Positions 1 through 64,000 of a DNA stretch of 64,000 nucleotides are shown one piece after another. Below the pieces are notes generated by a model. The model was not told the origin of the DNA, did not search any database, and saw nothing but the letters and a program-made list of their open reading frames with translations. The position numbers were made by a program, and so were the translations under genes. Source of the DNA: Amoebophrya sp. A120 (Eukaryota; Protista; Dinoflagellata); the NCBI GenBank assembly GCA_905178155.1, contig CAJINV010000002.1, forward strand, positions 4,955,709 to 5,019,708, written 5' to 3'. How positions within the stretch are numbered: position 1 is the first letter of the stretch; each line of letters starts with the position of its first letter.

Positions 1-3000
1 AATGAAAACAAATCCGTCCTCGTCTGGAGCACCAGCTTGTCTTGTTTCATCTCTCACTCGACCCGTGTTTGTCGCGACATGATCAACATCCGAGGGCCTG
101 CTTGAAGATGATGTCGCCAGGAACGACGAGGAGGGGCTCTGCTTGGGCCCGCCAACACCCGCCAAAACCGCACCGTTTCCCGTGGCGTTCAAATGCACGG
201 TGGGGTCCACCTCGGCGGTTCTGTCTTGCAACAGGTCCGACAGCCACTTTTCTTTCGCGGTTTCAGGAATGGTGGGGTTCGTGATCGGTTTCCCGACGCC
301 GATTTCCAGTGCTGGATTTGGATTTTCATCCGGTGCTGCAGTCGGCTGCCGCTCGTGGTCCCTCGCCGCCTGCAAATTTTCCCAGTGCGCTTGTCTCGCT
401 GTTTCCAACGCCTTCTGCTGCGCTTTTTCTTTCGCGAGCTGCCGTGCGCGGAGCTGCGATTGCTCCTCCGCGACACCATTCTGTTCCGCTGCGTCCTGTT
501 CTCTCTGCTGCCGCTGTTGCTGCTGCAGCAGGATGTGCTGCTTCAGTTTTTCCTGCATCAGCTGCTGCCTCTCAAGCTGGAGTTGCTGCATTTTTTCCTT
601 GTCTGCGTGGTTCATCTGCATGACAAAGGGATCATCCACAAGCGAGGACTGCTGTAGCCCCGATTCTCGTTGTTGCTCGTGGTTAGAAGTGGCAGAGAGT
701 CCAAGGAATTGTTTTGCTCCTTCTGGAGGCGTTACATACGACGAAAAAGATGTCGCGCTGCCTCGGAGCAGCGAAGAGGGATCTTCATCCCCCAAGGCCA
801 ATAGCTCGCTCTTGTTTTCTTCCGCATCAGCTGCAGCTGTGGTGGCTCGGGCCTGCTGTAGCTGCTGGAGTTGCTGCGCGGCTTGTAACTTTTCCCCTTG
901 CCGCAGCGGGTGCTGCAGCTTTTGCTGTCGCAGCATCTTTTTCAGGTAAGTCGTGCTGTAGCCCGGGTACTGTTCGTGGAGCGCTTGCAGCTGCTGCTGT
1001 TGCTGCGTCGACTGCGCCTCCTGCTGGGCCGCTTCTTGTCGCTCCTGTGCACCGCTTATCACTTTTTCATCTCCGCCACCGAATCGCTGATCTTTCGGAA
1101 CGGCCCCTTCCGGCAAAAGTTCCGTGTCGGCCAAGGGCGGGGTTTGGGGGAAGTCTTCTCGTTCTTCCGCCTGACTGTCATCATGATGCCCCAGCAAAGG
1201 CGTAGTTTGCGCCGGGTCTACTGTGTGTGCTCGTTCGAACGGCGTCACGTGCCGTTCCGCGGCTTGCTGCGCAATCGCGTCTCTCGCGCGTCCTTGCTCC
1301 GCGAGTGCAGCCTGCGCGATGGCTGCCCGCAACGGGTAAGAGCCCTCTCCACCTGGAGCTGGAATCTGCATAGTCTTCTCGTCCGCTGCAGTCGCTGCTT
1401 GGGAGCTGACGCCATGATGCTGCGTAGGGTCGCTGTGGCTCGGGCTCGCGTTCGTGGCGTCGTTGAGCGGGTCGGCGCCGGGCCTGGGGTGCAGTTGCGC
1501 GGCAGCCGGGAGGCCGAAGATTTTTTGCGGGTGGGCTTGTTGGTATTCTTGCAGCTCATCTACTTCCGCTGCAGGCACAGTTCGTTGACCTACTCCGGCC
1601 GCCGCAGCGTCTGCACGTCCACTCGCGTTCTCGTCCACTGCCGTTTGAATCTGTTGCAGAATTGCGTCCGCCTCCTTCTGCGCAGCTCTCTCCGCTTCCG
1701 CCCGCTCCGCCTCTTCCTGCTCCTGCTGGCGCTTCCACTCTGCTTCTGCCTCTTGCCTTTCTTGTTCCCGCTGCGCTCCTTCCTCCTTCAACTTTTGTAG
1801 CTTTTCTTGCTCCAGTCGATTCTCCTCCCCTACCTTCTTCCCGTTCTGCGCGGCCACCAAAGCCTCCCGCTTTCCCGCGGCGGAATTGCGCAGCCGCGCT
1901 TTGTCTTCTTCCTCTCGTTGGTGGGCGTCCTGCTTTTCCTTCGCGCGGACCCGCTCCTGCGCCTGCCCCGCTTTCCGCTTCTGGTGCAACTTACTCCCCA
2001 AGTAAAGCGCCCCGCTCCCGAGCGCAGTTTGAATCGCGTGATTCCGCATATCCACGTTGTACTGGTCCACGTCGTGCTTGTGAATCTTCTCCGCCTGCTC
2101 CTGCACCACTTTCCAGTCATGCATGTCCATTATACCATCCTTGCCTGCAAATTTTTTGAACTCCTTATCCTGTGTAAAAACGTCCCCAGCCCAGGGTTGT
2201 CATTTTCAAAGGCCAAGGGCAGGGCGTCCCCAAGAAAATTCTTGTTGTCATGCAATAAAGGGTGCCCACCCCAGAGTTGTCATACAAATTAATTTGCATG
2301 CTTCTCATGTTTCTCATGCGGAGCCACATGAGAAGCCTTTTCTTGTCGTGTTGTGGAATTTGTGAAACTGAAACCGACCGAAACCACAAACGCGCCTTGC
2401 ATGCGATGCTCAAATCAAAACGATATGCTAGATGTGCCAATGCAATGTTGCTGCACTAGCTAAACAGGATTAAATTACGAGGCCACGCTTGTCATGCGCA
2501 ATACCCAAAGCTGATTGATTTGTCTAGCAGCTTTCCCATCTTGATTCTGGGGTGGGGACGTTTTTCCTCAGGATACTCGTCTTCTTGGATGTCATCATCG
2601 TTGTCCGTGTCGAGCACCTATGCATTGCAAATATGTCTGGGTCGGGAAAGTTATGTATGCTGGAAGTGAATGATATGCGCACTGCAATACGCAGCCAAAG
2701 AACATGACAAAGTTTTGGGCTGCCGTGTCTTCCGTATCCCGCTCCCGCATGACAAACTGCGTTTTTGCGTGACACGTAAGCGGGCCTCTTCGTCCACACG
2801 CATCACGAAGTTTCGCGTCATGTCAGATATGCGCGAGGACAAATCTAGCAATCTTCCAGACCCAAACATATTTGCAGTTGATAGCACCCGCCACAGGTCG
2901 GAACCGACTTCCGGCCGGAGCCAGCCAAAGTTACGAAACTTTTCATAGCTGACGGTGCGAGCGTCCGCTGCTCTCAGATCCTGCGCGCTCACATGCTCCG

Positions 3001-5814
3001 CGATGTGGTCTGAATCTTTTTCGTTGACAATCCCATCATTGTTTATCCTGTGTAAAAACGTCCCCACCCCATAGTCATGATGGGGGCTTTTTACTACGCA
3101 AATCCGCAAGAATTGGGCGTTGCGCATGACACAATTCTGCTCGCAGTATCGTCGTGTTTAGCCTGCGCAGTCGCATCACAAATTGATCGCATTAATCTGA
3201 TTCCAGCATGACAAACTCTCAGATAGCATGAAAAAAGTAGAACGTCTGAGGTTTGTTGATTTGCGTGACAACTTTGGGGTGGGGACGTTTTTACTTGGGA
3301 TAATGTTTGTATCCAAGTTATCTTGGACCCGACTCGCCTTCTCCAGTTCTTTCGTGTCCAGCATGTGGTCGTGGTCTTTGTCAGCAAGCGCGAGTTCGTT
3401 GTCATCCACCTTCCCATTCCCGTCCATGTCCAGCTGGTCCGTCAATGGGGATGTGCTAGGGCCTTGCGCCAGTGCCTTGTGGATGTCGTCCATTGACTGT
3501 TCGTGGTTCAGAGCATCCAGGATCTTCTCGTTCTTCATGGCAACCACGTCCGTTTTGTCAAATTCCCCGTCGTTATTGGTGTCGAGCTTGGCCATCATGT
3601 CGTCGCTGTCTGTGAGCCCCAGTGCTTTCAATTGGCTGGGCATCAGCGCGGCCTTCCGCAGCTCGTCTTTGTCGACTTTGTCATTGTGGTCCTTGTCCAA
3701 AGCCTCAATCGCATCGATGGCGTCTTCCCGGTTTTGGTGATGCTGCGCTAGCCTTTCAATCTCCTTCAGAAACTCATTCCGCTCATCGGGATCCGTCGGA
3801 ACTTGATCGCGCGCGTCGAATGTTTTGTCGTGGTTGGTGTCCAGGATTCCCGTGATGAAATGTTGGTCGTCTTGGGCGTCTCTGCTTAAAATCCTCTCCT
3901 GCTTGTCCTCGTCGAACGAACTGAACCGCTGCACCGTTTATCAAATGCAAATATGTCTGGGTCTGGAAATTTGCGATGCTGGGCGGCGTATCATGAGGAG
4001 GCCACAAATGCTGGCCCAGCATGACAAGTTTTTGAGCTTCTAGGTGTTGCCTATTCTGCATGACACACTGCGTTTCTGCATGACAGAAAAATGGGGCTCT
4101 TGGGTAAAATGCATGACAGATTTAAGAGTCATGCCAGACAGGCATGACAAACATACACTCTTCCAGACCCAGACCACGTATTTGCACTTGATACCGCTTC
4201 GAACCGGTTCTCCATGATCCTCTGCTGGTGCAAGAACTCATCTTCATCGACCCTGCCGTCGTGGTTAGTGTCCACAGCGTCAAAGTCAGCTTTGCTAACT
4301 GCCCCGTCACCGTTCGTGTCAAAGATCGAAATTGGGTAGTCGCCATCGGCATCCCACTTGACTCCCTCCACTCCTTCCTCTTCCTGCTGCGCAGAAAGAA
4401 AGGAATCGTAGAAAGTGTCCCAGGCTGAGTGCAACCCATCGGGGTCCAGCGGATCTTCCTTCTGCCAACCCGGATCCATGGCCCCCAAAAAATGGTTTTC
4501 GGCCATCTCCTTCCCCTCTTCGGTCTGGTCTGTCGGCTCGAACGGCAGCTGCGGGTCCCAGTGTGAGAGCACTTCCGGCACGTGGATGTGTTCAAACGGA
4601 TTTCGAATAAAACGTTTGTTCCTCTCGACGCTCGTCTTCTGCACTAGAGACGAGCTTCTACTTCTTCTATCAGACGAGTTTGGAGGCTGCGCCCGTGTTG
4701 AAGATGTGACAACTGGTTGTACAGGAGCGCCGTTGCTTGATGTTGTACTCGGGGCGGCGCCGTGGTCCTCCTCGTGGTTTTCTATTTTTTCTTCTTTTCT
4801 TGCATTATTATCACTGCCTCCCACGTCGATGTGGCGGTCCGTGTCAAAATCCTCTTCCTCTTTTCCCACCACTACCGCGAAGCAGAGTTTGGACAAAAAG
4901 GTGTTGGAGAGGACAAGAAGCACGAGAAGAGCCCCCGTAAACGTGCAACCGCTAGTACCTGAAGCGGGTTTTGGTGTCGCAGTCGTGCTCGAGCTGCTTT
5001 GCTTTCCCACAGAAGGCCTGCCCTGGAACGAAGTCAAAGTTGCACAGCTTAGTTGGTGCTGCTCGACATCAGAAGATGTCCCTTTCTTCCTTCTCCTTGT
5101 TCTGCAAATGAACAAGTCCTTCTTCAACTGCTGCTCTGCTACCTCCCCGGTCGATGAAGTCCCGGCGGCCCGCGGCTTCGTAGTTTTCCGCGTTACAGAA
5201 GCTGTAATATCCCGGAGAGGGTCCTCAGCGCAAAACGGAAACCGTGGTGGTGTGGCCGACGTGTTCTTGTACTTTTCCATGCTTAGCAGTTTTATGCGAC
5301 GGGAGCAAGAATAAACTAAGACTGGTCGTTCTTGTGGTCTCGACGTGCAGCACGAGAGACGAGTATGCCGCGTGGTGTAGCCATTACCGCGCAGCGTGGT
5401 CATGGAGTAGTTCTTCTTTTTCCTCATGTAGCAGTTTCCACACGCGGAGGACTGCTGGGACAGGGACGACATCAAAGAGTTTGACTTGTCTTGACCTTCC
5501 GTCGAGTTGATGTAATTGCAGATCATGCGGCTTCTACAACAAGATGAAGAACTTCTCCCAAGGACAACTGGAATGGCCCCTCGTCGTGGCTCCTGCAGGT
5601 TCTTGCTCAAAGATGAACCATCGTGTTTTACTTGTGTCACTGCTGAAAATGACGTGGCGCAGCTGCAGCTCGACGAGGAGGGCGCACTGGATGAAGAAAA
5701 AGAGGCCTTGACATTATTTGGCCAGCAGATCATGGTCGGTGACATGCTCCTGGGACCACAGAGTGCCACTTCGTCGTCACGGTCTACCCAACTGCGGGGT
5801 CTAAGCTCCACCAT
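1..5814 (-). CDS. Large multi-EF-hand Ca2+-binding protein with a hydrophobic signal/TM segment and C-terminal coiled coil; 4 introners; runs off the left edge
   Basis: ORFs 4129-5862, 3176-3934 and 2651-3127 plus an open frame from 2165 to 1 join in frame once the elements are removed. About 9 EF-hand loops (DTNGDGAVSKAD, DTNHDGRVDEDE, DMDGNGKVDDNE, rebuilt DTNNDGIVNEKD, DTDNDDDIQEDE). Start ATG 5814 is uncertain. Confidence 0.75.
2166..2575. mobile_element. TIR introner, family B
   Basis: TATCCTGTGTAAAAACGTCCCC...GGGGACGTTTTTCCTCAGGATA; 5-bp duplication ctcct/ctcgt; removal gives ...QEDE-FKKF. Confidence 0.9.
2619..2883. mobile_element. TIR introner, family A
   Basis: TATGCATTGCAAATATGTCTGGGTC...GACCCAAACATATTTGCAGTTGATA; TSD gcacc/gcacc; GT-AG reading is possible for this one. 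Confidence 0.9.
3044..3302. mobile_element. TIR introner, family B
   Basis: Family B TIRs; TSD ttgtt/atgtt; removal rebuilds the EF-hand loop DTNNDGIVNEKD. Confidence 0.9.
3939..4193. mobile_element. TIR introner, family A
   Basis: TATCAAATGCAAATATGTCTGGGTCTGGAA...TTCCAGACCCAGACCACGTATTTGCACTTGATA; TSD ccgtt/ccgct; joins FEAV-QRF. Confidence 0.9.
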
Positions 5815-5949
5815 TTTTTCTTGTACACTGAGATGTACGCTGAGATGAATCGTCGATTTCAATCTTGATTGAGATTGACATGCTCACACTTGTCCTTAAT
5901 AAAATTCGGATGTCATGGGAAGAAGTCGAAGTGAACGTGAGACTTGAAT

Positions 5950-5974
5950 CTTCAGCCAGTAAAATGGCTACGGT
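5950..5974 (-). other. Degenerate dinoflagellate spliced-leader (DinoSL) relic
   Basis: Minus strand ACCGTAGCCATTTTACTGGCTGAAG versus DinoSL DCCGTAGCCATTTTGGCTCAAG; about 140 bp upstream of the EF-hand gene start. Confidence 0.7.
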
Positions 5975-7125
5975 CACATACATAGTGCAAGTTTTCGCGT
6001 CACATACTCGTACAACGCCGGACTCGCTTCGGCCAAACAACACCTCCTGTTCGAAAGAGTTATCACTCACTGCTCACGAACGACGGTACGAGCCCGAGAC
6101 CTCCTCAAAAATCCCTAAGTGACTCCCAGAAAAGTCTGACCACGTGTTTGCTTTGTTGGCACAACGAGAAAAAGAAGAACGCCATTCAAGTCACAATTCT
6201 TCAGAAGACAGCACGGCGGGTCTGCGGCTGCAACGCCGAGAATGGATGTTGCTTGACTTCTTCGTAGAAAAAGACTTTGTCAAAGATGTACATTTTTGAA
6301 ATATTTTCTCCTGATCAGGACCTCGCGACTTCACCTTCAAGATGGTAGACTACCACCGTGAATCCAACTCTGCCACAATTAATCTCCCTGAAGATGATCT
6401 TGCAAGAGAAACTATTCTTCTTGTAGCAACGCCGCACTGTATTCTTCAAAAAAGCATTCTTTCTATATTGGCGATGTTGCCACGACAAAGACAAAGAAAC
6501 AACGTTAAAACTATGTGTCTGCCTACTGCTGGCGCTGCTCCTGCTGCAGCACAGAAACAATAAGTAAATAATCAAACGCTGGTGCTGCACGGCCTCATGG
6601 AAGCAAAAAAGTTCGGGTTGCGAGAAAGAAGCGCACGGTAGCCAGTTGCGAGGTGCTGGAAAACGACCAACTCACTACTTTGTAGCTTTCAAGTAACTAA
6701 TCCTCTTCCGGCACCGGGCGCGCCGTACTTGTACTCGTCACACCAACGAAGACATCGCCGCTGCTACTCCCCCCCGTTGTAGTTCCAATCGGCCGCAGCA
6801 CTGGCCTCGTTGGCAGTGTCAAACCCTTCGGCGAGGCAGACGTCCCTATCAAGATGAAACATGTCCCCCCTCCCCGTATCCCAAACAAAATTTCCGACGC
6901 TGGAGGATCGATTTGCGTACACAGATACGGTCTGTCTTGCGGTAAGGAACTGTAGTCACATCATAATTCTCAGCCTGTTTAACAACGTACAGGTCAAATA
7001 AACACCTGCCCTATAAGCTTCCCAACGGCATGGCAAACGCCTCCGCAATGCGGGGCGCACCTCCGTACTGGACTTCTTGCAAGAATGTGATGACAAATCT
7101 GCATCACACATTTTCCTTTTGGGTA

Positions 7126-9130
7126 CTATGAGGTGGGACGTGGATTTTTCCTCACGATAGGCCCGGCTCCACCGCCACTGGTATCATTCACCGCAGAGGA
7201 GGAGGACGGGGTCGCCGGCAGCTGCCCAAACAGCGGCGGCGGTAGTGGGACAGAGGGTACAACTGCTTGTCGGCTTATTGCAGCTGTCGTGGGGAGCGGA
7301 CTGCTACTGTTAATCAACGTTGTGCTAGTTGTTGAAGGTCTCGACGGCGCTCCTCCGGTAAGTGATCCAGCACCTGCTGGTGCGCTATTGCTACTGCTAT
7401 AATTGTTCTCTCCCGATGATGTACCGGAGTTTTGCCTGCTGCTCGCACGCTGGGCCATTTCGTTTTCGACACAGTTTTTATTTGGCGTGTCATTTTCTGT
7501 ATTGTTTGCATTCTGCTCCCCAGGTGTACTCACCACGTTCAAGTCGCTTCTGCAAATTGGGCACGAACTCGCACGTTGGAACCACTCCGCGCAGCAGTCC
7601 TTGTGAAAAACGTGCTGGCACCGGGGGAGCTTGCAGAGCGTCACCGGTATCAAATGGAAAAAGCCCCCCACCCCATATCGAAAACGAAATTTGTGACGCT
7701 GTATTTGAGTACACAAATCGACTTGTAATGCTAGAAGGCGAAGAGCCGCAGTTGTGGCCTCGTTTGCAGGCAATTTGTCATGCTGTTTCCCACTTCCAGT
7801 TGCTTCCTGTCATGCTGAAGATGCAAGGCTTCCCCACGCCACCCAGCACTACAGTCCGCATCTTTTCCCTTCTAGCATGACAAAGCTGATCTGTGACTGC
7901 AAATCTGCATCACTGATTTCCGTTTTGATATGGGGAGGGGGCTTTTTTCACTTTGATAACCGGCTCCCCGTCTTCGAAGAGCTCGCCGCAACAGATCGCG
8001 CATGTGTGCCCGTCGTCGAGGGAATCCTGCGGATTTAATATTTAGATCACATTCATCATCATCATCATCATCATATTCAGACCTCATACTTGCTTCAAAA
8101 TCATTACGTCTAGCACTCAAGACAAAAAGGCTCTGTCGTCCTAGTTCTAGAAGTACATATTTATACCCATGAAGATGCGAAAAGGTATACAAAATATGCT
8201 CGACAGCACGACAACATCAACAAATACCGTAGCCGCGCTCCCCTTCAAGAACGCATCGCACTCTGCCTGCGTTGACACTAGCCTAGTTTCGATACTGTCC
8301 CACTGCGTTGCTTTCAAAGGATCGATGTTTGAGGGTGTGCCGCTATTGTTGCCGTACGCGGTTGTGGCAACAACATCTTCCTCCTCCAACAAATCCCGCA
8401 TGGCCGTGCGCATCGACTCGGCGGCGCGCAGGTGGTTTTGTAGTTCCCGGAGCAAAACCTCGATTCGCATCTCGCCCACCTGGATCCGCGGATGGCCGCG
8501 CCTGATAGTTGATAGTTGTCGTGTGGTTTCGGTTTGCGCATGATGTTGCGGACAAAAATTGTGTATTGTTTTCTACTGCGCATGACCAGCTTCAATTTGT
8601 ACTTGCCACTACTTAAAAATGCAAGCTTGTAGTAGTCCTCCCTTGATCAAAAAGCTCAAAATTTTTGAAGATCGTAACCGACTTCTACTATAGGTACTTA
8701 CTCACCTTCCCCCCAGGCTGTTCCCTCCCTCTTCCTCCTCGTCCCCCGCCGCTGCGTTAGTACTATTTCCTGCCGCCTGTCCGCGCTGCATTTGCGCCAG
8801 ATGGTGGACCGCCTGGAGGGCGTTGAGTAGTGGCATCGGTGGGGTTTCCTGCAACAACATGGTTCCCTCCTCCACGAACCCACCGCCGCAGCTGTTGCAC
8901 AGTCCCTGCTCATTCAGATTTACCGCCTGGTTGCACTCGTGACACCAGTGCGTCCCCCGCTGGCGGTTTGGACTCGGCGGGCCCCCGCCGAACCGGACGA
9001 CCTGCTGCAGCGCGTGGTGCGCCGCTGCTCGGTGCTGGTTGCTACCACGACGCGAGCGGCGGGAACTGGGGGAGGTCGGGACCGCCCGATTTTGGTCTTC
9101 CTCCCGATTGTTCGAGAGGCCGCCCCCCAT
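7126..9130 (-). CDS. RING-H2 E3 ubiquitin ligase with N-terminal zinc ribbon (RNF115/RNF126-like architecture)
   Basis: HWCHEC...CNSCGGGFVEE zinc ribbon. RING CAIC...CQHVFHKDC..W...SCPICR is rebuilt across introner 7648-7958. GT-AG introns at 8705-8502 and 8227-8027. Confidence 0.88.
7648..7958. mobile_element. TIR introner, family C
   Basis: TATCAAATGGAAAAAGCCCCCCACCCCATATC...GATATGGGGAGGGGGCTTTTTTCACTTTGATA; TSD accgg/accgg; splits the RING domain. Confidence 0.92.
8052..8074. repeat. (TCA)n microsatellite in a canonical intron
   Basis: ttcatcatcatcatcatcatcat. Confidence 0.8.
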
Positions 9131-10858
9131 GGTGCGAGGCGAATAGATTTAATATCAGGGGGTTTTATTTAAGCTCTGTGGTCGGGAGGACCATCCACGG
9201 GGATTAGTTTTAGATAGTAGTCAAGTTTGTATGCCGGAGAAGTAAAAAAGTATTTCCAAATCAGCCGTCATGTAAAAAATCGCGGGAGATGAAAGAGGGG
9301 TAGAGAGTATTCATTGATCGAACAAGTATCAAAATTGAAAATTATAGGCTTCTAGGGTAGGCTTTTAATAATTGCCAATTCAGAACCCCAAAATCACCAA
9401 CTTGCATCAGAGTTGTTGAATTTAGGCTCCGAGTTTCGGTATTTTTGAGTGGAACATGAACAAGAGGGCCAAGACTGACAATTGATACAGCTGCTAAATG
9501 CGTCTCTTGAACTCAAACGGCAAAAAAACCCTTCGCAAATTGTTGAAGTAGTGCGATGGGAAGTATACTGAAGATGTAGTTGTAGATGACGTGCTCGTAG
9601 CTCATAAACAACCGCCTGGTAGTGGTAGTCGTGGTTGCGCCGGATATTACTACGAATCACTTGATTCTACTTCTAAATAACTACTAGCTGTCAATGTCTA
9701 GGAGGCTGGTATATATAATTCGAGGGGTTACCCCGGGCGAAAAACGCTGAACAAGCTTGGTCTGTACACTAGAGGCACTGTCAGTGTTTGGAGAAAAATT
9801 TGGAGAATATTATACTTTTTCATGCAACCAAGCTACACGATCTACGTCCGTGGTGTGAAAGAAAACGAAAAAAACCGAAAGCACCTTTTTGCATCTCTCG
9901 TCTACTGCTCGCGCAAGACCAATTCAACACAGGGTTCGATTCTTCGCTTTGATACTAACTCTCTGCTTCCGACACGAGCTTAGCTTCGCTGCCTCGAGAG
10001 CTACCGAAAAAAAGTTTGCAATACGAAACCGAAGTCGTTGAATTATGCTTATGGTGGCGCAATTTCTTTTTCTATACTTGTACTTAGATACAAACCGCTG
10101 CGTTCGCGACTCAAATACAAAGCCGTACGTAGAAGTGCCGTCAAAACACAATAGCAAAGATTTTGGGCAGTCCAAGTTTGCATTTGGAGGAGCACCTAGT
10201 GCTTATGGAAAAAAAATGGTGCTGCTGCGCTCTTGACTGTAGTAGTAGTTGGCGACGTCGTTTTTGAGTATCGCAAGAGGTTCATAATTTGCATTTTCTA
10301 CAGTGTTTACTGCTGTCTTTTTCTTTATACAAGAAACGTGATACACGAAGCACACCGGCGTGAGACTTCTCCGACTAACGAATATTCATCATGTCAAACC
10401 TCACAAATTTGCAACACACACGCTCTCCATACGAGTTATCGTGATTAAAAAAGTGTGAAAGCATAGTCCCAAAAAGTCCGAAGCACGCGTAGAGGGCGTA
10501 CGCCACGATTTGGCACCACGTCTAGTGGCACGTACCAAACAACATACTTCGCTCATCAAGACGTCCTCGTCGCTTACGATAAACTATATTCCCATAGATG
10601 CTACAATATTTCTACGTTGATGATATTATTCCCGTTTACGTTTTCCCAGAGACAGAAAGAAAGAAATTATCTCGCAGAAGAACTAGTGTAAGATTGATCG
10701 ATAGTACTTGAAGCAAAAAAAAAAACGGATTTATTTCCTGAATGCCTGAGCCTCAGGATAGGGAAATGAAAATGAATTGCAAGAAGCAAAAATCGAAACC
10801 GTCGACACTGCAGCTACTCGGCCCGCCGTATAGTACAACCGGCTTGATGCATTTTGAC

Positions 10859-13800
10859 CTAAGTATGTCGGCCGACCTCGGGTCTATCAGCCCCGCATCC
10901 ATCGCTGACCAAGCGCAGAGCTGCCGGTGTCGACGGCGGGCATGGCGGGGCGTCGGATGGTAGATTCGTCGTTTTCAAAAACTTTCCCCGCCTTGTGAAC
11001 GAAACCACGGACGACGCGTAACCCGACCTCGGGGTGTTATCCGGCACGCGTGGCGTGTCGCTCTCCACGTCCGAATCACACTCGTCATAATCTTCATTGT
11101 TGTCCGAAGATTTTTGAGCAGAAAAATGGCGGTCGAGGTTGTTGTGCTTGCTACTTACGTCGTTCTTCTTCCGGGATGTTGAACTACTACGACGACCAAG
11201 CGGGCGCTGAGACGCTGTTGACCTTGCGTGTTTTTCTGCTGCTTTTTCCTTTCCTTTAGTACTTTCGCTTTCGGTTCCTCTTTGCATAATTTGCTCAACT
11301 ACCACGTTCCCATCCGCCTCGGAAATAAACACCTCCTCGTCCTCTTCGTCGGACGCGGACGACTCCGTTTCATCCATTTCCGACTGACTTGCTGTGTATC
11401 CGCCGCCCCGGTTCGCACGGAAGGAGCGCTCGCCCGGCGTACTGTTCCCCGCCGAGTCTGCAGAAGCTGCGCTCTTAGCAGATCCCAACTCCTTACTGGA
11501 AGAAGAACTCGGCTCACCGCCGGTTTTGAAGACGTAACTCTTCTCAACATTTGCAACGCCGAAGCTGATTGTGTCGTGCCGGCCCTGCTGGTCTTTGTGT
11601 CTCACGAGCCGGAATTCCGGGGCGGAGGCGCTGTTGTTAAGGTTCTGGTGGTTTTGTAGGTCGGGGAAGTTGTGCATTTGGCGGTCAACATCTCTGTGGT
11701 TTACATCAAGTGCTTTGTTCTCATGAAAAACATCGGCGTTGTCGTCGTGATGAAAGTTGTTATGATAATCTTCCTCATTATGCTCTTCGTCTACCACCCC
11801 CTTCATCACCTCGCCCCGCCGAAAATCATGGTCTTGATCCTCATCCTGCAAAGCGTGAGGACCACGCCGGTCTTGAACAAAGAAACGGCGACTGTTACAA
11901 CTGTGCGCCGGAGACGGAGATGCCGAGGCACCCTGCACGGTCGTCATCAGCGTGTCCCGATGAAAAGTTCCGCCGTGCTCCAATGCCCACGCCTGCATCC
12001 GTTGCACCTGTTGCTCGTACAGCTGGTTTATAACAGTGCACAAGAACTCCCCCTCCCCCTCATCTGTGAAGATGCAAAATCCCCAATAAGTTTGCTGCCT
12101 TGTGGCACTGTTTGCATGACAAATCCCAGAAGCCCAAACAGTACTACTTACACTCGGCCCCTGAACTTGTCATGCACAGGCTCCACGTGTGTTGGTGTTT
12201 GTATTGCTGCGCATGCCATGCAAATGAGGGGAAGGGGAGTTGTGCACTCTCGTATGGTTTTCCCGGCTTCGTTTCTGGATCGTCATCCACTTCTCCACAA
12301 CGCGGATATCCCCCAGAAAAAAGCGGGAAGGGCATATTTTCTTATTCGTAACTCCTATATGCAAAACTACACAGTACGCAGAAACACAAACATCTCTCAT
12401 AGGCACGGGCACGCGCTGCAGATCCCTCTACGTGCCGCGTACTATCTACTTCTGCGACACAGAGATTTTTCCCTGCCAGCTTTTTTCTATGGGATAGCAG
12501 AGGAACAGGAGCAGCGTGAGGAAAAGAAGAAAAGTGAACGCGGCGAGACCGACAACGGCGCCGTAAAACCAAACATGGGGCTTGGCTTCCTCCCAGGATT
12601 CGGAGATCTGTATATAAACATAGAATAAGCGTTGGTTTCTAGCATTGATAAAGAGAATCCCTATGAAACTACGTCGCTGCACAGCAGCAGATTATAGAAG
12701 ATCAACGCCTGATGCTAAAGAAAGAACAACGTGACGGGACAAAAATTTTATACGTAGACTTTCACCGGCGGCGAGATCTTTTCCCACGTGAGCAGTAACA
12801 ACGCCCACGCTTCTGCCTCGTCGCGGGATTCCAAAGCGCATCTTTTTCTGATTATATCCGCTCGCCACTGCACGGCGCTGACCGCGAGGTTGTAGGCTTT
12901 TGGGTGAACAACATCCGGCGTTTGGTGTTGACTTTGGTCCTCCGCGTTGCTGTTGTTCTCTCTACCACTTCGGGCCTTTGACCTCGCTTTCGACTTCGAC
13001 CTCGACCGAGTGACACCGTCATGGACCTGCTCCCCAGCGGTTGTAGTTGTTGTTGTGCCATCGCCGTTTCCTTGTCCTCTTTGTCTCGTCGCGCTGGTAC
13101 TACGAGTAGCTCCTTCGACCTTGTTTGTTCTTCCCGTAGCATCGCCGTCTGTTTTCTGATTTCTCGCAGTCACCTCACCGTCAGGAACAGGAGCCTCTTC
13201 GCCATCAATACTGGCGAAAGAGGAGGTGCGGGACAACCTGCCAGTCGCGTCTACGGCATTAGTGCTGCCTGGTACAACCACCCCTGGCGTTGTACCATCT
13301 CCCCCTGTCCTACGCGCAGCGCCTGCTCCAGGCGTCGCATCACTATTAGTAAAAATACTAACCGGCTCCCGGGTACTAGTTGCTTCTTGTGGTGGGCTCC
13401 GAATCAAGTCTGGACTTGGCGTGGCACTGGCGCTTGCGTGGGACCCGTTCTGCCCGCGCATGGAAACGGACTCCTCGGATCCGGAGCGTGACATATCTGT
13501 GGAACTAGTCGGATTATTAGCGCCAGCCGTGGCCGCAGAGTTCGTTCCTGGCTGGAATGAGTTTTTGCTCTGCAGCCGCTGCAGCCTCTGCCCGACCTTG
13601 TCGGCAAACACGCTGTACGATAGCTGCTCGTTGATAAGACGCGGATTTAACATCTCTGGTGGAACCAGCGCTGAGTCTACTTCACTGGGCGAGGTTTGCT
13701 TGGAAAACTGTCCGGGGGAGGCGCTTACAGAAGCAATACCGTCTGCTGCTTGCAGCTGCTGCCGCCCGTCCGGCGGAATAGCAGCACCTTCAACGGCTTC

Positions 13801-15429
13801 AACTTCTTCTATCAGCACGTTGCTGTTTGGGATATAAAACAAGCCTTCCTCATCTTCCTCTAGTATCCCCTCCAAATGTGGTTCCTGGCCGCGTATCTCC
13901 GCGGTCACGGTTGGATCCCCGGGAACGAGAAACTCCGGCAACATTTCCGCTGCACAGAGCCCGTCGAAGGATTGCTTCAGCAACAGCCGGAGAACATCTG
14001 GAATGAGAAACATGTTGTACTTTTTCGAGCCGATGAAGAACTTCTCAATCCAGATGTACTCGAACTTCGCCAGAATGTCATGCCAGTTGAAATTCTGCAC
14101 TTCCAACTTTTGAAACCCGATCTCAATGTCGTTGAGCTTCACCCAGGGAGGTGTCTTCGCATCTTTCGCAGGGGGCTGCTGCGGTTGGCTGTCTTTGGAA
14201 GAAGGGATCGCACCCTGCTGCTGCTGCTGCTGCTGCTGCGCCTGCCCGGCCTGTTCGGATTGATAAAACGCGCCGCCGCCACTTGCGCTTGCCCCGCCTT
14301 GCGACTGTTCGGATTGAAAGCGAAACCTCGGCGTCTGTTCGCCACGCGTGAGCGGCGTCGCGTCACCGCGTGAGACGCCACGCGTGAACGGCGTCGCGTC
14401 CCCGCGTGAGACGCCACGCGTGAACGGCGTCGCGTCCCCGCGTGACGTAAATGGCGTCATGTCGCCGACGTGCGACTGCTTTGAGCCATCCCGCCTCGGA
14501 CTTCCCGGTCTGCGCGTGCTGGGCTGGAGGTGATTTGGGTTATTGTAGTTGTTCAAAATGTCCACCTGTGCCTGCTGCCCGGGCGCCAGGCCGAAGGGCC
14601 CGAGCTTCGGCGCCGGAATGCCGCGGTGCCGGTGAAAATTAGAAACGCCCGGGGTCTTATTGTTCATCGCCCGGGCCCACGGTCCACGGGGATCGTCCGT
14701 ATAGGGGTCGGTCACGTAGGGAACGGCCTTCGCCTTCGGCGACGTGGTGCCCTGCTGGTCGGTTGTTGTGTTCGGAGGGGAGTTTGGGCCGGAGCCCGGC
14801 TTGGTATTTGCCCGAAGGTTGGTGCCGGGCGTTACTGGGGTAAAAACGTCGTCCGGTGCGAGGTAAAGGCGATCGACGGGAACAACTGGCCTCTTCTTGC
14901 ACTTCTTCGGCTCTGCGGTCGTGCCTCGGTTGGGCTGCACTGGGGAGGGTGCACCGCCGTACGTCATGACATTTGGATTACCTGCTGTCCTATTCTCGCC
15001 GGACGTGAAGTCCCGCTCGTCATCTTCGCTGTCATCTTCGTAGTTGTTCTCCGCTCCGGATAGACCGAACGACCTTCTCCCTGCGGAGCCCCCCCGCCCC
15101 GGTTGTCGGGATTCCCCGTCGTTTTGCAGAATGGAGCGTCGGCCGGGAAATTGCCCGTCCAGGTCTCCATCGTCGCCCGTGCAGCCGCTGACCTGCAGCA
15201 AGCTGGAGCTTGACTCTTCTAACGGAGGTAGCACGGGCTGCCGATGGTTTGACGACGAGCTGCCACCGGCCGTGCTGTTTCTCTGGTGGTTCACCGTAGC
15301 CGGGGTCGTGTGGCGGGGCTGGTGTGGCGGCGCTGGCGTTGTACCGGAACCCGAAGAGGAAGCTGCGCCGGTGCTGGATCGGGGCGACAAAATCAGAGTG
15401 AAAAAGCAAGCGAGAGGAGACGACTTCAT
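10859..15429 (-). CDS. Hypothetical low-complexity type I membrane protein (signal peptide, RGD tandem repeats, one TM helix)
   Basis: MKSSPLACFFTLILSP N-terminus; ORF 12748-15561; TM exon near 12500-12610 (VWFYGAVVGLAAFTFLLFLTLLLFL) joins in frame to ORF 10859-12043 after two introners are removed. The intron at about 12610-12760 is approximate. Confidence 0.65.
12029..12254. mobile_element. TIR introner, family D
   Basis: TATAACAGTGCACAAGAACTCCCCCTCCCCCTCAT...ATGAGGGGAAGGGGAGTTGTGCACTCTCGTA; TSD tggtt/tggtt; joins SREN-QLYEQ. Confidence 0.82.
12307..12496. mobile_element. TIR introner, family E
   Basis: TATCCCCCAGAAAAAAGCGGGAAGGG...CCCTGCCAGCTTTTTTCTATGGGATA; TSD gcgga/gcaga; in-frame join. 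Confidence 0.82.
14341..14467 (-). repeat. 36-bp coding tandem repeat, about 3 copies, encoding RGDATPFTRGVS
   Basis: Repeated unit acgccacgcgtgaacggcgtcgcgtccccgcgtgag. Confidence 0.85.
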
Positions 15430-17362
15430 AGTTTTTGCTGCGCCTCCGTCGGCGCTAGTGAAATGAATGTGGTAGAGGTGCAACGGGACGCGGATGGGCA
15501 CGATGGGATGCAATTCCCGAAAATTGCGAACATTGGTGCTAGGGGAGGCCTCTTGGGACAAACACAGAAAAGCCCGACTGTTTTGTCAGCAACGAACAAT
15601 ACCACGAGAACGGAAGGCGGGGCGCAGCACACGTATATCTTAGTGGCGCAGCATGCGAAGACAACATCAGATCGCCTCGCTCACAAAAGGAACACGCGGC
15701 ACGGAAAAATGCCATAACACGAGTGGCGCCGGAGCGTCCGAAATGCAATACGGACGACACCAATCCTTTGTGGAGTAGCAGGGGCGCGCCATCCGTGTGC
15801 CTGCGCGAAAAGCAGCAGGCGCCCTGGACGGCCTGCGCCCTCATCAAAACTAACCAACGCGATCGAAAAGGCAGGGGCGGCGGCGGTACGTGAAAAGAAC
15901 CAAAGCGGGCGCCCCCGAGCGCGCGGGCCCGGGCCGGAAGTCCCAGCAGGCGCAATTTACTGCGGGGGGCCCAAGAGAGTGGCGGCCGCCCAAATGCTGC
16001 GCAGCCAAATTGCCGCCGCCGCGCGCCATCGCATTCGGCGGGGTGGGGCGCGGGCCGGCGAGGGCGCCACCTGCCCTGCTTCTGTGTTTGCTTCGCCCTT
16101 CCCAGCAGGCAGCCCAGTTTCCACACCGCCGCGCAGAATGTGGCGCGCGAGTTCTGCCTGCGGCTATAGCTCCGGCACACGTTACGAGGCCCCTTGCAGA
16201 TCGGCCCGATGGCCGCGGGCTTCTTGCTTGGCGCCTCTTCCGGCCCGGCGCTGACCACACCACAGGGCTTGCCGCGGCAGGCGTTGGAGCCCCGCCCTCG
16301 GCCCCGCCCGGCACGCCGACGCACCTGCCGGGCCCAGGGCGTTGCTGGCCCGGGGCGGGCGCGCTTCGTTTAATTAGCGCCGGAAGCCCGCCCCCGAGGA
16401 GGCATCGTCCCCAAATTCTTCAGCGCCTTCGCCAGTCGCCGGCGGTAAAACCAGCAGGCCGAGGGCGCCATGGCCCCTCGCGGGCGCGCGCTCGCGCCCC
16501 ATAACCCTGACCCGCGCCCGCCCGGGGCCGCGCCGCGTTTGCTTCCGCCGCCGACGCGGGCACTAATCCAGGGCTCCTCTCCGCATCGCGCGCAATGCGC
16601 GACACCCTGGCGACTGTTCTCCCCCTCCTTGCCCCACTGCTACCAACTTGCGCAGGTGCTCGCAGCAGTCTAGTTCGTTTGGGATTTGTCGCCCGGTCCC
16701 CTGCGGAATCACCCGCACGAGAAAAATTGCCCCACGATTCCGGCGCGCCATAGACGCGCGCCGAGCCTTTTATTACATTCAACATGCCCCGCCGCGGCTC
16801 CGGCAACTTCGCCAAAGCCACCGCCACCGCCTTGGGCATCTCCCTCGATCCTGCTGCAGGACCAAAACGAGCCCGCCACCCCCGAAAGTTTCGGCGGGTC
16901 CTTCCAAAAGATGCCCGCCCCGCTCGGCTGTGGGCCTGCGAATTTGCGCGCGCCAGTCTTCGCCTGGTCTGCCCCTCACCCCGGCGCCGCACCGAGCGGG
17001 CAGCGGCAAAGATCGCCCCGCACGCGGGCCCCCGGGGCTCGGCAAGAAGCTGCCTCCCTGAGGCTCGTCGGCGGCCCATCTTTTCGTACACAGGCCCACA
17101 AGTTTCATATATACGCAGAGCGCGCCCACTCATAGGAGACGCTCTAACTCCAAGACAATGCGAGAGCACATAACAAGTAGAACACTCAACTTCTTCAGAT
17201 GCAACTTTTCCAGCACCGCTTCACCTTACTTCTATTTCAATGAATTATTCCTACGTACTCGTTTTGCGCGTTGGTCCAAGAAGTCGTGACTTCAAACTTC
17301 AAAACACACACATCATGGTGAGCAGCTTTCCTCATCATCATCACTATTAACATCCCTGTCCT

Positions 17363-20300
17363 CTACTTTACCACCAAGCATCTTTCCGCGTGTCTCAACT
17401 TCAATTTCACGTCTTCCGACTCCTTGCTCCCGCCAGCACCCTTCCCGGCCTTCTCCAGCAAAAACGGTTTCACCAACTTCCGCAACGCGATCAAGACCCC
17501 CTCCTTCAAATCTTCGTACTGCTTCAGAGGCGAGAAGATCGCGTCAAACGCGTCGAGCGAATCCAAAAATTCCAACACCTGCGCCAACACCTCCCGCATG
17601 AACATTCCGTGCGGTCCCTGGAAGAGCGAAAACGACCCAGTTCCGGCCACCGCGTCGGAGAAGTCCAAATACCGCAACAGGGACAACGGCAACACGCCAT
17701 CCTCCGCCACCCCGCTGGCGAACAGCAGCGCCAGGTTCAACATGGGCTGGATGCTGTACTTGTGGACCTCTTGAATCCGCGGGATCAGCGCGTTCTTGAA
17801 TGCGTGCTGGTACTTCTTGCTGTCGCTCGCTGTGCTAGAACCCGCACAGAGTCCGAGCATCACGAGAGAGTAGAACGGGTTGAAAGCACGACCATCCGCC
17901 GGGCTGCTGTTCACATCCCGCAAGGCGCAGTGAATGACCACTTCCGCGACGTCCTTGCACTTCTGCTTCGGGGGGATTTTCAGTTCCTTGATTCGCAAAA
18001 TCGCGTGCGCATCGTCGTCCGCCCCCTGTAAGGCAACAAATACCGACCTTTTGCTGTCGGTCGCGAGCCGCTGCTCCTTCGCCAGTTGGAGGAGTTGGTC
18101 GTTTTGGGTGGAGGGAGATGTGGTGGATTTATTTCTCGAAAGTGAGGCTGAATCAGAACCAGAAATTGTCGCGTTCCCTTCACCAGCACTTCTTGTTTCC
18201 ACTGATGAAGAAGATTGTTGCGGCGCGCCTCGGACTGCTCCTGCTTCCGGTGCATGAAGACTTCTCTCGACTGATTTTGATGTCAACGCCACGCCTGTGC
18301 TAGTTGAAGTTTGTCTTTTCCTTTCCTCCTCTTCCTCTTCGACAGTGTAGTAAAACCCCGCACCAGCAGCAGCTCCAGATGTAGCTGATGTTGAATTATC
18401 ACCATGATCACAGTCAAAGTTCAGAAATTCCCGCTTCAACGTCACTGGTGGCAGAATCAGCGAGTTAGCGTTCTTGGCTTCCATCAGAGCTTTCGTCTTT
18501 TTCTTCTTGGAGCTCGACGCGGCAGAGGATGGGTCCGCTGATGTAGTTGAACTACAGCTCCCATTGTTCCCTCTCAACATCTTCCCACCTGCGACGTCTG
18601 GGTTGAGCAGAACACAGCTGTTCAGCCACGTCTCCGTCTGCCGAAACCGGTCCATCGCGGTAAAACCACCCTTTTTTCCCTTGTGCAGCTCAAACAGCTC
18701 CTGTCGGAAGAACTCCAAGCGGGTTGAGTCGACGAAAGCTGGACTTGATAGTGCTCCAGAAGCGGCGTTAATATTCTGCTTCTTTTGATTTCTCGTCCCG
18801 GCTTTGCTTGTCGACATCTCCAGAGCCTTCGCCTTCACCCGAGACTTCAAATTTTCCTGGTCTTTATCCATGATATTATCAGTGGCGCCCAATGCAGCAG
18901 CTCCCGAAAGTTGTACTAAACCTCCTGCGTCGTCGTGGTCCCGAAACAGTGGTAGTTTGAGCAAGTAGTCCAAGATCTGCTTGAAATCCGAAGGATACCG
19001 TGCCCGCAAACTCTTCCCGCTGTACCGCAAAATCGCGAGCGCAATGTCAATTCTCTGCTCGAAGAGGTGCTGTTTGTTCGAAGTGGTTGTGTTGCAGCTC
19101 ATTTGCTCTTCCTGCTCAAACGGCTTCATCAGCTTCTTGAACATTTGGAAAATCACGCTCGCGGGTAACACGCCGAAGTGAAAGAGGAGGGCAATCAGCA
19201 GGACCACGTTTTTCATCACAAGTTGCTGCTGCTCTTGCGCTTTTCTCTGCTCCTCGGTGTTGAGCTGCGCAGATGCGCTTTTATTTTCCATACCGCCTTT
19301 TTCCCCTGTACTGTAGTCGTAAAACTTCTTCTCCAGCAGCTGCGTCACCGCGGATAGACATCTCACGTCCACCGTGCTGCAGGCAGCAACCACAACCGCG
19401 GCGTAGCAAGCGACGACCAGGATGGAAATGTGCGGGTTTTCGCACGCGTTTTTGTAAACAGCGTCGGCAAAGAAGGTGAATACTAAGGGACAACTTTTGC
19501 TGATTTCAGAAGTAGCCGCAGATGACGTTGTTCTGCTCTTCAAATTTTCCTTCAACAGCGCACAAACGTCGATGGCGATCCCATCCAGATTTCCCTCGGA
19601 CAACCGATTGAGCAACCCCTGCAGCTTCTGCTTCAGGGCGTTCGTATCTGAATCATTTTCGCCGGCGGATAACATGGCGTTTGCCTTTTTTCGCAAATGC
19701 GGAGGGACCCATCTTTGGCCGGCGGGGGCGGTGGCTGGTAATGTCGTCGTGGAGGATGAAATCGAAATGAGTGCGTCCTTAATATCCTCTGTTCTTTCCA
19801 CTTGATGATTTTCATCGTCATCCTCTGTAGTAGTTCTTTCCGGAACCTCCAAACTCGTACTGTCGTTCAACAAGTGTCCCCGCTCCTTCAAAATCTTTTC
19901 CAAGTCGATCGGCTCATCCGGAAGAGAGTAATCCTCCGTGCAAGATGATAATTCCTCTTCTTCTGATACAGACTCCTCCTCAGATAAAGCTTCCTCCTCG
20001 CACTCGGAGCTGCATTCTTCTTCCCAGTCCGAATTTGTGGTCTCCTCCTCGTCTGCCTTGCGTTCCGCATCATCGATTTCCATCTTGTCTTGCTTCTGTT
20101 CCGGCACTGCTGGTGCTGTCGGTGGTCTTCTTGCAGCTGCGTCCACTGTCGATGTTGGGCGGGCAGTAGCGGATGAACAAGAAATCGGTGTAGTTCCTCC
20201 ACCACTAACGGTCGAGGTAGTTGTGTCCTTCTTGGTCCTGCCACCGTCTATTTCCTCCGCAGGAGCAGACGCCACTACTGGCAACAGTTCTGCCACTGCA

Positions 20301-23300
20301 CCTTGATCAGCCTCCTCTTTCTCCTCCACCAATTCCCCCTCTTCCCACGGATCCAAACAGTTTCCACTGCCCACTTCCAACTCACTCGTGTAATCGTCCG
20401 TCTGCCCGTAGTATCAAATGTAAAAATGTCTGGGTCTGGAAGATTCCGAGATTTGCCATGCAGTTTTTCCAAGCTCCGCCAAGTCTGGCATGCAGGGCCT
20501 AGCATCGCAGGTTCTGCAGCCCCTTGGTGATGCACAATATGCATGAGAAATGCCCTCTCAGCCTCAGCGTGGCGAGAAATAGGGACCTTTTGCAAGTCAT
20601 GCAACACAGATTTTTGTATGATCCGCAACACGCATCACAAGTTCGCATTCTTCCAGACCCAGACATTTTTGCATTTGATACGTAGGGTCCCCCCAGATGG
20701 TTCGACGTGTTGTTCCCACTAGTTCCAGGCATCAGCATCATCTGCGGATTGTTTGGGTCAAAATTCTGGACGTCCAGACCCTGCTGACAGAGGAAATCAA
20801 ACAGCATCTGCTGCTGGTTCGACCAGTCGCTGGTATTATTTTCTTGTTCAGACGCAGTAGGCAGTGCGGGTTGTTGTAGTTGTTCCTGCCGCTGGCCGGG
20901 ATCTGCTTGACCTCCGTTCTTTGGTTGATTATTCGCATGGGGAGCTACATTATCCTCCGGTTTCAAACAATCATTGATGAAATCTAAATCCTGCTTCGAC
21001 AGCTCCTTGTTCTGATACTCCGTCTTCTGCGAAGATGCTGAACCTTCGTCCTTCAAATCGGCGAGAAATTTTGTCAATTCGTCCTCTTCCTCGACTTCTG
21101 TGATAGTTGTAGGAGTTTCTAATACTTCTTCCGCCTCACTGGTCGCCATCGCGTCCACCTCCTCGTCCTCTGATGGCTTTTCTAGACGAGCGAGATTAAG
21201 CACCTTCCGAGTAGTTCTATTGCTTGCCGACGAAGGAAGATCGCCCGCGGATGTTGAACTACCTGTGCTCGCAGTAGCAGCGGATGAAGAAGCTACGACT
21301 GACGGCTGCACTAGCAACTGTTCATCCGGCGCAGCGGCTGCTGGAAGGGGGATTACCGATATTGAACTAGACGTCGCAGTTGACTGGATTTTCTGTGGTT
21401 TCGGTCCGGTGAGAGAGATGATCTTTCCGCCGTTTTGGTTCTCATTCGTCACGTTGTTCTGTTCTTTTGTACTACTAGTTCCCGCTTTCATGTTTTTCTT
21501 CTCCTCCATCATCTCCCGCTGCTGCAACAGCGCAATCAGATCCTCCGGCGTCAACTGGTTCCAGTCGATCCCGAGGAAATTGGGCTCGAACGAATCCTCC
21601 TCTTCCTCCTCTAGAAAATCCAAATCGTCGGAATCCTCCTCCTCCACCTCTTCTCCGTTCAGCTGCGCGGTTCGTGCCTGAATACTCGGCGGCGCCTCGC
21701 CCTCGTCGTAGTTCTCCGCCCAGGAAACAGACCGGTTGGTTTTGTTGGAAATAGTCGACTCGGTCTCGGAACAAACTACTGGTGCTGCGGACGTGGATTT
21801 GGTTTTGGAAATTTCTATATCGGGCGTTGATGTTTTTATGGCAGCCGCAACATCTTTTGCATTTTTGGTGCTAGTTGGGATCTTATCTGATGAGGTGGCT
21901 GAGCTGGTGGTTGAGATAGGAGCTCCTGCGGTAAGGACGGTCTCTGCCGCGGCAGCGCGGGCGGCGGGTGGTTGTTCTCCTGGAGGACTCGCATTACTAG
22001 TAGTGGAACAAGGAGGTCCTTCTTTCTTCAATATCTTCTTCGGCCGTGAGGGAAGAACAGGCTGCTCTTCCGAACGACGTGGAGCAGGTTGCTCTTTACT
22101 AGCGGCACTTGCCTTCGTCTTTTCACAAACAGCAAGCTTGTCGCCCTCTTTGTCCTGCACGACCTTAGCTGCAGCTTCTTTTTCATTCTCTTTTCCTTTC
22201 TTGTTATTTTTCTCAATTTTGTTCTTGCTCCCCTTCTATCAAATGTAAAAATGTCTGGGTCTGGAAGATTCTGAGACTTGTCATGCATGTTTTGCCTGGG
22301 CCATGATGTCTGTGATGCATACCCTAGCATCACAGATTTTTTGAGGGCCCCGCGATGCCTATTCCGCATGACAAATGCCCTCTCCGCGTAGCAAAAATTA
22401 CACTCCCTTTGCTGCTCATGCAATAGAGATTTTTTTGGAATCCAAATTCAGCATCACAAGTTGCATTCTTCCAGACCCAGACATTTTTACATTTGATACC
22501 TTGGAAGCCGCCCCCATACAGATCCGGTCGCATGCGTCGAGCAGGTCAAAATCGATCCCGTCAAGCATCAGCTCCTTGCCGAGTTTTCTCTTTTTCTTCC
22601 GCGAACTTTCCTTGTTGTTTGAGATCCCAAGTTGTTTTTCCAAATACTGCAACTCCTGAAGCTCTTCCGCGGTGTACAGCCCTCCGTCGTCCCCAGTGGT
22701 CAGCATGTTCTCGAATTTCTCTAAATTTTTGCCGTCATCTACTTCCCCATCATCAAGACCGAATCGTCCAGGCGTTACTTCATTACTTCCCTCGGAACAA
22801 CTACCGTCGGACTCAGCATCGCTGAGGGTTGTACTATCTCCAGTGGCAGAAGGCATTTTTTGCTTGCTCTGCTTCTTCTTCTCAGCGACAGAAGTAGTTG
22901 CGTTTTTTGCATTCTTACTGTACTCCGCCTCCAATTCCGCCAAACTTCGTCCACGTTTGTTACTGGAAGCAGCGGTTGATATTTCTGTTTCCTCCTTCCC
23001 CGCAACTTTCTTTTTGCCCTTCTTCCCTTTGGCGACGATATCGTCGCAAAAAGATAGGAGATCGTCGTCAAACCCGTCTTCTTCCATCTCTTTTAGCAAT
23101 TTCTCCTGCCCCTTCCCTTTGGACAGACCCAGCATCTTCTCCAGATACGCCAACTCTTCGGCGTCTGGGTCGTAAGACGAGTCAGGGTCCTCGTTTTGGA
23201 GGTCTTCATTGCTTATTCCTGCATCAGAACGTCCCTCATCCTCGTCACCTTCCGACGGCGCGGAGCCCGCATCAGAATCTGAATCCTCGGCCTTCGTAGT

Positions 23301-23777
23301 TTCTTTCCGCTGTACCTGGCTCGGGCTCGTGTTCGAAAGCTTGGTAACGGTTTTTTTTCTACTACTGCTGTTTTGCTGTTCGACTTCTTCAGAGCTATCG
23401 GCGTCTTCCACAACAGCGGTCTGTTTCTTCGTTGAGAAAAACTGCTCCCGCCTTTGCTTCTTTTCCATGCGCTGCTGCTTTCGAACTTTTTTTCTGTCGA
23501 CCGGCTTGGTGCTCTGAAAAGCATTTATTTTACCTCCCGCTGCATTTTGTGGTCTAGAACTCGCGACGCCGCTAGGATTCCCGTCATCCACTTGCTCTTG
23601 GTGTTTCTCGAAGACTTCTTGCGTCAAGCCCCGCAGAAGTTTCCGATTCTGCTTCGGCGGCTGGTTGTTTTTGGAGAATTTATTTTTCCCCTTTCCCTTT
23701 CCTTTGTTCTGCCCTGGCTTGCCTTTACCGCCTTTGCCGCCACCGCTTTTGCCTTTCCCTTTACCGCCACCGCCCAT
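17363..23777 (-). CDS. NOM1: Nucleolar MIF4G + MA3 domain protein (NOM1/Sgd1), 2 introners
   Basis: WVPPHLRK...LQGLLNRLSEGNL (MIF4G start); LAKEQRLATDSKRSVFVAL...VVIHC...FNPFY (MA3); Lys/Gly-rich N-terminus; three ORFs join in frame. Confidence 0.85.
20412..20680. mobile_element. TIR introner, family A
   Basis: TATCAAATGTAAAAATGTCTGGGTCTGGAAG TIR; TSD cgtag/cgtag; joins GGPY-GQTDD. Confidence 0.93.
22237..22498. mobile_element. TIR introner, family A (262 bp)
   Basis: Family A TIRs; TSD ccttc/ccttg; joins AASK-GSKN. Confidence 0.93.
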
Positions 23778-24715
23778 CGTGGTCGTGATCGTGCGGTGTT
23801 GATATGTGATTGCACTATTGACACGCTTGCTCTAGAAGCGACTAAAATTGAAAGACATGACTGAGATTTTTGTGTCGCTAAAAGTATTGAACGAAGCAAA
23901 GCAGTCACTCATCACCCTAAAAATTTCATGCAGTGTTGAAACGCTGCTCAGCCTATCGCTAGTTCTTGTTTTGCCTGTAGAACTAATATTGAGTACTTAA
24001 ACTATACATGCATTCCAAATTTCATCACGTGTCTGCGTCCTGATTTGAGTTTGACAAGCAAAAAAATGCGGATCGGAACTGCATGGAGCCAAAGACCAAT
24101 CAGAGCGCTTGAATTTCTCACGACTCTTCATCTGCAGATCCCTTTCTTCACCTGATCACGCTCTCTTGTCGTGTACAACTGAGATCGCTTTTGATGCTGT
24201 GCGGATCCTTTCAACAACTTTTTCGACGATCCATTCCAATTACAGATGATCTTCAAGATCTTCTCGCAAATAGAAAGTCAGAACTCTAGTATCCTGCACT
24301 TTCGTTGCAGGGTAATTATTGCATTTTTCATTGCCTACTCTTAATTTTTGCGCCTATTGTTGTAGTTCTGTATGATTTTTACAATCAAACCTGTACAGGG
24401 ACTTTGCGTTTGTGTGAGATTCAGCTGTTCCTCCTGATCCACTCAGAATGTGCCTATTTCACTGACAATCGAGACAACCCTTTTGCAAAAAGTAGATAAT
24501 GATATATAAGTGTAGTTTTGAATGTTTTCAGATTTAACAAGTGTAGCAGAAGCGACACGACTTCAAAGCGTGTTCAGCATAGACGTTTTCATTCTCGAAT
24601 TTTGAAGATTCGATTGCATTCTGTAGGCAGCTCTTTGACGTTGTGCAAAGGCAGATAACCTCAGTTTCACAACAACATCAGGGAAAAACGTGCACTACTA
24701 TCTACTTAAGTACTA

Positions 24716-26524
24716 TCACTCCATCAATTTCCCATTCACGATGCCTATCTTCTCCAAAAACGCACTATCCTGTGCCTGCAGCAATTTTTCTGCTTGTTCG
24801 GCGTTCCCTAAGATCGCTTTGATCGCTGCGTCGGCCCGGATGAACTCAAAATGCTGCTTCTTTTCCAGGTCCATCCGCAAATTCTTATTCCGCTGACACA
24901 GCCTTCGACTGTCTATTCCTCTTTGCCGGAGCTGCTCCGCGCGGTCCCGCTGGATCCGCTTCAGGAGGGCATTCAACGCCTTGTTCTGCTGGGCCCGGAG
25001 GCGCTGCTCTAGCCTCTGCACCTGGTCTACGGATTGCGAGGCGTACCTGTTGGTTTTTTTTATCATGGTGGTATACTTAAAGAACGGCGCGCCGCGCACC
25101 AAAAAAAGCTGCTCGCCACCAGCGTCTCCAAGAATGAACCTCAGGACGACGAGCTTCATCAACGTACAAAAATACGAAAAATCACAGTGTCAATCAAAAA
25201 CTGATACTTCGCTATCTCCCATTTCTCCAGTCTATCGGCCTGGTCCTTAACTTTCGCGGCCTCTTCGTACTGCCCTTGCTTTCCCAGCGCCTTCTGTCTC
25301 CTCCGCAGTTCCAGTAAATCCGGCGAAAACTTGCACACGCGCGGCTGGGTCTCCATGTTTTCTGTCAACTGCCCAAACTGCTGGGCATGCTGCTCCTTCA
25401 GCTTTTCCAGTGACATGTAAGCGGTGGATTCGTAGTCGGCCATGTACCTGAGCACAAGGTTGGTGATCGAGGTAGGATGACAGTGACAGCACATGCAGGA
25501 AGCAAATTTCTAGTACTTACTTTCGTCTATATTTTTCGCGTCCCCCGGACAAAAACTACATATTTTTCTTGCGATAGGAGTAGTATTCCAAAGTCTCAAA
25601 GGACCACGAGAACCTGAAATATTAAGAAAGTACCTATCCCATGCCGCTGAGAACTCCATTAGCTGCTGTTTCTGTGCCGCCTCTACCTCACTCATTTCGT
25701 GGACCTGGGCCTGCTCGATCAACCGCCGCTGCCGCACCGTTTCCTTAAACCTGAGAAATAATGTCGATGAACGTCCATGTTGTAAAAATGCTGCGCAGTA
25801 CAATAATACAAATTCAAGAGAAGAAAATGTCATTCTTTGGATAGTGACAAAAATCCCCGACTGCACACTGCCCACTCGTCACACAGCACTGCAAAAAGTA
25901 GTACCTTAATTCGTCGTATTTTGTTCTCGCTTTTCTTGCTTCCCCATAATCCCCCTTCAGTTCGCACTGTTTCCGGTACTGCTCTAACCTCCGCATCAAT
26001 GCCAGCGGCGTGGTGATTTTCTCGAATCCGCCTTTTTGCTCCACGTTTTTTAAAGCCGCGATCACATCCTCAAACCCGGCTTTGGTGCCGGCAAGAGTTT
26101 CGTTCTCCGTGTGTCTAACTGGTGAGGTACTGGAGGACGACTTTGTATTGGGGGAGATCATGCTGGACGCCGGATAGGGGTTACAACTACTTGCATTTCC
26201 TATTGTCGCGCTGCTCACAGGACCTCCTCCCTGCACTTCCTTCAGATATTTCACCACCTCGTGCGCTTTCGTCACATCCCGGCCTAAATCCACGAGCAGA
26301 TTCGGTATTTCGTCGAGCAGAACAGTGCCGTCGTTCGCCTTGTCATATTTCGCAAACACCGACTGCAAGTCGTCGGCTGTGGAGGCAGGTGCGTGTTGGT
26401 AGGAAGCAGGAGATACTGCAGTCGACGACGTCCCAAGTGTTTTACTGTTCATGCCTCCAGGCCGTGGCGTGGTCGAGGACGACGCTGAGGCGGCCTGGAT
26501 TGGCCCGCGGGCGGACTGACTCAT
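24716..26524 (-). CDS. Coiled-coil protein with N-terminal EF-hand-like motif; canonical introns only
   Basis: Exons 26524-25905, 25750-25634, 25447-25208 and 25046-24716 join in frame with GT-AG introns; FAKYDKANDGTV motif; helical Q/E/K/R-rich body. Confidence 0.75.
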
Positions 26525-28115
26525 AGTGTCCTGGTGGTGCGCCCGGGTTGCGATATTAACACAGAAAGTAGTACTTAAGTAGCTAGTAGGGTATACTTTG
26601 AAGATAGAAGTCCCTTGCAAGGTGCACCAGAAGGTGGAAGATACTAGCAGGGGTACGTCAATTTACGGGGGTCGTGAAATGAAGGTAGTACATTCCAGTG
26701 CAAAAAAAAACGCTTTAGCCCGAATCGAACCTATACCTAAAAATCAGATGAAGTGCGGCAATAAATAATGGCTCTTGATGAAAAGGTATGCTCTAGTTCA
26801 TAACATCCCCTGTAGTGTGATCATGACATCATGATAGGAACCACAAAAAAAAACGGCCAAAAACATCCGAACAATCACAATCTGCCACAACGAAACGAAA
26901 AAAAGACAAACTCCCCCAAGAAAAAACGCCAAGACGACAAGGACGAAAACGACTCCAGCATCCATCGTGACCGATTTTGCCGAATAGCGAATGCGAATGG
27001 CGCTGATCCAATAGCAAAAAAAAGATGAGAACGACCGTGACGAACGATAAGCCAACGGAAAAGAACTCATTCCACTTTGTGAACCGATGCACGACGAATC
27101 CATTGCCCGAGTGAGAGTAAAGGTTAATTGCCTGCACAAACGATATGCGCGCTGCCAATAGCCCCGCACCGAGTGGTGCGCAACCCCTTTTCACGCGAGA
27201 CAAAAAACAAACGACGAAAGACGACAAACCACAGCAAATACCATTAGAAACTACACCGCAACGAAAAACTAAAACTGCACAAAGCCAAAGAAACAAAAAG
27301 AAGAAACAACCAAAACGCGAAACGAGACAACGCGAACGACAAGAACCGCGAAACGGGCACCACGACAACGGAAGAAGAAGCCGACGACGAGGAGACAAAA
27401 ACCACGACAGTCAGTACATAAACGCAAAAATCACAGAACGAAAACAGCACGAAACGGAGACAAGAGGTCCGACGTGAGTAGTGAAATTTCACAGAGAAAC
27501 CAAAACGCAAGCATACCGACGAAGACGGGGACTGTACGTGAAAGTATTGATCTGGACTGCGCGCACCTGCCTCTTCAGTATGCGGCTCCTGTCCTCTCGA
27601 CCGACAGACATATAATACCCTCACCAAAACTAGCCGCTCACTCCACGAGGATCTTCGGAGCCACAAAGCCACGCTCGCGAGGCCGCTCACGCTCATCACT
27701 GCACCGGTCCCATAATTTTCTTGTCTGGGCAGACAGCTCTAGCTATTTTTCTAGGATACTACTAATATTTGCGCTACTAGGATAGTGTACTGTCAAAGAT
27801 AATTTTGGTTTCTACTAGCGATAAGCCTCTTACTCCAAAATGAAATTGCGCTGAATTTCCATGCATGTGTTACAAGGGCGTGTTTACGGTATAGAGTTTA
27901 TCACAATCAAAATTTCCTAACCTCGGAAAGGGGTGCGAATACTGCTCGGCTGTCGAACTAGAAAATGAACTAGAGTCAACAACTTAGACTTAAGCATATA
28001 AACCAAGCATGTACATAGTATGATCGTTCCAAGAAGTAAATCCTACCCTGTGGAAGAAGTTAATCTTTTCGACCTGGTTCTTCATCGCTACTAGCAAGAC
28101 GCTTCTCGTCCCTCC

Positions 28116-31100
28116 CTACTCCTCCCCTCGGGGCGCTAGAAACTGCAACTTGTCCGATTTCTCCTCCGGTAGATTGAACAAACGGCTCCAAAAACTTCTC
28201 TTTTTTGTTCCCCCGGTCGAGGCTCCCGTAGAAGTACCCGATGCGGAAGAACCCACTACAGTGTCCTCCCCAAGGACCTCCTCCCGGGCTGCCGCCGCTG
28301 TTGCCGCGTGGTTCGCCATTTCCGCGACTGCGGCCAAAATCTCTGTGGTCGTGGAGGTCACAGTCGACAGCAAATCCGTCCCGCCCAAAACCGCCCCCAC
28401 GCCCGCCGCCACCTGTTGCACAAACGAGGAGTCCGGCACCTCCACCGCGTCGGCCCCCGGCTCGCCGCAGCAGCCCGGCTGCACGGAGGCCGTCGTGTAT
28501 CCTGAGGAAAAACGTCCCCACCCCATAGTCAAGTTCTTGTGAACTCTGCAACACAAATCTAGGAGTTTTGGAAGCCATGCATGACAAGTTCGTCTTTGTA
28601 GTGTAGTGCAGGTTAGGAAGGACTCATCTCCTCATCCTGTTTACAGGATTACAATTGCCAAAACACGATTGGAAATGCCTCTGATGTAGATGCGCATTAC
28701 AAACGTTCCTGTCATTGCAAATCTGCATGACAACTCTGGGGTGGGGACGTTTTTACACAGGATATCGTGCCGTCCGCGTTCAGGTTGGGCGCCGTGCGAA
28801 ACAGTACGAAGTAGTCGCGCACCGACCACCGGTCGTTGTAGACATAGCGCAGATTTTGGTCCCGGCAATAGTCCCGCAGCCCGAAGATAAACTCCCGGTG
28901 CCAACTCGCGTTTCGGTATCCGTCCACAGGCGCGGAATCCGCCAACAGATTGGGCAGCATGACCGCGACCACCGAGAAGGATAAAACCGCCGTGATCACC
29001 GTGAACATCATCTCGGCAGAAAACTTCACGTACCCGAGTTCCGCATCCCGGGCCCGCTTGTTGAAGTATAGCCGACACATCTCCACCTCGGTCCGCTGGT
29101 CGCGCGTGATGCAGGTCACGTAAATGAAGTTGTCAAACTGGGCCAAAATCACGAAAAACGCCGCGTTGAACAAAACATCAGCGTGTGTGGTGCCGATGTA
29201 GTACTGCAAGCCGACGAACACCGTGAAGAGCGCGATGAAAAAGGAGGGCAGAATGATCGGGATATCAAATGTAAAAATGTCTGGGTCTGGAAGATTAGAA
29301 CTTGTCATGCAAAATCTGAATGATGCAAAAATCTGTGTTGCGTGAGTGCCAAAAGCTGTCCGCTTCTGAACAAGTTGAGAGGGAGTCTCTTATGCAGGAA
29401 AGGCATGATAGAGACCTCAAAGAATCTGTGATGCTGGGCCTCGCATTCCAGACCTCATGGGTCATGGAAAACCTGCATCACAAGTCTTGCATTCTTCCAG
29501 ACCCAGACATTTTTACAATCCATACGGGAGCGCGTAGAACAATTTGGCCCACAACGGCGCGCCAATGATCACCAGCTCCGGCTCGATCTCGAAAAAATCG
29601 TCCAGCATGTGGTCGAATCAAATGCAAAAATGTCTGGGTCTGGAAGAATGCAAGTTTGTCATGCTTGTCTGGCATGGCTAGAGAATCTGTGTTGCATAGG
29701 CACGAAAAGGCCCTCTTACCTGTCATGCAAAAACGCAGTTTGCCATGCGGAATACGTACGACATGACAGCCAAAAACTTTGTCATGCATAGCTGCGTATT
29801 ACAGTGCGTCTATCATTCACTTTTAGCATTACAAGTTTCCAGACCCAGACACATTTGCAATGCATAGGTCTCGCACTTCCGGCGCGTCCGCGGAATTCGA
29901 CAGCCGTCCGTCGGTCCGGATGGATTCGAGCTGCAAGGCGTTGAAGTGCGCTAATTCCTTCTTCACCACCACCCCCACCGCCTCCTTGCAGTCCGGCGTG
30001 GCCGGCGCGACAAACAGCAGCCAGTAGAGCAACCGCAACCGGTCCGCCAGCTCGCGCGAGACCGCAATGAGGTGCAAAAAGATCAGCGACGCGAGCATGA
30101 TATCAAATGCAAATATGTCTGGGTCTGGAAACTTGTAATGCTGCGTTGGGAATAGTGAATGCTCTGTAATGCCCAGCCAAGCATGAGAAATATTTGCGCT
30201 TCGTTGTGTTGCGTTTTTCGCATGACAACCTGCGTTTTTGCATGACAGACAAAAGGGTCTCTTCTTGGACACGCATCACAAACTTTTTGGTCATCCCAGA
30301 CAAGCATGACAATTCTCGCAATCTTCCACACCCAGACATTTTTGCATTTGATACATGAAGGGCGAACTGATACTCCAGTCGCAAATCTTGTCCGCGTCCT
30401 CCTTCTCCAGAACCTTCAGGTAGGTCGTGATCTCCTCGGTGCGCACCTTCGCGTCATTATGCAGATCCGCCCCGCCCGGGAGCTGTGCGAAATTCGTCCC
30501 GGCCTTGTCATCCAAGGCCGCCCCGAGTTGCATGGAGACGAGCTTGTGGTAGCCGTCCTGCCACTTCCGCACCGCGGGGCCGGACAAGTCGTACTGAATG
30601 TACTCGATCACCACGAACTGCACCAAATACCCCAGAGCCATCACGAAGAAAGACCACCCGGGCTTCATGTACAGCAACGTTTTGTAGCCCGAGGTGCACT
30701 CCACGTTCGCGAACGCGTACAAGGTTTCAATGAACGCCGCGGACTGGATATCAGAATGAAAAATCCCCCCTCCCCATATCGAAAAGGTATGCTTCCGAAA
30801 ATTTGCGTTGCTGATTTGAGGTCGCAAATCACATTTGTATTGCAAGAAGACAAGGGCAGAAGCTTCTGCCCCACTATGGAAGCGATTTGTCATGCTGTTG
30901 GCCCTAAATGTGACCTGTTTGCCATGCTGAGCAACTAGACCCATACGCCCCTCTACCTAGCCTGGGGATCTGGCTGCGGTGCCTTTCTGCAATACAGAGC
31001 TGATTTGTTTGCCCAAATTCAGCATCAGAAATTTCGTTTTGATATGGGGAGGGGGGATTTTTCCTTGCAATACTGGATCCCCTCGTAGATCGGTTCGTAC

Positions 31101-31786
31101 TTCGGCATCCGTTTTTCGGCGTTCTCGGTCCCAATGTACGCCTGCAAGGCCCGGGCGCGGTCCTGGTCCAGCAGTGTGTCCTGCTCTTTCTCGAGTGCCG
31201 CGATGGGGAGCAGATCCTCGTCGTCCGACACGTAATCCGACTTCATGATCTTGGTGGTGTTTTGCGCCTCCTTCTGCATCCGGTTGCCGCTGGCGCTCGC
31301 CTTCAGATTCGAGGAATTCTGCCGCACACCCTGATGCTTGTACTCCTGCGCCGCCGCTTGCAGCAGGGCCACGCCGCGCATCCGGGCGGCGTTCTGGTTC
31401 GTGTCGCCCGGCTTCTTGTTGGGCCTTTTCCCCGCCCCGATCCTCACATTACTGGCTGGTGTCATTCGCTGCTGCAGCGACGTCGAATCACGCTGCTGTT
31501 CGCGAGTCAACAACGTATTGGAGGCACTGCTGGAGGCGGGAGCGATTGTCGTACCGGAAACCAAGTCTCCCCCACCTGCCGTACTCTCTAACGCGTCGCC
31601 CTCTGGGACTCTTCTGCCGGAGAGGAGGAGCAGACCTTTGTTCTGGCTCCGATAATTGTTCTGTGGAGTTGTATTAGATGACCTGGCGGTGAAAACTGCA
31701 GCGCCGAGGTTGTTTTCCATCACCTCGCTCGACTCCTCGGAGGTCTCATTTGCAATTTCCGCCGCCTTGCGCATTCTCTCAAACAT
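28116..31786 (-). CDS. Hypothetical multipass membrane protein interrupted by 5 introners
   Basis: Six segments join in frame (EGIQ-SAAF, SPFM-LASL, VRD-HML, YAL-PII, DGT-TAS); several hydrophobic helices. Confidence 0.75.
28498..28764. mobile_element. TIR introner, family B
   Basis: TATCCTGAGGAAAAACGTCCCCACCCC...GGGGTGGGGACGTTTTTACACAGGATA; TSD tcgtg/tcgtg. Confidence 0.92.
29263..29524. mobile_element. TIR introner, family A (262 bp; inverted relative to 48305-48566)
   Basis: Family A TIRs; TSD cggga/cggga. Confidence 0.92.
29616..29866. mobile_element. TIR introner, family A
   Basis: Family A TIRs (left end is AAT rather than TAT); TSD ggtcg/ggtct. Confidence 0.88.
30101..30353. mobile_element. 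TIR introner, family A
   Basis: Family A TIRs; TSD catga/catga. Confidence 0.92.
30749..31072. mobile_element. TIR introner, family C
   Basis: TATCAGAATGAAAAATCCCCCCTCCCCATATC...GATATGGGGAGGGGGGATTTTTCCTTGCAATA; TSD ctgga/ctgga. Confidence 0.9.
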
Positions 31787-32764
31787 TTACTCTAACAATA
31801 ACCTGCATTCATCTTCGCCTTCTTGTGGATGTGGGTCTGTTTCTGTTACAACGAAAATGAACTAAGTAATTTTTTCCGGGTGGGTAGTTCTTGTACTATA
31901 TGGTTCTAGATCAAAAAGGAGCTCGGAAAAAGTGCTACAGCAGAAACTAGTGAGTCAACGTAGAAGTTGTGGACCACCTTGGAAGTAGGGTGCTAGCCTC
32001 GTCAAAAGACCTGCTTGCTTGATTTTCAGTGTTCTGCTCGCATTCTTTCTAAGTTGCAGGTTCACGAAATAACAAAACACGACTTTAGATGAACCAGAAG
32101 TAGCTGAAGACGCAACCAAGAACGCTTGTGATCATAGATCGTACTGGACGAAGCAACAAGCGAAGTTGAACGACAAGTTTCAGCGATTCTTGCGACCAAG
32201 CGCCTGGAGCTTTTTGCACGATGAAAAGTTTGAACGACTTCGTTGATCACGAGTTTTGAACGGTGTCAGTACGAGGCACTGCAAATTATCGGCAGTAAGG
32301 AAGAGCCGGTGAACGAACCGAATCGTAGCTTTTTCTGTTTCAAGAACGGCAGTGTCTAGCAGTTCAGCGCTTTTAACTTTTTTTGGTGAACGAAAATGCG
32401 CGAGCAATAAATTCCATATCCAGGTGGACGAAAACGCAATTCTTCATAGGTAATTCTGCACATCGAGCATCATCGATTCCAAACGAACGAACAGCTTTCT
32501 TCCGAGCTTTGACAGGACAGAAAAACGTAAAAAAACGAGGCGCATGCGCTAGCTCGCAACTTGTAATATTTTTCATGGTCTCACCCCGAGTGGTCTGTCA
32601 GGAGCAGCTTTCCTGTGCATCGGTGCAGCACAACCACCATCGTGCTTGTTTTTCTAGTTTCCACATTCATCATCCAAAACAGTAGTGTACAAGCATAATT
32701 CATCTCCCTGTCATCAGAGTACATGCCTCAACATTCCAAACCTGGTACATATGAAACGAAATTT

Positions 32765-34657
32765 TCACTTCAGCAGCGCCAATTTCCAGTCCGTGGGCCT
32801 TTTTTCGCACGTCTGCCCGTTGTGTAATTTCACCCTGACGGTCTTCCCTTTTTTGTTGTCATGCTTTTCCACGAGAGGCTGCCACACCCCGTAGCCCGGG
32901 CGAGACTTTATCACAGAGTCCTCCTGCTGAAGGAGATCTTCGTTCCTCAGAGCAGCTGGTCTATTTTCTACTCGCTGTCGCTCTGCACTAGGAAGAGATC
33001 CATGAAGGAGCCTCGAAGAAGAAGGTGCAGCTGCGGGGGTCCTCTTCGGTAGGATCCAATGCGCCCCGCAACCAATCGGCGTGCGCAGACCGCGGAACCC
33101 CGCTTCCCATTCTGGAACGGTACGCCGACAGGGCTGGCAATTGTGACCGGAAAAAAGCATGACTTTTTTTATTTAAAGACTCTTAGTTCTTATTTACATG
33201 GAAAAGATGTCTGTGAAATTCAACTCCTACTTGTTTTGTAGCCCCACATTTCAAAAAAAAAAAAGACGCGACGACTTCTACGAAGCAAGCACATACTTCG
33301 TAAAAAGAAAGAAGTACTTAGGCTTACGATGCGGACACCAACGATTTATCGAGAGCCGCCTTCCTTTCCCCCCCCCACTCCCACGAGTTTGATAGATGTT
33401 CCCTGTGGACGACGACCAACTTGTTCAGCGGCACGGATATTGGTACACCACAAAAGACAAAAACCATGGCTCCACGAAAGCGCTAGCAATGCGAACAACG
33501 TTGAGCCCCTTTGATGGGTGCTAACCAATCGGCAGAGCGGGATCACTATTGCAGCGAAAGTCCAGGCCGGCTCAACACGGACGTTCTACTTATCATCTCT
33601 ACTCCGAGTCCTCCTTGTCTGAAGATGCTGCTGCTGTGCTGTGTGTGTGTGTGTGTGTCGAACTAAAATTACTAATTGTTTATGTAAAATTGGTGCATTC
33701 AGAGTACTGTGCCCAACTTCAACATTTTCAGCTACTTACTCTCAGGAAGATGAATTTCTTTAGACGGTATACAACTCGCTCGGACCTGCATGATCAAAAG
33801 CAGAGAGAGCGAGAGACACTGCAAAGAAAAAAAAGCAGACTGCAGAGGTACCAAAGTAAGAGACTGCAAAAAAAAAGGCCCTACGTTTCCGTTTGGTCTG
33901 CACCGCATTGAATGCGGAGAAGTGGGAGCGCGCTTACTTAGAAGTATCCCGCAAGCGCAAGGTCACCATGAATAAGTATAGGATACGCATGTGCATCCTA
34001 GTAGAAGTACAGAGGAGTCGAGATAAGAACAAAGAAGGAAGCGAATACTTTGAACGAACAAAAAGCGAAAAAATCATGCGCCAAACGAAAAGTCAAAGAC
34101 AAAGTGCGAACCACTTGTGAGCGAGTCGGAAGTTGCAGCTGTGTTACTGCAGTCCACAGATGCAGCTTCACTCACCCCCGGAAACTCTCCTCGTGTTAGC
34201 GCAATCACAAATTGTAGCTTTGTGGTACGGAAAGAGGCGTACTCAAGTATCCAGTTCATCTTCAAAAAGAAAGCGAAAAAAGAAACTTCTTTTTCACGTA
34301 AAATTGTTTGTTTGAGCTTGGACAAGAAGGGTGAAATATTTAGTGTTTCCCTAAAGCATATAAACGAATTATAGTAATCGTGCGCGATTCTGATCTGGAC
34401 GTAGGTATGGCCAAGTATGCTGCAACAATGTCGCGTAGCAACAAACTCCTTCGACTAGATCCTCCCTGCAAGAGAAACGCCAGACCTCCGCTTTGTTGTA
34501 GTCCCCGAAGGAGCTGCTGCGACGCTGTTAACAGGAAGCAAAGTGGTATCCGCGCCAGAACAGGGCAGCCCGGACCCATGACTTTTACTGGTTTATTTCC
34601 GGCGCCAGCGCGGAGAGGTCGCCGAATGCGTGAGGAAACAAGAGGACCCGTCCACAT
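32765..34657 (-). CDS. Possible small spliced hypothetical gene; exon structure unresolved
   Basis: GC-richer patches with ORFs 34340-34657 and 32765-33160, downstream of the SL relic at 34769-34790. Confidence 0.25.
33640..33658. repeat. (GT)n microsatellite
   Basis: tgtgtgtgtgtgtgtgtgt. Confidence 0.85.
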
Positions 34658-34768
34658 CTACGGTGGAGCTGCAGAACGCATTGATTTCGGCGCAAGGAGC
34701 TCAATGGTGTCTATAATTCGTTGAAATTGCTGTGGCTCTAATTTTTTTTCGAAGAAGAAGTTTCGAAT

Positions 34769-34790
34769 CTTGAACTAAAATGGCTACAGG
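34769..34790 (-). other. Degenerate DinoSL relic
   Basis: Minus strand CCTGTAGCCATTTTAGTTCAAG versus DCCGTAGCCATTTTGGCTCAAG. Confidence 0.65.
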
Positions 34791-36216
34791 GCACCAAAAA
34801 ACGCAGGGAAGACACCAAAAAACCGAAGGTCGTACTAAAAAAACACTCACGACCAGTACAAAAACACTCATGGCATGACGTCCTTCACAACATCAATTTG
34901 TTGTTTGAAGAAAAACTACTGCTGCAAGCATAAATTGCCACCGAGACATGGACCCACAAAATCTGAACAAAATGCTGAACAATCTGAAATGCCGTAAAGT
35001 TACTTAGTACTTCAGCGACACAGGATAAAATGGCGCGCCACTTTACAAATTGGTTCTTTTTTGGGTTGTTTACGTGTGGGTGTGCAGGCATGGGTAGTGC
35101 AAATCCGACAGGTCATCGAAATCTATCACTTTGACTTTGTATGGAAAGACCTACTTCGTTTCATTCCTGTCTTTGTGTCTTTCTAAAAAATGTGGATAGT
35201 GTCATCCCATTTTATTGTTTCTCCCCTGAAGTTCGTGCAAGCCATCCTACAGTGTATGGGTAGCGCCATCTTTTCTACCAACATCAAACCTTGATAATTT
35301 CTCCTACCTGCTCCGAATAGAAATCTGCTGAGAAGCTCGATCTATGTATTGCAATATCGCTAAAGGCTTTGGTACGGAAATACACCGTTTCACGACAAAG
35401 AAAGAGCGCTGCTCGCAGCTCAAACTGAGAGGGTGCCGCCGTGGTCTCTTGCGTTTCCGCGTGAAGAGCTGAGGGCTACGATAGCGCGAGCAAAACATCC
35501 TTACTCTTGCTTTCTTTTCCTTCAAAACCATCACTGCCTTTTCTTTATCTTTAAAACTAAAAGATCTTCTATGTTACTTTCTACCTTAAGCGCCGGCGGA
35601 AGAAAGCTAGTACTTCTATGTTGATCCATCCCTGGACTAGATACACTTAGCCTCATACTTTCCTTCCCAGCAATGCCCCCTATCTGCCCTAGCCTTGGCT
35701 TTGTTCTTCACACTGATATAGGAGCGGGTCGCTATTATTTACGCATAGCATTATACATGTGACGGGTACACCCGTGTACCTATATGGTTTTCAACTCAAA
35801 ATGCTTTTGGTTTTGAAAAGCACGTCCGCTTGTAATAAAGAAAAAAAGCTCCCAAGAATATTACGCCACCTCCAACTAATACTTATGTGAAATAAGACAA
35901 GGATCTCCAAGTGTTGCTATGGTACCGTAGCCGAGTGCTTGATAGGTGATTGAAGTTTTTTCTTTATGATGTATGATGGCAAGTTCCCCCGAAATAGTTT
36001 GAAAAACCCAGTATCGTCGCAAACAGGTAAAAAAATGTTACATGAAATTTCTGAAACGCCAACCTACTGCAGGTACAGCTTGATAAAAAAAAATCGAAAC
36101 TGTAATTATATCACCGCATATAATTCCGGCGCGCCCACGACGCTTTGCGAAAAATAAACACTTCCGGTACTACTTCTAAATACTACTCGATCTTCACATG
36201 TTCGGCGTTATCACAG

Positions 36217-39200
36217 CTACCCAAGACCCGGCGGAGCCTTGTGTGGTTTTTGCTTCTGCCCTCCCAAGAATCCTTTCCCGTTGCTCGTCCCACTCGACGT
36301 CCCGATGTGATTTTGCTGATTGCCACCTTTCGAGTGCTGGGACACATTGTTCTGCTGCACGATCGCGCTACCGCTAGCCTTCTTGCCGATCGCAATCGGC
36401 TCCACGGTGGCAGTTGATGTTCTCGAGGAGACATAATTTGTCCCTCTGATTCTCTCAGAACGAGAACTCCGAGCCGTGCTTTTTCCCCTGCGGCTGGTAC
36501 TCGCAATACTCCCTTGTCCATAAGATTCTTTCCGCCGGGATTTATTTCCTCTCGGAGCTGCCGCTATCGCGACACTGGCGTAGTTGGCCGTGCTAGTACT
36601 AGCTGTGTTTGTTGTACTATTGGTCGTACTACTAACGTTGAAAGCTGGCGCAAACATATTTTTCATAATTTCTGGTCGAAAGAATGGGCTTTTTTGTGCC
36701 GCAGCTGATCTTCCGGTCTGTTCGTGGGCGTCTTCGTCGTAATAATTCAAAACATTTCCAAACTGGTCGTACACAACATCCTCTCCATCCGCAGCATCAT
36801 GATCTAGTACTCCCGCAGGATTATCATCCACGTCCCCCGCCGCCCCGCTATTCACCGGCCCGCGGTAGGGCGTGACCTGGTTACTGCAATTGGCAACGCT
36901 GCCGGCGTAGGAACCTCCGTTGTTGTGGGCGGGTGTTGCCGCTCCACCATGTCTAACCATGTGATCGCAGTACTCTTGTGCGGCCAAGCAAATGCGAGAG
37001 GCGCTAACGGGGGCCGTGCCAGATTGTTCTTGATAAAGGCCACTTGCACTGCTGCCAGTCGCGGCGCAGTAGTTCGGCATCGAAGGTGGATGTTGCCCAT
37101 AGGGGTCCGCACCGTCGTGGCCGCTGTACAGCGCAGTATTGCACAATAAATCTTGCTCGATCATTGTCCGATCGTGCGGCTTCGCCGCTGCATAGTTTTT
37201 GTCACAATTCATCTTCGAAGATGACTTTGATTGCTTCGCCCGGGATGCAGTTGAGCAGTTGTTGCCTTTCCCCAAAAACTGATTCGCAGTGGAATCTTTC
37301 TTGCCGTGGCTGCCGCCTTTATAGCTGTGGGAAGGAACTCGTGCTCCTGCTAGAGGGAACGTCGGAGCAGTGGCGGATGATAGCACCATGGGCGACACAT
37401 CTACTCCGAGCTGAGAAGTGCTGTTGTTGTACTGCCCAAAATAGTAATCAGGGCTTATTCCACCTCCGGGACTTGTTGTAGAGCACGACTGCTGCAGGTA
37501 AAAGTTCTCGCTGCTGGCAGCAGTTAAGGGAAAATTATTGTAATAGTGCCACGACGATGGTGCGCTAGCACTGATATCGGGAGCTGCAACATGACCGTAG
37601 TGCTGGGCGGCGTAATTACTATACGGGAAGTTGTTGATGGTGTTGATGTTGTAGAAACCAGCGCTTGTTCCCGGATGATGAAACGTTTGCTGGTATAATT
37701 GTTGCGACGACACGCCTAGAAACGGTGACTGTTTTGCGCACCGGCTACTTGGGGTGCCGGTGCCCTTATAGCAGCTGCTGTTCCGAGGTGGATAATAATT
37801 CTTGCGATTGAAAACATCGTTCTTGCCGTGGTCTTTAGAGTTGTTTCCCTGCTTCATCATCTTCCCACCCGGGGTTGTCGGCGGCCCCTTTTTTCCTGAC
37901 GGATAAATTGGTAAACTCGGAGCGCCCTTCTTGCCCGTGGTTGTTCCCGGTGCTGCTGCAACACTGCCTTCTCCGCCTTTCGACGACGTGGTCCCGGAAT
38001 TTTCATTTGCATTGTGGGTCATGTGGGAACTGCCTTCTTGCTGGTGGTGCGCACCAATCATGGGTGAAATGTCCGAGGATGTTGAGAGGTTGTTGATGTT
38101 GTCCTCATGCAGCGCCGGAGAAGATTCATCCTGATTGAGTGCTGCTCCACCTCCACGACCTCCTATTGCAAGAATACTTTCAGGTCCTCCTCCTCCGTTC
38201 GTGCCGAAAGCCGCAGCAGGAGTAGCGGTGGCAGACCCGCTGCCGCCCGTTCTGGTGCTTGAGGTGGTGCCTCCTCCAGAATTATGATCGTCCGCTGCTA
38301 TTTTCAAAACGCCCTGCTCGGTAGTTGGCTTCTCAACAAAATTTGCTGATGTCGTTGCAATCTTCAGATTCAAAACCTCTTCTTTGAGTAGCTTCTCTAA
38401 TTCCGCCACTTGCTTCCGTTTCTCCTCGTCGACGACCCGATTGCAACACAGGTCGTTATTTTCGACACCAGGAACAACAGTAGTTGGCTGCCCCATCACG
38501 ACGCGGAGGTCCCCCTGTAGTGTTGTGCTAGCGGAAGTAGGAGCTTTAATATTCATACTACGTGCCAGCTGCTCCTGCTGCAGCTGCTGTTCCAGATGAG
38601 AGGAACTACTATATGAAACCGCCGCGAATCGTTCCCCACTGTCCACAGAGCCGGCCATCGGAGAGGACAGCAATGAGAGCAGGCCGGAGGTGGAGCTGCC
38701 ACATCCTTCATAGAACTGCTCCAAGTCTCGCTGTTGGTGACCACCTTGAAGCGAATCGAAAATGTTCGGGAAAATAACTGATGAATTCTTCGACAAATTC
38801 TTCTCGACAAACACTGGCTCTTCTTCACGACGACCTTGGGGCTGCTCGCCTTCTTGTTCGCGGGGGGGACCGGATCCGGATCCGGGATTTTTGCTACTTC
38901 TGGAATAAGCGGTGGACACGCTGGGAACAAAACCGCCACTCGCGCTCGAACTCCTTTCGACGTCCCGAGTGCTGGTCAAAAGTCCAGCTTGAGGCGGAGC
39001 AGCTTGGTTAATATTAAAACCTCGTGAGTCAACCTCTCCTCTTGACAACATACTAGCCGAATCAGCACCAGCCGCCCAAACCGCAGACCCTTGCCCAGCC
39101 CCGGATTGAAGCAGCTGTGAGCGAAGCTCTTCAATGGTCGAGAGAGGGGAACAACGGGGCTCCTTCTCTTGGTCGCCATTCTTCTGCTCGTCTCCTTGTT

Positions 39201-42200
39201 GCGCGCTTGTCGTCGTCCCCAGGTGGTTACCACCAACGTTTGCCGTCGCCTCAAACACTTGACCACTTTTTAGTTCCACCTCCTGTTGCTGCTCCTGGTA
39301 GAAGTTCTTGCTGTGATTAGAACCACTCCTGCCCGTTTGTTGTTGTTCCACAAGTGGTGCCAACGTCAGATCGCTCGGTGTAGAAACAGTTATAATACTG
39401 CACGCCCGCGATGTAGGACTCCTCCTGCCGGTCTGACTCAGACTCCTTTGCTGGTGCTCTTTCTCTATTGTCGCCAACGCGGAAAATTCCTTCGGCAAAA
39501 ACAACGCACTCAGACACTTCTGGCTGGCAAAGTCCTGCACATTTATCCGGCTCAACTGCTTTGCCATAAACTCAAACTGCCGGTAGAATTTGCTCTTGCT
39601 GGAGAGGACCAAAACTTCGTTGCTCACCGGGTCTTGCACGTGCAAATACCTCTTCACAACTTTTCTGGCTCGCTGGTGCTTTGTTCGCTTTTGAGGAGCA
39701 TCAGGATCATGTTGTTCATGATTCACCTCCAACACAGCATTTTCGTCACAACCCTGCTCCAGAAAAGCCCCCAATCCCGCCGAATCTAGTCCCAGCGGTA
39801 ACTTTTGGAACCCCCGGTCAACAATGTAGCAGAAAAACGCCGACAAAAGCTGAAACCAGGAAGCCTTCTGTCGTGGTCCTCGTGCGGTCTGTGTCTTGTC
39901 CGTGTCATTTATTGAAGAAGAGCAGGAAGAGGAAGGAGTACTACTCGAACTACACCTAGAAGTACCAAACAGGTTGTAGTGCTGCATCGCAAATACCGTG
40001 CCCATAATTTCCAACGCATACGGCGGAAACAAAACGAGACTTCCCTTTTGCTGCCCGCCATGTCCATGTCCCCCGCCACCTACCGCGCCAGGAGCGGGGA
40101 CCGCGGTGCCTTTGAAGGAGGTGGAACTGCAGGAGGTGTTGCAGTTCATCATCTGCTCATTACAAGTAGAACCACTGTCCACGGCCGGCCGAAAAGACGA
40201 ATTTCTCGACGACTCCTTCACGTCCGTATCTCCAGACAAGATCAGGCCGTTGCCGACACAGCCGTACCGCGCCCAGATCTTCAGCAGCAGTAAGAACTTC
40301 TTCACCCGGTGCGACTTCTCGCACACTTTCCGGATTTTCTCGGATCTCTGGACGCCAATGTCGAAGTTGATGTAGATGTAAATCGTCACCTGGTTGCGGA
40401 ACCGGCAACGCAGTCGCTTCGGGTGGGAAAACCGGAACTGCTGCACGTCAGCATAATCTTCTACTTCACACGCACTGATGCCGTCGCAGCTGCTGCGCGG
40501 ATCTGCTTCCGCCCCCGCAGCTGTTCCATTTTTACCAACTTTGCATCTCGGATTGTTCCAGAGCATTTATCCAAGAAAAAAACATTGTAGATGTAACTTT
40601 TTTGGAGGAACAGCATTACAAATTTGCCTGGCATGACAGCAAAAACCTGTCATGCGCAGATAGCACGTCGCGAAAACGACCTGTAATGGACCCTACGATG
40701 CATGCCAAGCATGACAGACGCAATCATCTTGCATGTTGCGCATCACAAATTTACATTAAAAACGTTTTTTTCTTGGATAGCATTCTGCTGCTCTGCACTG
40801 CTTCCACCGGCTGCAGAACGCACACGTCGGAAATCAGCATCTCCGGTGCAGCTTTTGCATACAACCCTCCTGCGGCCGCGCTGTGGTAGTTGTAACCACT
40901 GAAACTGCCACTGCGATTGTGTCGGCTTTGCAGTTCTCTCTCCACCCGCCGGCGCTCCTTGATCAGTTGCCGCATAATGTCCGCAAACCCGCTGTCAATC
41001 GTCTCCTCGCCTTTTTTCAACGAGAAATTCAGGTCGAAAGTCGAGGTAGTGGTGTCAGAGGAATTCGAATTATTGTGTGCTGCGCTGGTCGTGGTATTCG
41101 TATTATAAAGGCTGTCAGACGATTCTTGTTGTACTCCTGGAATTATGTAGTTGTGCGTTTGCTGCAGAGCTGAAAGCAGAACCTCCACCCCGGGGACAGC
41201 AGCAGTAGACGCTGCTGTTAATTGATGTTCCACCACAGCCGACGCTCGTTGGTCCGCGGTTGTCACAGAGCTTTTGCTATCAAATGTAAAAATGTCTGGG
41301 TCTGGAAGATTCTGAGACTTGTCATGCATGTTTTGCCTGGGCCATGATGTCTGTGATGCATGCCCTAGCATCATAGATTTTTTGAGGGCCTCGCGATGCC
41401 TATTCCGCATGACAAATGCCCTCTCCGCGTAGCAAAAATTACACTCCCTTTGCTGCTCATGCAATACAGATTTTTTTGGAGTCCAAACTTAGCATCACAA
41501 GTTGAATTCTTCCAGACCCAGACATTTCTACATTTGATATTTGCTGTGTGTCCTATTGAACAAAACGTTCTTCCCGCCTACGTCAAAGGACGTAACACTT
41601 GCGGAGGAAACGTTGGTACTCGTGCGGGGGCGGGCGGAACATGAAAGCTGCGGCGGCACTACCGGCGGTTTAGTATTCATTTCTCTCTTCTCGTTCTCCC
41701 CCAGCGGACGGACATCTTTTGCGGGCAAAAGAAACAGCCCGGTGCTTGCACTCCCGAAGGGCGTCGCCTTCCCGCGGTCCAGAATCCGCTCGAGGTAGCT
41801 CCTTGCCTCAAGCGCCAGGTTGGCGACGTGGATGGACTGCGGGGAGTCGGTAGCCAAGTAGGACGGTAGTAATTCCCGCTCGATCCATTTATCGAAAGCC
41901 GTCGGAGGTTCGAAGCGACAGCTTGGCTGCTCGACCGGAGGACGATCTGTGTTGGCAGGTTTGATAGGGACAACTCTCGCTTTATTTTAGGGCGCAGAAA
42001 AAATTGTCCGAGATGTATAAACCATATTCTATTTTTGCATGGGCCACTCTCCACATTGGCTCCAGTAAAATGATTGTTCTCTAGGCACTGCAGTATTAAC
42101 TCCACTCTGCGTATTGGATATCAAAGAGGTTCACTTACCGGGTAAGCCTGCCGCTTCCGCCGACGACGATGCGCCCGGGTTGCCACCAAGATCAGGGCCT

Positions 42201-45200
42201 TCTTTCGGCGTAGGGAACAACGACCCTTTGGGCTCCGAAACCACCTCCGTAGAGGGCCCTTCCTTCCCACTCTTTTGCGAGGACGCGGGGGAAGGCTGGT
42301 ACTGATCCTGCTGGTCGTTTTTGGATGCAACTACAGAAACGTCAGTACAACGACTGGTCGACGTGTCCGCGCCACGCCGTTGAGGACGGGGCGTCGTGTC
42401 CCGCCCACGCGAACGTTTTTCTTCCTTCACCGGATAAGTATGCTCAGAAATGCAACTAGTTTCATCATTTTCCACTGCACAGACTGAAATCTTCAACCGC
42501 TCTGCTCCGCAAGAAGGAGCAGCACTGGAACCGCTACTGGAACGAGAACCTTGTTCAGCCTGGAGCGTCGAGTCATCTTCTTTTTCGCCGGACCTAGCCG
42601 CGCTAGCTCCTCTCGTGTAGTTCCGCGCCCGCAGCAGTTCCTCCCGGGCGTAGGTGATACTTTTCCCGGCGGTGATCGCGGTTTTAGTGTCTGGCGAAGG
42701 ATATTCTGCAAGACCTTCTGCTCGGTCGTCCCTTTCAACATCTACTCCGACTGTACTATCAAATGCGTAGGTCTTGTCCAACGCTGATACTCCGATGTGT
42801 GAAACGTCCCACACGTCAGTGGCTTTTAGCGTAGCACCAGGCGGCGGTCCTGCAGCCGGAGGTCCTCGACTACATTCTCGTACCTCAAGATCACGATCTT
42901 CACAAGAACTCTCGTCTCCTTCTTCGCCGGCAGCTCTTGCTTCCTGGTTCACCTTCCGCCCAGTGGTCGGAGGCAAAGCTTCCGTTTTCTTGCACGACAC
43001 CGGAGTCCTCAGCACTTTGGTAGTCACGAGCTCATCGTCCTTCATCTTCGCGCGCGAAACTTCAGAAACGGCTGGCTGTGATGCTGGCGTAATAGGATCT
43101 AAATCTTCAGGATCTTCTTGTTCTCTCGTCGCACTCGCACCCGCAGCAGGACCACTTGGTATAATAATTTTTGCGATCGATTTACTGTCTTCTTCTAAAT
43201 TGAAATTGTATTGAAAGCCGTCGCAGGAACTCCCCGCGAGCGACGGCGGTTCATCTAGAAGTTGTTGGTGTTCTTCTTCGTCGCGTTTGTCTTCCGCTAC
43301 ACTAGACACTGCCGTCTGCGGGCTGCCGGTCCCGGAAACAGAAGAAGTGCCATCAAAGCAGGACCCGAAGGCAGCTGGATCATCTTGCTCTACTACCTGT
43401 TCCTCCGCTCGAAACATGAAACCTGTCGTGCACTTGCTGGGACTCCTCTCGCTCTCCGTCTCCCCGGGCGGCGGCGGCACAACTTCTTGCACGACTTGGT
43501 CATCAACATGAAGAACAGGTGGCGGTTGATGTTGTTCGTCCCCTACAGCTAACAAAGCCGTCGAGGAGGAGGCGCAACAACTCGCAGTAGAGCTGGTGCA
43601 ACCGTTGGTTTTATTTTTCTGCTGTTGGAAGGCCTGGCGCTTGGCGGCGGCGGAAAACACGATCTTTGAAGGGATTTTCGATCGCAAAACCTCTGTTCTG
43701 TGGTCCTCCTTGTTCTGCTCTCCTAGGCTCGTGGAGGAGGACATTGGGGAGCGTATGAAAGTGTCAGAATCGAAATTGACAAAATCGAAAAACTTGTGAT
43801 GCATAAAATCGATACCAGTTGGAGCCTCAGTTTCCAAGCGGCGCATGACAAATTTCGGGAGCACCCAGATCGAGTCTGTCATGCTGTTTGGGCAAAGAAG
43901 ACTGCTCCTCTCATGCTACTCTGGCAGCAGATTGCATACCCCTAAACAGGCTTACAATCGGTCTCATTTGCCTGCTCTCCAATACAGGCCCGCAGTGCCC
44001 TACATTTTATGCATCACAAATTTTTCGACTTTGTCGATTTCGATTCTGACACATCCATAGAGCAAGTAGATGAAATACTGTGGTCCACCACCAAAGGGAT
44101 AGTAAACGAGGAGGTGCCAGCTGCACCACTTCTGGGCCACTTTGCTGCTGCACCCGAAGAAGAACCTCCGCCCGGTATCCTGATTAAAAACGTCCCCACA
44201 CCAGAGTCAAGTTGGCAAATCTGCTAGACAAATCACACAGCTTTGGTTGTTTGGCATGACAAGTCTGTCCTCGTAGTGTAATCCTGTTTCGCTAGCTCCG
44301 AAGCATTACAGATCTAGCCTACCATGCTGATTCTAGCATCACAAATTCCAAAACACGAACAGAAAATGCTTCTCATAGGGCTCCGCATGAGAAACTTGTT
44401 TGGCATGCAGAGTTGCATGACAACTCTGGGATGGGTACGTTTTTACATAGGATACCCGGCGTCGTGGAGAACTGTAGCAGCCCCGGTCTACAACCAGAGG
44501 ACCCGCCTCCGCTTTTCCCGGATCTGGGCGTGTTTGAAATCATCGCCTCGCCCAACGACGCGTATCAACTGCAAAAGTGTCTGGGTCTGGAAGAATGCCA
44601 GACTTGTCATGCAGGTTTTCCAGATACCATGGCTGATGGCACTTAGGATGAAGGGGGCAGTCCTCAACCAATACACATTGGAAGAGGGGACCCCAACCCC
44701 CTGGGGGTGAAGAATCGAGGGTCATGCAGGTTTTCCATGACCCGCGAGGTCTGGCATGTAGGAAAGAGCATGACAGATTCTGTGAGAGTTCTATCGTGTC
44801 TGTCCTGCGTGAGAAACTGCCTCTCGATTAGGTCAAAAGTGGACAGCTTTTGGTAATCACGCAACACAGATTTTTTTTACATGATTCAGAATTAGCATGA
44901 CAAGTTGCTTTATTCCAGACCCAGACATTTTTGCATTTGATAACGCGCTGCTGCCGTTGATACTCGCACTGTTCAGCTCCACGTTTTGCCCCACCGCCTT
45001 CTGGTTAAACGCCGTGGTTTTGTTCTTGGCACGCAGGATTCCCAACTCCACGGTCTCCCGCTCTTTCGGCACGAAATTTTTATGCTTCGTGGTCTGGTGA
45101 CTCCACAAATAGCTCGGCTGCCGGTCGAGGAGGCTCGGAGTTCGGGCGGCGGACGACGCATTTCGATCGCTCGTAGCAGAGGAGGGGGAGGGAGTTCCCG

Positions 45201-45615
45201 GGGTCGTATATGTTGATGTCCCAACCGGACTTGCTGCTGCCGCAGCAGTAGGGGTAGTTGAAGTTTTTGGAGTTGTAGCACCTCCAAAAGCTGCGCCAGT
45301 CCCTTTCGTGTATGTTTCCCTTGTGCTGGAAATTGTGCCCCCACCCTTGCTAGGTATTTTGATTTTCAACCCATTCGTAGTTCTATCCGGGGCCGGCTTG
45401 TTGGGAATTCTTGCCAAAAAATCTAGTCGTGGGGACGCTGCTTTAGCCTTACTCTTCTCACTTTTCGGATGCGGCACTGGCACAGGGATGCTACCCACAT
45501 CGATGGCTTTAGTACAGGTTTGTTCTTTCTTCTCGTACGCCGTTCCGACGACCTCCAGGGCCGGAAGCTGTGGTGGCTGGGTACAAGGTCTGGACGCTTT
45601 TGGTGATGACACCAT
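36217..45615 (-). CDS. Very large low-complexity protein with a degenerate Cid1/Trf4-type non-canonical poly(A)/poly(U) polymerase fold; 5 introners and one GT-AG intron (42138-41947)
   Basis: PFGSASTGL; FLLLLKIWAR; PPYALEIM; QLLSAFFCY; LHVQDP in the order expected for nucleotidyltransferase plus PAP-associated domains. Confidence 0.65.
40568..40779. mobile_element. TIR introner, family F
   Basis: TATCCAAGAAAAAAAC...GTTTTTTTCTTGGATA; TSD gcatt/gcatt; joins SSRM-LWNN. Confidence 0.88.
41278..41539. mobile_element. TIR introner, family A (262 bp; near-identical to 22237-22498)
   Basis: Family A TIRs; TSD tttgc/tttgc. Confidence 0.93.
43754..44059. mobile_element. TIR introner, family G
   Basis: About 55-bp TIR TATGAAAGTGTCAGAATCGAAATTGACAAAATCGAAAAACTTGTGATGCATAAAAT; TSD gagcg/gagca; joins STCS-PMS. 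Confidence 0.88.
44176..44454. mobile_element. TIR introner, family B
   Basis: Family B TIRs; TSD cccgg/cccgg. Confidence 0.9.
44563..44942. mobile_element. TIR introner, family A, extended (380 bp)
   Basis: Family A TIRs; TSD acgcg/acgcg; internal 17-bp direct repeat around about 100 bp of extra DNA. Confidence 0.9.
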
Positions 45616-48048
45616 GACTTTCTTTTGTAAGTAAAAGTAAAGTAAGTACTTCTTTTGAAAAATATCAAAAAATAAATTGTGGCAGAAGAAGTCCTGCGTT
45701 TTAAAATGCCTTTTGCCAAAACAAACTTAGAGTCGAATGAAAGCGGAAATCAGGCGGCCGAAGCCGGAAGTAAAAAGTACCTGCCCTTGCCGGCTTTCTT
45801 TGGGTTTCTATTATTGTGCTTAGAGAAGAAAGAAATAGTACAAAAATTGCTAAGTGATTAATATGCTCTACTGAAAAAATTGCTGATACCGTTGCTCTTT
45901 TACAACATGGAACTTTTCGGAGTCACTATTTACCGGGAAAAACCTTGTGGTTCTTATGCTCATTGCAACTTGCAAAAAATAAGTGAATCGGATGATATGC
46001 GTTTAGGATTGTTGTCTGTGTCTGTGTGCAGCTACGCTGGCTTAGAAGGGACGGGTATGCTAAAAACGCTAGGGAAATCTAAATCTATTTCAATACTTCT
46101 GTCTTACATCCACGTAGCTTCCTTAACTTTTGGAATTGCAACTGAGAATATGACAAAGTTAAAAAAATCTGAAATCGGGAACTCCGAGAGTAGTGACTGA
46201 CTGCGCACCAAAAGACTTACTCTCGACACGCGTCAATCACACTACGGGAATTATATTTCCGATGTGTATCTTTAAGAATTTTTTCTGAAACAAACTTCAA
46301 TGATGTTGCGCCTTCGGATGACTCCGTAGGTCGGCGTGCCCCTGTGCTAATAGACGATACGAAGGTTTTTAAAATACGTCACAGGTCTACAAAAGACCTC
46401 GCGACCTCGAAGCAATTTTGCGGTCAACGCGAAGATATGGATATGATTTTACTTATGTCACTGGGACTGGGCTGGATTACTTTTCATGTATTCGTGTACT
46501 AAAATGCTTGCTAAACAATAGTTTTTTTCCTTCACGAGCTTGTATCATAAAACTGGTCAGCAGGAGTTAGTCTTAGTAGATGATCCTGATATACTTTTCT
46601 GCAATTGCTAAAGGAGTCGTGGCGTTTTGTGCGTTGTTGTCGGTGGTTTAGCTGGTAACAAGGTTGCTGTTCAAATACCTACGTCGTTACTTCTCTTCGG
46701 TGGTAAAATACTCGTATAGCGACACAGTTGGAGAGCTTTTTGATGTTGACAGGTACATACATAAATAGTGACCAAGTGCGGGTGCAGCGTGTAGATGATT
46801 AGTTTCAGTTTGCTTCTAGACAAAAAGTTGAGTAGACCTGTAGATGATACTGCTTTTCTTTTTCCCGAGATAACACAATACGAGTCTGCTGACAGGAGTG
46901 CACCGTCGTTCTCTTAAGAGCCATGAAGATCTTTTCCAGATTTACCGCAAAAAGTCTCGCTTTGGCTTTTGGTGCAAAATATGGAAGTCAGTGAGTAGCT
47001 CGATATTGCTTACTCTCCGGACATAAGATAGTGCACCGCTAAAGATAGCCTCCAGCGTAACAGGACGCTTTGGCTTTAGTTGCTTACTCTACCAATCTCA
47101 GTTTTGTTAAATCCCCTACTTCTCGTTGTACAGAAAATACTCACAAGGTACTAAAATATCTGCGTGAAGAAAATATCGCTGGTGGTAGTTTTTTGCTTCA
47201 CTTCTATTGATGTTTGGTTCATTCGATTCGCGCCGGCTACAATATCCCTCAGCAAAAAGTGCCAGGCAACAAGAAAGCGGCAACAACTTTGTTGCTTCAT
47301 GTTCATGATGCTGAATTAGAATGAATCAAGACCATGTGATGTGCTATGAGGCCGATAGATGGTGAGAACGCCCATGATAGCATAGATCACAACAAAAAAA
47401 TCGATCTGTATCCGACTGATCCTGGTAATATACGACCTCCGGCCGCTACTATTCGTAGCATTGCTTCAGTACGTGCTAGATAGATCTTTGATACTCATGC
47501 TAGCACTATCAGGGTGACAAATACAATTGACACTGCTTGAATCGATGAAAGTTCCGTTATGGTATCCACCAAATCGTGATCCTTGTCGTGCCAGGAGAAA
47601 AAAAGCGATCCAAGAATCACCGTGCATGCGAATCGGTAGCTGAACCTGCAGAAATTGAAATACGGGCACCATCCTCGTAAATAGGTTTCTAGAGAGATCT
47701 CAGCTAATTACGTACTTGAAGTAGCGCTTTTGAACAACGTAAGTAGAGCCTGCTTGTGCTTCTTCTTCCGAGGCTACCGAATGATGCCCGCGCACGGTTC
47801 CCGGTCTGTTTTTTTTTTCGCAAAACTACAAATCTTGAATCACAATCGTTTCACATCACTGGTTCATTTTGGTAGAGCGCCCGACAGCACACGCGCATAA
47901 CAACTCTGTCGCGCTGTCAACATGGAAACACGATCATCAAAAACCAAAACAAATAAATCTTGCTTCTCTCATAGATTACACATCCTCCTGCGACAAGTAG
48001 ACCGTGGTACTACAACTCTCCAACCAAATATTGAACCCCTGCCACCTA

Positions 48049-51000
48049 CTACCCATAATGGTCAACAACATCCTGAAAACTCGCCCGAGCATTTCGCATC
48101 AGCGCCCGGTCGATGCGATGTCGGTGGTCCGCGTTGTTTTTCAAATCTAAACCCAGCTTCTTCAACGAGGAATTTTGGTCCATCAATTCCGCAAATCTTG
48201 CCGTCACCCGACTGTTCCCCCCCGCGGACACGCCGTTGGTAGAGTGCTCGTTTCCGGACAGGTGCAGGGTTTCTAAATTCGTGTTTTCGTTTTCCATTAA
48301 CGCCTATCAAATGTAAAAATGTCTGGGTCTGGAAGAATGCAAGATTTGTGATGCAGGTTTTCCATGACCCATGAGGTCTGGAATGCGAGACCCAGCATGA
48401 CAGATTCTTTGAGGTCTCTATCATTCCTTTCCTGCATGAGAAACTCCCCTCCAACTTGGTCAAAAGCGGACAGCTTTTGGCACTCACGCAACACAGATTT
48501 TTGCATCATTTAGATTTAGCATGACAAGTTAAAATCTTCCAGACCCAGACATTTTTGCATTTGATAACGCCTCGGCGATCCGCGCGACCTGGTCTGCGTT
48601 CAGATTGTTGTTTTCCAGGTTCAGCTATCAAATGCAGAAGTGTCTGGGTCTGGAAAGTTGTGATGCTAATGCCCGAATGATGCGCAACCTGTACTACGGG
48701 GCCACGCATCACAAGTTTCTGGGCGGCTATGTCTAGCGTTAACCGCATGACAAAGCGCCTTTTTGCATGACAAACAATTGGCGCTGTAGCGCAACAAGCA
48801 TGACAGACTTTTCTGTGTTGTCGGCCACGCATAACAAACTTGCATTCTTCCAGACCCAGACATGTTTGCAGTGCATATCAGCGTTTTCAGTGTGGTATTC
48901 TCTTCCAGAAACTGGAAAAAGTAGTGCGTGGTCAAAGGAGTCGGCTCTTGTGCTGGTGTTGAAGGTCTTGCTCCTGCTGGACTAGTTGCACGACAACCCG
49001 GCGGCGGTGCTGAGGGATTTGTAGTAGGTGAACCAGCTGCATCTAGCGTTCTTTCACCCGCAATGGTATTATTGTTACATGTTGTAGTAGTTCCATCCGC
49101 AGTAGTAGTACCCTCAAAATCTTCCGTCGCGGATGTTGCAACTTCTACCGCCGCTAGCAAACTGGTTCCCAAGTCGCAGTTTTTCAGGCTCAAAGACTCC
49201 AACTCCGTGTTGGCTTTTGCCAGCGAGCAAAAAAGCTTATCCAAGAAAAGTTTCTCCTCCTCGGGAAACCGGATGTTTGATAGGTCGAGTTTCTTTAAAT
49301 TCCTATCGTTCAGACATACCCGGTGCACCACGCAAGCCAGCCAGTCGGAGGGCGGCGTCGTGGAGAGCTTTACTTTAAACTCTTGCGGTCTTACGTTCAT
49401 CATTTTGTGACGATGAGGGGTGGTGGACGATGAACTACTTCCGGACGACATTCGTGTGGGATTTAATGATGAAGCGGCCGTTTGCTGTTGAGAAAGCCTT
49501 TCCTTGTCCTTCCGTAACGACAACAGCTCCTCCTCTAATAGCCTCGGCTCCACGATGGTGCTCGCGACGCTTTCCCTGATCGACGTGTGGAGGTCTACTG
49601 ATGTTGCATGACCACTAGTAGTGCCGTCGAAGAAGTTCTTGTTGTCCACGGTCTTCCGGCTGCTCGACGGGGGCGGGCCTCTATCGTGGTCCTGAAGATG
49701 CATCGGGGAAATTTCGCTCAGTTCGTCGTTGTCCTCACCGAGCGGAGCTGCGTCTTCCGGTTTTTTGATGATGCTGGTGGTGTTCTCCTTCTCGCGGAGT
49801 TTGTGGTTTTTCTCATGCAAAAATATCAAATTGTCATCATCCTCCTCCATCTTTTCAATCTCCTCCTGAATGTGGTCCGCGCCGAAGCAGGCTCTTTTCG
49901 TGGCCGCCACCAAGGCCGAGCGGAGCAGCTGCTCGCCCGAGTGCTGCCCGTATTGCTTTTTGGAAGTGGATGGCGCTGATGTTCGTCCTTGCGAACAAGT
50001 GGATGAAAATTTTTGCGACGCAGACGCAGAACAAGTCGAACTCCGTGATGTATAAAATTGGGCAGACGGTCGCCCTTGCAAGGACCCGCTAGTACTTGCC
50101 CCGACCGCCGATCCGTTCGTTACGTCATGCACTGGGGATGAAGAAGGACAAGTCGCGACGTCATCCGGGTGCTGAGGCCATCTGCTGCCACCAGCAGCAG
50201 AACCACTTCGGGTAGAAGAAATTTCCATCCGAAAATTGATGCGATTTCGTGCGAACGCAGGGACCGATTCTTGTTGATGTTGAATAGCGGTTATTGATGT
50301 GCCGTGAGGATGTTGTACATCGTGGCACCGCCGGTAGTCCTCGTCAAAATTGTACTCCACTGCATCGCACGGATCCACGTCTTGCTCGAAGTTTGATAAA
50401 ATTTCTAAGACAACTTCTCTCTGTACTCCTTGTGCCTGTTGTGCCGTACTAGAGGAAGAGAACCCCGACGTAACAGAAGCTGCTCCTTCCACCTCCTCGT
50501 GTACCGCCAGAAACTCGCGGCACTGCCTAGACACCGGATACAGCCGGAGTTCCCGCTTCGAAATTGGCTTTACCAAATTACAACTCCCGTCTTGGACGTG
50601 GAGAAGAGCCCTGTTCATATTCGATTTGTGAAGGAGCGCAGAACTTTTACTCCCACCTGCAGCTGCAGCCGCTTTGTTCTCGTCAATGGGCACGTTTGCT
50701 GGGTAATTGTCTTGCTGCTCAGCCAAGACGATTGTCCGCTTGTTTCGCTTCGTTGTCACGCAGGTTTCGCCCCGTTTTAGGCGGTCGAAGTAGTCTGGAT
50801 CCGAATCGGAGGACGAATCAGACGAATGATCCGCGTGGTCTGCAGCTTTTGATGTAGTGGTCCTTAATTGCCCTACGATTGCTGCATTTCCGCCCGATAG
50901 AACTTCCTCATCCGCTTCCGGTATTGGGATGGTAAGCGGCTGCCGTAGTTGTTGTTCCGGCGGCGCCGCTGCTTCGCCGTCAACCTGTACTTCTGGAACG

Positions 51001-52534
51001 ACCGTCTCACCTTCTACACTTTGAAGGGCCGCGGCGGCGGCTGTGCTCAGCGCCTGATTACAACTGGTGCCATAATTCTCCCCAAGAAGGAGCTCACTAG
51101 TCGGTGTTGTAGTCGTCGTTGAGGGCGTGGTAGCTGCTACGTGCAGGAGGGGGGGCTTTAGGTGGTCCTTCATTTCCTCTAGTTCCCTATCCTTGTCGTC
51201 GACTGTACCATGATGATCTGGGTCGTCGTGTTTCTTGTCACGCTGTTCGACGAGGACATCTTGTTCCACCACAACTTCAGGCCCGACGACGACTCTTTCT
51301 GCCTGATGCTTTGCCTTTCGTTCCTCCTGCTCTACCAACACCCGGCTCGCCACGTCTTTCTGGTTTGCTACCAGCTCGTCCACTTCTTGTTTCCAAGTCG
51401 GGAGGTCGAAGCCCCGGTCTTGCAAAAGCTGTTCGCGGACGAATCGAACCTTATGAAATGCAAATATGTCTGGGTCTGGAAGATTGCAAGACTTTGGTTG
51501 GTTGGTTGGATAGCGCCTGTCGCCGGTGCAGGTCCCGCCCTCCATCGATTGCGATCCGGAGTAGCCGGAACTTCTGGATCACGCAACTGGTCTCCATTAC
51601 TACACGCAAAAGCATTACAGGTTTTGCGCAGGCCTCCTGATATCTATCCCGCATGAGAAATTCCCTATTTGCGTAGCAAGAAATGGGAAGCTTTTGGTGT
51701 TTATGCAATACAAATTTTTGCCTATTCCAGAATTCGCATGACAAGTTCCAATCCTTCCCGACCCAGACATTTTTACACTTGATAAACCTCGTACTGATAC
51801 AAAAGTCGCTGCTTCAACCTTTCCAACTCGAGCTGGAGCGAAGTCCTCAGAGTGCTGCTGTGGCTCGTGATAGAAGGTGGCTCCGCACCATGATGAAACT
51901 CCGCGTCCAGCGCTTTTTCCACCGCCTCGCACATCCCCCGACATCCAGTCCAGCGGGAGTCGTCGTGCGACGCCTTGTCGCTCAGTGACAAGTGGTCGAG
52001 CACTGCTAAAATGTGCAGCAGCCGGTTCCGCTTAATCTTCGGCGGCGCTCCTTTCGCTGCTCCTGGTGTCCTCATGTCATCTCGTCCTGCTGCGACATCT
52101 TCGCTATTGGACGATGCATTCTTTACATCGCTCGCATCAGAATCATCGGCTGTAGTCATTAGATTTTTAGAGGAGGACGACACTCCAGTGCTAGACGAGG
52201 AAGTTGTAGATGCAAACACCGCTACTAGTTCCTTCCTCGGACGCCACTTCAGATACACTTCCAAAATGTCCCTCAGATAGCCCAAGTACTCGAGCGCAGT
52301 CGTTTCCAGCGACTGACGGCGGATGTTCTGGGTGTTGTAGCAGGTCGTGCCGAGTTTTCGGAGCACCTGGTCCAGGTCCTCCAGAATCGCGTCAAAATCT
52401 TCGGCGTTCATTTTCTCGAACTGCTGGGCGGTGGAAAATGTGTTTTTACCCTCAACAGGTACTTCGATTTTTTTTACTTTCGTCAGTGGTGCCTTGCGAG
52501 GAAGAAAAGTGCGATAGTACTCAATCAGGAACAA
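48049..52534 (-). CDS. Protein with a C-terminal tropomodulin/RNI-like leucine-rich repeat domain; 3 introners; 5' end unresolved
   Basis: LNDRNLKKLDLSN, ANTELESLSLKNCDL, rebuilt ENTTLKTLNLENNNLNADQVARIAEALMEN, NSSLKKLGL...IDRALMRN. Confidence 0.75.
48305..48566. mobile_element. TIR introner, family A (262 bp)
   Basis: Family A TIRs; TSD acgcc/acgcc. Confidence 0.93.
48626..48877. mobile_element. TIR introner, family A
   Basis: Family A TIRs; TSD tcagc/tcagc; removal rebuilds LKTL-NLENN. Confidence 0.92.
51452..51784. mobile_element. TIR introner, family A, extended (333 bp)
   Basis: Family A TIRs; TSD aacct/aacct; joins YEV-RFVR. Confidence 0.9.
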
Positions 52535-53490
52535 AAATGGATAGGAATACAGAATTATCCGTGTCCAAAACTACACTATGTTATTTCGTTCCTTTCGATC
52601 TTTGAGGATCACATGAATTCCAACTTCATCAATCACTTGCTTCGTCTGATACAACATCATAATCACGGAAACTACAGTATCGGCAGTATTGACCCCCGGC
52701 ACAGATGATCGCGAAATGAGAAAAGAGCGCTGCCGCAGCATATTAAAGCCATTCTCCGACGAGCCGGGCTTGCACACTCTTTTCAGGAAAACCTGAAGGC
52801 CACGATCCTTTTGCATCAAAACTGCCACGATAAGAATCCTTTCGCCGCGATGAACCAAGAACCGTAGAGAGAACCACAGTAGTCAGCGTAAAAACGACAC
52901 AGGAACAGACATTAACTCGCAGAGATAGAGAACCGTTTATTTTGCATCACGAAAGCAAGTTCTTACTACCGAAAATAATAGCCTTCATCATGATTTGGAC
53001 TCTATCTCTTGATCGGAAGTGGACCTCTTCCCTAATAGAGCTACCGCATCGAAGATGAACACTAGTATCGTTTATTGCCAAAAAAGTCAAAGGCAATTAC
53101 TAACCCGCCGGGCTGACCTAGCCAGCCCTGCCATGGCTTTCCTCTCATCTGAAATGTCGCTTAGTGCCTGCCGTAAAGAAGACTTTACGGATATGATCCT
53201 ATGGTAAAAAAATCGTCCTTCTGGAGAAAGGTTTTTCGTCGGGTCCTTGTAGGAAAAGGAGAATATGTCAAGGGAGTCGCATCATCAGGTGCGGACAAAG
53301 GACTAGTGTCGTTCAAAGTAATTGTGACTGTCGCCATCCTGAGGTTCTTGTTAAAAACATTCCGCGGCTATAATTCATAGCGATTGCAGTTCTGCAGTTC
53401 ATCCTCGCCACCACCATTTCTTGTCAGCAAACACTATGCCGAACAATCGAAAATGACAGAAAGCGCAGCTGCAATCGATCAGAATCACTA

Positions 53491-56400
53491 TCACCCCATC
53501 AGCGCCTCGCCCATGCGTATTTTGTCCCCCTCCTGCACTTTCCACTCGTACTCTTTGGGGCATTCGAACACCAACACCACCGTAGAGCCCATGCGGAAGC
53601 CCCCGACCAAATCGCCCTTGTTCAACTGCAGGATTTTCTCCCAGCTGCCCCACCGAGAGGAAAATTCCTTGCTGGTCACCATGTTGCTGATTTCGAACGG
53701 CGCGCCCACCCCGTCGTTCGTCCGCAAATTTTCGTCGAAGTCCAGCCAAATGCCCCCCACGTTGTAGGCCGCCACCGCCGTCATGTGCATCGAGAGCAGC
53801 TCGGAGGAGGTTTTCTTGTTTGACGTTCTCATATGGGGTTCTACTTTCGACGTTTGTGCACTGCTACTTGTCGAAGTTTCCGGCCTTGGATAGCATCCGG
53901 ATAACACAAGCCGCTCGTTGCAGGTGAAAAGATCCGGGATCCAGTCGGCGAACTGCGGGTTTACCGGGAACAACTCCCCCGGGTAGTGCCGCCCCACGTC
54001 AATCCGGAAGTTTTCCACCGGGGAGTGAAACCGGTGGTAGTCCCCCGGGGCTAGGTACAGAACGCAGTAGGCGAGTTTGACCCCGGAATCGACCTTGTTC
54101 TCCATCTGCTTCTGGAAAAACTCCTGCTCTTTCCGCAACTGCTGTTCCCTCTGCTTTTCCTCGAGAATTTCTTGCTCTTTCTGTTGGAACATTTCCTTGT
54201 GGAACTGCTCATCCTTCGGATTGTTGAAAAAAGCAGTAGAGCGAGATGTTGTTGCTGCTGTTGAGGACGAAGTAGAAGATGCTGCTATACTCACGTTGTC
54301 TCCTACTTCATCTCTTTTCCTCTTCACCGGCGAAAAGCTGCTGTTCCGTATGGATTGCAAAAATGTCTGGGTCTGGAAGATTCTGAGACATGTCATGCAC
54401 GGTTTGCATGAGCCATGAGGTCTGTGATGCATGCCCTAGCATCACAGGTTTTTTGAGAGATTCTTGATGCCTATTCCGCATGACAAATGCCCTCTCCGCG
54501 TGGCAAAAATTAGATTCCTTTTGCTGCTCATGCAACACAAATTTTTTAGACATCCAAATACAGCATCACAAGTTGCATTCTTCCAGACCTAGACATTTTT
54601 GCATTTGATATTCCGTCTTTGCCTCAAACTTGCCGTGGTCCCAGCGTGGTCTTCCTCGCTACTGCTGCTGTCGAGCGAGCTGGATTCCAGCGTGCTCACC
54701 GGCTCGGAACTGTCCTCGCTCCCGGTGGTTGTACTTGCCGCGGAGTTGGCCGGGCTCGGATTTTTCTGTCCACCCAGAGTACTAGTTGCACTAGCACTAC
54801 CCGGGGGCCCGGTCAGGTGGAGTTGCTTCGAGTTTTTCACGTGCTGGACCGCCGCCGCTTGCGACATCGAGGCCCACTGCTTCTCGCGGTGGGACACCTT
54901 CACGTTGGTTCCGGGCATGGTGGTCAGCGACTTTTCGTCCGTTTGTCGCTCCGCGAGGTCGTCTTGTTCGAACTTTTTGAACTCGATCTCGTTGTTCTCC
55001 ACCTGCTCCTTCGTAAAATTGTACTTCGGGGGGGTCTGCCGGATCACCCGTTGGCGCTTAAACTGCTTCTCCTCCTCGAGTATCAAATGCAAATATGTCT
55101 GGGTCTGGAAAATTGCGGGATTTGTCATGCTAGTCTGGCATGACTCTGCGCCCTGTATTGCGTGGCCACCAAAAGGTCCTCTTGCCTGTCATGCAAAAGC
55201 GCAGTTTCTCATGCGAAATACGCAGCACAGAAGCACGAAAAGACTTGTCATGCTTGGCGGCGCATTGCAGAGCAGTTACTGTTCACGGATTTGCATCACA
55301 AGTTTCCGGACCCAGACATAATTGCATTTGATATCGAGTAAAAGCTCATCCACGTTCTCCCTCGTCTCCTGCACCTCGAGCTTGTGCAGCCGCACGCCGC
55401 CGTGGACTGTGGTTAGGTTTTTGGAGGTAATTGATAAAGAATCATTTTTCTGGACGATGAGGATGTTAAAAATAAGTGGATCAAGAAATTTTTGGCGCGC
55501 CAATTCTTGTTGGAATTGTGCACTACGAGATTTTATTTGAGAAGAACCTGCAGTACTAGATCAAATGTAGTATCATAAATCTAAAAACTCAAAGAGTATC
55601 ATCTATACGTTCCTGATGGAACTCCCCTATTGCTTCCTCGCCATTCTTCCCGCCGATCCCGGTTAGCAGCATTTCCCGCTCCAAAATCGTGCGGTAGGGG
55701 TCCGTCCCCAGAAAGGCCGTGACGTCGTAACTCGCCCCCTTCACCTGGGGCACCCGCGCCTCCGATCCGGTAATCTCCCCCATCGCGACGAGTCGCCCGT
55801 CCACCGGAGAGGTGATCCCGCAATTTCTGTCGATTTTATGCACGTCGTCTTTCACGGACCGGGTGAAAAATTGTTGGAAACAGGTGTAGGTCTCCAGCGG
55901 GTACCGGCACTCCTCCATTTTCACGTCGTAAATCTGCCCAAAAAGCTGGTAGATCGGCGCGCGCCAGCTCGGGGGCAGCTCGATCTCCGTGATGAACTTC
56001 ATGATGCGCGACCGGGCGGGGCCTGGTCGAGTCATTTTGTCTAAATTTGATGCAGCTTCAATTTCGTTCATTTCGATGGCACCACGACGGGCAGCGCAGC
56101 AAAACTCAAAAGCAAAACTCAAAAGCAAAACTCAAAAGTGCTACCTCTGCTTGTGCTTCTCTGATCCATGACTCTCTACTCCAACTGCGCAAGTCACAAA
56201 TTTCTCTGTGCTGAGTAGTCCTAGTACGCGCATCGAATCAGAGTGAAAGAACTAAGGTTTGGAAATAAAGCGAAAAAAAAAACACACTACTTCTATACCA
56301 AAAAAGTGCCGCACCGCCCAGATGAGACTGGGATCTTCCAGCCTTGCCGGGTTCCCCGCCATGTTCACGGAGTGCACGAAGAGTTTGTGACTGTACCAGA

Positions 56401-57427
56401 GAAAAAAGGAAAACCCCGCCACAAAGACGCCGGCCCAGACGCGCGCCCCTGTAGATAAGACAGATTCGTTAGAGAATAAAAGTGAGAAGACAAGACTGGA
56501 GAGCGAAATCGTGAGCGGGATCACGATTCCGAAGGCGAACACCGCGGTCAGGACGATGAAGGAAGACGTGGTCAACACGATGAACGCCAGCGCCTTCAGA
56601 TCCGTCTTCCGCGCCGACTCGTCCGGGTGGTAATAGAATTCCGAGTCGGAGATGTCAGACTCCGACTCAATCGCGGTCTCTTCGACTTGTTGCAAAGAGT
56701 AGCTCTTCGTGGACACACTGTCGCTGTTTTCTTCCGCCGCGGAGTGGTAGTGAAGGGAACAACTGTGGTTTTCTGAGTTGTCGCAAGGTGAGGGGTAGGT
56801 GGAGGAAGAAATATTGTTGCTGTGCGAGATGACGTTGTCGCCGTCCTCTTGTATTGATAGTTCTCCACGATCTCCGCCCGAAGTCCCTGAAATCCTATCG
56901 CAGGACCCTAACGAGTTGCTGCTACCGCTGCTCGTCAAGACGGCGTTGTTTGTTGTGTGTATTATGTGGTGATGATGATGATGATGGTGGTGGTGCTTGT
57001 CCTTGGACGGCTGTGGACGGAAATTCCGCCACGACGGACGCCGCTTCGACGCCGTGGAGCTACTCGATGGAGTTGCAGTTGCGCCTGCATGGTGGTGCTG
57101 GTGTGCTGTTACGACCTGCGGAGGTTGTACAACTCCTGTAGTACTACACAACGGTTTATTTCCTGATGGCACCACCACCGCCAGAGATCCAGACTCGTCG
57201 GGCGAACTGCAGCGGCTACTTGGTAACATTGCTGTGCTGGTGTAGTTACTCGCGGCGGCATTTTTAGTTGTATTTCCCCCGGTGCAGCATGATGTTAGTT
57301 GTTGCGCGTGTAGTTCATCTTGATGGCAGCCATGTTCTGCAAAAGCTGCACTAGAACTGGCGCATTTGCTGGTTTTGGTCTCCTCCGCTGCGGTCGGCTT
57401 CTCCAGCAGAGGGCTTCTGTATGTCAT
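53491..57427 (-). CDS. PSD: Phosphatidylserine decarboxylase proenzyme with a long N-terminal extension and TM segments
   Basis: FQQFFTRSVK, SPVDG, QVKGASY, YLAPGDYHRFHSP, NERLVL, VAAYNVGGI, GGFRMGSTVVLVFE (GST self-cleavage motif); 2 introners plus probable canonical introns. Confidence 0.92.
54349..54610. mobile_element. TIR introner, family A (262 bp)
   Basis: Family A TIRs; TSD ttccg/ttccg. Confidence 0.92.
55081..55333. mobile_element. TIR introner, family A
   Basis: Family A TIRs; TSD tcgag/tcgag; joins ELLL-EEEK. Confidence 0.92.
56099..56137. repeat. 13-bp tandem repeat x3 (GCAAAACTCAAAA) in a probable PSD intron
   Basis: gcaaaactcaaaa gcaaaactcaaaa gcaaaactcaaaa. Confidence 0.8.
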
Positions 57428-58849
57428 TTTCCTGCTGCCCGATTTAGAAAGGGGAAGCCTCTAGTGATCTTCTAGTATGGTAAAAATATCAAATGAAGCA
57501 GTAAGCGCGAAGATCAAACAACAAACACGGCATCAAACACCAGCAGGCCCTTGTAGATCTTGACTCCGAGGGCGAGAAAGACCACAACTTAGTTAGTAGT
57601 CCACAACGCCGACAGAATCCGATCCGGACTTTCAAGGGCTGCTGGTGGATCCGCGCACGCGCTTCGCTTCCTTATGAATGCCTATCTTAAAATTTCATAG
57701 CTAAGTACTACGTAGTGAGTATCTACAAACTTCCTCGGCCTGGAATCGTGCTAGTGGTTAAAGTCTGAATGTTGTTGTGCATATACTTATGCCTATGCGC
57801 GTGTGCGTGGTCGTGCGAATAATAAGTGGAGCAAAACTGTTTTAACCACTGCGGCGTATAACTAAACTTTTTGAAAATTTCATGCGAAAAGATGGGCGCC
57901 GCGGTGCATCAAAAAGTCCTCGATAGAACGGATGCACCCGCCTATCTATTCACTTCTACTCTATGCGTGAAGTTTTACAAACAAAATAATTCGTGCAATA
58001 TGTTATGTTGCGTAATAGAAATCTACTACATGTAATACGATGTTTACGGGCGTAGCAAAATTAGGGCCTGTGAGTAGGGAAAAAACGTGAAAGAAAAACG
58101 CATCGAAATCTTTCTCACGACCGCTTGCAGACAGTACGCGCTGCTGGGCGCGCGCCGAAACGCAAGGTGAGAGAGAAAAAATGCGGGAGAGAAAAAAAGC
58201 ATGTGGATTGAGACCGAAGCTTTCTTCTCTACTCTACCGACTGTCTTTTCTATTATTTCATCCGGAACATAATTTTTCAAGTTCTTTTGCACAGATTTTC
58301 ATTGCAGCTTATTATTGTGATGGACGTAATTTATTTGCACGATATGAGCCTGGGCATGTGTTGTACGAACCGATCTTTTTGTACGATACTTGTGCAGTAC
58401 TGTCTTTACTACGTTTTGGTCATTTTCATCTTGTCAGACCTTCTGCATTTGGATCAACGATTTAAGGTAGTACGGACAGCTAGGCAGTTGCACTCGACCA
58501 AAATCGAGTCATATGGGTAGTAGGAGTGGCTAGAATCATGCATGAATGCATACTTATTTTGTGCACTACAGGCTCGTCTACAGCTATCATAAGTCGTCGG
58601 CAATTGAAGCTAGAGTGAGCGAGACAACTTGTCCATAATAATCGTCGCTGTGAAGAATTGTACTTGAGAGGACTTGAGCCAAATGCAACAAACAAAACAT
58701 GCGCAGCGATTGCCAAGAAGCCAGCGGCTCATCATAGCACTCTAGAACTGCTGAATCACGTACCATCATATCACCAACCAGCATTCTACGACTCAGCACG
58801 CAGAGCAGAAACTACATATTGATCGAAACCGTAAAAAAACAGCAGCAGC

Positions 58850-59916
58850 CTATATAAATTCAATACAGTAGACCCGTCCCTTCCAGACGTCGTAGCGTTC
58901 GCTGTTGTATCAACTGCAAATATGTCTGGGTCTGCAAGATTCCGGGATTTGTGATGCATATTTTGTATGAGCCATGATGCATGTGATGCATGATCTAGCA
59001 TCACAGATTTTTAGAGGCCTTCCTGATGCCTATTCCGCGTGAGAGAGGCCCTATCCGCGTAACACAAACTGGACTCCTGTTGTTGGTCACGCAATACAGA
59101 TTTTTTTGGAATCCAAAGACAGCATGACAAGTTGCAATCTTCCAGACCCAGACACTTTTGCAATTCATATGTTGTAGCTCCGGTATTTGGCGGGCGGAAT
59201 GTAGGTCGGCGTGTGCGGGACTGGTAGAATGGTCTCCCGTTTTTTGCTATCCTGTGCAAAAGTATCGTGCTCTTAGTAATCGCAGTCATGCATTACAAAT
59301 CTTCATCTCAAGGTAAAACAGCATGACAAATTCCATTTGTCATGCTGAGCTAATTTGTCATGCGATTGATACTAGTACGATACTTTTGCAGTTCATATTT
59401 CCCCGTCGGAATGTCCTCCTTGCCTGCTCCTTTCGGTGTCAATTCATTCTTCTCCTGCTCGGACAAAACTAGGTCCGACCGATCGGCAGCAGCTCCTGCC
59501 CCGCCGCCATTTTTCAGGATATTCTTCCGAACCAGCAACATCGACCCAAGCGGCGCTTCCGGCGTGATTCCCGGAATCGCCCCGGGCTGCGCCTGAAACG
59601 CAAAGCATCGAGACGACGATATGGTTGTTGACGCGGGACGACTTGTAAAGCTTGCTAATCCCCCGCCGTAGTAATTCTCTTGTTGCCGAAAAACTTGTAC
59701 TGGCCGCACAAACCGCGCCGTAGAACTGCTGCTGCCCCCGATCTGCAAGTTTGGGGGACTTTTTACTACACTTGTAGCACTTCTTTTCCTTAAAACCGAC
59801 AACGCCTGCATGGAGGTGTAACCTTCCTGACAAATGACCTTCCGCGTCGAGGTAGTTCCACAGGTCCTCCCCGCGGCGGCGCGCGAGTGCAATCGCCCCA
59901 AGGATTTTTGCAGCAT
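58850..59916 (-). CDS. Hypothetical protein with an Arg/Ser-rich, mitochondrial-presequence-like N-terminus; 2 introners
   Basis: After removal the C-terminus reads DIPTGKKRETILPVPHTPTYIPPAKYRSYNSERYDVWKGRVYCIEFI followed by a stop. Confidence 0.65.
58908..59169. mobile_element. TIR introner, family A (262 bp)
   Basis: Family A TIRs; TSD tgttg/tgttg. Confidence 0.92.
59248..59397. mobile_element. TIR introner, family H (150 bp)
   Basis: TATCCTGTGCAAAAGTATCGTGCT...AGTACGATACTTTTGCAGTTCATA; TSD tttgc/tttcc. Confidence 0.85.
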
Positions 59917-60004
59917 GGTGCGACTATATCAAGCAACACAGCTGCACCACCCGCCTTGTATCTATAACAGGCTCTGCTCTACTGCGCCTCTTAACCACCT
60001 GTGA

Positions 60005-60409
60005 CTACTCCAGCTGAAACTTCCCCGCATACAGCTTTTCAAACTCCGCGAAACGTAGGTGAGCAGGCTCGTTAAAATACATTTTTTCCGGATTCGTTTT
60101 TTTACCCTTCGTCTTCGCTCCGGCGTCCGCAGAATTATCCAGCTGCTCCTTCGCAAAGCTGAGCATGCGACTTGCGAATTCCTCTGCGCTGTTGTTATCG
60201 GTGATGGACGAAGACGAAAACCCGATCTGGTACTGCTTCAAGGCCGCGGCCAAAGACTCGGCAGTTATCAAGGGTATGCCCTCTTGGGCAGAGACAAGAG
60301 CATTATCCGTAACCTTCTCAGTCTTCAACTTCTCGAAGATAAACTCCGCCGCGGCGGTGGTCTCCTGCGCAGCAGCGTCGGCTTTGCTCTTCGTCGCTTT
60401 GCTCGTCAT
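60005..60409 (-). CDS. Small hypothetical protein, possibly a degenerate EF-hand pair
   Basis: 134-aa ATG ORF; LITAESLAAALKQY...LRFAEFEKLY resembles calmodulin-lobe helices. Confidence 0.55.
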   Translation of the reverse strand: MTSKATKSKADAAAQETTAAAEFIFEKLKTEKVTDNALVSAQEGIPLITAESLAAALKQYQIGFSSSSITDNNSAEEFASRMLSFAKEQLDNSADAGAKTKGKKTNPEKMYFNEPAHLRFAEFEKLYAGKFQLE

Positions 60410-61750
60410 TGTACAGCTGACATTGTGCAGTGGAGGTCGGATAGGGTTGTTGGTTCTCAGGCTAAAAACGCTACTCCATAAAACGCGGAAAAATATGAAA
60501 GAAAGTGTTAAAGGCTATACTGATTTGTTCCTTGCTAATAACGGAGATAAACACTGAATAAACGTGTCAGACTTCTTCTTGTTGGACGAGGTCGTAAGTC
60601 ACTTGAGCAACTTTATTTTCCTGATGGTCTCAACATCCAAGCAAAAAGAAATAGCGGCCTGTGAGTAGTTGAGCTGCAACACTTTTATGTCCCTTGTACC
60701 ACAATAAACATCCAAACGACTTCAAGATATGGCTGGCCGCAGAAAAAACACATCATTACTCGGGAAGTATCTATAATTTCATCCTTCTTTCACAGCAAAA
60801 TTTCATCAACATCTGATGGCAGCAACAGCGACAGAGTTCAAATTTGTTGTTCAGAAGCGGCCACAGTCGATGAACATCAAAGCGACCTTTTGCCGCAAGA
60901 ATCTGCCAGGCCTGTCTCGCAACCGGGGCGCCTGCTCCCGTCGTGGGTTTTATCGTTTTCCAAGTGCAAGCTTCTTCTCAGAGCAAAAACTGTCAGCGCT
61001 GTTTTTCGTGGACCATGGTGGAATGTTCGTGTACATGTTTCAAGAGTTGTTTTCTGTAGAATGTGAATGTGTGGTGTGTGTCTAATACTACGCTGCGATG
61101 ATGATGAATTAGCGTGGTTTATTCTCTTTGCTTTGCCAGTGACGAGATTCACTGGAATAAATTGTGTTGAATTATACTAAGTAATAGCGGTAGTACGACG
61201 CTGACAAGTACGAAGCAATTTCAACTGTCTAGAACCTCTTTTTCTGCTGATTTTTTCAGCATGATTTCTACAACTTACTAGGAGTATGATATGCATAGGA
61301 TCCTGTTTAATTAGACGTGTGTTCTTGAAGAACAACACGGATACAAAGGCCGCTTTGAATTAAGACGAGAAATGGTCAGAGTGTTAACTAGTACCCAAAA
61401 TCCATTCAGTCAACATTAGTGTCCAGTCAACGAGCGCCTCGCACAGAGCAACAGCAACTATTGAATTCCTATCGCTAGGTTTACTGATTTTCTATGCCGA
61501 GAAGCGACATAATGACTTTCATCAAACCACGCGCACTATAACGGCGTTAATTAGGTGTATACTCTGCGCAAACTCGGGAAAAGAAGGCAGTATCCGAAGA
61601 CGTAGACGAAGCAAAACTATGCATGAAAGAAATCTTCTGTGTCAAAGTTCATCCCAAATATAACGTCAATAGAAAACTAGGTATGATCGACATCCTGTAC
61701 AACTTACATGTTTTAAAATTTTTTCACTGCTTCCATCGAACTGCCTTCTC

Positions 61751-64000
61751 TCACGCTTCTGTACGCCCATCCCGCTCTTCCTCGAAGTAATCCGGACGAA
61801 AGAGCCCGGAGCTGGAAGCAGCTGCGAGTTCTTTCCCACCTCTCCGCACCGGCGCTTCCACCAAACCCGCTGCCACAGCAGTCTTTCTACCCATGGGGGT
61901 AAAACTGTAAAACCGCATGAAGTTCAACGGCGCGGCGATCCGCTTCCGTTTTGCGAGCGACCGCGCGTGGACCTGACCTAATAGTTTGACCGGCGTGTCG
62001 GACTTCACGGCCATAGACATGTCGTTGTGAAGCCCCTCATTCCCCCGGATGGAAAACTTCACGGTCTTTCCCTTGTCGGCAACCTCGATCGACATGCCCT
62101 GCTCGCTCAGCATTTTTGCCCCGGACGCGGGGAAGAACTCCTTTTGTCCCTTCACAACCGGCTGGATCGACTCGAGGAGAAAGCCTTGCTTGTTGGCCAT
62201 ATTCGGGTCGGTCTCGTCGGCCTCGAAATCAGGATCAATAACCCAGGACTATCAAATGTAAAAATGTCTGGGTCTGGAAGGTTGGAACTTGTGATGCTAA
62301 CTTTGAACTCTAAAAAAATCTGTATTGCATGACCAGCAAGAGGAGTCTAGTTTGTGCTACGCGGGGAGGGAATTTCTCATGCGGAATAGGCATCAGGAAG
62401 CCGTCTAAAAATCTGTGATGCTAGGTCGTGCATTACAGACATCCTGAGTCATGCAAAATATGCATGACAAACCCTGCAACATTCCAGACCCAGACATTTT
62501 TACATTTGATAAGGACAGTTGATAGTCGATTCGCTCCATCCGGACCATTTCCTGTTGCCCAGCATGATGATGATGATCTCTTTCACCAGCTCGGGAAGAA
62601 GCAACAGATGAGGAAACCGGTTTTTGCGACACCCGAATCCCGGTGAACTTTTTCGGCAAGAGATCCGAAACGCGCTCGCTATTCGGTGCGTACATCATGT
62701 TGACAATCGGGAGAAGAAATTTGTTCTTCTGGTTCGATTTGACCTGTCCGTTGTCGAACATCTCCCAGCACATCCGCTCCAGCCGGCGATAGTCGAAATC
62801 AACATTATTCTCGATTTTCCGTAACAAATCCAGCGATTGCTGCTCAGTCTTCGGAAAGAGCGTGAACTGCACCTGCAGTAATTCCTTCCCTTGTAACCCC
62901 TGGAACTGGTTTTCCGCCAAATTCGCGACTGCCACGTCCGGAAACCCGGCGCCGCCACCGGCACCCGCGGCGTCCGCGCGGTCTTCGGGCACGTGGTTCG
63001 GGAAGAAAAGCGGGGCGAGCTCCGGCAGATCGAGGTAGGCCATCTGCTTCTCTTTGTTTTCTCGTTTGTGGGACTGCAAAACGGCGGAATTTGTGCTCTC
63101 CGGCTCGTCGCTTTTACTCCCAGCGGTAGAAGTAGAGGACAACTGGTGCAACTTCTTGTCAAACAGGTTGAAGTTCTGCAGCAACATCCGTTCCACCACA
63201 CTGTACTGCTGCCACCCTTTCCCCGCAAAGTCCATCGAGAAGTGGATCCAGGAGGGGTAGTACCGAGTTGCCGAATCACGAAGCACCATCGCGTTCTGGC
63301 GGACCACCGGCGACCCATTCGGCACTAGAGCGACTGCGCGGGGCAGTTTCGTGATCAGGAAGTTGTTCATCCAATCGTAGGTGTCCTTTCTGGTCGGATA
63401 GTCGTTCTCCCAATCAAATTTCAACAGTCGCCCGCTCTGTTGGTCGCGCTGCTCAGGGTTGCGGATGCTCAGCCAGTAGGAATTTTCCTGCTTGTAGTCC
63501 TCGCTGTCTCCCATATCGTCCTTGACCAAGTCCATCGCGCGGTAGTCGTGAACCAAAAACGGGTGCAGGAACTTGTCCTGCAGGGAGGAGTCGGCGAGTT
63601 GCGGGATGAGTGCGTCTTTATTCACCTGCTGGAACTCTTTGGACAACCAGGTTAAATCCGTGTTCCCGCCGTTTGATAAGAACTGCGACGCTTTGTCTTG
63701 TCGTTTTTGCGCTACGGTCTTCGGCCGGCGCTTCGGCGGGGGGCCCAGGGGGGCGGCACCGCGCTGAACAGGGTCGTCTACTAAAGCGCGGTCTGGCTGT
63801 AATTGAACTTGTCCTCCTGCGGCCGCTCGCTCGGCCGCCCGCTGCTCCGCGAGCATCTCCGCGTTGCTGCGCGCGCCCCGGAACAAAACCTGCGGTCGGA
63901 CCGCATCCGCGGGGGTGGGCGGGAAACTCGACGGCGCTCGGGTGCTGATGTCCGAGAGCCGAGACACCTGGATCGAGGGGGTTTGCAGATAAGACATGGC
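61751..64000 (-). CDS. Hypothetical protein with 1 introner; may begin at ATG 63997 or beyond the right edge
   Basis: ORF 62405-63997 joins ORF 61751-62200 in frame (YQLS-WVIDPDFEADETDPNMANK). Confidence 0.7.
62250..62511. mobile_element. TIR introner, family A (262 bp; inverted relative to 22237 and 58908)
   Basis: Family A TIRs; TSD aggac/aggac. Confidence 0.93.

Follow-up and report, generated by a model that had tools for sequence, protein, structure and literature searches.

The question raised by this locus is how short inverted-repeat elements lodged inside exons come to be absent from the cDNA of the genes that carry them. The class to which these elements belong is published, and the choices for its route of removal can now be narrowed to a symmetric cut-and-join process or a much altered spliceosome, because one family is skipped both ways, the ends show no 5'/3' difference and the gap is always the element plus 5 nt. 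We favour the former, to which we assign a probability of about 0.5: a non-spliceosomal chemistry in which a system recognises both like ends, cuts, and joins the exons, rather than GT-AG splicing.

Inverted-repeat elements in the window

We use "the window" for the whole 64,000-nucleotide stretch of Amoebophrya sp. A120 DNA that was analysed. A relaxed scan of it recovered 27 elements between 2166 and 62511, 150-410 bp in length, with TAT...ATA inverted-repeat ends and 5-bp direct repeats that are perfect in 19 and carry one mismatch in 8. Element plus repeat is not a multiple of three in length in 14 of the 27. All of these figures reproduce those of an initial annotation made from the sequence alone. 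The same scan of five block shuffles returned 0, 0, 0, 1 and 0 elements, and under a stricter rule (at least 18 of 30 arm matches and a repeat of at least 4/5) 19 of 20 shuffles gave none and the other gave one. A weaker 28th element (6847-7159) brings the window to 19 perfect and 9 one-mismatch repeats. The exact repeat is 5 bp long in 19 of the 28, with matches of 3, 4 or 6-9 bp in none. TAT is missing at one end in two elements (12029-12254 and 29616-29866); the motif TAT + 7 nt + AAA is present at 48 of 56 window ends and 301 of 388 ends overall, and none starts with TTA. The elements, with the match between their repeat copies, and the associated features are as follows.

2166..2575, TIR element, 410 bp, EF-hand gene; repeat 4/5
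2619..2883, TIR element, 265 bp, GT-AG reading possible; repeat 5/5
3044..3302, TIR element, 259 bp, in EF-hand-like loop (by eye); repeat 4/5
3939..4193, TIR element, 255 bp, one arm with indel; repeat 4/5
6847..7159, weaker 28th TIR element, 313 bp, interior related to 30749 and 7648; repeat 4/5
7648..7958, TIR element, 311 bp, splits RING-H2 finger, Pfam profile 15-44 downstream; repeat 5/5
12029..12254, TIR element, 226 bp, TAC replaces TAT at one end; repeat 5/5
12307..12496, TIR element, 190 bp; repeat 4/5
20412..20680, TIR element, 269 bp, MIF4G-domain gene, upstream of domain; repeat 5/5
22237..22498, TIR element, 262-bp family, GT-AG reading possible; repeat 4/5
28498..28764, TIR element, 267 bp; repeat 5/5
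29263..29524, TIR element, 262-bp family; repeat 5/5
29616..29866, TIR element, 251 bp, single terminal base altered; repeat 4/5
30101..30353, TIR element, 253 bp; repeat 5/5
30749..31072, TIR element, 324 bp; repeat 5/5
40568..40779, TIR element, 212 bp; repeat 5/5
41278..41539, TIR element, 262-bp family; repeat 5/5
43754..44059, TIR element, 306 bp, gene without RNA coverage; repeat 4/5
44176..44454, TIR element, 279 bp; repeat 5/5
44563..44942, TIR element, 380 bp; repeat 5/5
48305..48566, TIR element, 262-bp family, GC-AG reading possible; repeat 5/5
48626..48877, TIR element, 252 bp, within LRR-like motif (by eye); repeat 5/5
51452..51784, TIR element, 333 bp, GT-AG reading possible; repeat 5/5
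54349..54610, TIR element, 262-bp family, PSD gene, 267 nt skipped in RNA contig; repeat 5/5
55081..55333, TIR element, 253 bp, in PSD gene, record coordinates imply a 258-nt skip; repeat 5/5
58908..59169, TIR element, 262-bp family, stop 16 codons after; repeat 5/5
59248..59397, TIR element, 150-bp family, gene without RNA coverage; repeat 4/5
62250..62511, TIR element, 262-bp family, inverted relative to 54349, 267-nt skip in RNA; repeat 5/5
53158..58064, minus strand, phosphatidylserine decarboxylase (PSD) transcript, in which two TIR introns accompany two canonical ones
55407..55608, minus strand, canonical GT-AG intron, PSD gene, position worked out from RNA contig coordinates
56023..56298, minus strand, canonical GT-AG intron, PSD gene, missing from RNA contig
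60948..63200, minus strand, expressed gene with element 62250, poly(A) near 60948 (50 reads with T run)

Long frames take up 71% of the strand after cleaning, and all 28 window elements sit inside them (p = 6e-5 in a partly circular test); no remnants were found elsewhere in the window, within which the copies are confined to exons. Deleting each element with one repeat leaves minus-strand stop-free frames of 1558, 1975, 762, 1761, 871, 1219, 514 and 660 codons, each crossing one to five elements, whilst retention breaks the frame at 28 of 28 window elements and at 191 of the 194 oriented elements introduced below. By itself this test sets the deletion size only modulo 3, and it is uninformative for 5 of 27 elements (12307, 28498, 58908, 59248 and 7648, the last having a short upstream exon). 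Of 31 frames, 6 gave Pfam matches, to EF-hand, RING-H2, MIF4G and phosphatidylserine decarboxylase domains. Among the motifs named in the initial annotation, EF-hand and RING-H2 are therefore recognised by Pfam; the LRR was recognised by eye only, with no Pfam match in the frames. Among the conserved genes it named, PSD has a Pfam match, whilst NOM1 is not confirmed: Pfam gives MIF4G alone and a PDB search returned no match. The Pfam-matched stretches of the MIF4G and PSD genes do not themselves contain the elements.

Elements are skipped in cDNA and kept in DNA-like contigs

RNA data came from runs chosen by label or guessed to be RNA, all of them cDNA. Every element covered by them (3 of 3, of 11 in the stretch compared) had been lost precisely together with one repeat, so that RNA support extends to 3 of the 28 window elements, and each gap equals the element plus 5 nt, as had been predicted. 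The joint 62244->62512 (a 267 nt gap) is carried by 187 raw X10 reads with 79 distinct starts, X10 depth is zero at the four listed sites within the element, and the same skip of 62250-62511 recurs in one X9 read and one X3 contig. At 54349, two pieces of X3 record 10 that end at 54343 and start at 54611 are contiguous in the record, with 267 nt absent; the skip at 55081 is deduced from 73 record letters matching exon 55334-55406, which adjoins the intron at 55407-55608. Because this record also lacks the two GT-AG introns of the PSD gene, it represents spliced RNA. None of the three gaps allows a GT-AG or GC-AG reading, and the possibility that nearby GT-AG sites are used instead is therefore contradicted at these elements. 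Elements 54349 and 62250 are members of one family in opposite orientations, and both are skipped. The interiors of other copies are read through by RNA contigs (records of 145 and 188 nt).

In DNA-like data the picture is different. The run X1 has an even depth of 42-60 in unique bins; its contigs continue out of unique sequence and into the arms, and none contains the 62244/62512 joint. This bears on the question that the initial annotation had left between RNA splicing and DNA excision of the kind seen for ciliate internal eliminated sequences (IESs): the retention of elements in DNA-like contigs speaks against the latter, and no contig with the empty site at 62250 was seen in this one run.

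Related copies and their ends

Further copies came from 163 loci (546 kb) in one public assembly, retrieved with one arm pattern, which matched no stretch in viral contigs or prokaryote genomes. These loci have element families in common with the window (best identities 66-96%) and no orthologous stretch. Of 372 unique elements there, 73 had flanks that were too short and 133 had an ambiguous strand or frame; with these set aside, the remaining 166 and the 28 from the window form an oriented set of 194 in 23 families. Near-full-length matches in the related loci exist for 22 of the 27 window elements tested. Families occur in both orientations (24/12, 10/11, 6/9 and 5/3), and an exact 5-bp repeat flanks 237 of 364 short arm pairs, repeats of 3, 4 or 6-9 bp flanking at most 7.

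Across the 194 copies the 5' and 3' arms are alike at all 26 positions (chi-square p >= 0.107), a small asymmetry being a first base of T in 194 of 194 against a last base of A in 188 of 194 (Fisher p = 0.03, uncorrected). No end dinucleotide is common to the elements at any of six possible cut registers. Possible GT-AG readings number 16, compared with 11.9 in shuffles (P = 0.11), and GT/GC-AG readings 19, compared with 17.4 by chance; identification as U2 spliceosomal introns by such ends was rejected, given this chance rate and 0 of 3 RNA-covered elements. By strand there are 16 sense and 6 antisense GT-AG readings.

When 27 elements were folded, 23 had arms that are predicted to pair (mean P >= 0.67). 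Arm positions 4-7 are paired in only 81-141 of 194, and in the RNA-supported element 54349 the terminal pairs have a predicted probability of 0.01. There is no sign of selection for sense-strand RNA pairing among 169 elements, in which G.U mismatches number 50 and 84 against 60 and 76 for A.C.

Terminal inverted repeats, a fixed target-site duplication (TSD), non-coding interiors, many copies and both orientations are the features of a MITE or non-autonomous TIR transposon, and the MITE-like origin proposed earlier fits them. No transposase was found in the window or the 163 related loci, the five frames of a 1104-bp element (L024:505-1608) have no Pfam match, and loci L032 and L066 hold no nested elements.

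Repeat mismatches

A mismatched repeat is present in roughly one in five copies. The 47 mismatches in 194 elements are distributed by position as 15, 12, 6, 8 and 6 (p = 0.15, no positional difference), and imperfect repeats are not commoner among older-looking copies (13/69 vs 30/125). Third codon positions hold 27 of them (27/343 vs 20/627, p = 0.002), and 25 of 47 are synonymous, only mildly above a model with one free copy (p = 0.003-0.09 across the constraints assumed). The mismatches do not reveal which copy stays. The phase bias of the repeat (45/55/94) was considered as a splice signal and is not counted as one, since a symmetric target-site model, built from the same sites, reproduces it (p = 0.38).

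How might the elements be removed?

That these are RNA-level introns of the A120 type we hold with high confidence, and short non-coding inverted-repeat elements of this kind are likely transposon-derived introns. We infer, with the initial annotation, a dedicated removal system. A cut-and-paste or integrase-like transposase would have inserted the element, giving the 5-bp target duplication, and the element would then be transcribed through in either orientation, as seen for one pair. The arms, if they fold as predicted, would bring together ends that each carry the observed TAT-N7-AAA signature, and cuts falling at both repeat copies or inside them, followed by ligation, would restore the exon; the outcome is seen in cDNA for three elements, the chemistry and cut position being presumed. 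The fixed 5-bp repeat, the skipping of both orientations, the indistinguishable arms and the exon-only copies favour such a symmetric process over an adapted spliceosome, although the end symmetry may merely be a legacy of the transposon.

That spliceosome would be of U2 type, with paired arms replacing U1 and the splice-site dinucleotides ahead of lariat chemistry, and we regard it as a serious contender that nonetheless falls short of even odds. The text of Farhat 2021 (PMC7789003) reports nearly all spliceosome proteins in A120, with U2, U4 and U6 present and U1 snRNA not detected in A25 or A120, the last of these being an observation that also counts for symmetric cut-and-join; the PSD transcript has canonical introns spliced as well, the GT-AG readings show a weak sense excess (16 vs 6) with an invariant first T, and Fritillaria borealis offers a precedent (PMC11282704). 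It sits poorly with six registers that yield no common dinucleotide, with skipping in both orientations and with arms that are alike in 194 copies. Counted against symmetric cut-and-join, in turn, were the cDNA-only RNA evidence at just 3 of 28 elements, the lack of any sign of pairing selection, the incomplete predicted pairing of the arms, the small 5'/3' asymmetries, the spliceosome proteins and the Fritillaria precedent.

The remaining explanations are far less probable. Elements could stay in the mRNA, with reverse transcriptase jumping the hairpin that the repeats enclose; the genes would then be either dead or read by hopping ribosomes. Repeat-flanked hairpins are a textbook cause of such skips and the element geometry fits known template-switch artefacts (PMC4176328); neither 'template switch' nor 'RT-PCR' occurs in the main text of Farhat 2021 (PMC7789003), and the 5-bp repeat always contains one whole in-frame codon, in which mismatches are somewhat rarer (22/582 vs 25/388, p = 0.07). 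We nevertheless consider this improbable, given that the skip at 62250 is apparently complete (187 joint reads against zero depth inside), that RNA contigs traverse other interiors, that frames run long and unbroken with the elements taken out, and that 13 of 194 elements have a non-synonymous change in the repeat's sole whole codon. IES-like excision from DNA at some life stage is less probable still: the TIR and repeat anatomy resembles that of DNA transposon excision, and with a single DNA-like run, contigs that lose rare forms and some X1 joints uncounted, its traces could be missed, but X1 contigs run unbroken from repeat into arm and none has the empty site. We know of no separate germline nucleus in dinoflagellates, and without one excision would mean permanent loss. 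Least credible of all is ordinary GT-AG splicing at sites in or near the repeats, since the window elements readable as GT-AG (3/28) or GC-AG (1/28) occur at the chance rate and the three RNA-covered gaps permit neither.

Returning to the favoured cut-and-join process, we tentatively suggest, at somewhat below even odds, that A120 possesses a second, spliceosome-independent splicing system which would recognise symmetric ends in RNA in either orientation and cut and ligate within the 5-bp duplication, possibly in several registers, rendering tens of thousands of exonic DNA transposons cost-free. If true, such a motif-independent, orientation-blind intron remover would give genomes a new way of gaining introns throughout, and might be put to use as an RNA tool.

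Comparison with known systems

A literature search, mostly outside subscription journals, found no published resolution of the removal mechanism. The nonconventional introns of euglenids (PMC11282704) similarly have paired TIR ends, TSD-like repeats and non-canonical junctions, with a MITE origin proposed and a mechanism unknown; those introns have a pyrimidine|purine junction consensus, leave as circles and belong to an unrelated lineage. The introns of Fritillaria borealis (PMC11282704) are likewise transposon-derived, with TIRs, TSDs and non-GT-AG ends, but AG-AC and AG-AT ends dominate there and they are reported spliceosome substrates, whereas here no end dinucleotide is common. Among integrase-like DNA transposons, IS3EU/GingerRoot (PMC10045372) has termini that begin with TA, as here; membership was rejected because its required TSD is 6 bp and the repeat here is 5 bp, never 6. 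Ginger2 (PMC10045372), with a TSD of 4-5 bp, agrees in this respect, and A120 introner family 38 (PMC12130899) comprises TIR elements with LTR-integrase-like ORFs.

The nearest system is the introners of A120 itself. The initial annotation was right that introners were known in Amoebophrya with no established mechanism, and the text of Farhat 2021 (PMC7789003) goes further, describing TAT + 7 nt + AAA ends, direct repeats of 3-5 nt and RNA support whilst leaving the removal mechanism open. Inverted repeats with that motif, direct repeats at the borders and non-canonical ends are common to both sets, as are a length close to the mean of 240 nt, genes that share one orientation, GT-AG introns alongside, copies grouped in families, and absence from RNA with borders that are not GT-AG. 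The end motif, the shared gene orientation and the mixture of introns are in keeping with A120 as the host. The A25 introners described there begin with TTA, a start seen at none of the window or related ends. Where that text gives repeats of 3-5 nt with uncertain borders, the repeat here is fixed at 5 bp; removal in both orientations, arm symmetry and exon-only placement are additions to it, figures S19-S25 aside. No difference was found that excludes membership, and the elements are very probably of the published introner class of Amoebophrya A120.

Elements in the window and in related loci

Three scans of increasing tolerance over the 64-kb window recovered exactly the set described in the initial annotation, namely 27 elements of 150-410 bp spanning 2166-62511, with a 5-bp direct repeat that is perfect in 19/27 and carries one mismatch in 8/27. 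The same scanning of shuffled windows yields only 0-1 elements. Individual features named below are:

6847-7159: weaker 28th element
7648-7958: element interrupting a RING finger
53158-58064, minus strand: phosphatidylserine decarboxylase (PSD) gene
54349-54610 and 55081-55333: elements in the PSD gene
62250-62511: element of the same 262-bp family as 54349-54610

The exact repeat length is 5 bp in 19/28 elements and 3, 4 or 6-9 bp in none of the 28. Each of the 28 would introduce an in-frame stop if kept, and the element plus one repeat copy (element+5) has a non-3n length in 14/27, the count reported before. Deleting element+5 connects frames on the minus strand, the longest reaching 1975 codons. 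Long frames make up 71% of the cleaned strand and contain all 28 elements (p = 6e-5, a partly circular value), and no remnants were found elsewhere in the window; such exon-only placement is expected if copies persist, or insert, where removal works. Every long frame in the window (1-64000), like each of the two observed transcripts, reads from the minus strand, forming a co-oriented gene block.

Pfam domains were found in 6 of 31 frames (EF-hand, RING-H2, MIF4G and PS decarboxylase). Among the motifs said to be rebuilt by removal, RING-H2 is recovered by Pfam, while the EF-hand loop and LRR junctions seem correct by eye only; of the conserved genes said to be hit, PS decarboxylase stands and NOM1 found no confirmation in Pfam or PDB. 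The RING gene also holds a GT...AG intron-like stretch (~8502-8742, minus strand) with two GCATGA hexamers, for which blastn gives no similarity to the elements.

The elements, 7.6 kb in total, contain 82 copies of an 8-bp motif, GCAT[C/G]ACA, against 4 in the remaining 56 kb; it is present in 27/28 elements, across families, and is a possible transposase or removal-factor site. Very short exons separate some neighbouring elements (2576-2618, 38 nt net; 48567-48625; 59170-59247; 29525-29615), some of which have like arms, and wrong-partner arm pairing would skip these exons.

One arm pattern retrieved 167 stretches from a metagenome collection, representing 163 loci of a single public assembly, with 0 matches in viral and 0 in prokaryote contigs. 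These loci contain 372 unique elements of families common to the window, and the 5-bp repeat is exact in 237/364 short arm pairs. Strand was assigned by a window-trained codon model to 166/372 (206 were dropped), giving 194 oriented elements with the window's 28. Long elements that share these ends and have perfect repeats also occur (L024:505-1608, 1104 bp; L032:632-1465, 834 bp; L066:3862-4492, 631 bp); the frames of the first contain no Pfam domain, and no elements are nested in the other two.

RNA and DNA evidence

Sequencing runs were compared over 43300-63200, which holds 11 elements; RNA covers two genes and three elements, and the other eight, including both with a mismatched repeat, lie outside that coverage. 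Element 62250-62511 is skipped by 267 nt (262+5) in 187 reads of RNA run X10, with 79 starts, and X10 depth is zero at four listed sites within it; one X9 read and one X3 contig show the same skip. An X3 contig of the PSD gene lacks 267 nt at 54349-54610 and, as deduced from record coordinates, 258 nt at 55081-55333. Since it also lacks two GT-AG introns (55407-55608 and 56023-56298), this contig represents spliced RNA. The gap thus equals element+5 in 3/3 cases, as the initial annotation had predicted.

That annotation had also considered the use of nearby GT-AG sites, but no GT-AG or GC-AG placement exists for any of the three gaps, leaving ordinary splicing the least probable explanation of all. 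Excision from DNA is scarcely more credible, because contigs of the DNA-like run X1 keep the elements, continuing from unique sequence across the repeat into the arms. The empty site 62244/62512 was seen in no X1 contig, although some joints are uncounted and contigs drop rare forms; X1 was classed as DNA because its depth is flat (42-60 across unique bins). Nuclear dualism is not known in dinoflagellates. It is improbable, if less so, that the elements are retained in RNA and skipped by reverse transcriptase; this reading has to be considered because hairpins between repeats are known to generate false junctions (PMC4176328), and because the evidence here, and apparently also that of Farhat et al. 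2021 (PMC7789003), is all cDNA. Removal very probably happens at the RNA level.

X9 reads of another locus retain the final 85 nt of a 262-family element (window equivalent 48482-48566), flanked by unrelated sequence on both sides (192 + 71 loose-end reads); this lone arm seems to escape removal. Over the same region, X3 includes RNA contigs from other element copies, including interiors of 145 and 188 nt; these could be element RNA that is unspliced, excised or retained, or else carried-over DNA.

Symmetry of the ends and the route of removal

Families contain both orientations relative to the transcript (24/12, 10/11, 6/9 and 5/3 among the 194 oriented elements), and RNA skips two members of a single family, 54349 and 62250, that lie in opposite orientations. 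The 5' and 3' arms differ at none of 26 positions, although the first base T is invariant (194/194) and the final A is found in 188/194. The number of possible GT-AG readings is that expected by chance (16 vs 11.9 with shuffled repeats), with fewer on the antisense strand (6). We propose, with a probability of roughly 0.5, a symmetric route in which insertions, probably made by a transposase, would be removed through endonuclease cleavage directed by the element ends, followed by ligation; the RtcB/Trl1 type is one type of ligase. An adapted spliceosome taking the elements out is a somewhat less probable, though substantial, alternative.

Arm pairing is predicted in 23/27 folded elements, and arm positions 1-3 and 11-13 are conserved, being paired in 184-190/194, positions 4-7 far less so (81-141/194). 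Arm mismatches show no preference for G.U over A.C, and the prediction leaves the terminal pairs of 54349 open, so there is no sign of selection for a perfect RNA stem; recognition of each end by its sequence fits equally well, as does mere transposon inheritance. Repeat mismatches are enriched at third codon positions (27/343 vs 20/627), with repeat position 1 contributing most of the tilt (13/94 vs 2/100, or 13 of its 15 mismatches). One possible reading, a lead only, is that both repeat copies partly reach mRNA; the tilt exceeds a one-free-copy model only mildly.

Comparison with known systems

Searching the literature, with subscription journals thinly covered, gave no paper resolving how introners are removed. 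IS3EU/GingerRoot transposons have TA-type ends and a 6-bp TSD, and Ginger2 a 4-5 bp TSD (PMC10045372); the window elements match neither in full. Amoebophrya introners have been grouped with the introns of Fritillaria, which are spliceosomal, and of euglenids, which are released as circles by an unknown mechanism (PMC11282704). A120 introners comprise diverse TIR and retro-elements, some TIR elements having integrase-like ORFs (PMC12130899). The inverted/direct-repeat introners that the initial annotation noted in Amoebophrya are already described as RNA-supported non-canonical introns with inverted repeats of 8-20 nt and direct repeats of 3-5 nt, with 29,850 repeated introner copies in A120 (PMC7789003); the account of them there compares them with MITEs, records U1 snRNA as undetected and gives the mechanism as unknown. 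Without settling it, our additions sharpen the question of removal chemistry and suggest direct tests. The A120 end motif of that study, TAT + 7 nt + AAA, is matched by 48/56 window ends, whereas the TTA start of A25 is found in 0/56; the window is thus most probably from Amoebophrya of the A120 type, and its elements belong to this published class.

What the first reader, a model, noticed from the sequence alone, without database searches (positions are those of the whole stretch)
7643..7963. Most junctions cannot be GT-AG however they are slid within the 5-bp duplication
Seen: sliding the junction through the duplication in transcript orientation gives GT-AG for only 3 elements (2619, 22237, 51452), GC-AG for one (48305) and GA-AG for two (2166, 59248). 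The other 21 or so, such as CCGGT here in the RING domain, have none. The duplications share no consensus. The same genes also carry ordinary GT-AG introns. Inference: two removal logics coexist, and one is guided by structure or geometry rather than dinucleotides.
Basis: partly seen in the sequence, partly recalled or inferred. Interest (0 to 1): 0.85.

Follow-up and report, generated by a model that had tools for sequence, protein, structure and literature searches.

The report
Known hairpin introns lacking splice signals
Small hairpin-shaped transposon copies interrupt the genes of the marine parasite Amoebophrya and are missing exactly from its transcripts although most have no normal splice signals; this was published in 2021, and the new point here is that the cut likely falls at one fixed distance from the hairpin.

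Summary
The window encodes an Amoebophrya sp. A120 protein letter for letter. Its 28 TAT...ATA hairpin elements with 5-bp duplications are the non-canonical 'introner elements' of Farhat et al. 2021. GT-AG is possible for 3 of 28, about chance (1.1 expected, p 0.09). Two RNA-like runs lack the 7648 element plus one duplication copy while also splicing GT-AG introns of the same gene, so junctions do lie inside the duplication. Added here: duplications whose two copies differ bound the cut. Four sites keep the upstream copy, which argues against a reverse-transcriptase artefact and excludes the one near-canonical option at 6847. With a fifth, inferred bound, all fit one register: intron = N-TAT...ATA-NNNN. 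That is only five sites (chance about 0.06). Whether a relaxed, U1-independent spliceosome or a separate enzyme cuts is untested; 'two machineries' is not shown. The scan noted similar hairpin introns before in other protist genomes.

The parts
7643..7647 (-). 5-bp target-site duplication, downstream copy in the transcript (CCGGT)
7648..7958 (.). Introner element (non-autonomous TIR transposon copy), TAT...ATA ends, folds as one hairpin; sits inside the RING-H2 coding sequence
   Evidence: removal with one duplication copy from record coordinates
7959..7963 (-). 5-bp target-site duplication, upstream copy in the transcript
6248..9779 (-). Host gene: zinc-ribbon + RING-H2 protein (open frame of 470 codons); exons about 8705-9779, 8227-8500, 7959-8025, 7160-7642, 6248-6841
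   Evidence: (X3 record 12, X6 record 14), Pfam
8027..8227 (-). Canonical GT-AG intron in the same gene (donor GTAT)
8502..8705 (-). Canonical GT-AG intron in the same gene (donor GTGA)
6842..7164 (.). Element 6847-7159 with mismatched duplication (GGGCC / GGGAC in transcript); RNA keeps the upstream copy, so register 4 or 5; its only near-canonical option (GG-AG, register 1) is excluded
2161..2580 (.). Element 2166-2575, mismatched duplication; register 2 or higher (one side of the joint seen)
2614..2888 (.). Element 2619-2883, perfect duplication; GT-AG possible at register 1 only
3039..3307 (.). Element 3044-3302, mismatch at the last duplication base; register 4 or lower inferred from the EF-hand loop, no RNA evidence
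3934..4198 (.). Element 3939-4193, mismatched duplication; register 2 or higher (one side of the joint seen; paralogue residue agrees)
12024..12259 (.). Element 12029-12254 (TAC start in transcript), perfect duplication; removal fits RNA contig length and the A120 protein
12302..12501 (.). Element 12307-12496, mismatched duplication; register 3 or higher from the annotated A120 protein
12608..12753 (-). Canonical GT-AG intron (donor GTAT)
20407..62516 (.). Twenty further elements, starting at 20412, 22237, 28498, 29263, 29616, 30101, 30749, 40568, 41278, 43754, 44176, 44563, 48305, 48626, 51452, 54349, 55081, 58908, 59248, 62250; each interrupts a minus-strand reading frame that reopens on removal; no RNA check

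Best explanation
These are the Amoebophrya A120 introner elements: copies of small inverted-repeat transposons, each flanked by a 5-bp duplication, that are absent to the base from RNA-like contigs, likely because they are cut from the pre-mRNA at a position measured from the hairpin rather than read from GT-AG, probably by a relaxed U2-type spliceosome. Shown: anatomy, exact loss of element plus one duplication copy, no canonical pair available for most, both orientations present in coding sequence. Inferred: insertion by a cut-and-paste transposase making 5-bp duplications; a fixed register in which the intron is the last duplication base + TAT...ATA + four duplication bases, so that every intron starts N-U-A-U and any target site is restored; pairing of the two ends standing in for U1, as the internal pairing of spliced-leader RNA does; catalysis by the U2/U5/U6 core with loosened checks on the terminal G residues.
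For: Organism: window splices to a protein identical to A120 protein P0002, 860 of 860 residues. Ends match the published A120 motif, TAT + 7 variable + AAA. Removal of all 28 gives long minus-strand frames, e.g. 1975, 1761, 1558 codons. X3 and X6 contigs (two samples) join 6841 to 7160 and leave 67 letters between 7642 and 8227, exactly exon 7959-8025 (383 if the element were kept). Register bounds: 6847 at least 4; 12307 at least 3; 2166 and 3939 at least 2; 3044 at most 4 (inferred); only register 4 fits all. Families in both orientations: 26:11, 8:6, 6:4, 4:4, 5:2. Hairpin z -10.6. For a spliceosome: 83 of 89 spliceosome proteins and U2/U4/U5/U6 found, U1 not detected, minor snRNAs absent (Farhat 2021); 2 of 3 confirmed canonical donors are GTAT; at register 4 the last base is G in 49 of 118 against 38.0 expected (p 0.019), introns are phase 0 in 59 of 118 (p 5e-4), and GT-AG is possible in some register in 11 of 118 against 5.4 (p 0.02); Fritillaria precedent.
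Against: Only five sites bound the register; one bound rests on a gene annotation, two on one side of a joint, and the only upper bound on protein plausibility; a uniform random register would pass all five with probability 0.06. No G enrichment at intron +1 (33 of 118 against 37.7), AG at the register-4 acceptor not enriched overall (13 against 10.0), and the G at -1 is one of ten tests. The 5' and 3' ends have the same profile, so no end-specific donor or branch-point signal has been gained. The UAU is the transposon end and is buried in the stem. Phase bias fits register 1 equally and may come from insertion preference. Farhat's Fig. [quoted passage not shown] No lariat, circle or knockdown data were seen.
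Confidence: 0.55

Rival explanations
1. Same elements and geometry, but removed by a spliceosome-independent route: a structure-specific endonuclease cuts beside the hairpin base and an RNA ligase joins the exons, as proposed for euglenid nonconventional introns.
For: No requirement for G at either end; symmetric ends; both orientations work; whole-element hairpin. U1 not detected in A120. Euglenid hairpin introns leave as full-length circles (review).
Against: Weak excess of G at -1 and of GT-AG-compatible sites; invariant U+2 A+3 at the inferred register; near-complete U2 spliceosome, and 15% of A120 canonical introns share the IR/DR layout. No candidate enzyme could be sought: no genome was held.
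Confidence: 0.25
2. A relaxed spliceosome cuts at a variable register inside the duplication, choosing whichever position is most like GT-AG; there is no fixed ruler.
For: GT-AG, GC-AG, GA-AG, GG-AG or AT-AC is available for 9 of 28; modest excess of GT-AG-compatible sites; Farhat reports variable positions.
Against: At 6847 the only near-canonical choice (GG-AG) is excluded by contigs of two samples; 19 of 28 have no such choice; independent sliding of the two ends would break frames.
Confidence: 0.12
3. The junctions are artefacts of reverse transcriptase jumping across a strong hairpin between direct repeats; the genes are really broken or the elements retained.
For: Strong hairpin plus short direct repeats is the classic setting for template switching (recalled; search found no paper with all four terms). 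All RNA evidence is cDNA-based.
Against: A jump would keep the downstream duplication copy (copied first); all four informative sites keep the upstream copy. Retention would put stops or frameshifts in every long gene, including the middle of a RING domain.
Confidence: 0.04
4. Elements are excised from the DNA in the transcribing life stage (as ciliate internal eliminated sequences are), so no unusual RNA splicing exists.
For: Exact removal of element plus one duplication copy is also what precise DNA excision gives; life stage of the runs is unknown.
Against: In run X1 one contig spans the whole 6847 element without differences at depth 44.6, like its flanks (42-49); RNA-like runs hold element sequence.
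Confidence: 0.04

Closest known systems
Introner elements / non-canonical introns of Amoebophrya sp. A120 (Farhat et al. 2021, PMC7789003)
   Same: Same organism by protein identity; TAT + 7 + AAA inverted repeats, 3-5 nt direct repeats, hairpin, about 240 nt, 65% of introns non-canonical beside 35% GT-AG.
   Different: Nothing in kind. The paper leaves the cut position variable or unknown and the mechanism open; the bounded register from mismatched duplications is my addition.
Non-canonical MITE-derived introns of Fritillaria borealis (Henriet 2019, seen only through PMC11282704 and PMC13326754)
   Same: TIR and TSD, non-GT-AG ends, coexisting with GT-AG introns; removed by a U2-type spliceosome.
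   Different: Fritillaria has dominant AG-AC/AG-AT ends, a TAC target and a conserved U1; here the target has no consensus and U1 was not detected.
Nonconventional introns of euglenids (PMC11282704, PMC11170887)
   Same: Ends paired by inverted repeats set a fixed distance inside the intron, longer unpaired 3' tail, TSD-like repeats, no dinucleotide rule.
   Different: Euglenid stem uses CAG (+4 to +6) with CTG (-8 to -6) and a pyrimidine|purine junction bias; here TAT/ATA at +2 to +4 and -7 to -5 (inferred). Circular excision is reported there, untested here.
Introners of Polarella, Aureococcus, Micromonas (PMC11282704, PMC12130899)
   Same: Transposon-derived repeated introns whose TSD is absorbed by splicing.
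   Different: Those supply or co-opt GT/GC/GA-AG sites; most elements here cannot.

Membership tests
Amoebophrya A120 introner elements | Host is Amoebophrya A120 | tested here: met
   Spliced window frame identical to A120 protein P0002, 860 aa
Amoebophrya A120 introner elements | Terminal inverted repeat starting TAT, 7 variable bases, then 3 or more A | tested here: met
   TAT in 27 of 28 5' ends, A at offsets 10-11 in 26 of 28; motif as published
Amoebophrya A120 introner elements | 3-5 nt direct repeat at the boundaries | tested here: met
   19 of 28 exact, 9 with one mismatch; 154 of 206 exact 5 bp elsewhere
Amoebophrya A120 introner elements | Repeated families | tested here: met
Amoebophrya A120 introner elements | Removed from transcripts at non-GT-AG junctions | tested here: met
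   6847 directly; 7648, 12029, 12307 by record lengths; 2166, 3939 one side; other 22 by frame only
MITE (non-autonomous TIR DNA transposon) | TIR, fixed-length TSD, short, multicopy | tested here: met
   (element depth thousands of times the flank in X1)
MITE (non-autonomous TIR DNA transposon) | Autonomous partner with transposase and the same ends | not testable with these tools
   No genome held; no transposase family among 26 ORFs scanned
Canonical U2-type intron | GT(GC)-AG ends | tested here: not met
   4 of 28 can be GT-AG or GC-AG in any register
Canonical U2-type intron | Branch point and 3' signal distinct from the 5' end | tested here: inconclusive
   TGAT near the 3' end resembles a branch motif (consensus recalled) but is the mirror of the 5' end: A at offset 4 in 80 versus 75 of 122
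Canonical U2-type intron | Lariat intermediate, snRNP dependence | not testable with these tools
   Contigs cannot show it; the one raw-read run had no reads on unique exons
U12-type intron | AT-AC or GT-AG ends and minor snRNAs | tested here: not met
   AT-AC possible inside the duplication for 2 of 28; minor snRNAs reported absent
Euglenid nonconventional intron | Paired intron ends | tested here: met
Euglenid nonconventional intron | CAG/CTG stem motif and pyrimidine|purine junctions | tested here: not met
   Ends are TAT/ATA; duplication bases unbiased
Euglenid nonconventional intron | Excision as full-length circle | not testable with these tools
   no suitable reads
tRNA-type (bulge-helix-bulge) intron | Exon-intron pairing forming a bulge-helix-bulge | not tested
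   Only one element was folded with flanks; no Rfam match in the window

The most novel reading that the evidence does not exclude
Amoebophrya A120 removes tens of thousands of transposon insertions with a ruler: the hairpin base fixes the cuts one base before TAT and four bases after ATA, whatever the terminal dinucleotides and in either orientation, so a U1-less spliceosome (or an unknown endonuclease-ligase) turns any insertion with a 5-bp duplication into a perfect intron.
Probability: 0.45. Interest if true: 0.7.

Novelty: already known. Interest (0 to 1): 0.35.

Why it matters
The phenomenon is published for this organism, so the finding is a rediscovery. How these introns are cut is still open. 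The practical gain is a cheap test: duplications whose two copies differ by one base (9 of 28 here, 34 of 188 elsewhere) reveal the true cut in existing RNA-seq. If one register holds, the 'no clear splicing signature' of Farhat's Table S4 collapses to a single rule, the intron ends become defined for lariat and circle hunting, and it would show how splicing can be freed from GT-AG so that a transposon family spreads through exons at little cost.

Tried and rejected
No whole genome was held, so snRNAs, Prp8 paralogues, ligases and autonomous transposons could not be searched. Run X11 (raw RNA reads, same species label) laid only 21 reads, all on repeats: uninformative. The joint table was filled by repeat noise from X1 (15 of 428 rows shown); junctions were read from the piece table instead. 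Direct RNA evidence at 3044, the one site that gives an upper bound, and for the 20 elements beyond 20.4 kb was not obtained. Searches for the window's own annotated EF-hand protein returned only a paralogue. Using the direction of duplication mismatches (GC to AT) to tell the intronic copy was considered and dropped: 12307 contradicts it. Enrichment of canonical bases gave only weak or no signal. Of 206 TIR pairs from other contigs, 18 with two or more duplication mismatches and 1 at a locus edge were dropped, and 93 of the remaining 187 had no confidently coding frame (94 kept; 90 after a frame-margin filter). The orientation caller scored 28 of 28 on the window but was trained on it. Rfam: no match. 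Rejected readings: canonical sites outside the duplication; minor-spliceosome introns; plus-strand genes (all long frames are minus).

Full report
What is at the coordinates. 7643-7963 is a 311-nt element (7648-7958) that starts TAT, ends ATA, has terminal inverted repeats and is flanked by ACCGG on both sides. The strand read as RNA folds into one long hairpin, -155 kcal/mol, z -10.6, 0 of 100 shuffles as good. The window holds 28 such elements of 150-410 nt. All long reading frames are on the minus strand, and removing each element with one duplication copy joins them into frames of up to 1975 codons. At 7648 this restores a RING-H2 domain.

In transcript orientation GT-AG is possible for 2619, 22237 and 51452, GC-AG for 48305, GA-AG for 2166 and 59248. 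Of the other 22, one allows GG-AG (6847) and two AT-AC (3044, 58908); 19 allow none. Three GT-AG cases in 28 is close to chance (1.1 expected, p 0.09), and they fall in three different registers (1, 4, 2). The duplications show no consensus.

Removal is real. Four runs were laid on 1900-21800. X3 and X6 are labelled RNA only by guess, but they skip GT-AG introns and are empty over long stretches, as transcripts are. One contig in each joins 6841 to 7160, ends a piece at 7642, and resumes at 8227 after 67 letters that the table does not list; exon 7959-8025 is 67 bases, whereas retention of the element would need 383. The same contigs skip the GT-AG introns 8027-8227 and 8502-8705. An X6 contig has an unlisted stretch of 158 letters, the length predicted if 12029, 12307 and the GT-AG intron 12608-12753 are all removed. 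So junctions lie within the duplication, and both kinds of intron leave the same transcript. In X1, which behaves as DNA, a contig spans the whole 6847 element at normal depth.

Organism and prior art. An exon query hit one protein, 100% identical, named Amoebophrya sp. A120 by its source; the window's spliced frame equals it in all 860 residues. Farhat et al. 2021 (PMC7789003; I saw the abstract, passages, sections 11 and 25, supplement Tables S4-S6 and figure legends, not the figures) report that 65% of A120 introns are non-canonical, with 8-20 nt inverted repeats starting TAT + 7 + AAA, 3-5 nt direct repeats, 29,850 repeated introns, no dinucleotide signature, 83 of 89 spliceosome proteins, U2/U4/U5/U6 present, U1 not detected and no minor snRNAs. 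They propose an alternative splicing mechanism. Strains AT5 and Kv use canonical sites (PMC12005148, passages). A120 introners include diverse TIR transposons and a TIR family with an integrase-like ORF (PMC12130899, passages). The finding is therefore a rediscovery.

Where the cut falls. A perfect duplication hides the cut, but 9 of 28 have one mismatch. Define register k as the number of upstream-copy bases kept in the exon. From the piece ends, worked out: 6847 needs k of 4 or 5 (both sides seen, two samples); 2166 and 3939 need k of 2 or more (one side seen; a paralogue agrees at 3939); the A120 protein needs k of 3 or more at 12307 (annotation built from transcripts). At 3044, k up to 4 gives an EF-hand loop with N at position 4, k = 5 gives I; the paralogue has Q and the five other loops that the script matched in this protein have H, N or G, so k of 4 or less is inferred. 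Only k = 4 fits all five: intron = N-TAT...ATA-NNNN. A uniformly random register would pass with probability 0.06, so this is suggestive, not proven. Two things follow more firmly. At 6847 the only near-canonical option is excluded. And reverse-transcriptase jumping, which would keep the downstream copy, is contradicted at four of four informative sites (reasoning from the direction of cDNA synthesis).

A larger sample. A pattern scan returned 148 loci from other contigs (organism not determined, no long match to the window). They hold 206 distinct TIR pairs, 154 with an exact 5-bp duplication and 34 with one mismatch. A codon model oriented 94 of 187. GT-AG is possible in 7 of 94 sense and 3 of 94 antisense; 5 of the 7 are at k = 4 (1.7 expected, p 0.027; p 0.08 with a phase-matched null). 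Pooled with the window (118 with a frame call), the base that would end the intron at k = 4 is G in 49 against 38.0 (p 0.019, one of ten tests), the base that would start it is G in 33 against 37.7, and AG at the acceptor is 13 against 10.0. Insertions would be phase 0 in 59 of 118 at k = 4 or 1 (p 5e-4). The two ends have the same base profile, and every family of three or more members occurs in both orientations. So whatever is recognised is carried by the symmetric ends, and terminal dinucleotides are at most weakly favoured.

Mechanism. Shown: anatomy, exact removal, independence from GT-AG, both orientations. Inferred: a transposase inserted the elements with 5-bp duplications; removal takes exactly five duplication bases, one before the stem and four after it; this puts U-A-U at +2 to +4, as in the GTAT donors of two of the three confirmed canonical introns. 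The 3' repeat pairs with these bases, where U1 would pair; internal pairing makes U1 unnecessary in spliced-leader RNA (PMC11170887, passages), and U1 was not found in A120. Fritillaria shows that a U2 spliceosome can process TIR/TSD introns without GT-AG (PMC11282704 section 6, PMC13326754 passages; the 2019 paper itself not seen). I put this at 0.55. Euglenid hairpin introns, which leave as circles by an unknown route, are the model for the main rival (0.25). Nothing here separates the two directly.

What is and is not in print. Searches returned no paper on the cut register or the chemistry in Amoebophrya, and Farhat's main text has no 'mismatch', 'lariat' or 'template switch'. But their Fig. 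3 and Figs S19-S23, which plot repeat positions against splice sites, are pictures that I could not see and may bear on this, and the library lacks most subscription journals. All nine of their most frequent A120 pairs begin N-T and eight end A-N, the pattern expected if an aligner places the cut at register 4 or 1. Earlier notes of this scan describe similar hairpin introns in other protist genomes; I did not test them and they did not change the reading.

Verdict. Observation confirmed; interpretation partly supported; already known for this organism. Interest 0.35, for the still-open mechanism and the simple test that mismatched duplications provide.

Noticed in passing
window 1-5883 (minus): Long EF-hand repeat gene has a paralogue in A120 (P0001, 70% identical over about 1300 aligned residues); X1 shows half-depth differences at 3542-3788 that fit a second copy. 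Comparing element presence between the two would date insertions.
   Followed up: partly
window elements 22237, 41278, 44563, 48305, 54349, 58908 versus 29263, 62250, plus loci L001-L148: The largest family lies 26:11 in one orientation relative to the transcript (p 0.02); other families are near even.
   Followed up: partly
window, inside most elements (e.g. 2746-2832, 4057-4143, 30219-30305): An internal motif of the form GCATGACA recurs many times in both orientations across otherwise unlike families; possibly transposase or protein binding sites.
   Followed up: no
window 29616 and 12029: Elements with a changed terminal triplet (ATT at the 3' end; TAC at the 5' end in transcript orientation); 12029 is still removed, so intron position +4 tolerates C.
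   Followed up: partly
window 4918: A>C difference in X3 contigs (depth 43.6 of 59.4) absent from X1; allele, paralogue or editing.
   Followed up: no
whole window: All long frames are on the minus strand (co-oriented block typical of Amoebophrya). Pfam hits: MIF4G at 17366-20413, phosphatidylserine decarboxylase at 53494-54435, EF-hand at 25817-26662; most other frames have none.
   Followed up: no
window 2576-2613, 12255-12301, 48567-48620: Very short exons (38-55 nt) between adjacent elements; neighbouring elements of one family could pair across the exon and cause skipping.
   Followed up: no

Follow-up and report, generated by a model that had tools for sequence, protein, structure and literature searches.

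Introner elements of Amoebophrya sp. A120 are removed from transcripts in either orientation, probably by a polar donor and a distance-set acceptor

Amoebophrya is a marine parasite of algae. In a stretch of 64,000 nucleotides from Amoebophrya sp. A120 (GCA_905178155.1 CAJINV010000002.1:4955709-5019708; hereafter the window), copies of the same element sit in genes in both orientations relative to transcription, raising the question of how an intron can be removed whichever way it is read. By what means this organism removes its non-canonical introns, which number in the tens of thousands, is an open question according to both Farhat et al. 2021 (PMC7789003) and a 2024 review (PMC11282704). 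Both the A120 elements and, more broadly, introners that work in either direction have been described before. A120 has roughly 30,000 such elements; the introns of strain AT5 are canonical. A donor/fixed-spacer rule of the kind discussed below was not found in the open-access literature, and the figures of PMC7789003 (Fig. 3, S19-S25) may show part of it.

Reading frames of the window are 100% identical to proteins P0002 and P0003, named Amoebophrya sp. A120, and its 27 elements are the published introner elements of this organism (PMC7789003), with which they share a length near 240 nt, co-oriented host genes, direct repeats of a few nucleotides, and inverted ends that begin with TAT and carry a run of A some 10 nt further inside. 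Together with a pattern scan of a related metagenome assembly (at least 149 loci, all under one assembly prefix) the window yielded 263 copies, in which T, A and T occupy positions 1-3 in 263, 263 and 258 cases and, after about 7 variable nucleotides, a run of at least three A follows (A at end positions 11-13 in 231-252 of 263). A direct repeat of the published 3-5 nt class borders every window copy (18/27 perfect, 9/27 with one mismatch), and exact 5-mer duplications flank 280 of 369 end pairs. That they are repeated shows in an element depth of 1e4-1e5 versus 45 in the DNA run; their RNA support comes from the RNA-like contigs described below. The terminal inverted repeats (TIRs), constant-length duplication, lack of coding capacity and many dispersed copies are those of MITEs, i.e. 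non-autonomous TIR transposons. A search for an autonomous partner with the same ends recovered, in the loci examined, only two long copies (972 and 1104 nt) with no obvious transposase frame by eye; viral contigs gave 0 element matches, and Rfam 0 matches in the window.

The inversion noticed in the initial annotation is borne out: 29263-29524 is complementary to 48305-48566 at 243/262 positions (93%), and a 41-mer quoted there lies at 29443 and recurs as reverse complement at 48346. Once the outer 35 nt on either side are set aside, the interiors of this pair match at 178/192 positions when inverted versus 40/192 in the same orientation; a shuffled interior reached at most 81/192 at any place on the minus strand (maximum of 30 shuffles). 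Likewise, 62250-62511 is inverted relative to 22237 and 58908, as had been claimed (84% and 83%), and also to 41278 (85%) and 54349 (79%). Within the main family 0 of 1382 pairwise edges conflict on orientation. An alternative foreseen in the initial annotation, an internal sequence palindromic enough to carry like polar signals both ways, is half true: the interiors are polar rather than palindromic (gapped identity to their own reverse complement 0.46-0.60), but the 30-nt ends do present one and the same polar signal in either orientation. The placement of all host genes on the minus strand was also correct for the 27/27 elements, which lie in minus reading frames, and for four GT-AG introns. 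Removing element length + 5 nt opens minus-strand frames of 218-1975 codons for 26/27 elements, and the 27th (12307) comes to lie in a minus frame of 1024 codons if a GT-AG intron with RNA support is taken out as well.

The elements and three minus-strand host frames are given below. Orientation (a or b) is relative to the minus-strand transcript, and register denotes the number of nucleotides of the upstream duplication kept in the mRNA, so that at register 4 the intron starts N-U-A-U and at register 5 it starts at U.

29263..29524: introner, 262 nt, main family, orientation b; the two copies of its 5-bp duplication occupy 29258-29262 and 29525-29529; contigs X3, X4, X5 and X8 skip 267 nt here
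48305..48566: introner, 262 nt, main family, orientation a, thus inverted relative to 29263; the public gene model P0003 leaves out element + 5
62250..62511: introner, 262 nt, main family, orientation b; removal opens a 660-codon frame
22237..22498: introner, 262 nt, main family, orientation a; its two duplication copies disagree at transcript position 1, and X8, which skips 267 nt, retains the upstream base; register 4 would make it a GT..AG intron
20412..20680: introner, 269 nt, main family, orientation a; skipped as 274 nt in X8
41278..41539: introner, 262 nt, main family, orientation a; removal opens a minus frame
54349..54610: introner, 262 nt, main family, orientation a; removal opens a minus frame
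58908..59169: introner, 262 nt, main family, orientation a; removal opens a minus frame
44563..44942: introner, 380 nt, main family at a looser threshold, orientation a
51452..51784: introner, 333 nt, main family at a looser threshold, orientation a
29616..29866: introner, 251 nt, second family, orientation b; skipped as 256 nt in X3, X4, X5 and X8, although its transcript-3' terminal A is changed to T
30101..30353: introner, 253 nt, second family, orientation a, same gene as 29616; skipped as 258 nt in X3, X4 and X5
55081..55333: introner, 253 nt, second family, orientation b
48626..48877: introner, 252 nt, second family, orientation a; removed in gene model P0003
2619..2883: introner, 265 nt, second family, orientation a
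3939..4193: introner, 255 nt, second family, orientation a; duplication imperfect, with a paralog residue compatible with a register of at least 2
28498..28764: introner, 267 nt, another end family; skipped as 272 nt in X3, X4 and X5
30749..31072: introner, 324 nt, another end family; skipped as 329 nt in X3, X4 and X5
12307..12496: introner, 190 nt; imperfect duplication fixes register at 3 or more; skipped as 195 nt in X8, with a slide of only 2 nt
6847..7159: introner, 313 nt; of all registers, only 4 and 5 agree with the junction residue in P0002
7648..7958: introner, 311 nt; within a RING-finger coding stretch
3044..3302: introner, 259 nt; duplication copies disagree at the last position, and the paralog leans weakly towards a register of at most 4
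2166..2575: introner, 410 nt; duplication imperfect, with a paralog residue compatible with a register of at least 2
40568..40779: introner, 212 nt
43754..44059: introner, 306 nt
44176..44454: introner, 279 nt
59248..59397: introner, 150 nt
28119..31786: host gene; 762 codons once its five introners are taken out, among them 29263 and second-family members in both orientations
48052..52570: host reading frame; 1219 codons after taking out three introners; its 3' part is P0003
17366..23831: host reading frame; 1975 codons after taking out two introners; a MIF4G domain lies inside

Insertion is orientation-blind. The initial annotation had proposed to align the copies and score orientation against the host strand genome-wide; in the 263 copies the score is random, with family ratios of 37:45, 20:23, 12:11, 6:13, 10:4, 8:4 and 7:4, and one small family that stands at 8:0 under a strict threshold (p 0.008) merges into the 6:13 group.

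Removal from transcripts is exact in both orientations. RNA-like contigs (assembled from two samples of one study, of guessed RNA type, and speaking to presence rather than efficiency) drop 8/8 elements in 12101-32100, each as element length + 5 nt, including opposite members of the same families (29263 versus 20412 and 22237; 29616 versus 30101 within one contig). The same contigs lack four GT-AG introns, 4/4 of which read GT-AG on the minus strand. The contigs leave 45009-47676 uncovered, and 48305, 58908 and 62250 lie outside the set with RNA joints; the raw-read run X10 returned 219 reads, consisting of element ends only with no host exon.

The duplication blurs the cut positions, which is why the borders were left undefined earlier, being 'unknown' or 'variable' in PMC7789003; the passages of that paper covered here neither tally how the elements are oriented nor describe a fixed register or a 5'/3' polarity. 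Taken together, the orientations, the polarity of the ends and the imperfect duplications narrow the borders to a short rule with two candidate registers. RNA joints give registers of at least 1, at least 1 and at least 3; by the RNA contigs, then, 3 nt or more of the upstream duplication stay in the mRNA. Gene model P0002 gives a register of at least 4, and codon log-odds summed over 65 imperfect duplications peak at registers 4-5 (17.1 and 19.1; 4998/5000 bootstraps), which together indicate that 4 or 5 nt are kept. The codon statistics slightly favour register 5 over 4 (4274/5000 bootstraps), and a protein search on this choice at L078:4890-5016 retrieved only a gene call reading through the element. 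An excess of synonymous mismatches in the duplications (31/58, hand count) lay within the expectation from transitions and exon selection and was dropped, and AT/GC drift as a pointer to the intronic duplication copy gave no signal (32 versus 28).

We more tentatively favour register 4, with an intron that would start N-U-A-U and end ...AUA-NNNN without AG. At this register the invariant U described below would lie at +2 in agreement with the donor consensus, whereas an intron of register 5 would begin with the U itself, without likeness to a G-U donor. Among clean canonical donors 5/6 start GTAT or GTAC. GTAT is also the commonest start of ab initio canonical introns (39/266), but these calls were noisy and carry no weight here. 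Table S4 of PMC7789003 gives GT, CT, AT and TT as the main non-canonical starts in A120, and in A25 TT starts with ends starting TTA plus two purines; as sequence patterns, both sets of starts are compatible with N-T-A. Neither G at +1 (82/263) nor a terminal AG (26/263) rises much above background, and U2-type GT/GC-AG termini are possible at any register in only 23/263 copies on the sense strand, 9 of them at register 4, a small excess over the 12 found antisense. Of 24 copies whose duplication has decayed, 17 still have their best frame at element + 5 (p 2e-4). Where a duplication is displaced, the shift is 3 (4 cases) or 6 (1 case), never 1, 2, 4 or 5. Thus, neither a matching duplication nor GT/AG ends appear to be required.

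The initial annotation had inferred that recognition is symmetric, through a TIR RNA stem or at the DNA level. Part of this stands, in that both orientations are removed, the interior has no column conserved in one orientation only, and the signal resides in the stem-forming inverted ends. What does not stand is full symmetry, as the first T at the transcript-5' end is invariant while its 3' partner is not, and the cut is offset to one side. The transcript-5' TA is broken in 0/263 copies and the 3' TA in 13/263 (p 2.4e-4); with no filter on terminal bases (251 copies), the first T is broken in 0 at the 5' end versus 9 at the 3' end, and TA in 1 versus 13. The A residues of the 3' end are each mutable (A-1 in 9/251, A-3 in 4/251), and the third base of the 5' end varies mostly from T to C (4/5). 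End position 4 favours C at the 5' end (61 versus 34, p 0.007), which is not significant after 30 tests, and positions 3-29 show no 5'/3' difference surviving that correction. No branch point was found in a search for an orientation-specific conserved A; with a stem of about -45 kcal/mol a branch site would be hidden.

These observations are best explained, with a probability of roughly 60%, by non-autonomous inverted-repeat transposons that land in coding exons either way and are removed by means of a polar donor and a distance-set acceptor. Whichever end comes first would be read as the donor, N-U-A-Y, which either end can supply, and the acceptor cut would likely be placed at a fixed distance past the other end, not by sequence; absence from transcripts in both directions is likely due to this pairing of a start-of-intron signal carried by each end with a distance-placed second cut. 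At register 4 the donor N-U-A-U would resemble the native G-U-A-Y donors except that +1 is free, and pairing of the inverted ends into a stem would place the two cuts side by side. On the transcript strand, A-C mismatches (294) are no rarer than G-U pairs (260), which gives no sign of selection on an RNA stem. The most likely machine would be a U2/U5/U6 spliceosome whose checks at +1 and -2/-1 are relaxed; PMC7789003 reports 83/89 spliceosomal proteins and U2, U4, U5 and U6 in A120, and no U1 snRNA found. A somewhat better than even case can be made for the resulting code, which would dispense with G+1 and 3' AG: the invariant U near the stem base would be the donor and the acceptor would be measured 4-5 nt from the other arm, giving a scarless intron at any exon site in either direction through a U1-less spliceosome or another enzyme.

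Comparable introners of Polarella glacialis (classes 2, 3, 6, 7, 8 and 10) and Aureococcus anophagefferens (bioRxiv 10.1101/2020.10.14.339549) are likewise DNA transposons whose insertion in either direction creates an intron, its splice sites being built from element ends and duplication. However, they use G(T/C/A) donors and AG acceptors, and because these sites are of canonical type only some target sequences work, unlike here, where GT/GC-AG is open to so few copies and the target is unconstrained. Polarella classes 6, 8 and 10 are also biased to one orientation, while the large families here are unbiased. The non-canonical introns of Fritillaria borealis (PMC11282704) are likewise MITE-derived, with inverted ends and duplications, and are reported to be removed by a changed U2 spliceosome; their ends are mostly AG-AC or AG-AT, with a preferred exon target TAC that gives the 3' site, whereas here neither end dinucleotide is fixed.

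A possible, albeit unlikely, alternative is that the same RNA rule (5' U, fixed 3' spacer, stem) serves a dedicated non-spliceosomal nuclease-ligase, as proposed for Euglena, acting at register 5 with circle or linear release. It would account for the missing G+1, AG and branch-point signature, the lean of the codon statistics to register 5 and the U1 snRNA not found in A120 (PMC7789003). The Euglena nonconventional introns (PMC12501133; PMC11282704) also have paired inverted ends, fixed spacers, duplication-like repeats and no GT-AG, and coexist with GT-AG introns; the main text of PMC12501133 makes no mention of element orientation. However, their paired motif is CDG/CHG rather than TAT/ATA, with spacers of 3 and 5-6 nt rather than 1 and 4 (or 0 and 5), and the arrangement N3-CDG ... 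CHG-N5-6 is not found here; nor is there the Euglena requirement for a purine at the first downstream exon base (159/263 at register 4). The match of the element start to canonical donors at +2 to +4 in 5/6 clean introns, and a published A25 pattern (PMC7789003) that shifts in step with that start, also speak against such an enzyme.

Recognition of the RNA stem alone, symmetric and with no polar sequence signal, is improbable. The inverted ends do fold into a long stem in either orientation (z -6.9 and -7.2), consistent with the random orientation and the likeness of the two ends at positions 3-29; but protection of the terminal T is confined to the transcript-5' end, 29616 is removed though its 3' terminal pair is broken, and 29263 is removed exactly even though its outermost bases stay unpaired in the lowest-energy fold.

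Reverse transcriptase is known to jump at strong hairpins that carry a repeat. All clean copies combine a 5-bp repeat with such a hairpin, and the join might be guided by the direct repeat itself, through repeat-mediated splicing or template switching across the stem during reverse transcription, which would let any orientation work. This is very improbable, since frames that open only after removal (26/27) and stops in all three frames in 225/263 copies call for real removal, repeats decay to 0-2/5 with the 5-nt rule apparently kept, and the polarity of the T is a mark of selection in DNA.

Finally, excision from DNA before transcription, as with ciliate internal eliminated sequences and as the DNA-level option of the initial annotation would have it, deserves hardly any credence despite the orientation-blind, TA-bounded and exact removal, because bulk DNA contigs run into element ends, 8/8 DNA-run pieces among the matches listed continuing 24-52 nt into them at single-copy depth (38-54), none of the 15 DNA joints listed (809 more lie beyond them) is an empty site (though the DNA and RNA runs are different samples, so that stage-specific or rare empty sites are possible), contigs without elements also lack GT-AG introns, and end conservation follows the transcript strand.

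If the rule of a polar donor and a distance-set acceptor holds, any exon site would be open to invasion by these elements, since no target would be needed to supply GT or AG. Amoebophrya would then offer a natural case of splicing without terminal-dinucleotide checks, and its introners might provide a design rule for sequence-independent synthetic introns.

The 262-nt introner at 29263-29524 recurs inverted at 48305-48566, as the initial annotation had proposed, with 243 of 262 bases matching as reverse complement; over the interior, 178 of 192 positions match when inverted versus 40 of 192 in the same orientation. The inversion of 62250-62511 relative to the elements starting at 22237 and 58908 was borne out and extends to those at 41278 and 54349 (79-85%). 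The interiors are polar and not palindromic, contrary to an alternative considered there. The 27 window elements of 150-410 nt, picked by eye from a candidate list with nested and cross-element pairings left out, together occupy 11.5% of the window. They form several families with inverted ends of about 30 nt and start with TAT and end with ATA (29616 being the sole exception). A 5-bp direct repeat borders each of them, perfect in 18 and with one mismatch in 9. Since A120 introners are characterised in excerpts of Farhat et al. 2021 (PMC7789003) by inverted repeats that begin with TAT and by direct repeats of 3-5 nt, the window elements are already known; their intron borders are there termed variable or unknown.

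Deletion of each element plus 5 nt yields long minus-strand frames over 26 of the 27, and the 27th (12307) joins minus-strand frames once a canonical intron is also deleted, in keeping with the original assignment of all host genes to the minus strand. Proteins named Amoebophrya sp. A120 match two of the window frames at 100% identity; for a third frame there is a likewise named paralog at 86% (public protein P0001). The features of these genes are as follows:

1-5883, minus strand, large gene with four introners, 86% paralog P0001 and D-x-N/D-x-D-G repeats
14340-14447, three 36-nt tandem repeats inside a minus-strand frame
48052-52570, minus strand, frame of 1219 open codons after deletion of 51452; the start of P0003, a public gene model, lies at 50618
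53494-54342, PF02666 domain (phosphatidylserine decarboxylase); its gene carries introners 54349 and 55081

The repeats of the first gene presumably resemble EF-hands. Judging from the open frame, P0003 may lack part of its 5' end.

A pattern scan of metagenome contigs recovered at least 149 loci from a single related assembly, with 323 distinct elements among the loci listed; 22 window elements are matched there over nearly their full length, with best interior identities of 67-96%. Host strand was assigned confidently to 236 of the 323 by a codon model fitted to window sequence, 87 being left out; calls were concordant at 57 of 57 loci having two or more. The comparison of orientation with host strand suggested initially was run on 263 copies, namely the 27 from the window and these 236 from the loci listed. 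The large families showed no bias (37:45, 20:23, 12:11), and the smaller ones split 6:13, 10:4, 8:4, 7:4, 3:3, 5:1 and 4:1. Orientation assignments within families contained no inconsistent edges; one 8-member group was 8:0 at a stricter threshold. Among the metagenome copies, L066:2858-3137 is flanked by an exact duplication of 8 bp (5 + 3) in place of the usual 5, and L018:505-1608 (1104 nt) and L072:5014-5985 (972 nt) are long copies with intact ends and 5-bp duplications, in which no obvious transposase frame was seen by eye. The 127-nt element at L078:4890-5016 is in frame and stop-free, and the automatic gene call P0004 reads through it; among the 263 copies, just one combines a length divisible by 3 with the absence of stops in every frame.

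RNA-like contigs placed on 12101-32100 derive from two samples of one study, the first represented by runs X3, X4 and X5 and the other by X8; these were typed as RNA by guess, which is supported because GT-AG introns are also missing from the same contig, and they speak to presence, not efficiency. Eight of their 12 joints skip an element and four skip minus-strand GT-AG introns. Each element joint removes the element length plus 5 nt, and all eight elements in this interval are covered. The skipped elements include opposite orientations (29263 versus 20412 and 22237), and the opposed 29616 and 30101 are both removed within one 5776-nt contig. Where one orientation might have stayed unexcised in cDNA, both are absent from these contigs. 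The element at 48305 is without an RNA joint and is deleted together with 48626 in P0003, also as element plus 5 nt; for 58908 and 62250 it is frame restoration that argues for removal. Ungapped contigs of about 5776 nt over 24351-32035 (one in X3, one in X5) span two adjoining minus-strand genes plus 1.4 kb of intervening sequence (about 26660-28120), which may represent read-through or overlapping untranslated ends, between which a contig cannot discriminate. At 29261-29347, about 200 raw RNA reads of run X10 carry an 87-nt piece of the element end between unrelated flanks, with nil cover of the host exon; this is a shortened copy retained in a transcript of that sample.

A perfect duplication lets the junction slide over six registers, described by k, the number of bases of the upstream duplication copy kept in the mRNA. 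RNA joints at imperfect duplications give k of at least 1 (22237, 29616) or 3 (12307), gene model P0002 gives at least 4 at 6847, and the paralog sets a minimum of 2 for both 2166 and 3939 and a weak maximum of 4 for 3044. Codon log-odds summed over 65 imperfect duplications are 0, -0.3, 5.8, 7.3, 17.1 and 19.1 for k = 0-5, with k = 5 preferred in 4274 and k = 4 in 724 of 5000 bootstraps. These limits and log-odds together narrow k to 4 or 5. With k = 4, introns start N-T-A-T, and as the six clean canonical A120 donors are mostly GTAT (three) or GTAC (two; one is GTGA), the invariant T of the element would be the +2 U. The main A120 intron starts listed in Table S4, among the excerpts of PMC7789003, are all N-T and fit k = 4, as do the TT starts of A25, in which the element ends begin TTA plus two purines; the aligner's choice among equal registers is a caveat here. 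Neither G at +1 (82/263) nor AG at the end (26/263) exceeds flank composition, and GT/GC-AG is readable at any register in only 23/263, versus 12 on the antisense control.

In the favoured model, a putative integrase-like or other transposase would insert the element in either direction and thereby duplicate 5 bp of target; the accessible part of PMC12130899 notes Copia/Gypsy-like frames in TIR elements of A120. Whichever end comes first in the pre-mRNA would serve as donor N-U-A-Y, the acceptor would be measured 4 nt beyond the second end, and a spliceosome without G+1 or AG checking would carry out removal. The probability of this model as a whole is put at about 0.6. Its main rival, doubtful by comparison, keeps the same geometry and would invoke a dedicated enzyme by analogy with the one proposed for Euglena; there, according to the accessible text of PMC12501133, knock-ins revealed fixed spacers around a paired motif.

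The ends themselves are conserved in a polar manner: TA is intact at the transcript-5' end in 263/263, against 13 copies in which it is broken at the 3' end (p = 2.4e-4). A second search with free terminal bases and an end library derived from the first set gave 251 confident copies, with the first T broken at 0 5' versus 9 3' ends and TA at 1 versus 13. Other end positions showed no 5'/3' difference after correction, and the four largest families no interior column conserved in one orientation only. Given that a transposase or DNA-level excision would be expected to treat both ends alike relative to transcription, this points to a polar RNA signal present twice, one per end. The symmetric recognition initially envisaged thus stands in that both orientations are removed, but not for the first T/TA, protected at the transcript-5' end and broken at some 3' ends. 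Symmetry through a stem alone is unlikely. Folding predicts long terminal stems for both orientations, but on the transcript strand G-U pairs are no commoner than A-C mismatches (260 vs 294), so that the stem may plausibly have a role in removal. Excision of DNA, the other option raised, is unlikely too: in the DNA run X1, every one of the 8 single-copy pieces listed (depth 38-54; 15 of 824 joints were listed) extends into an element end by 24-52 nt, and this speaks against removal from bulk DNA.

Guidance of the 3' cut by the repeat, or an artefact, is also unlikely. Although 280 of 369 end pairs have an exact 5-bp repeat and 58 one mismatch, 31 have neither. Of the latter, 24 were scored (7 mispaired, misdefined or strandless pairs were left out), and for 17, among them copies that match at 0-2 of 5 positions, deletion of element plus 5 scores highest for coding (p = 2e-4 against one third). 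Where the repeat is displaced, the shift is 3 nt in four cases (one being an 8-bp duplication) and 6 nt in one, never 1, 2, 4 or 5. To judge from frames, not RNA, these copies would agree with a fixed spacer and not with repeat guidance.

In Polarella and Aureococcus, either-orientation introners draw canonical-type sites from ends plus duplication (accessible part of bioRxiv 10.1101/2020.10.14.339549), and the search described in excerpts of PMC9860276 allowed for opposite-orientation copies. Excerpts of PMC11282704, PMC11453091 and PMC12787238 hold nothing on orientation or register of Amoebophrya elements, and orientation count, end polarity or register was not found stated in the open-access papers searched. 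The Amoebophrya elements are real and known; the rule proposed for their splicing is new and testable.
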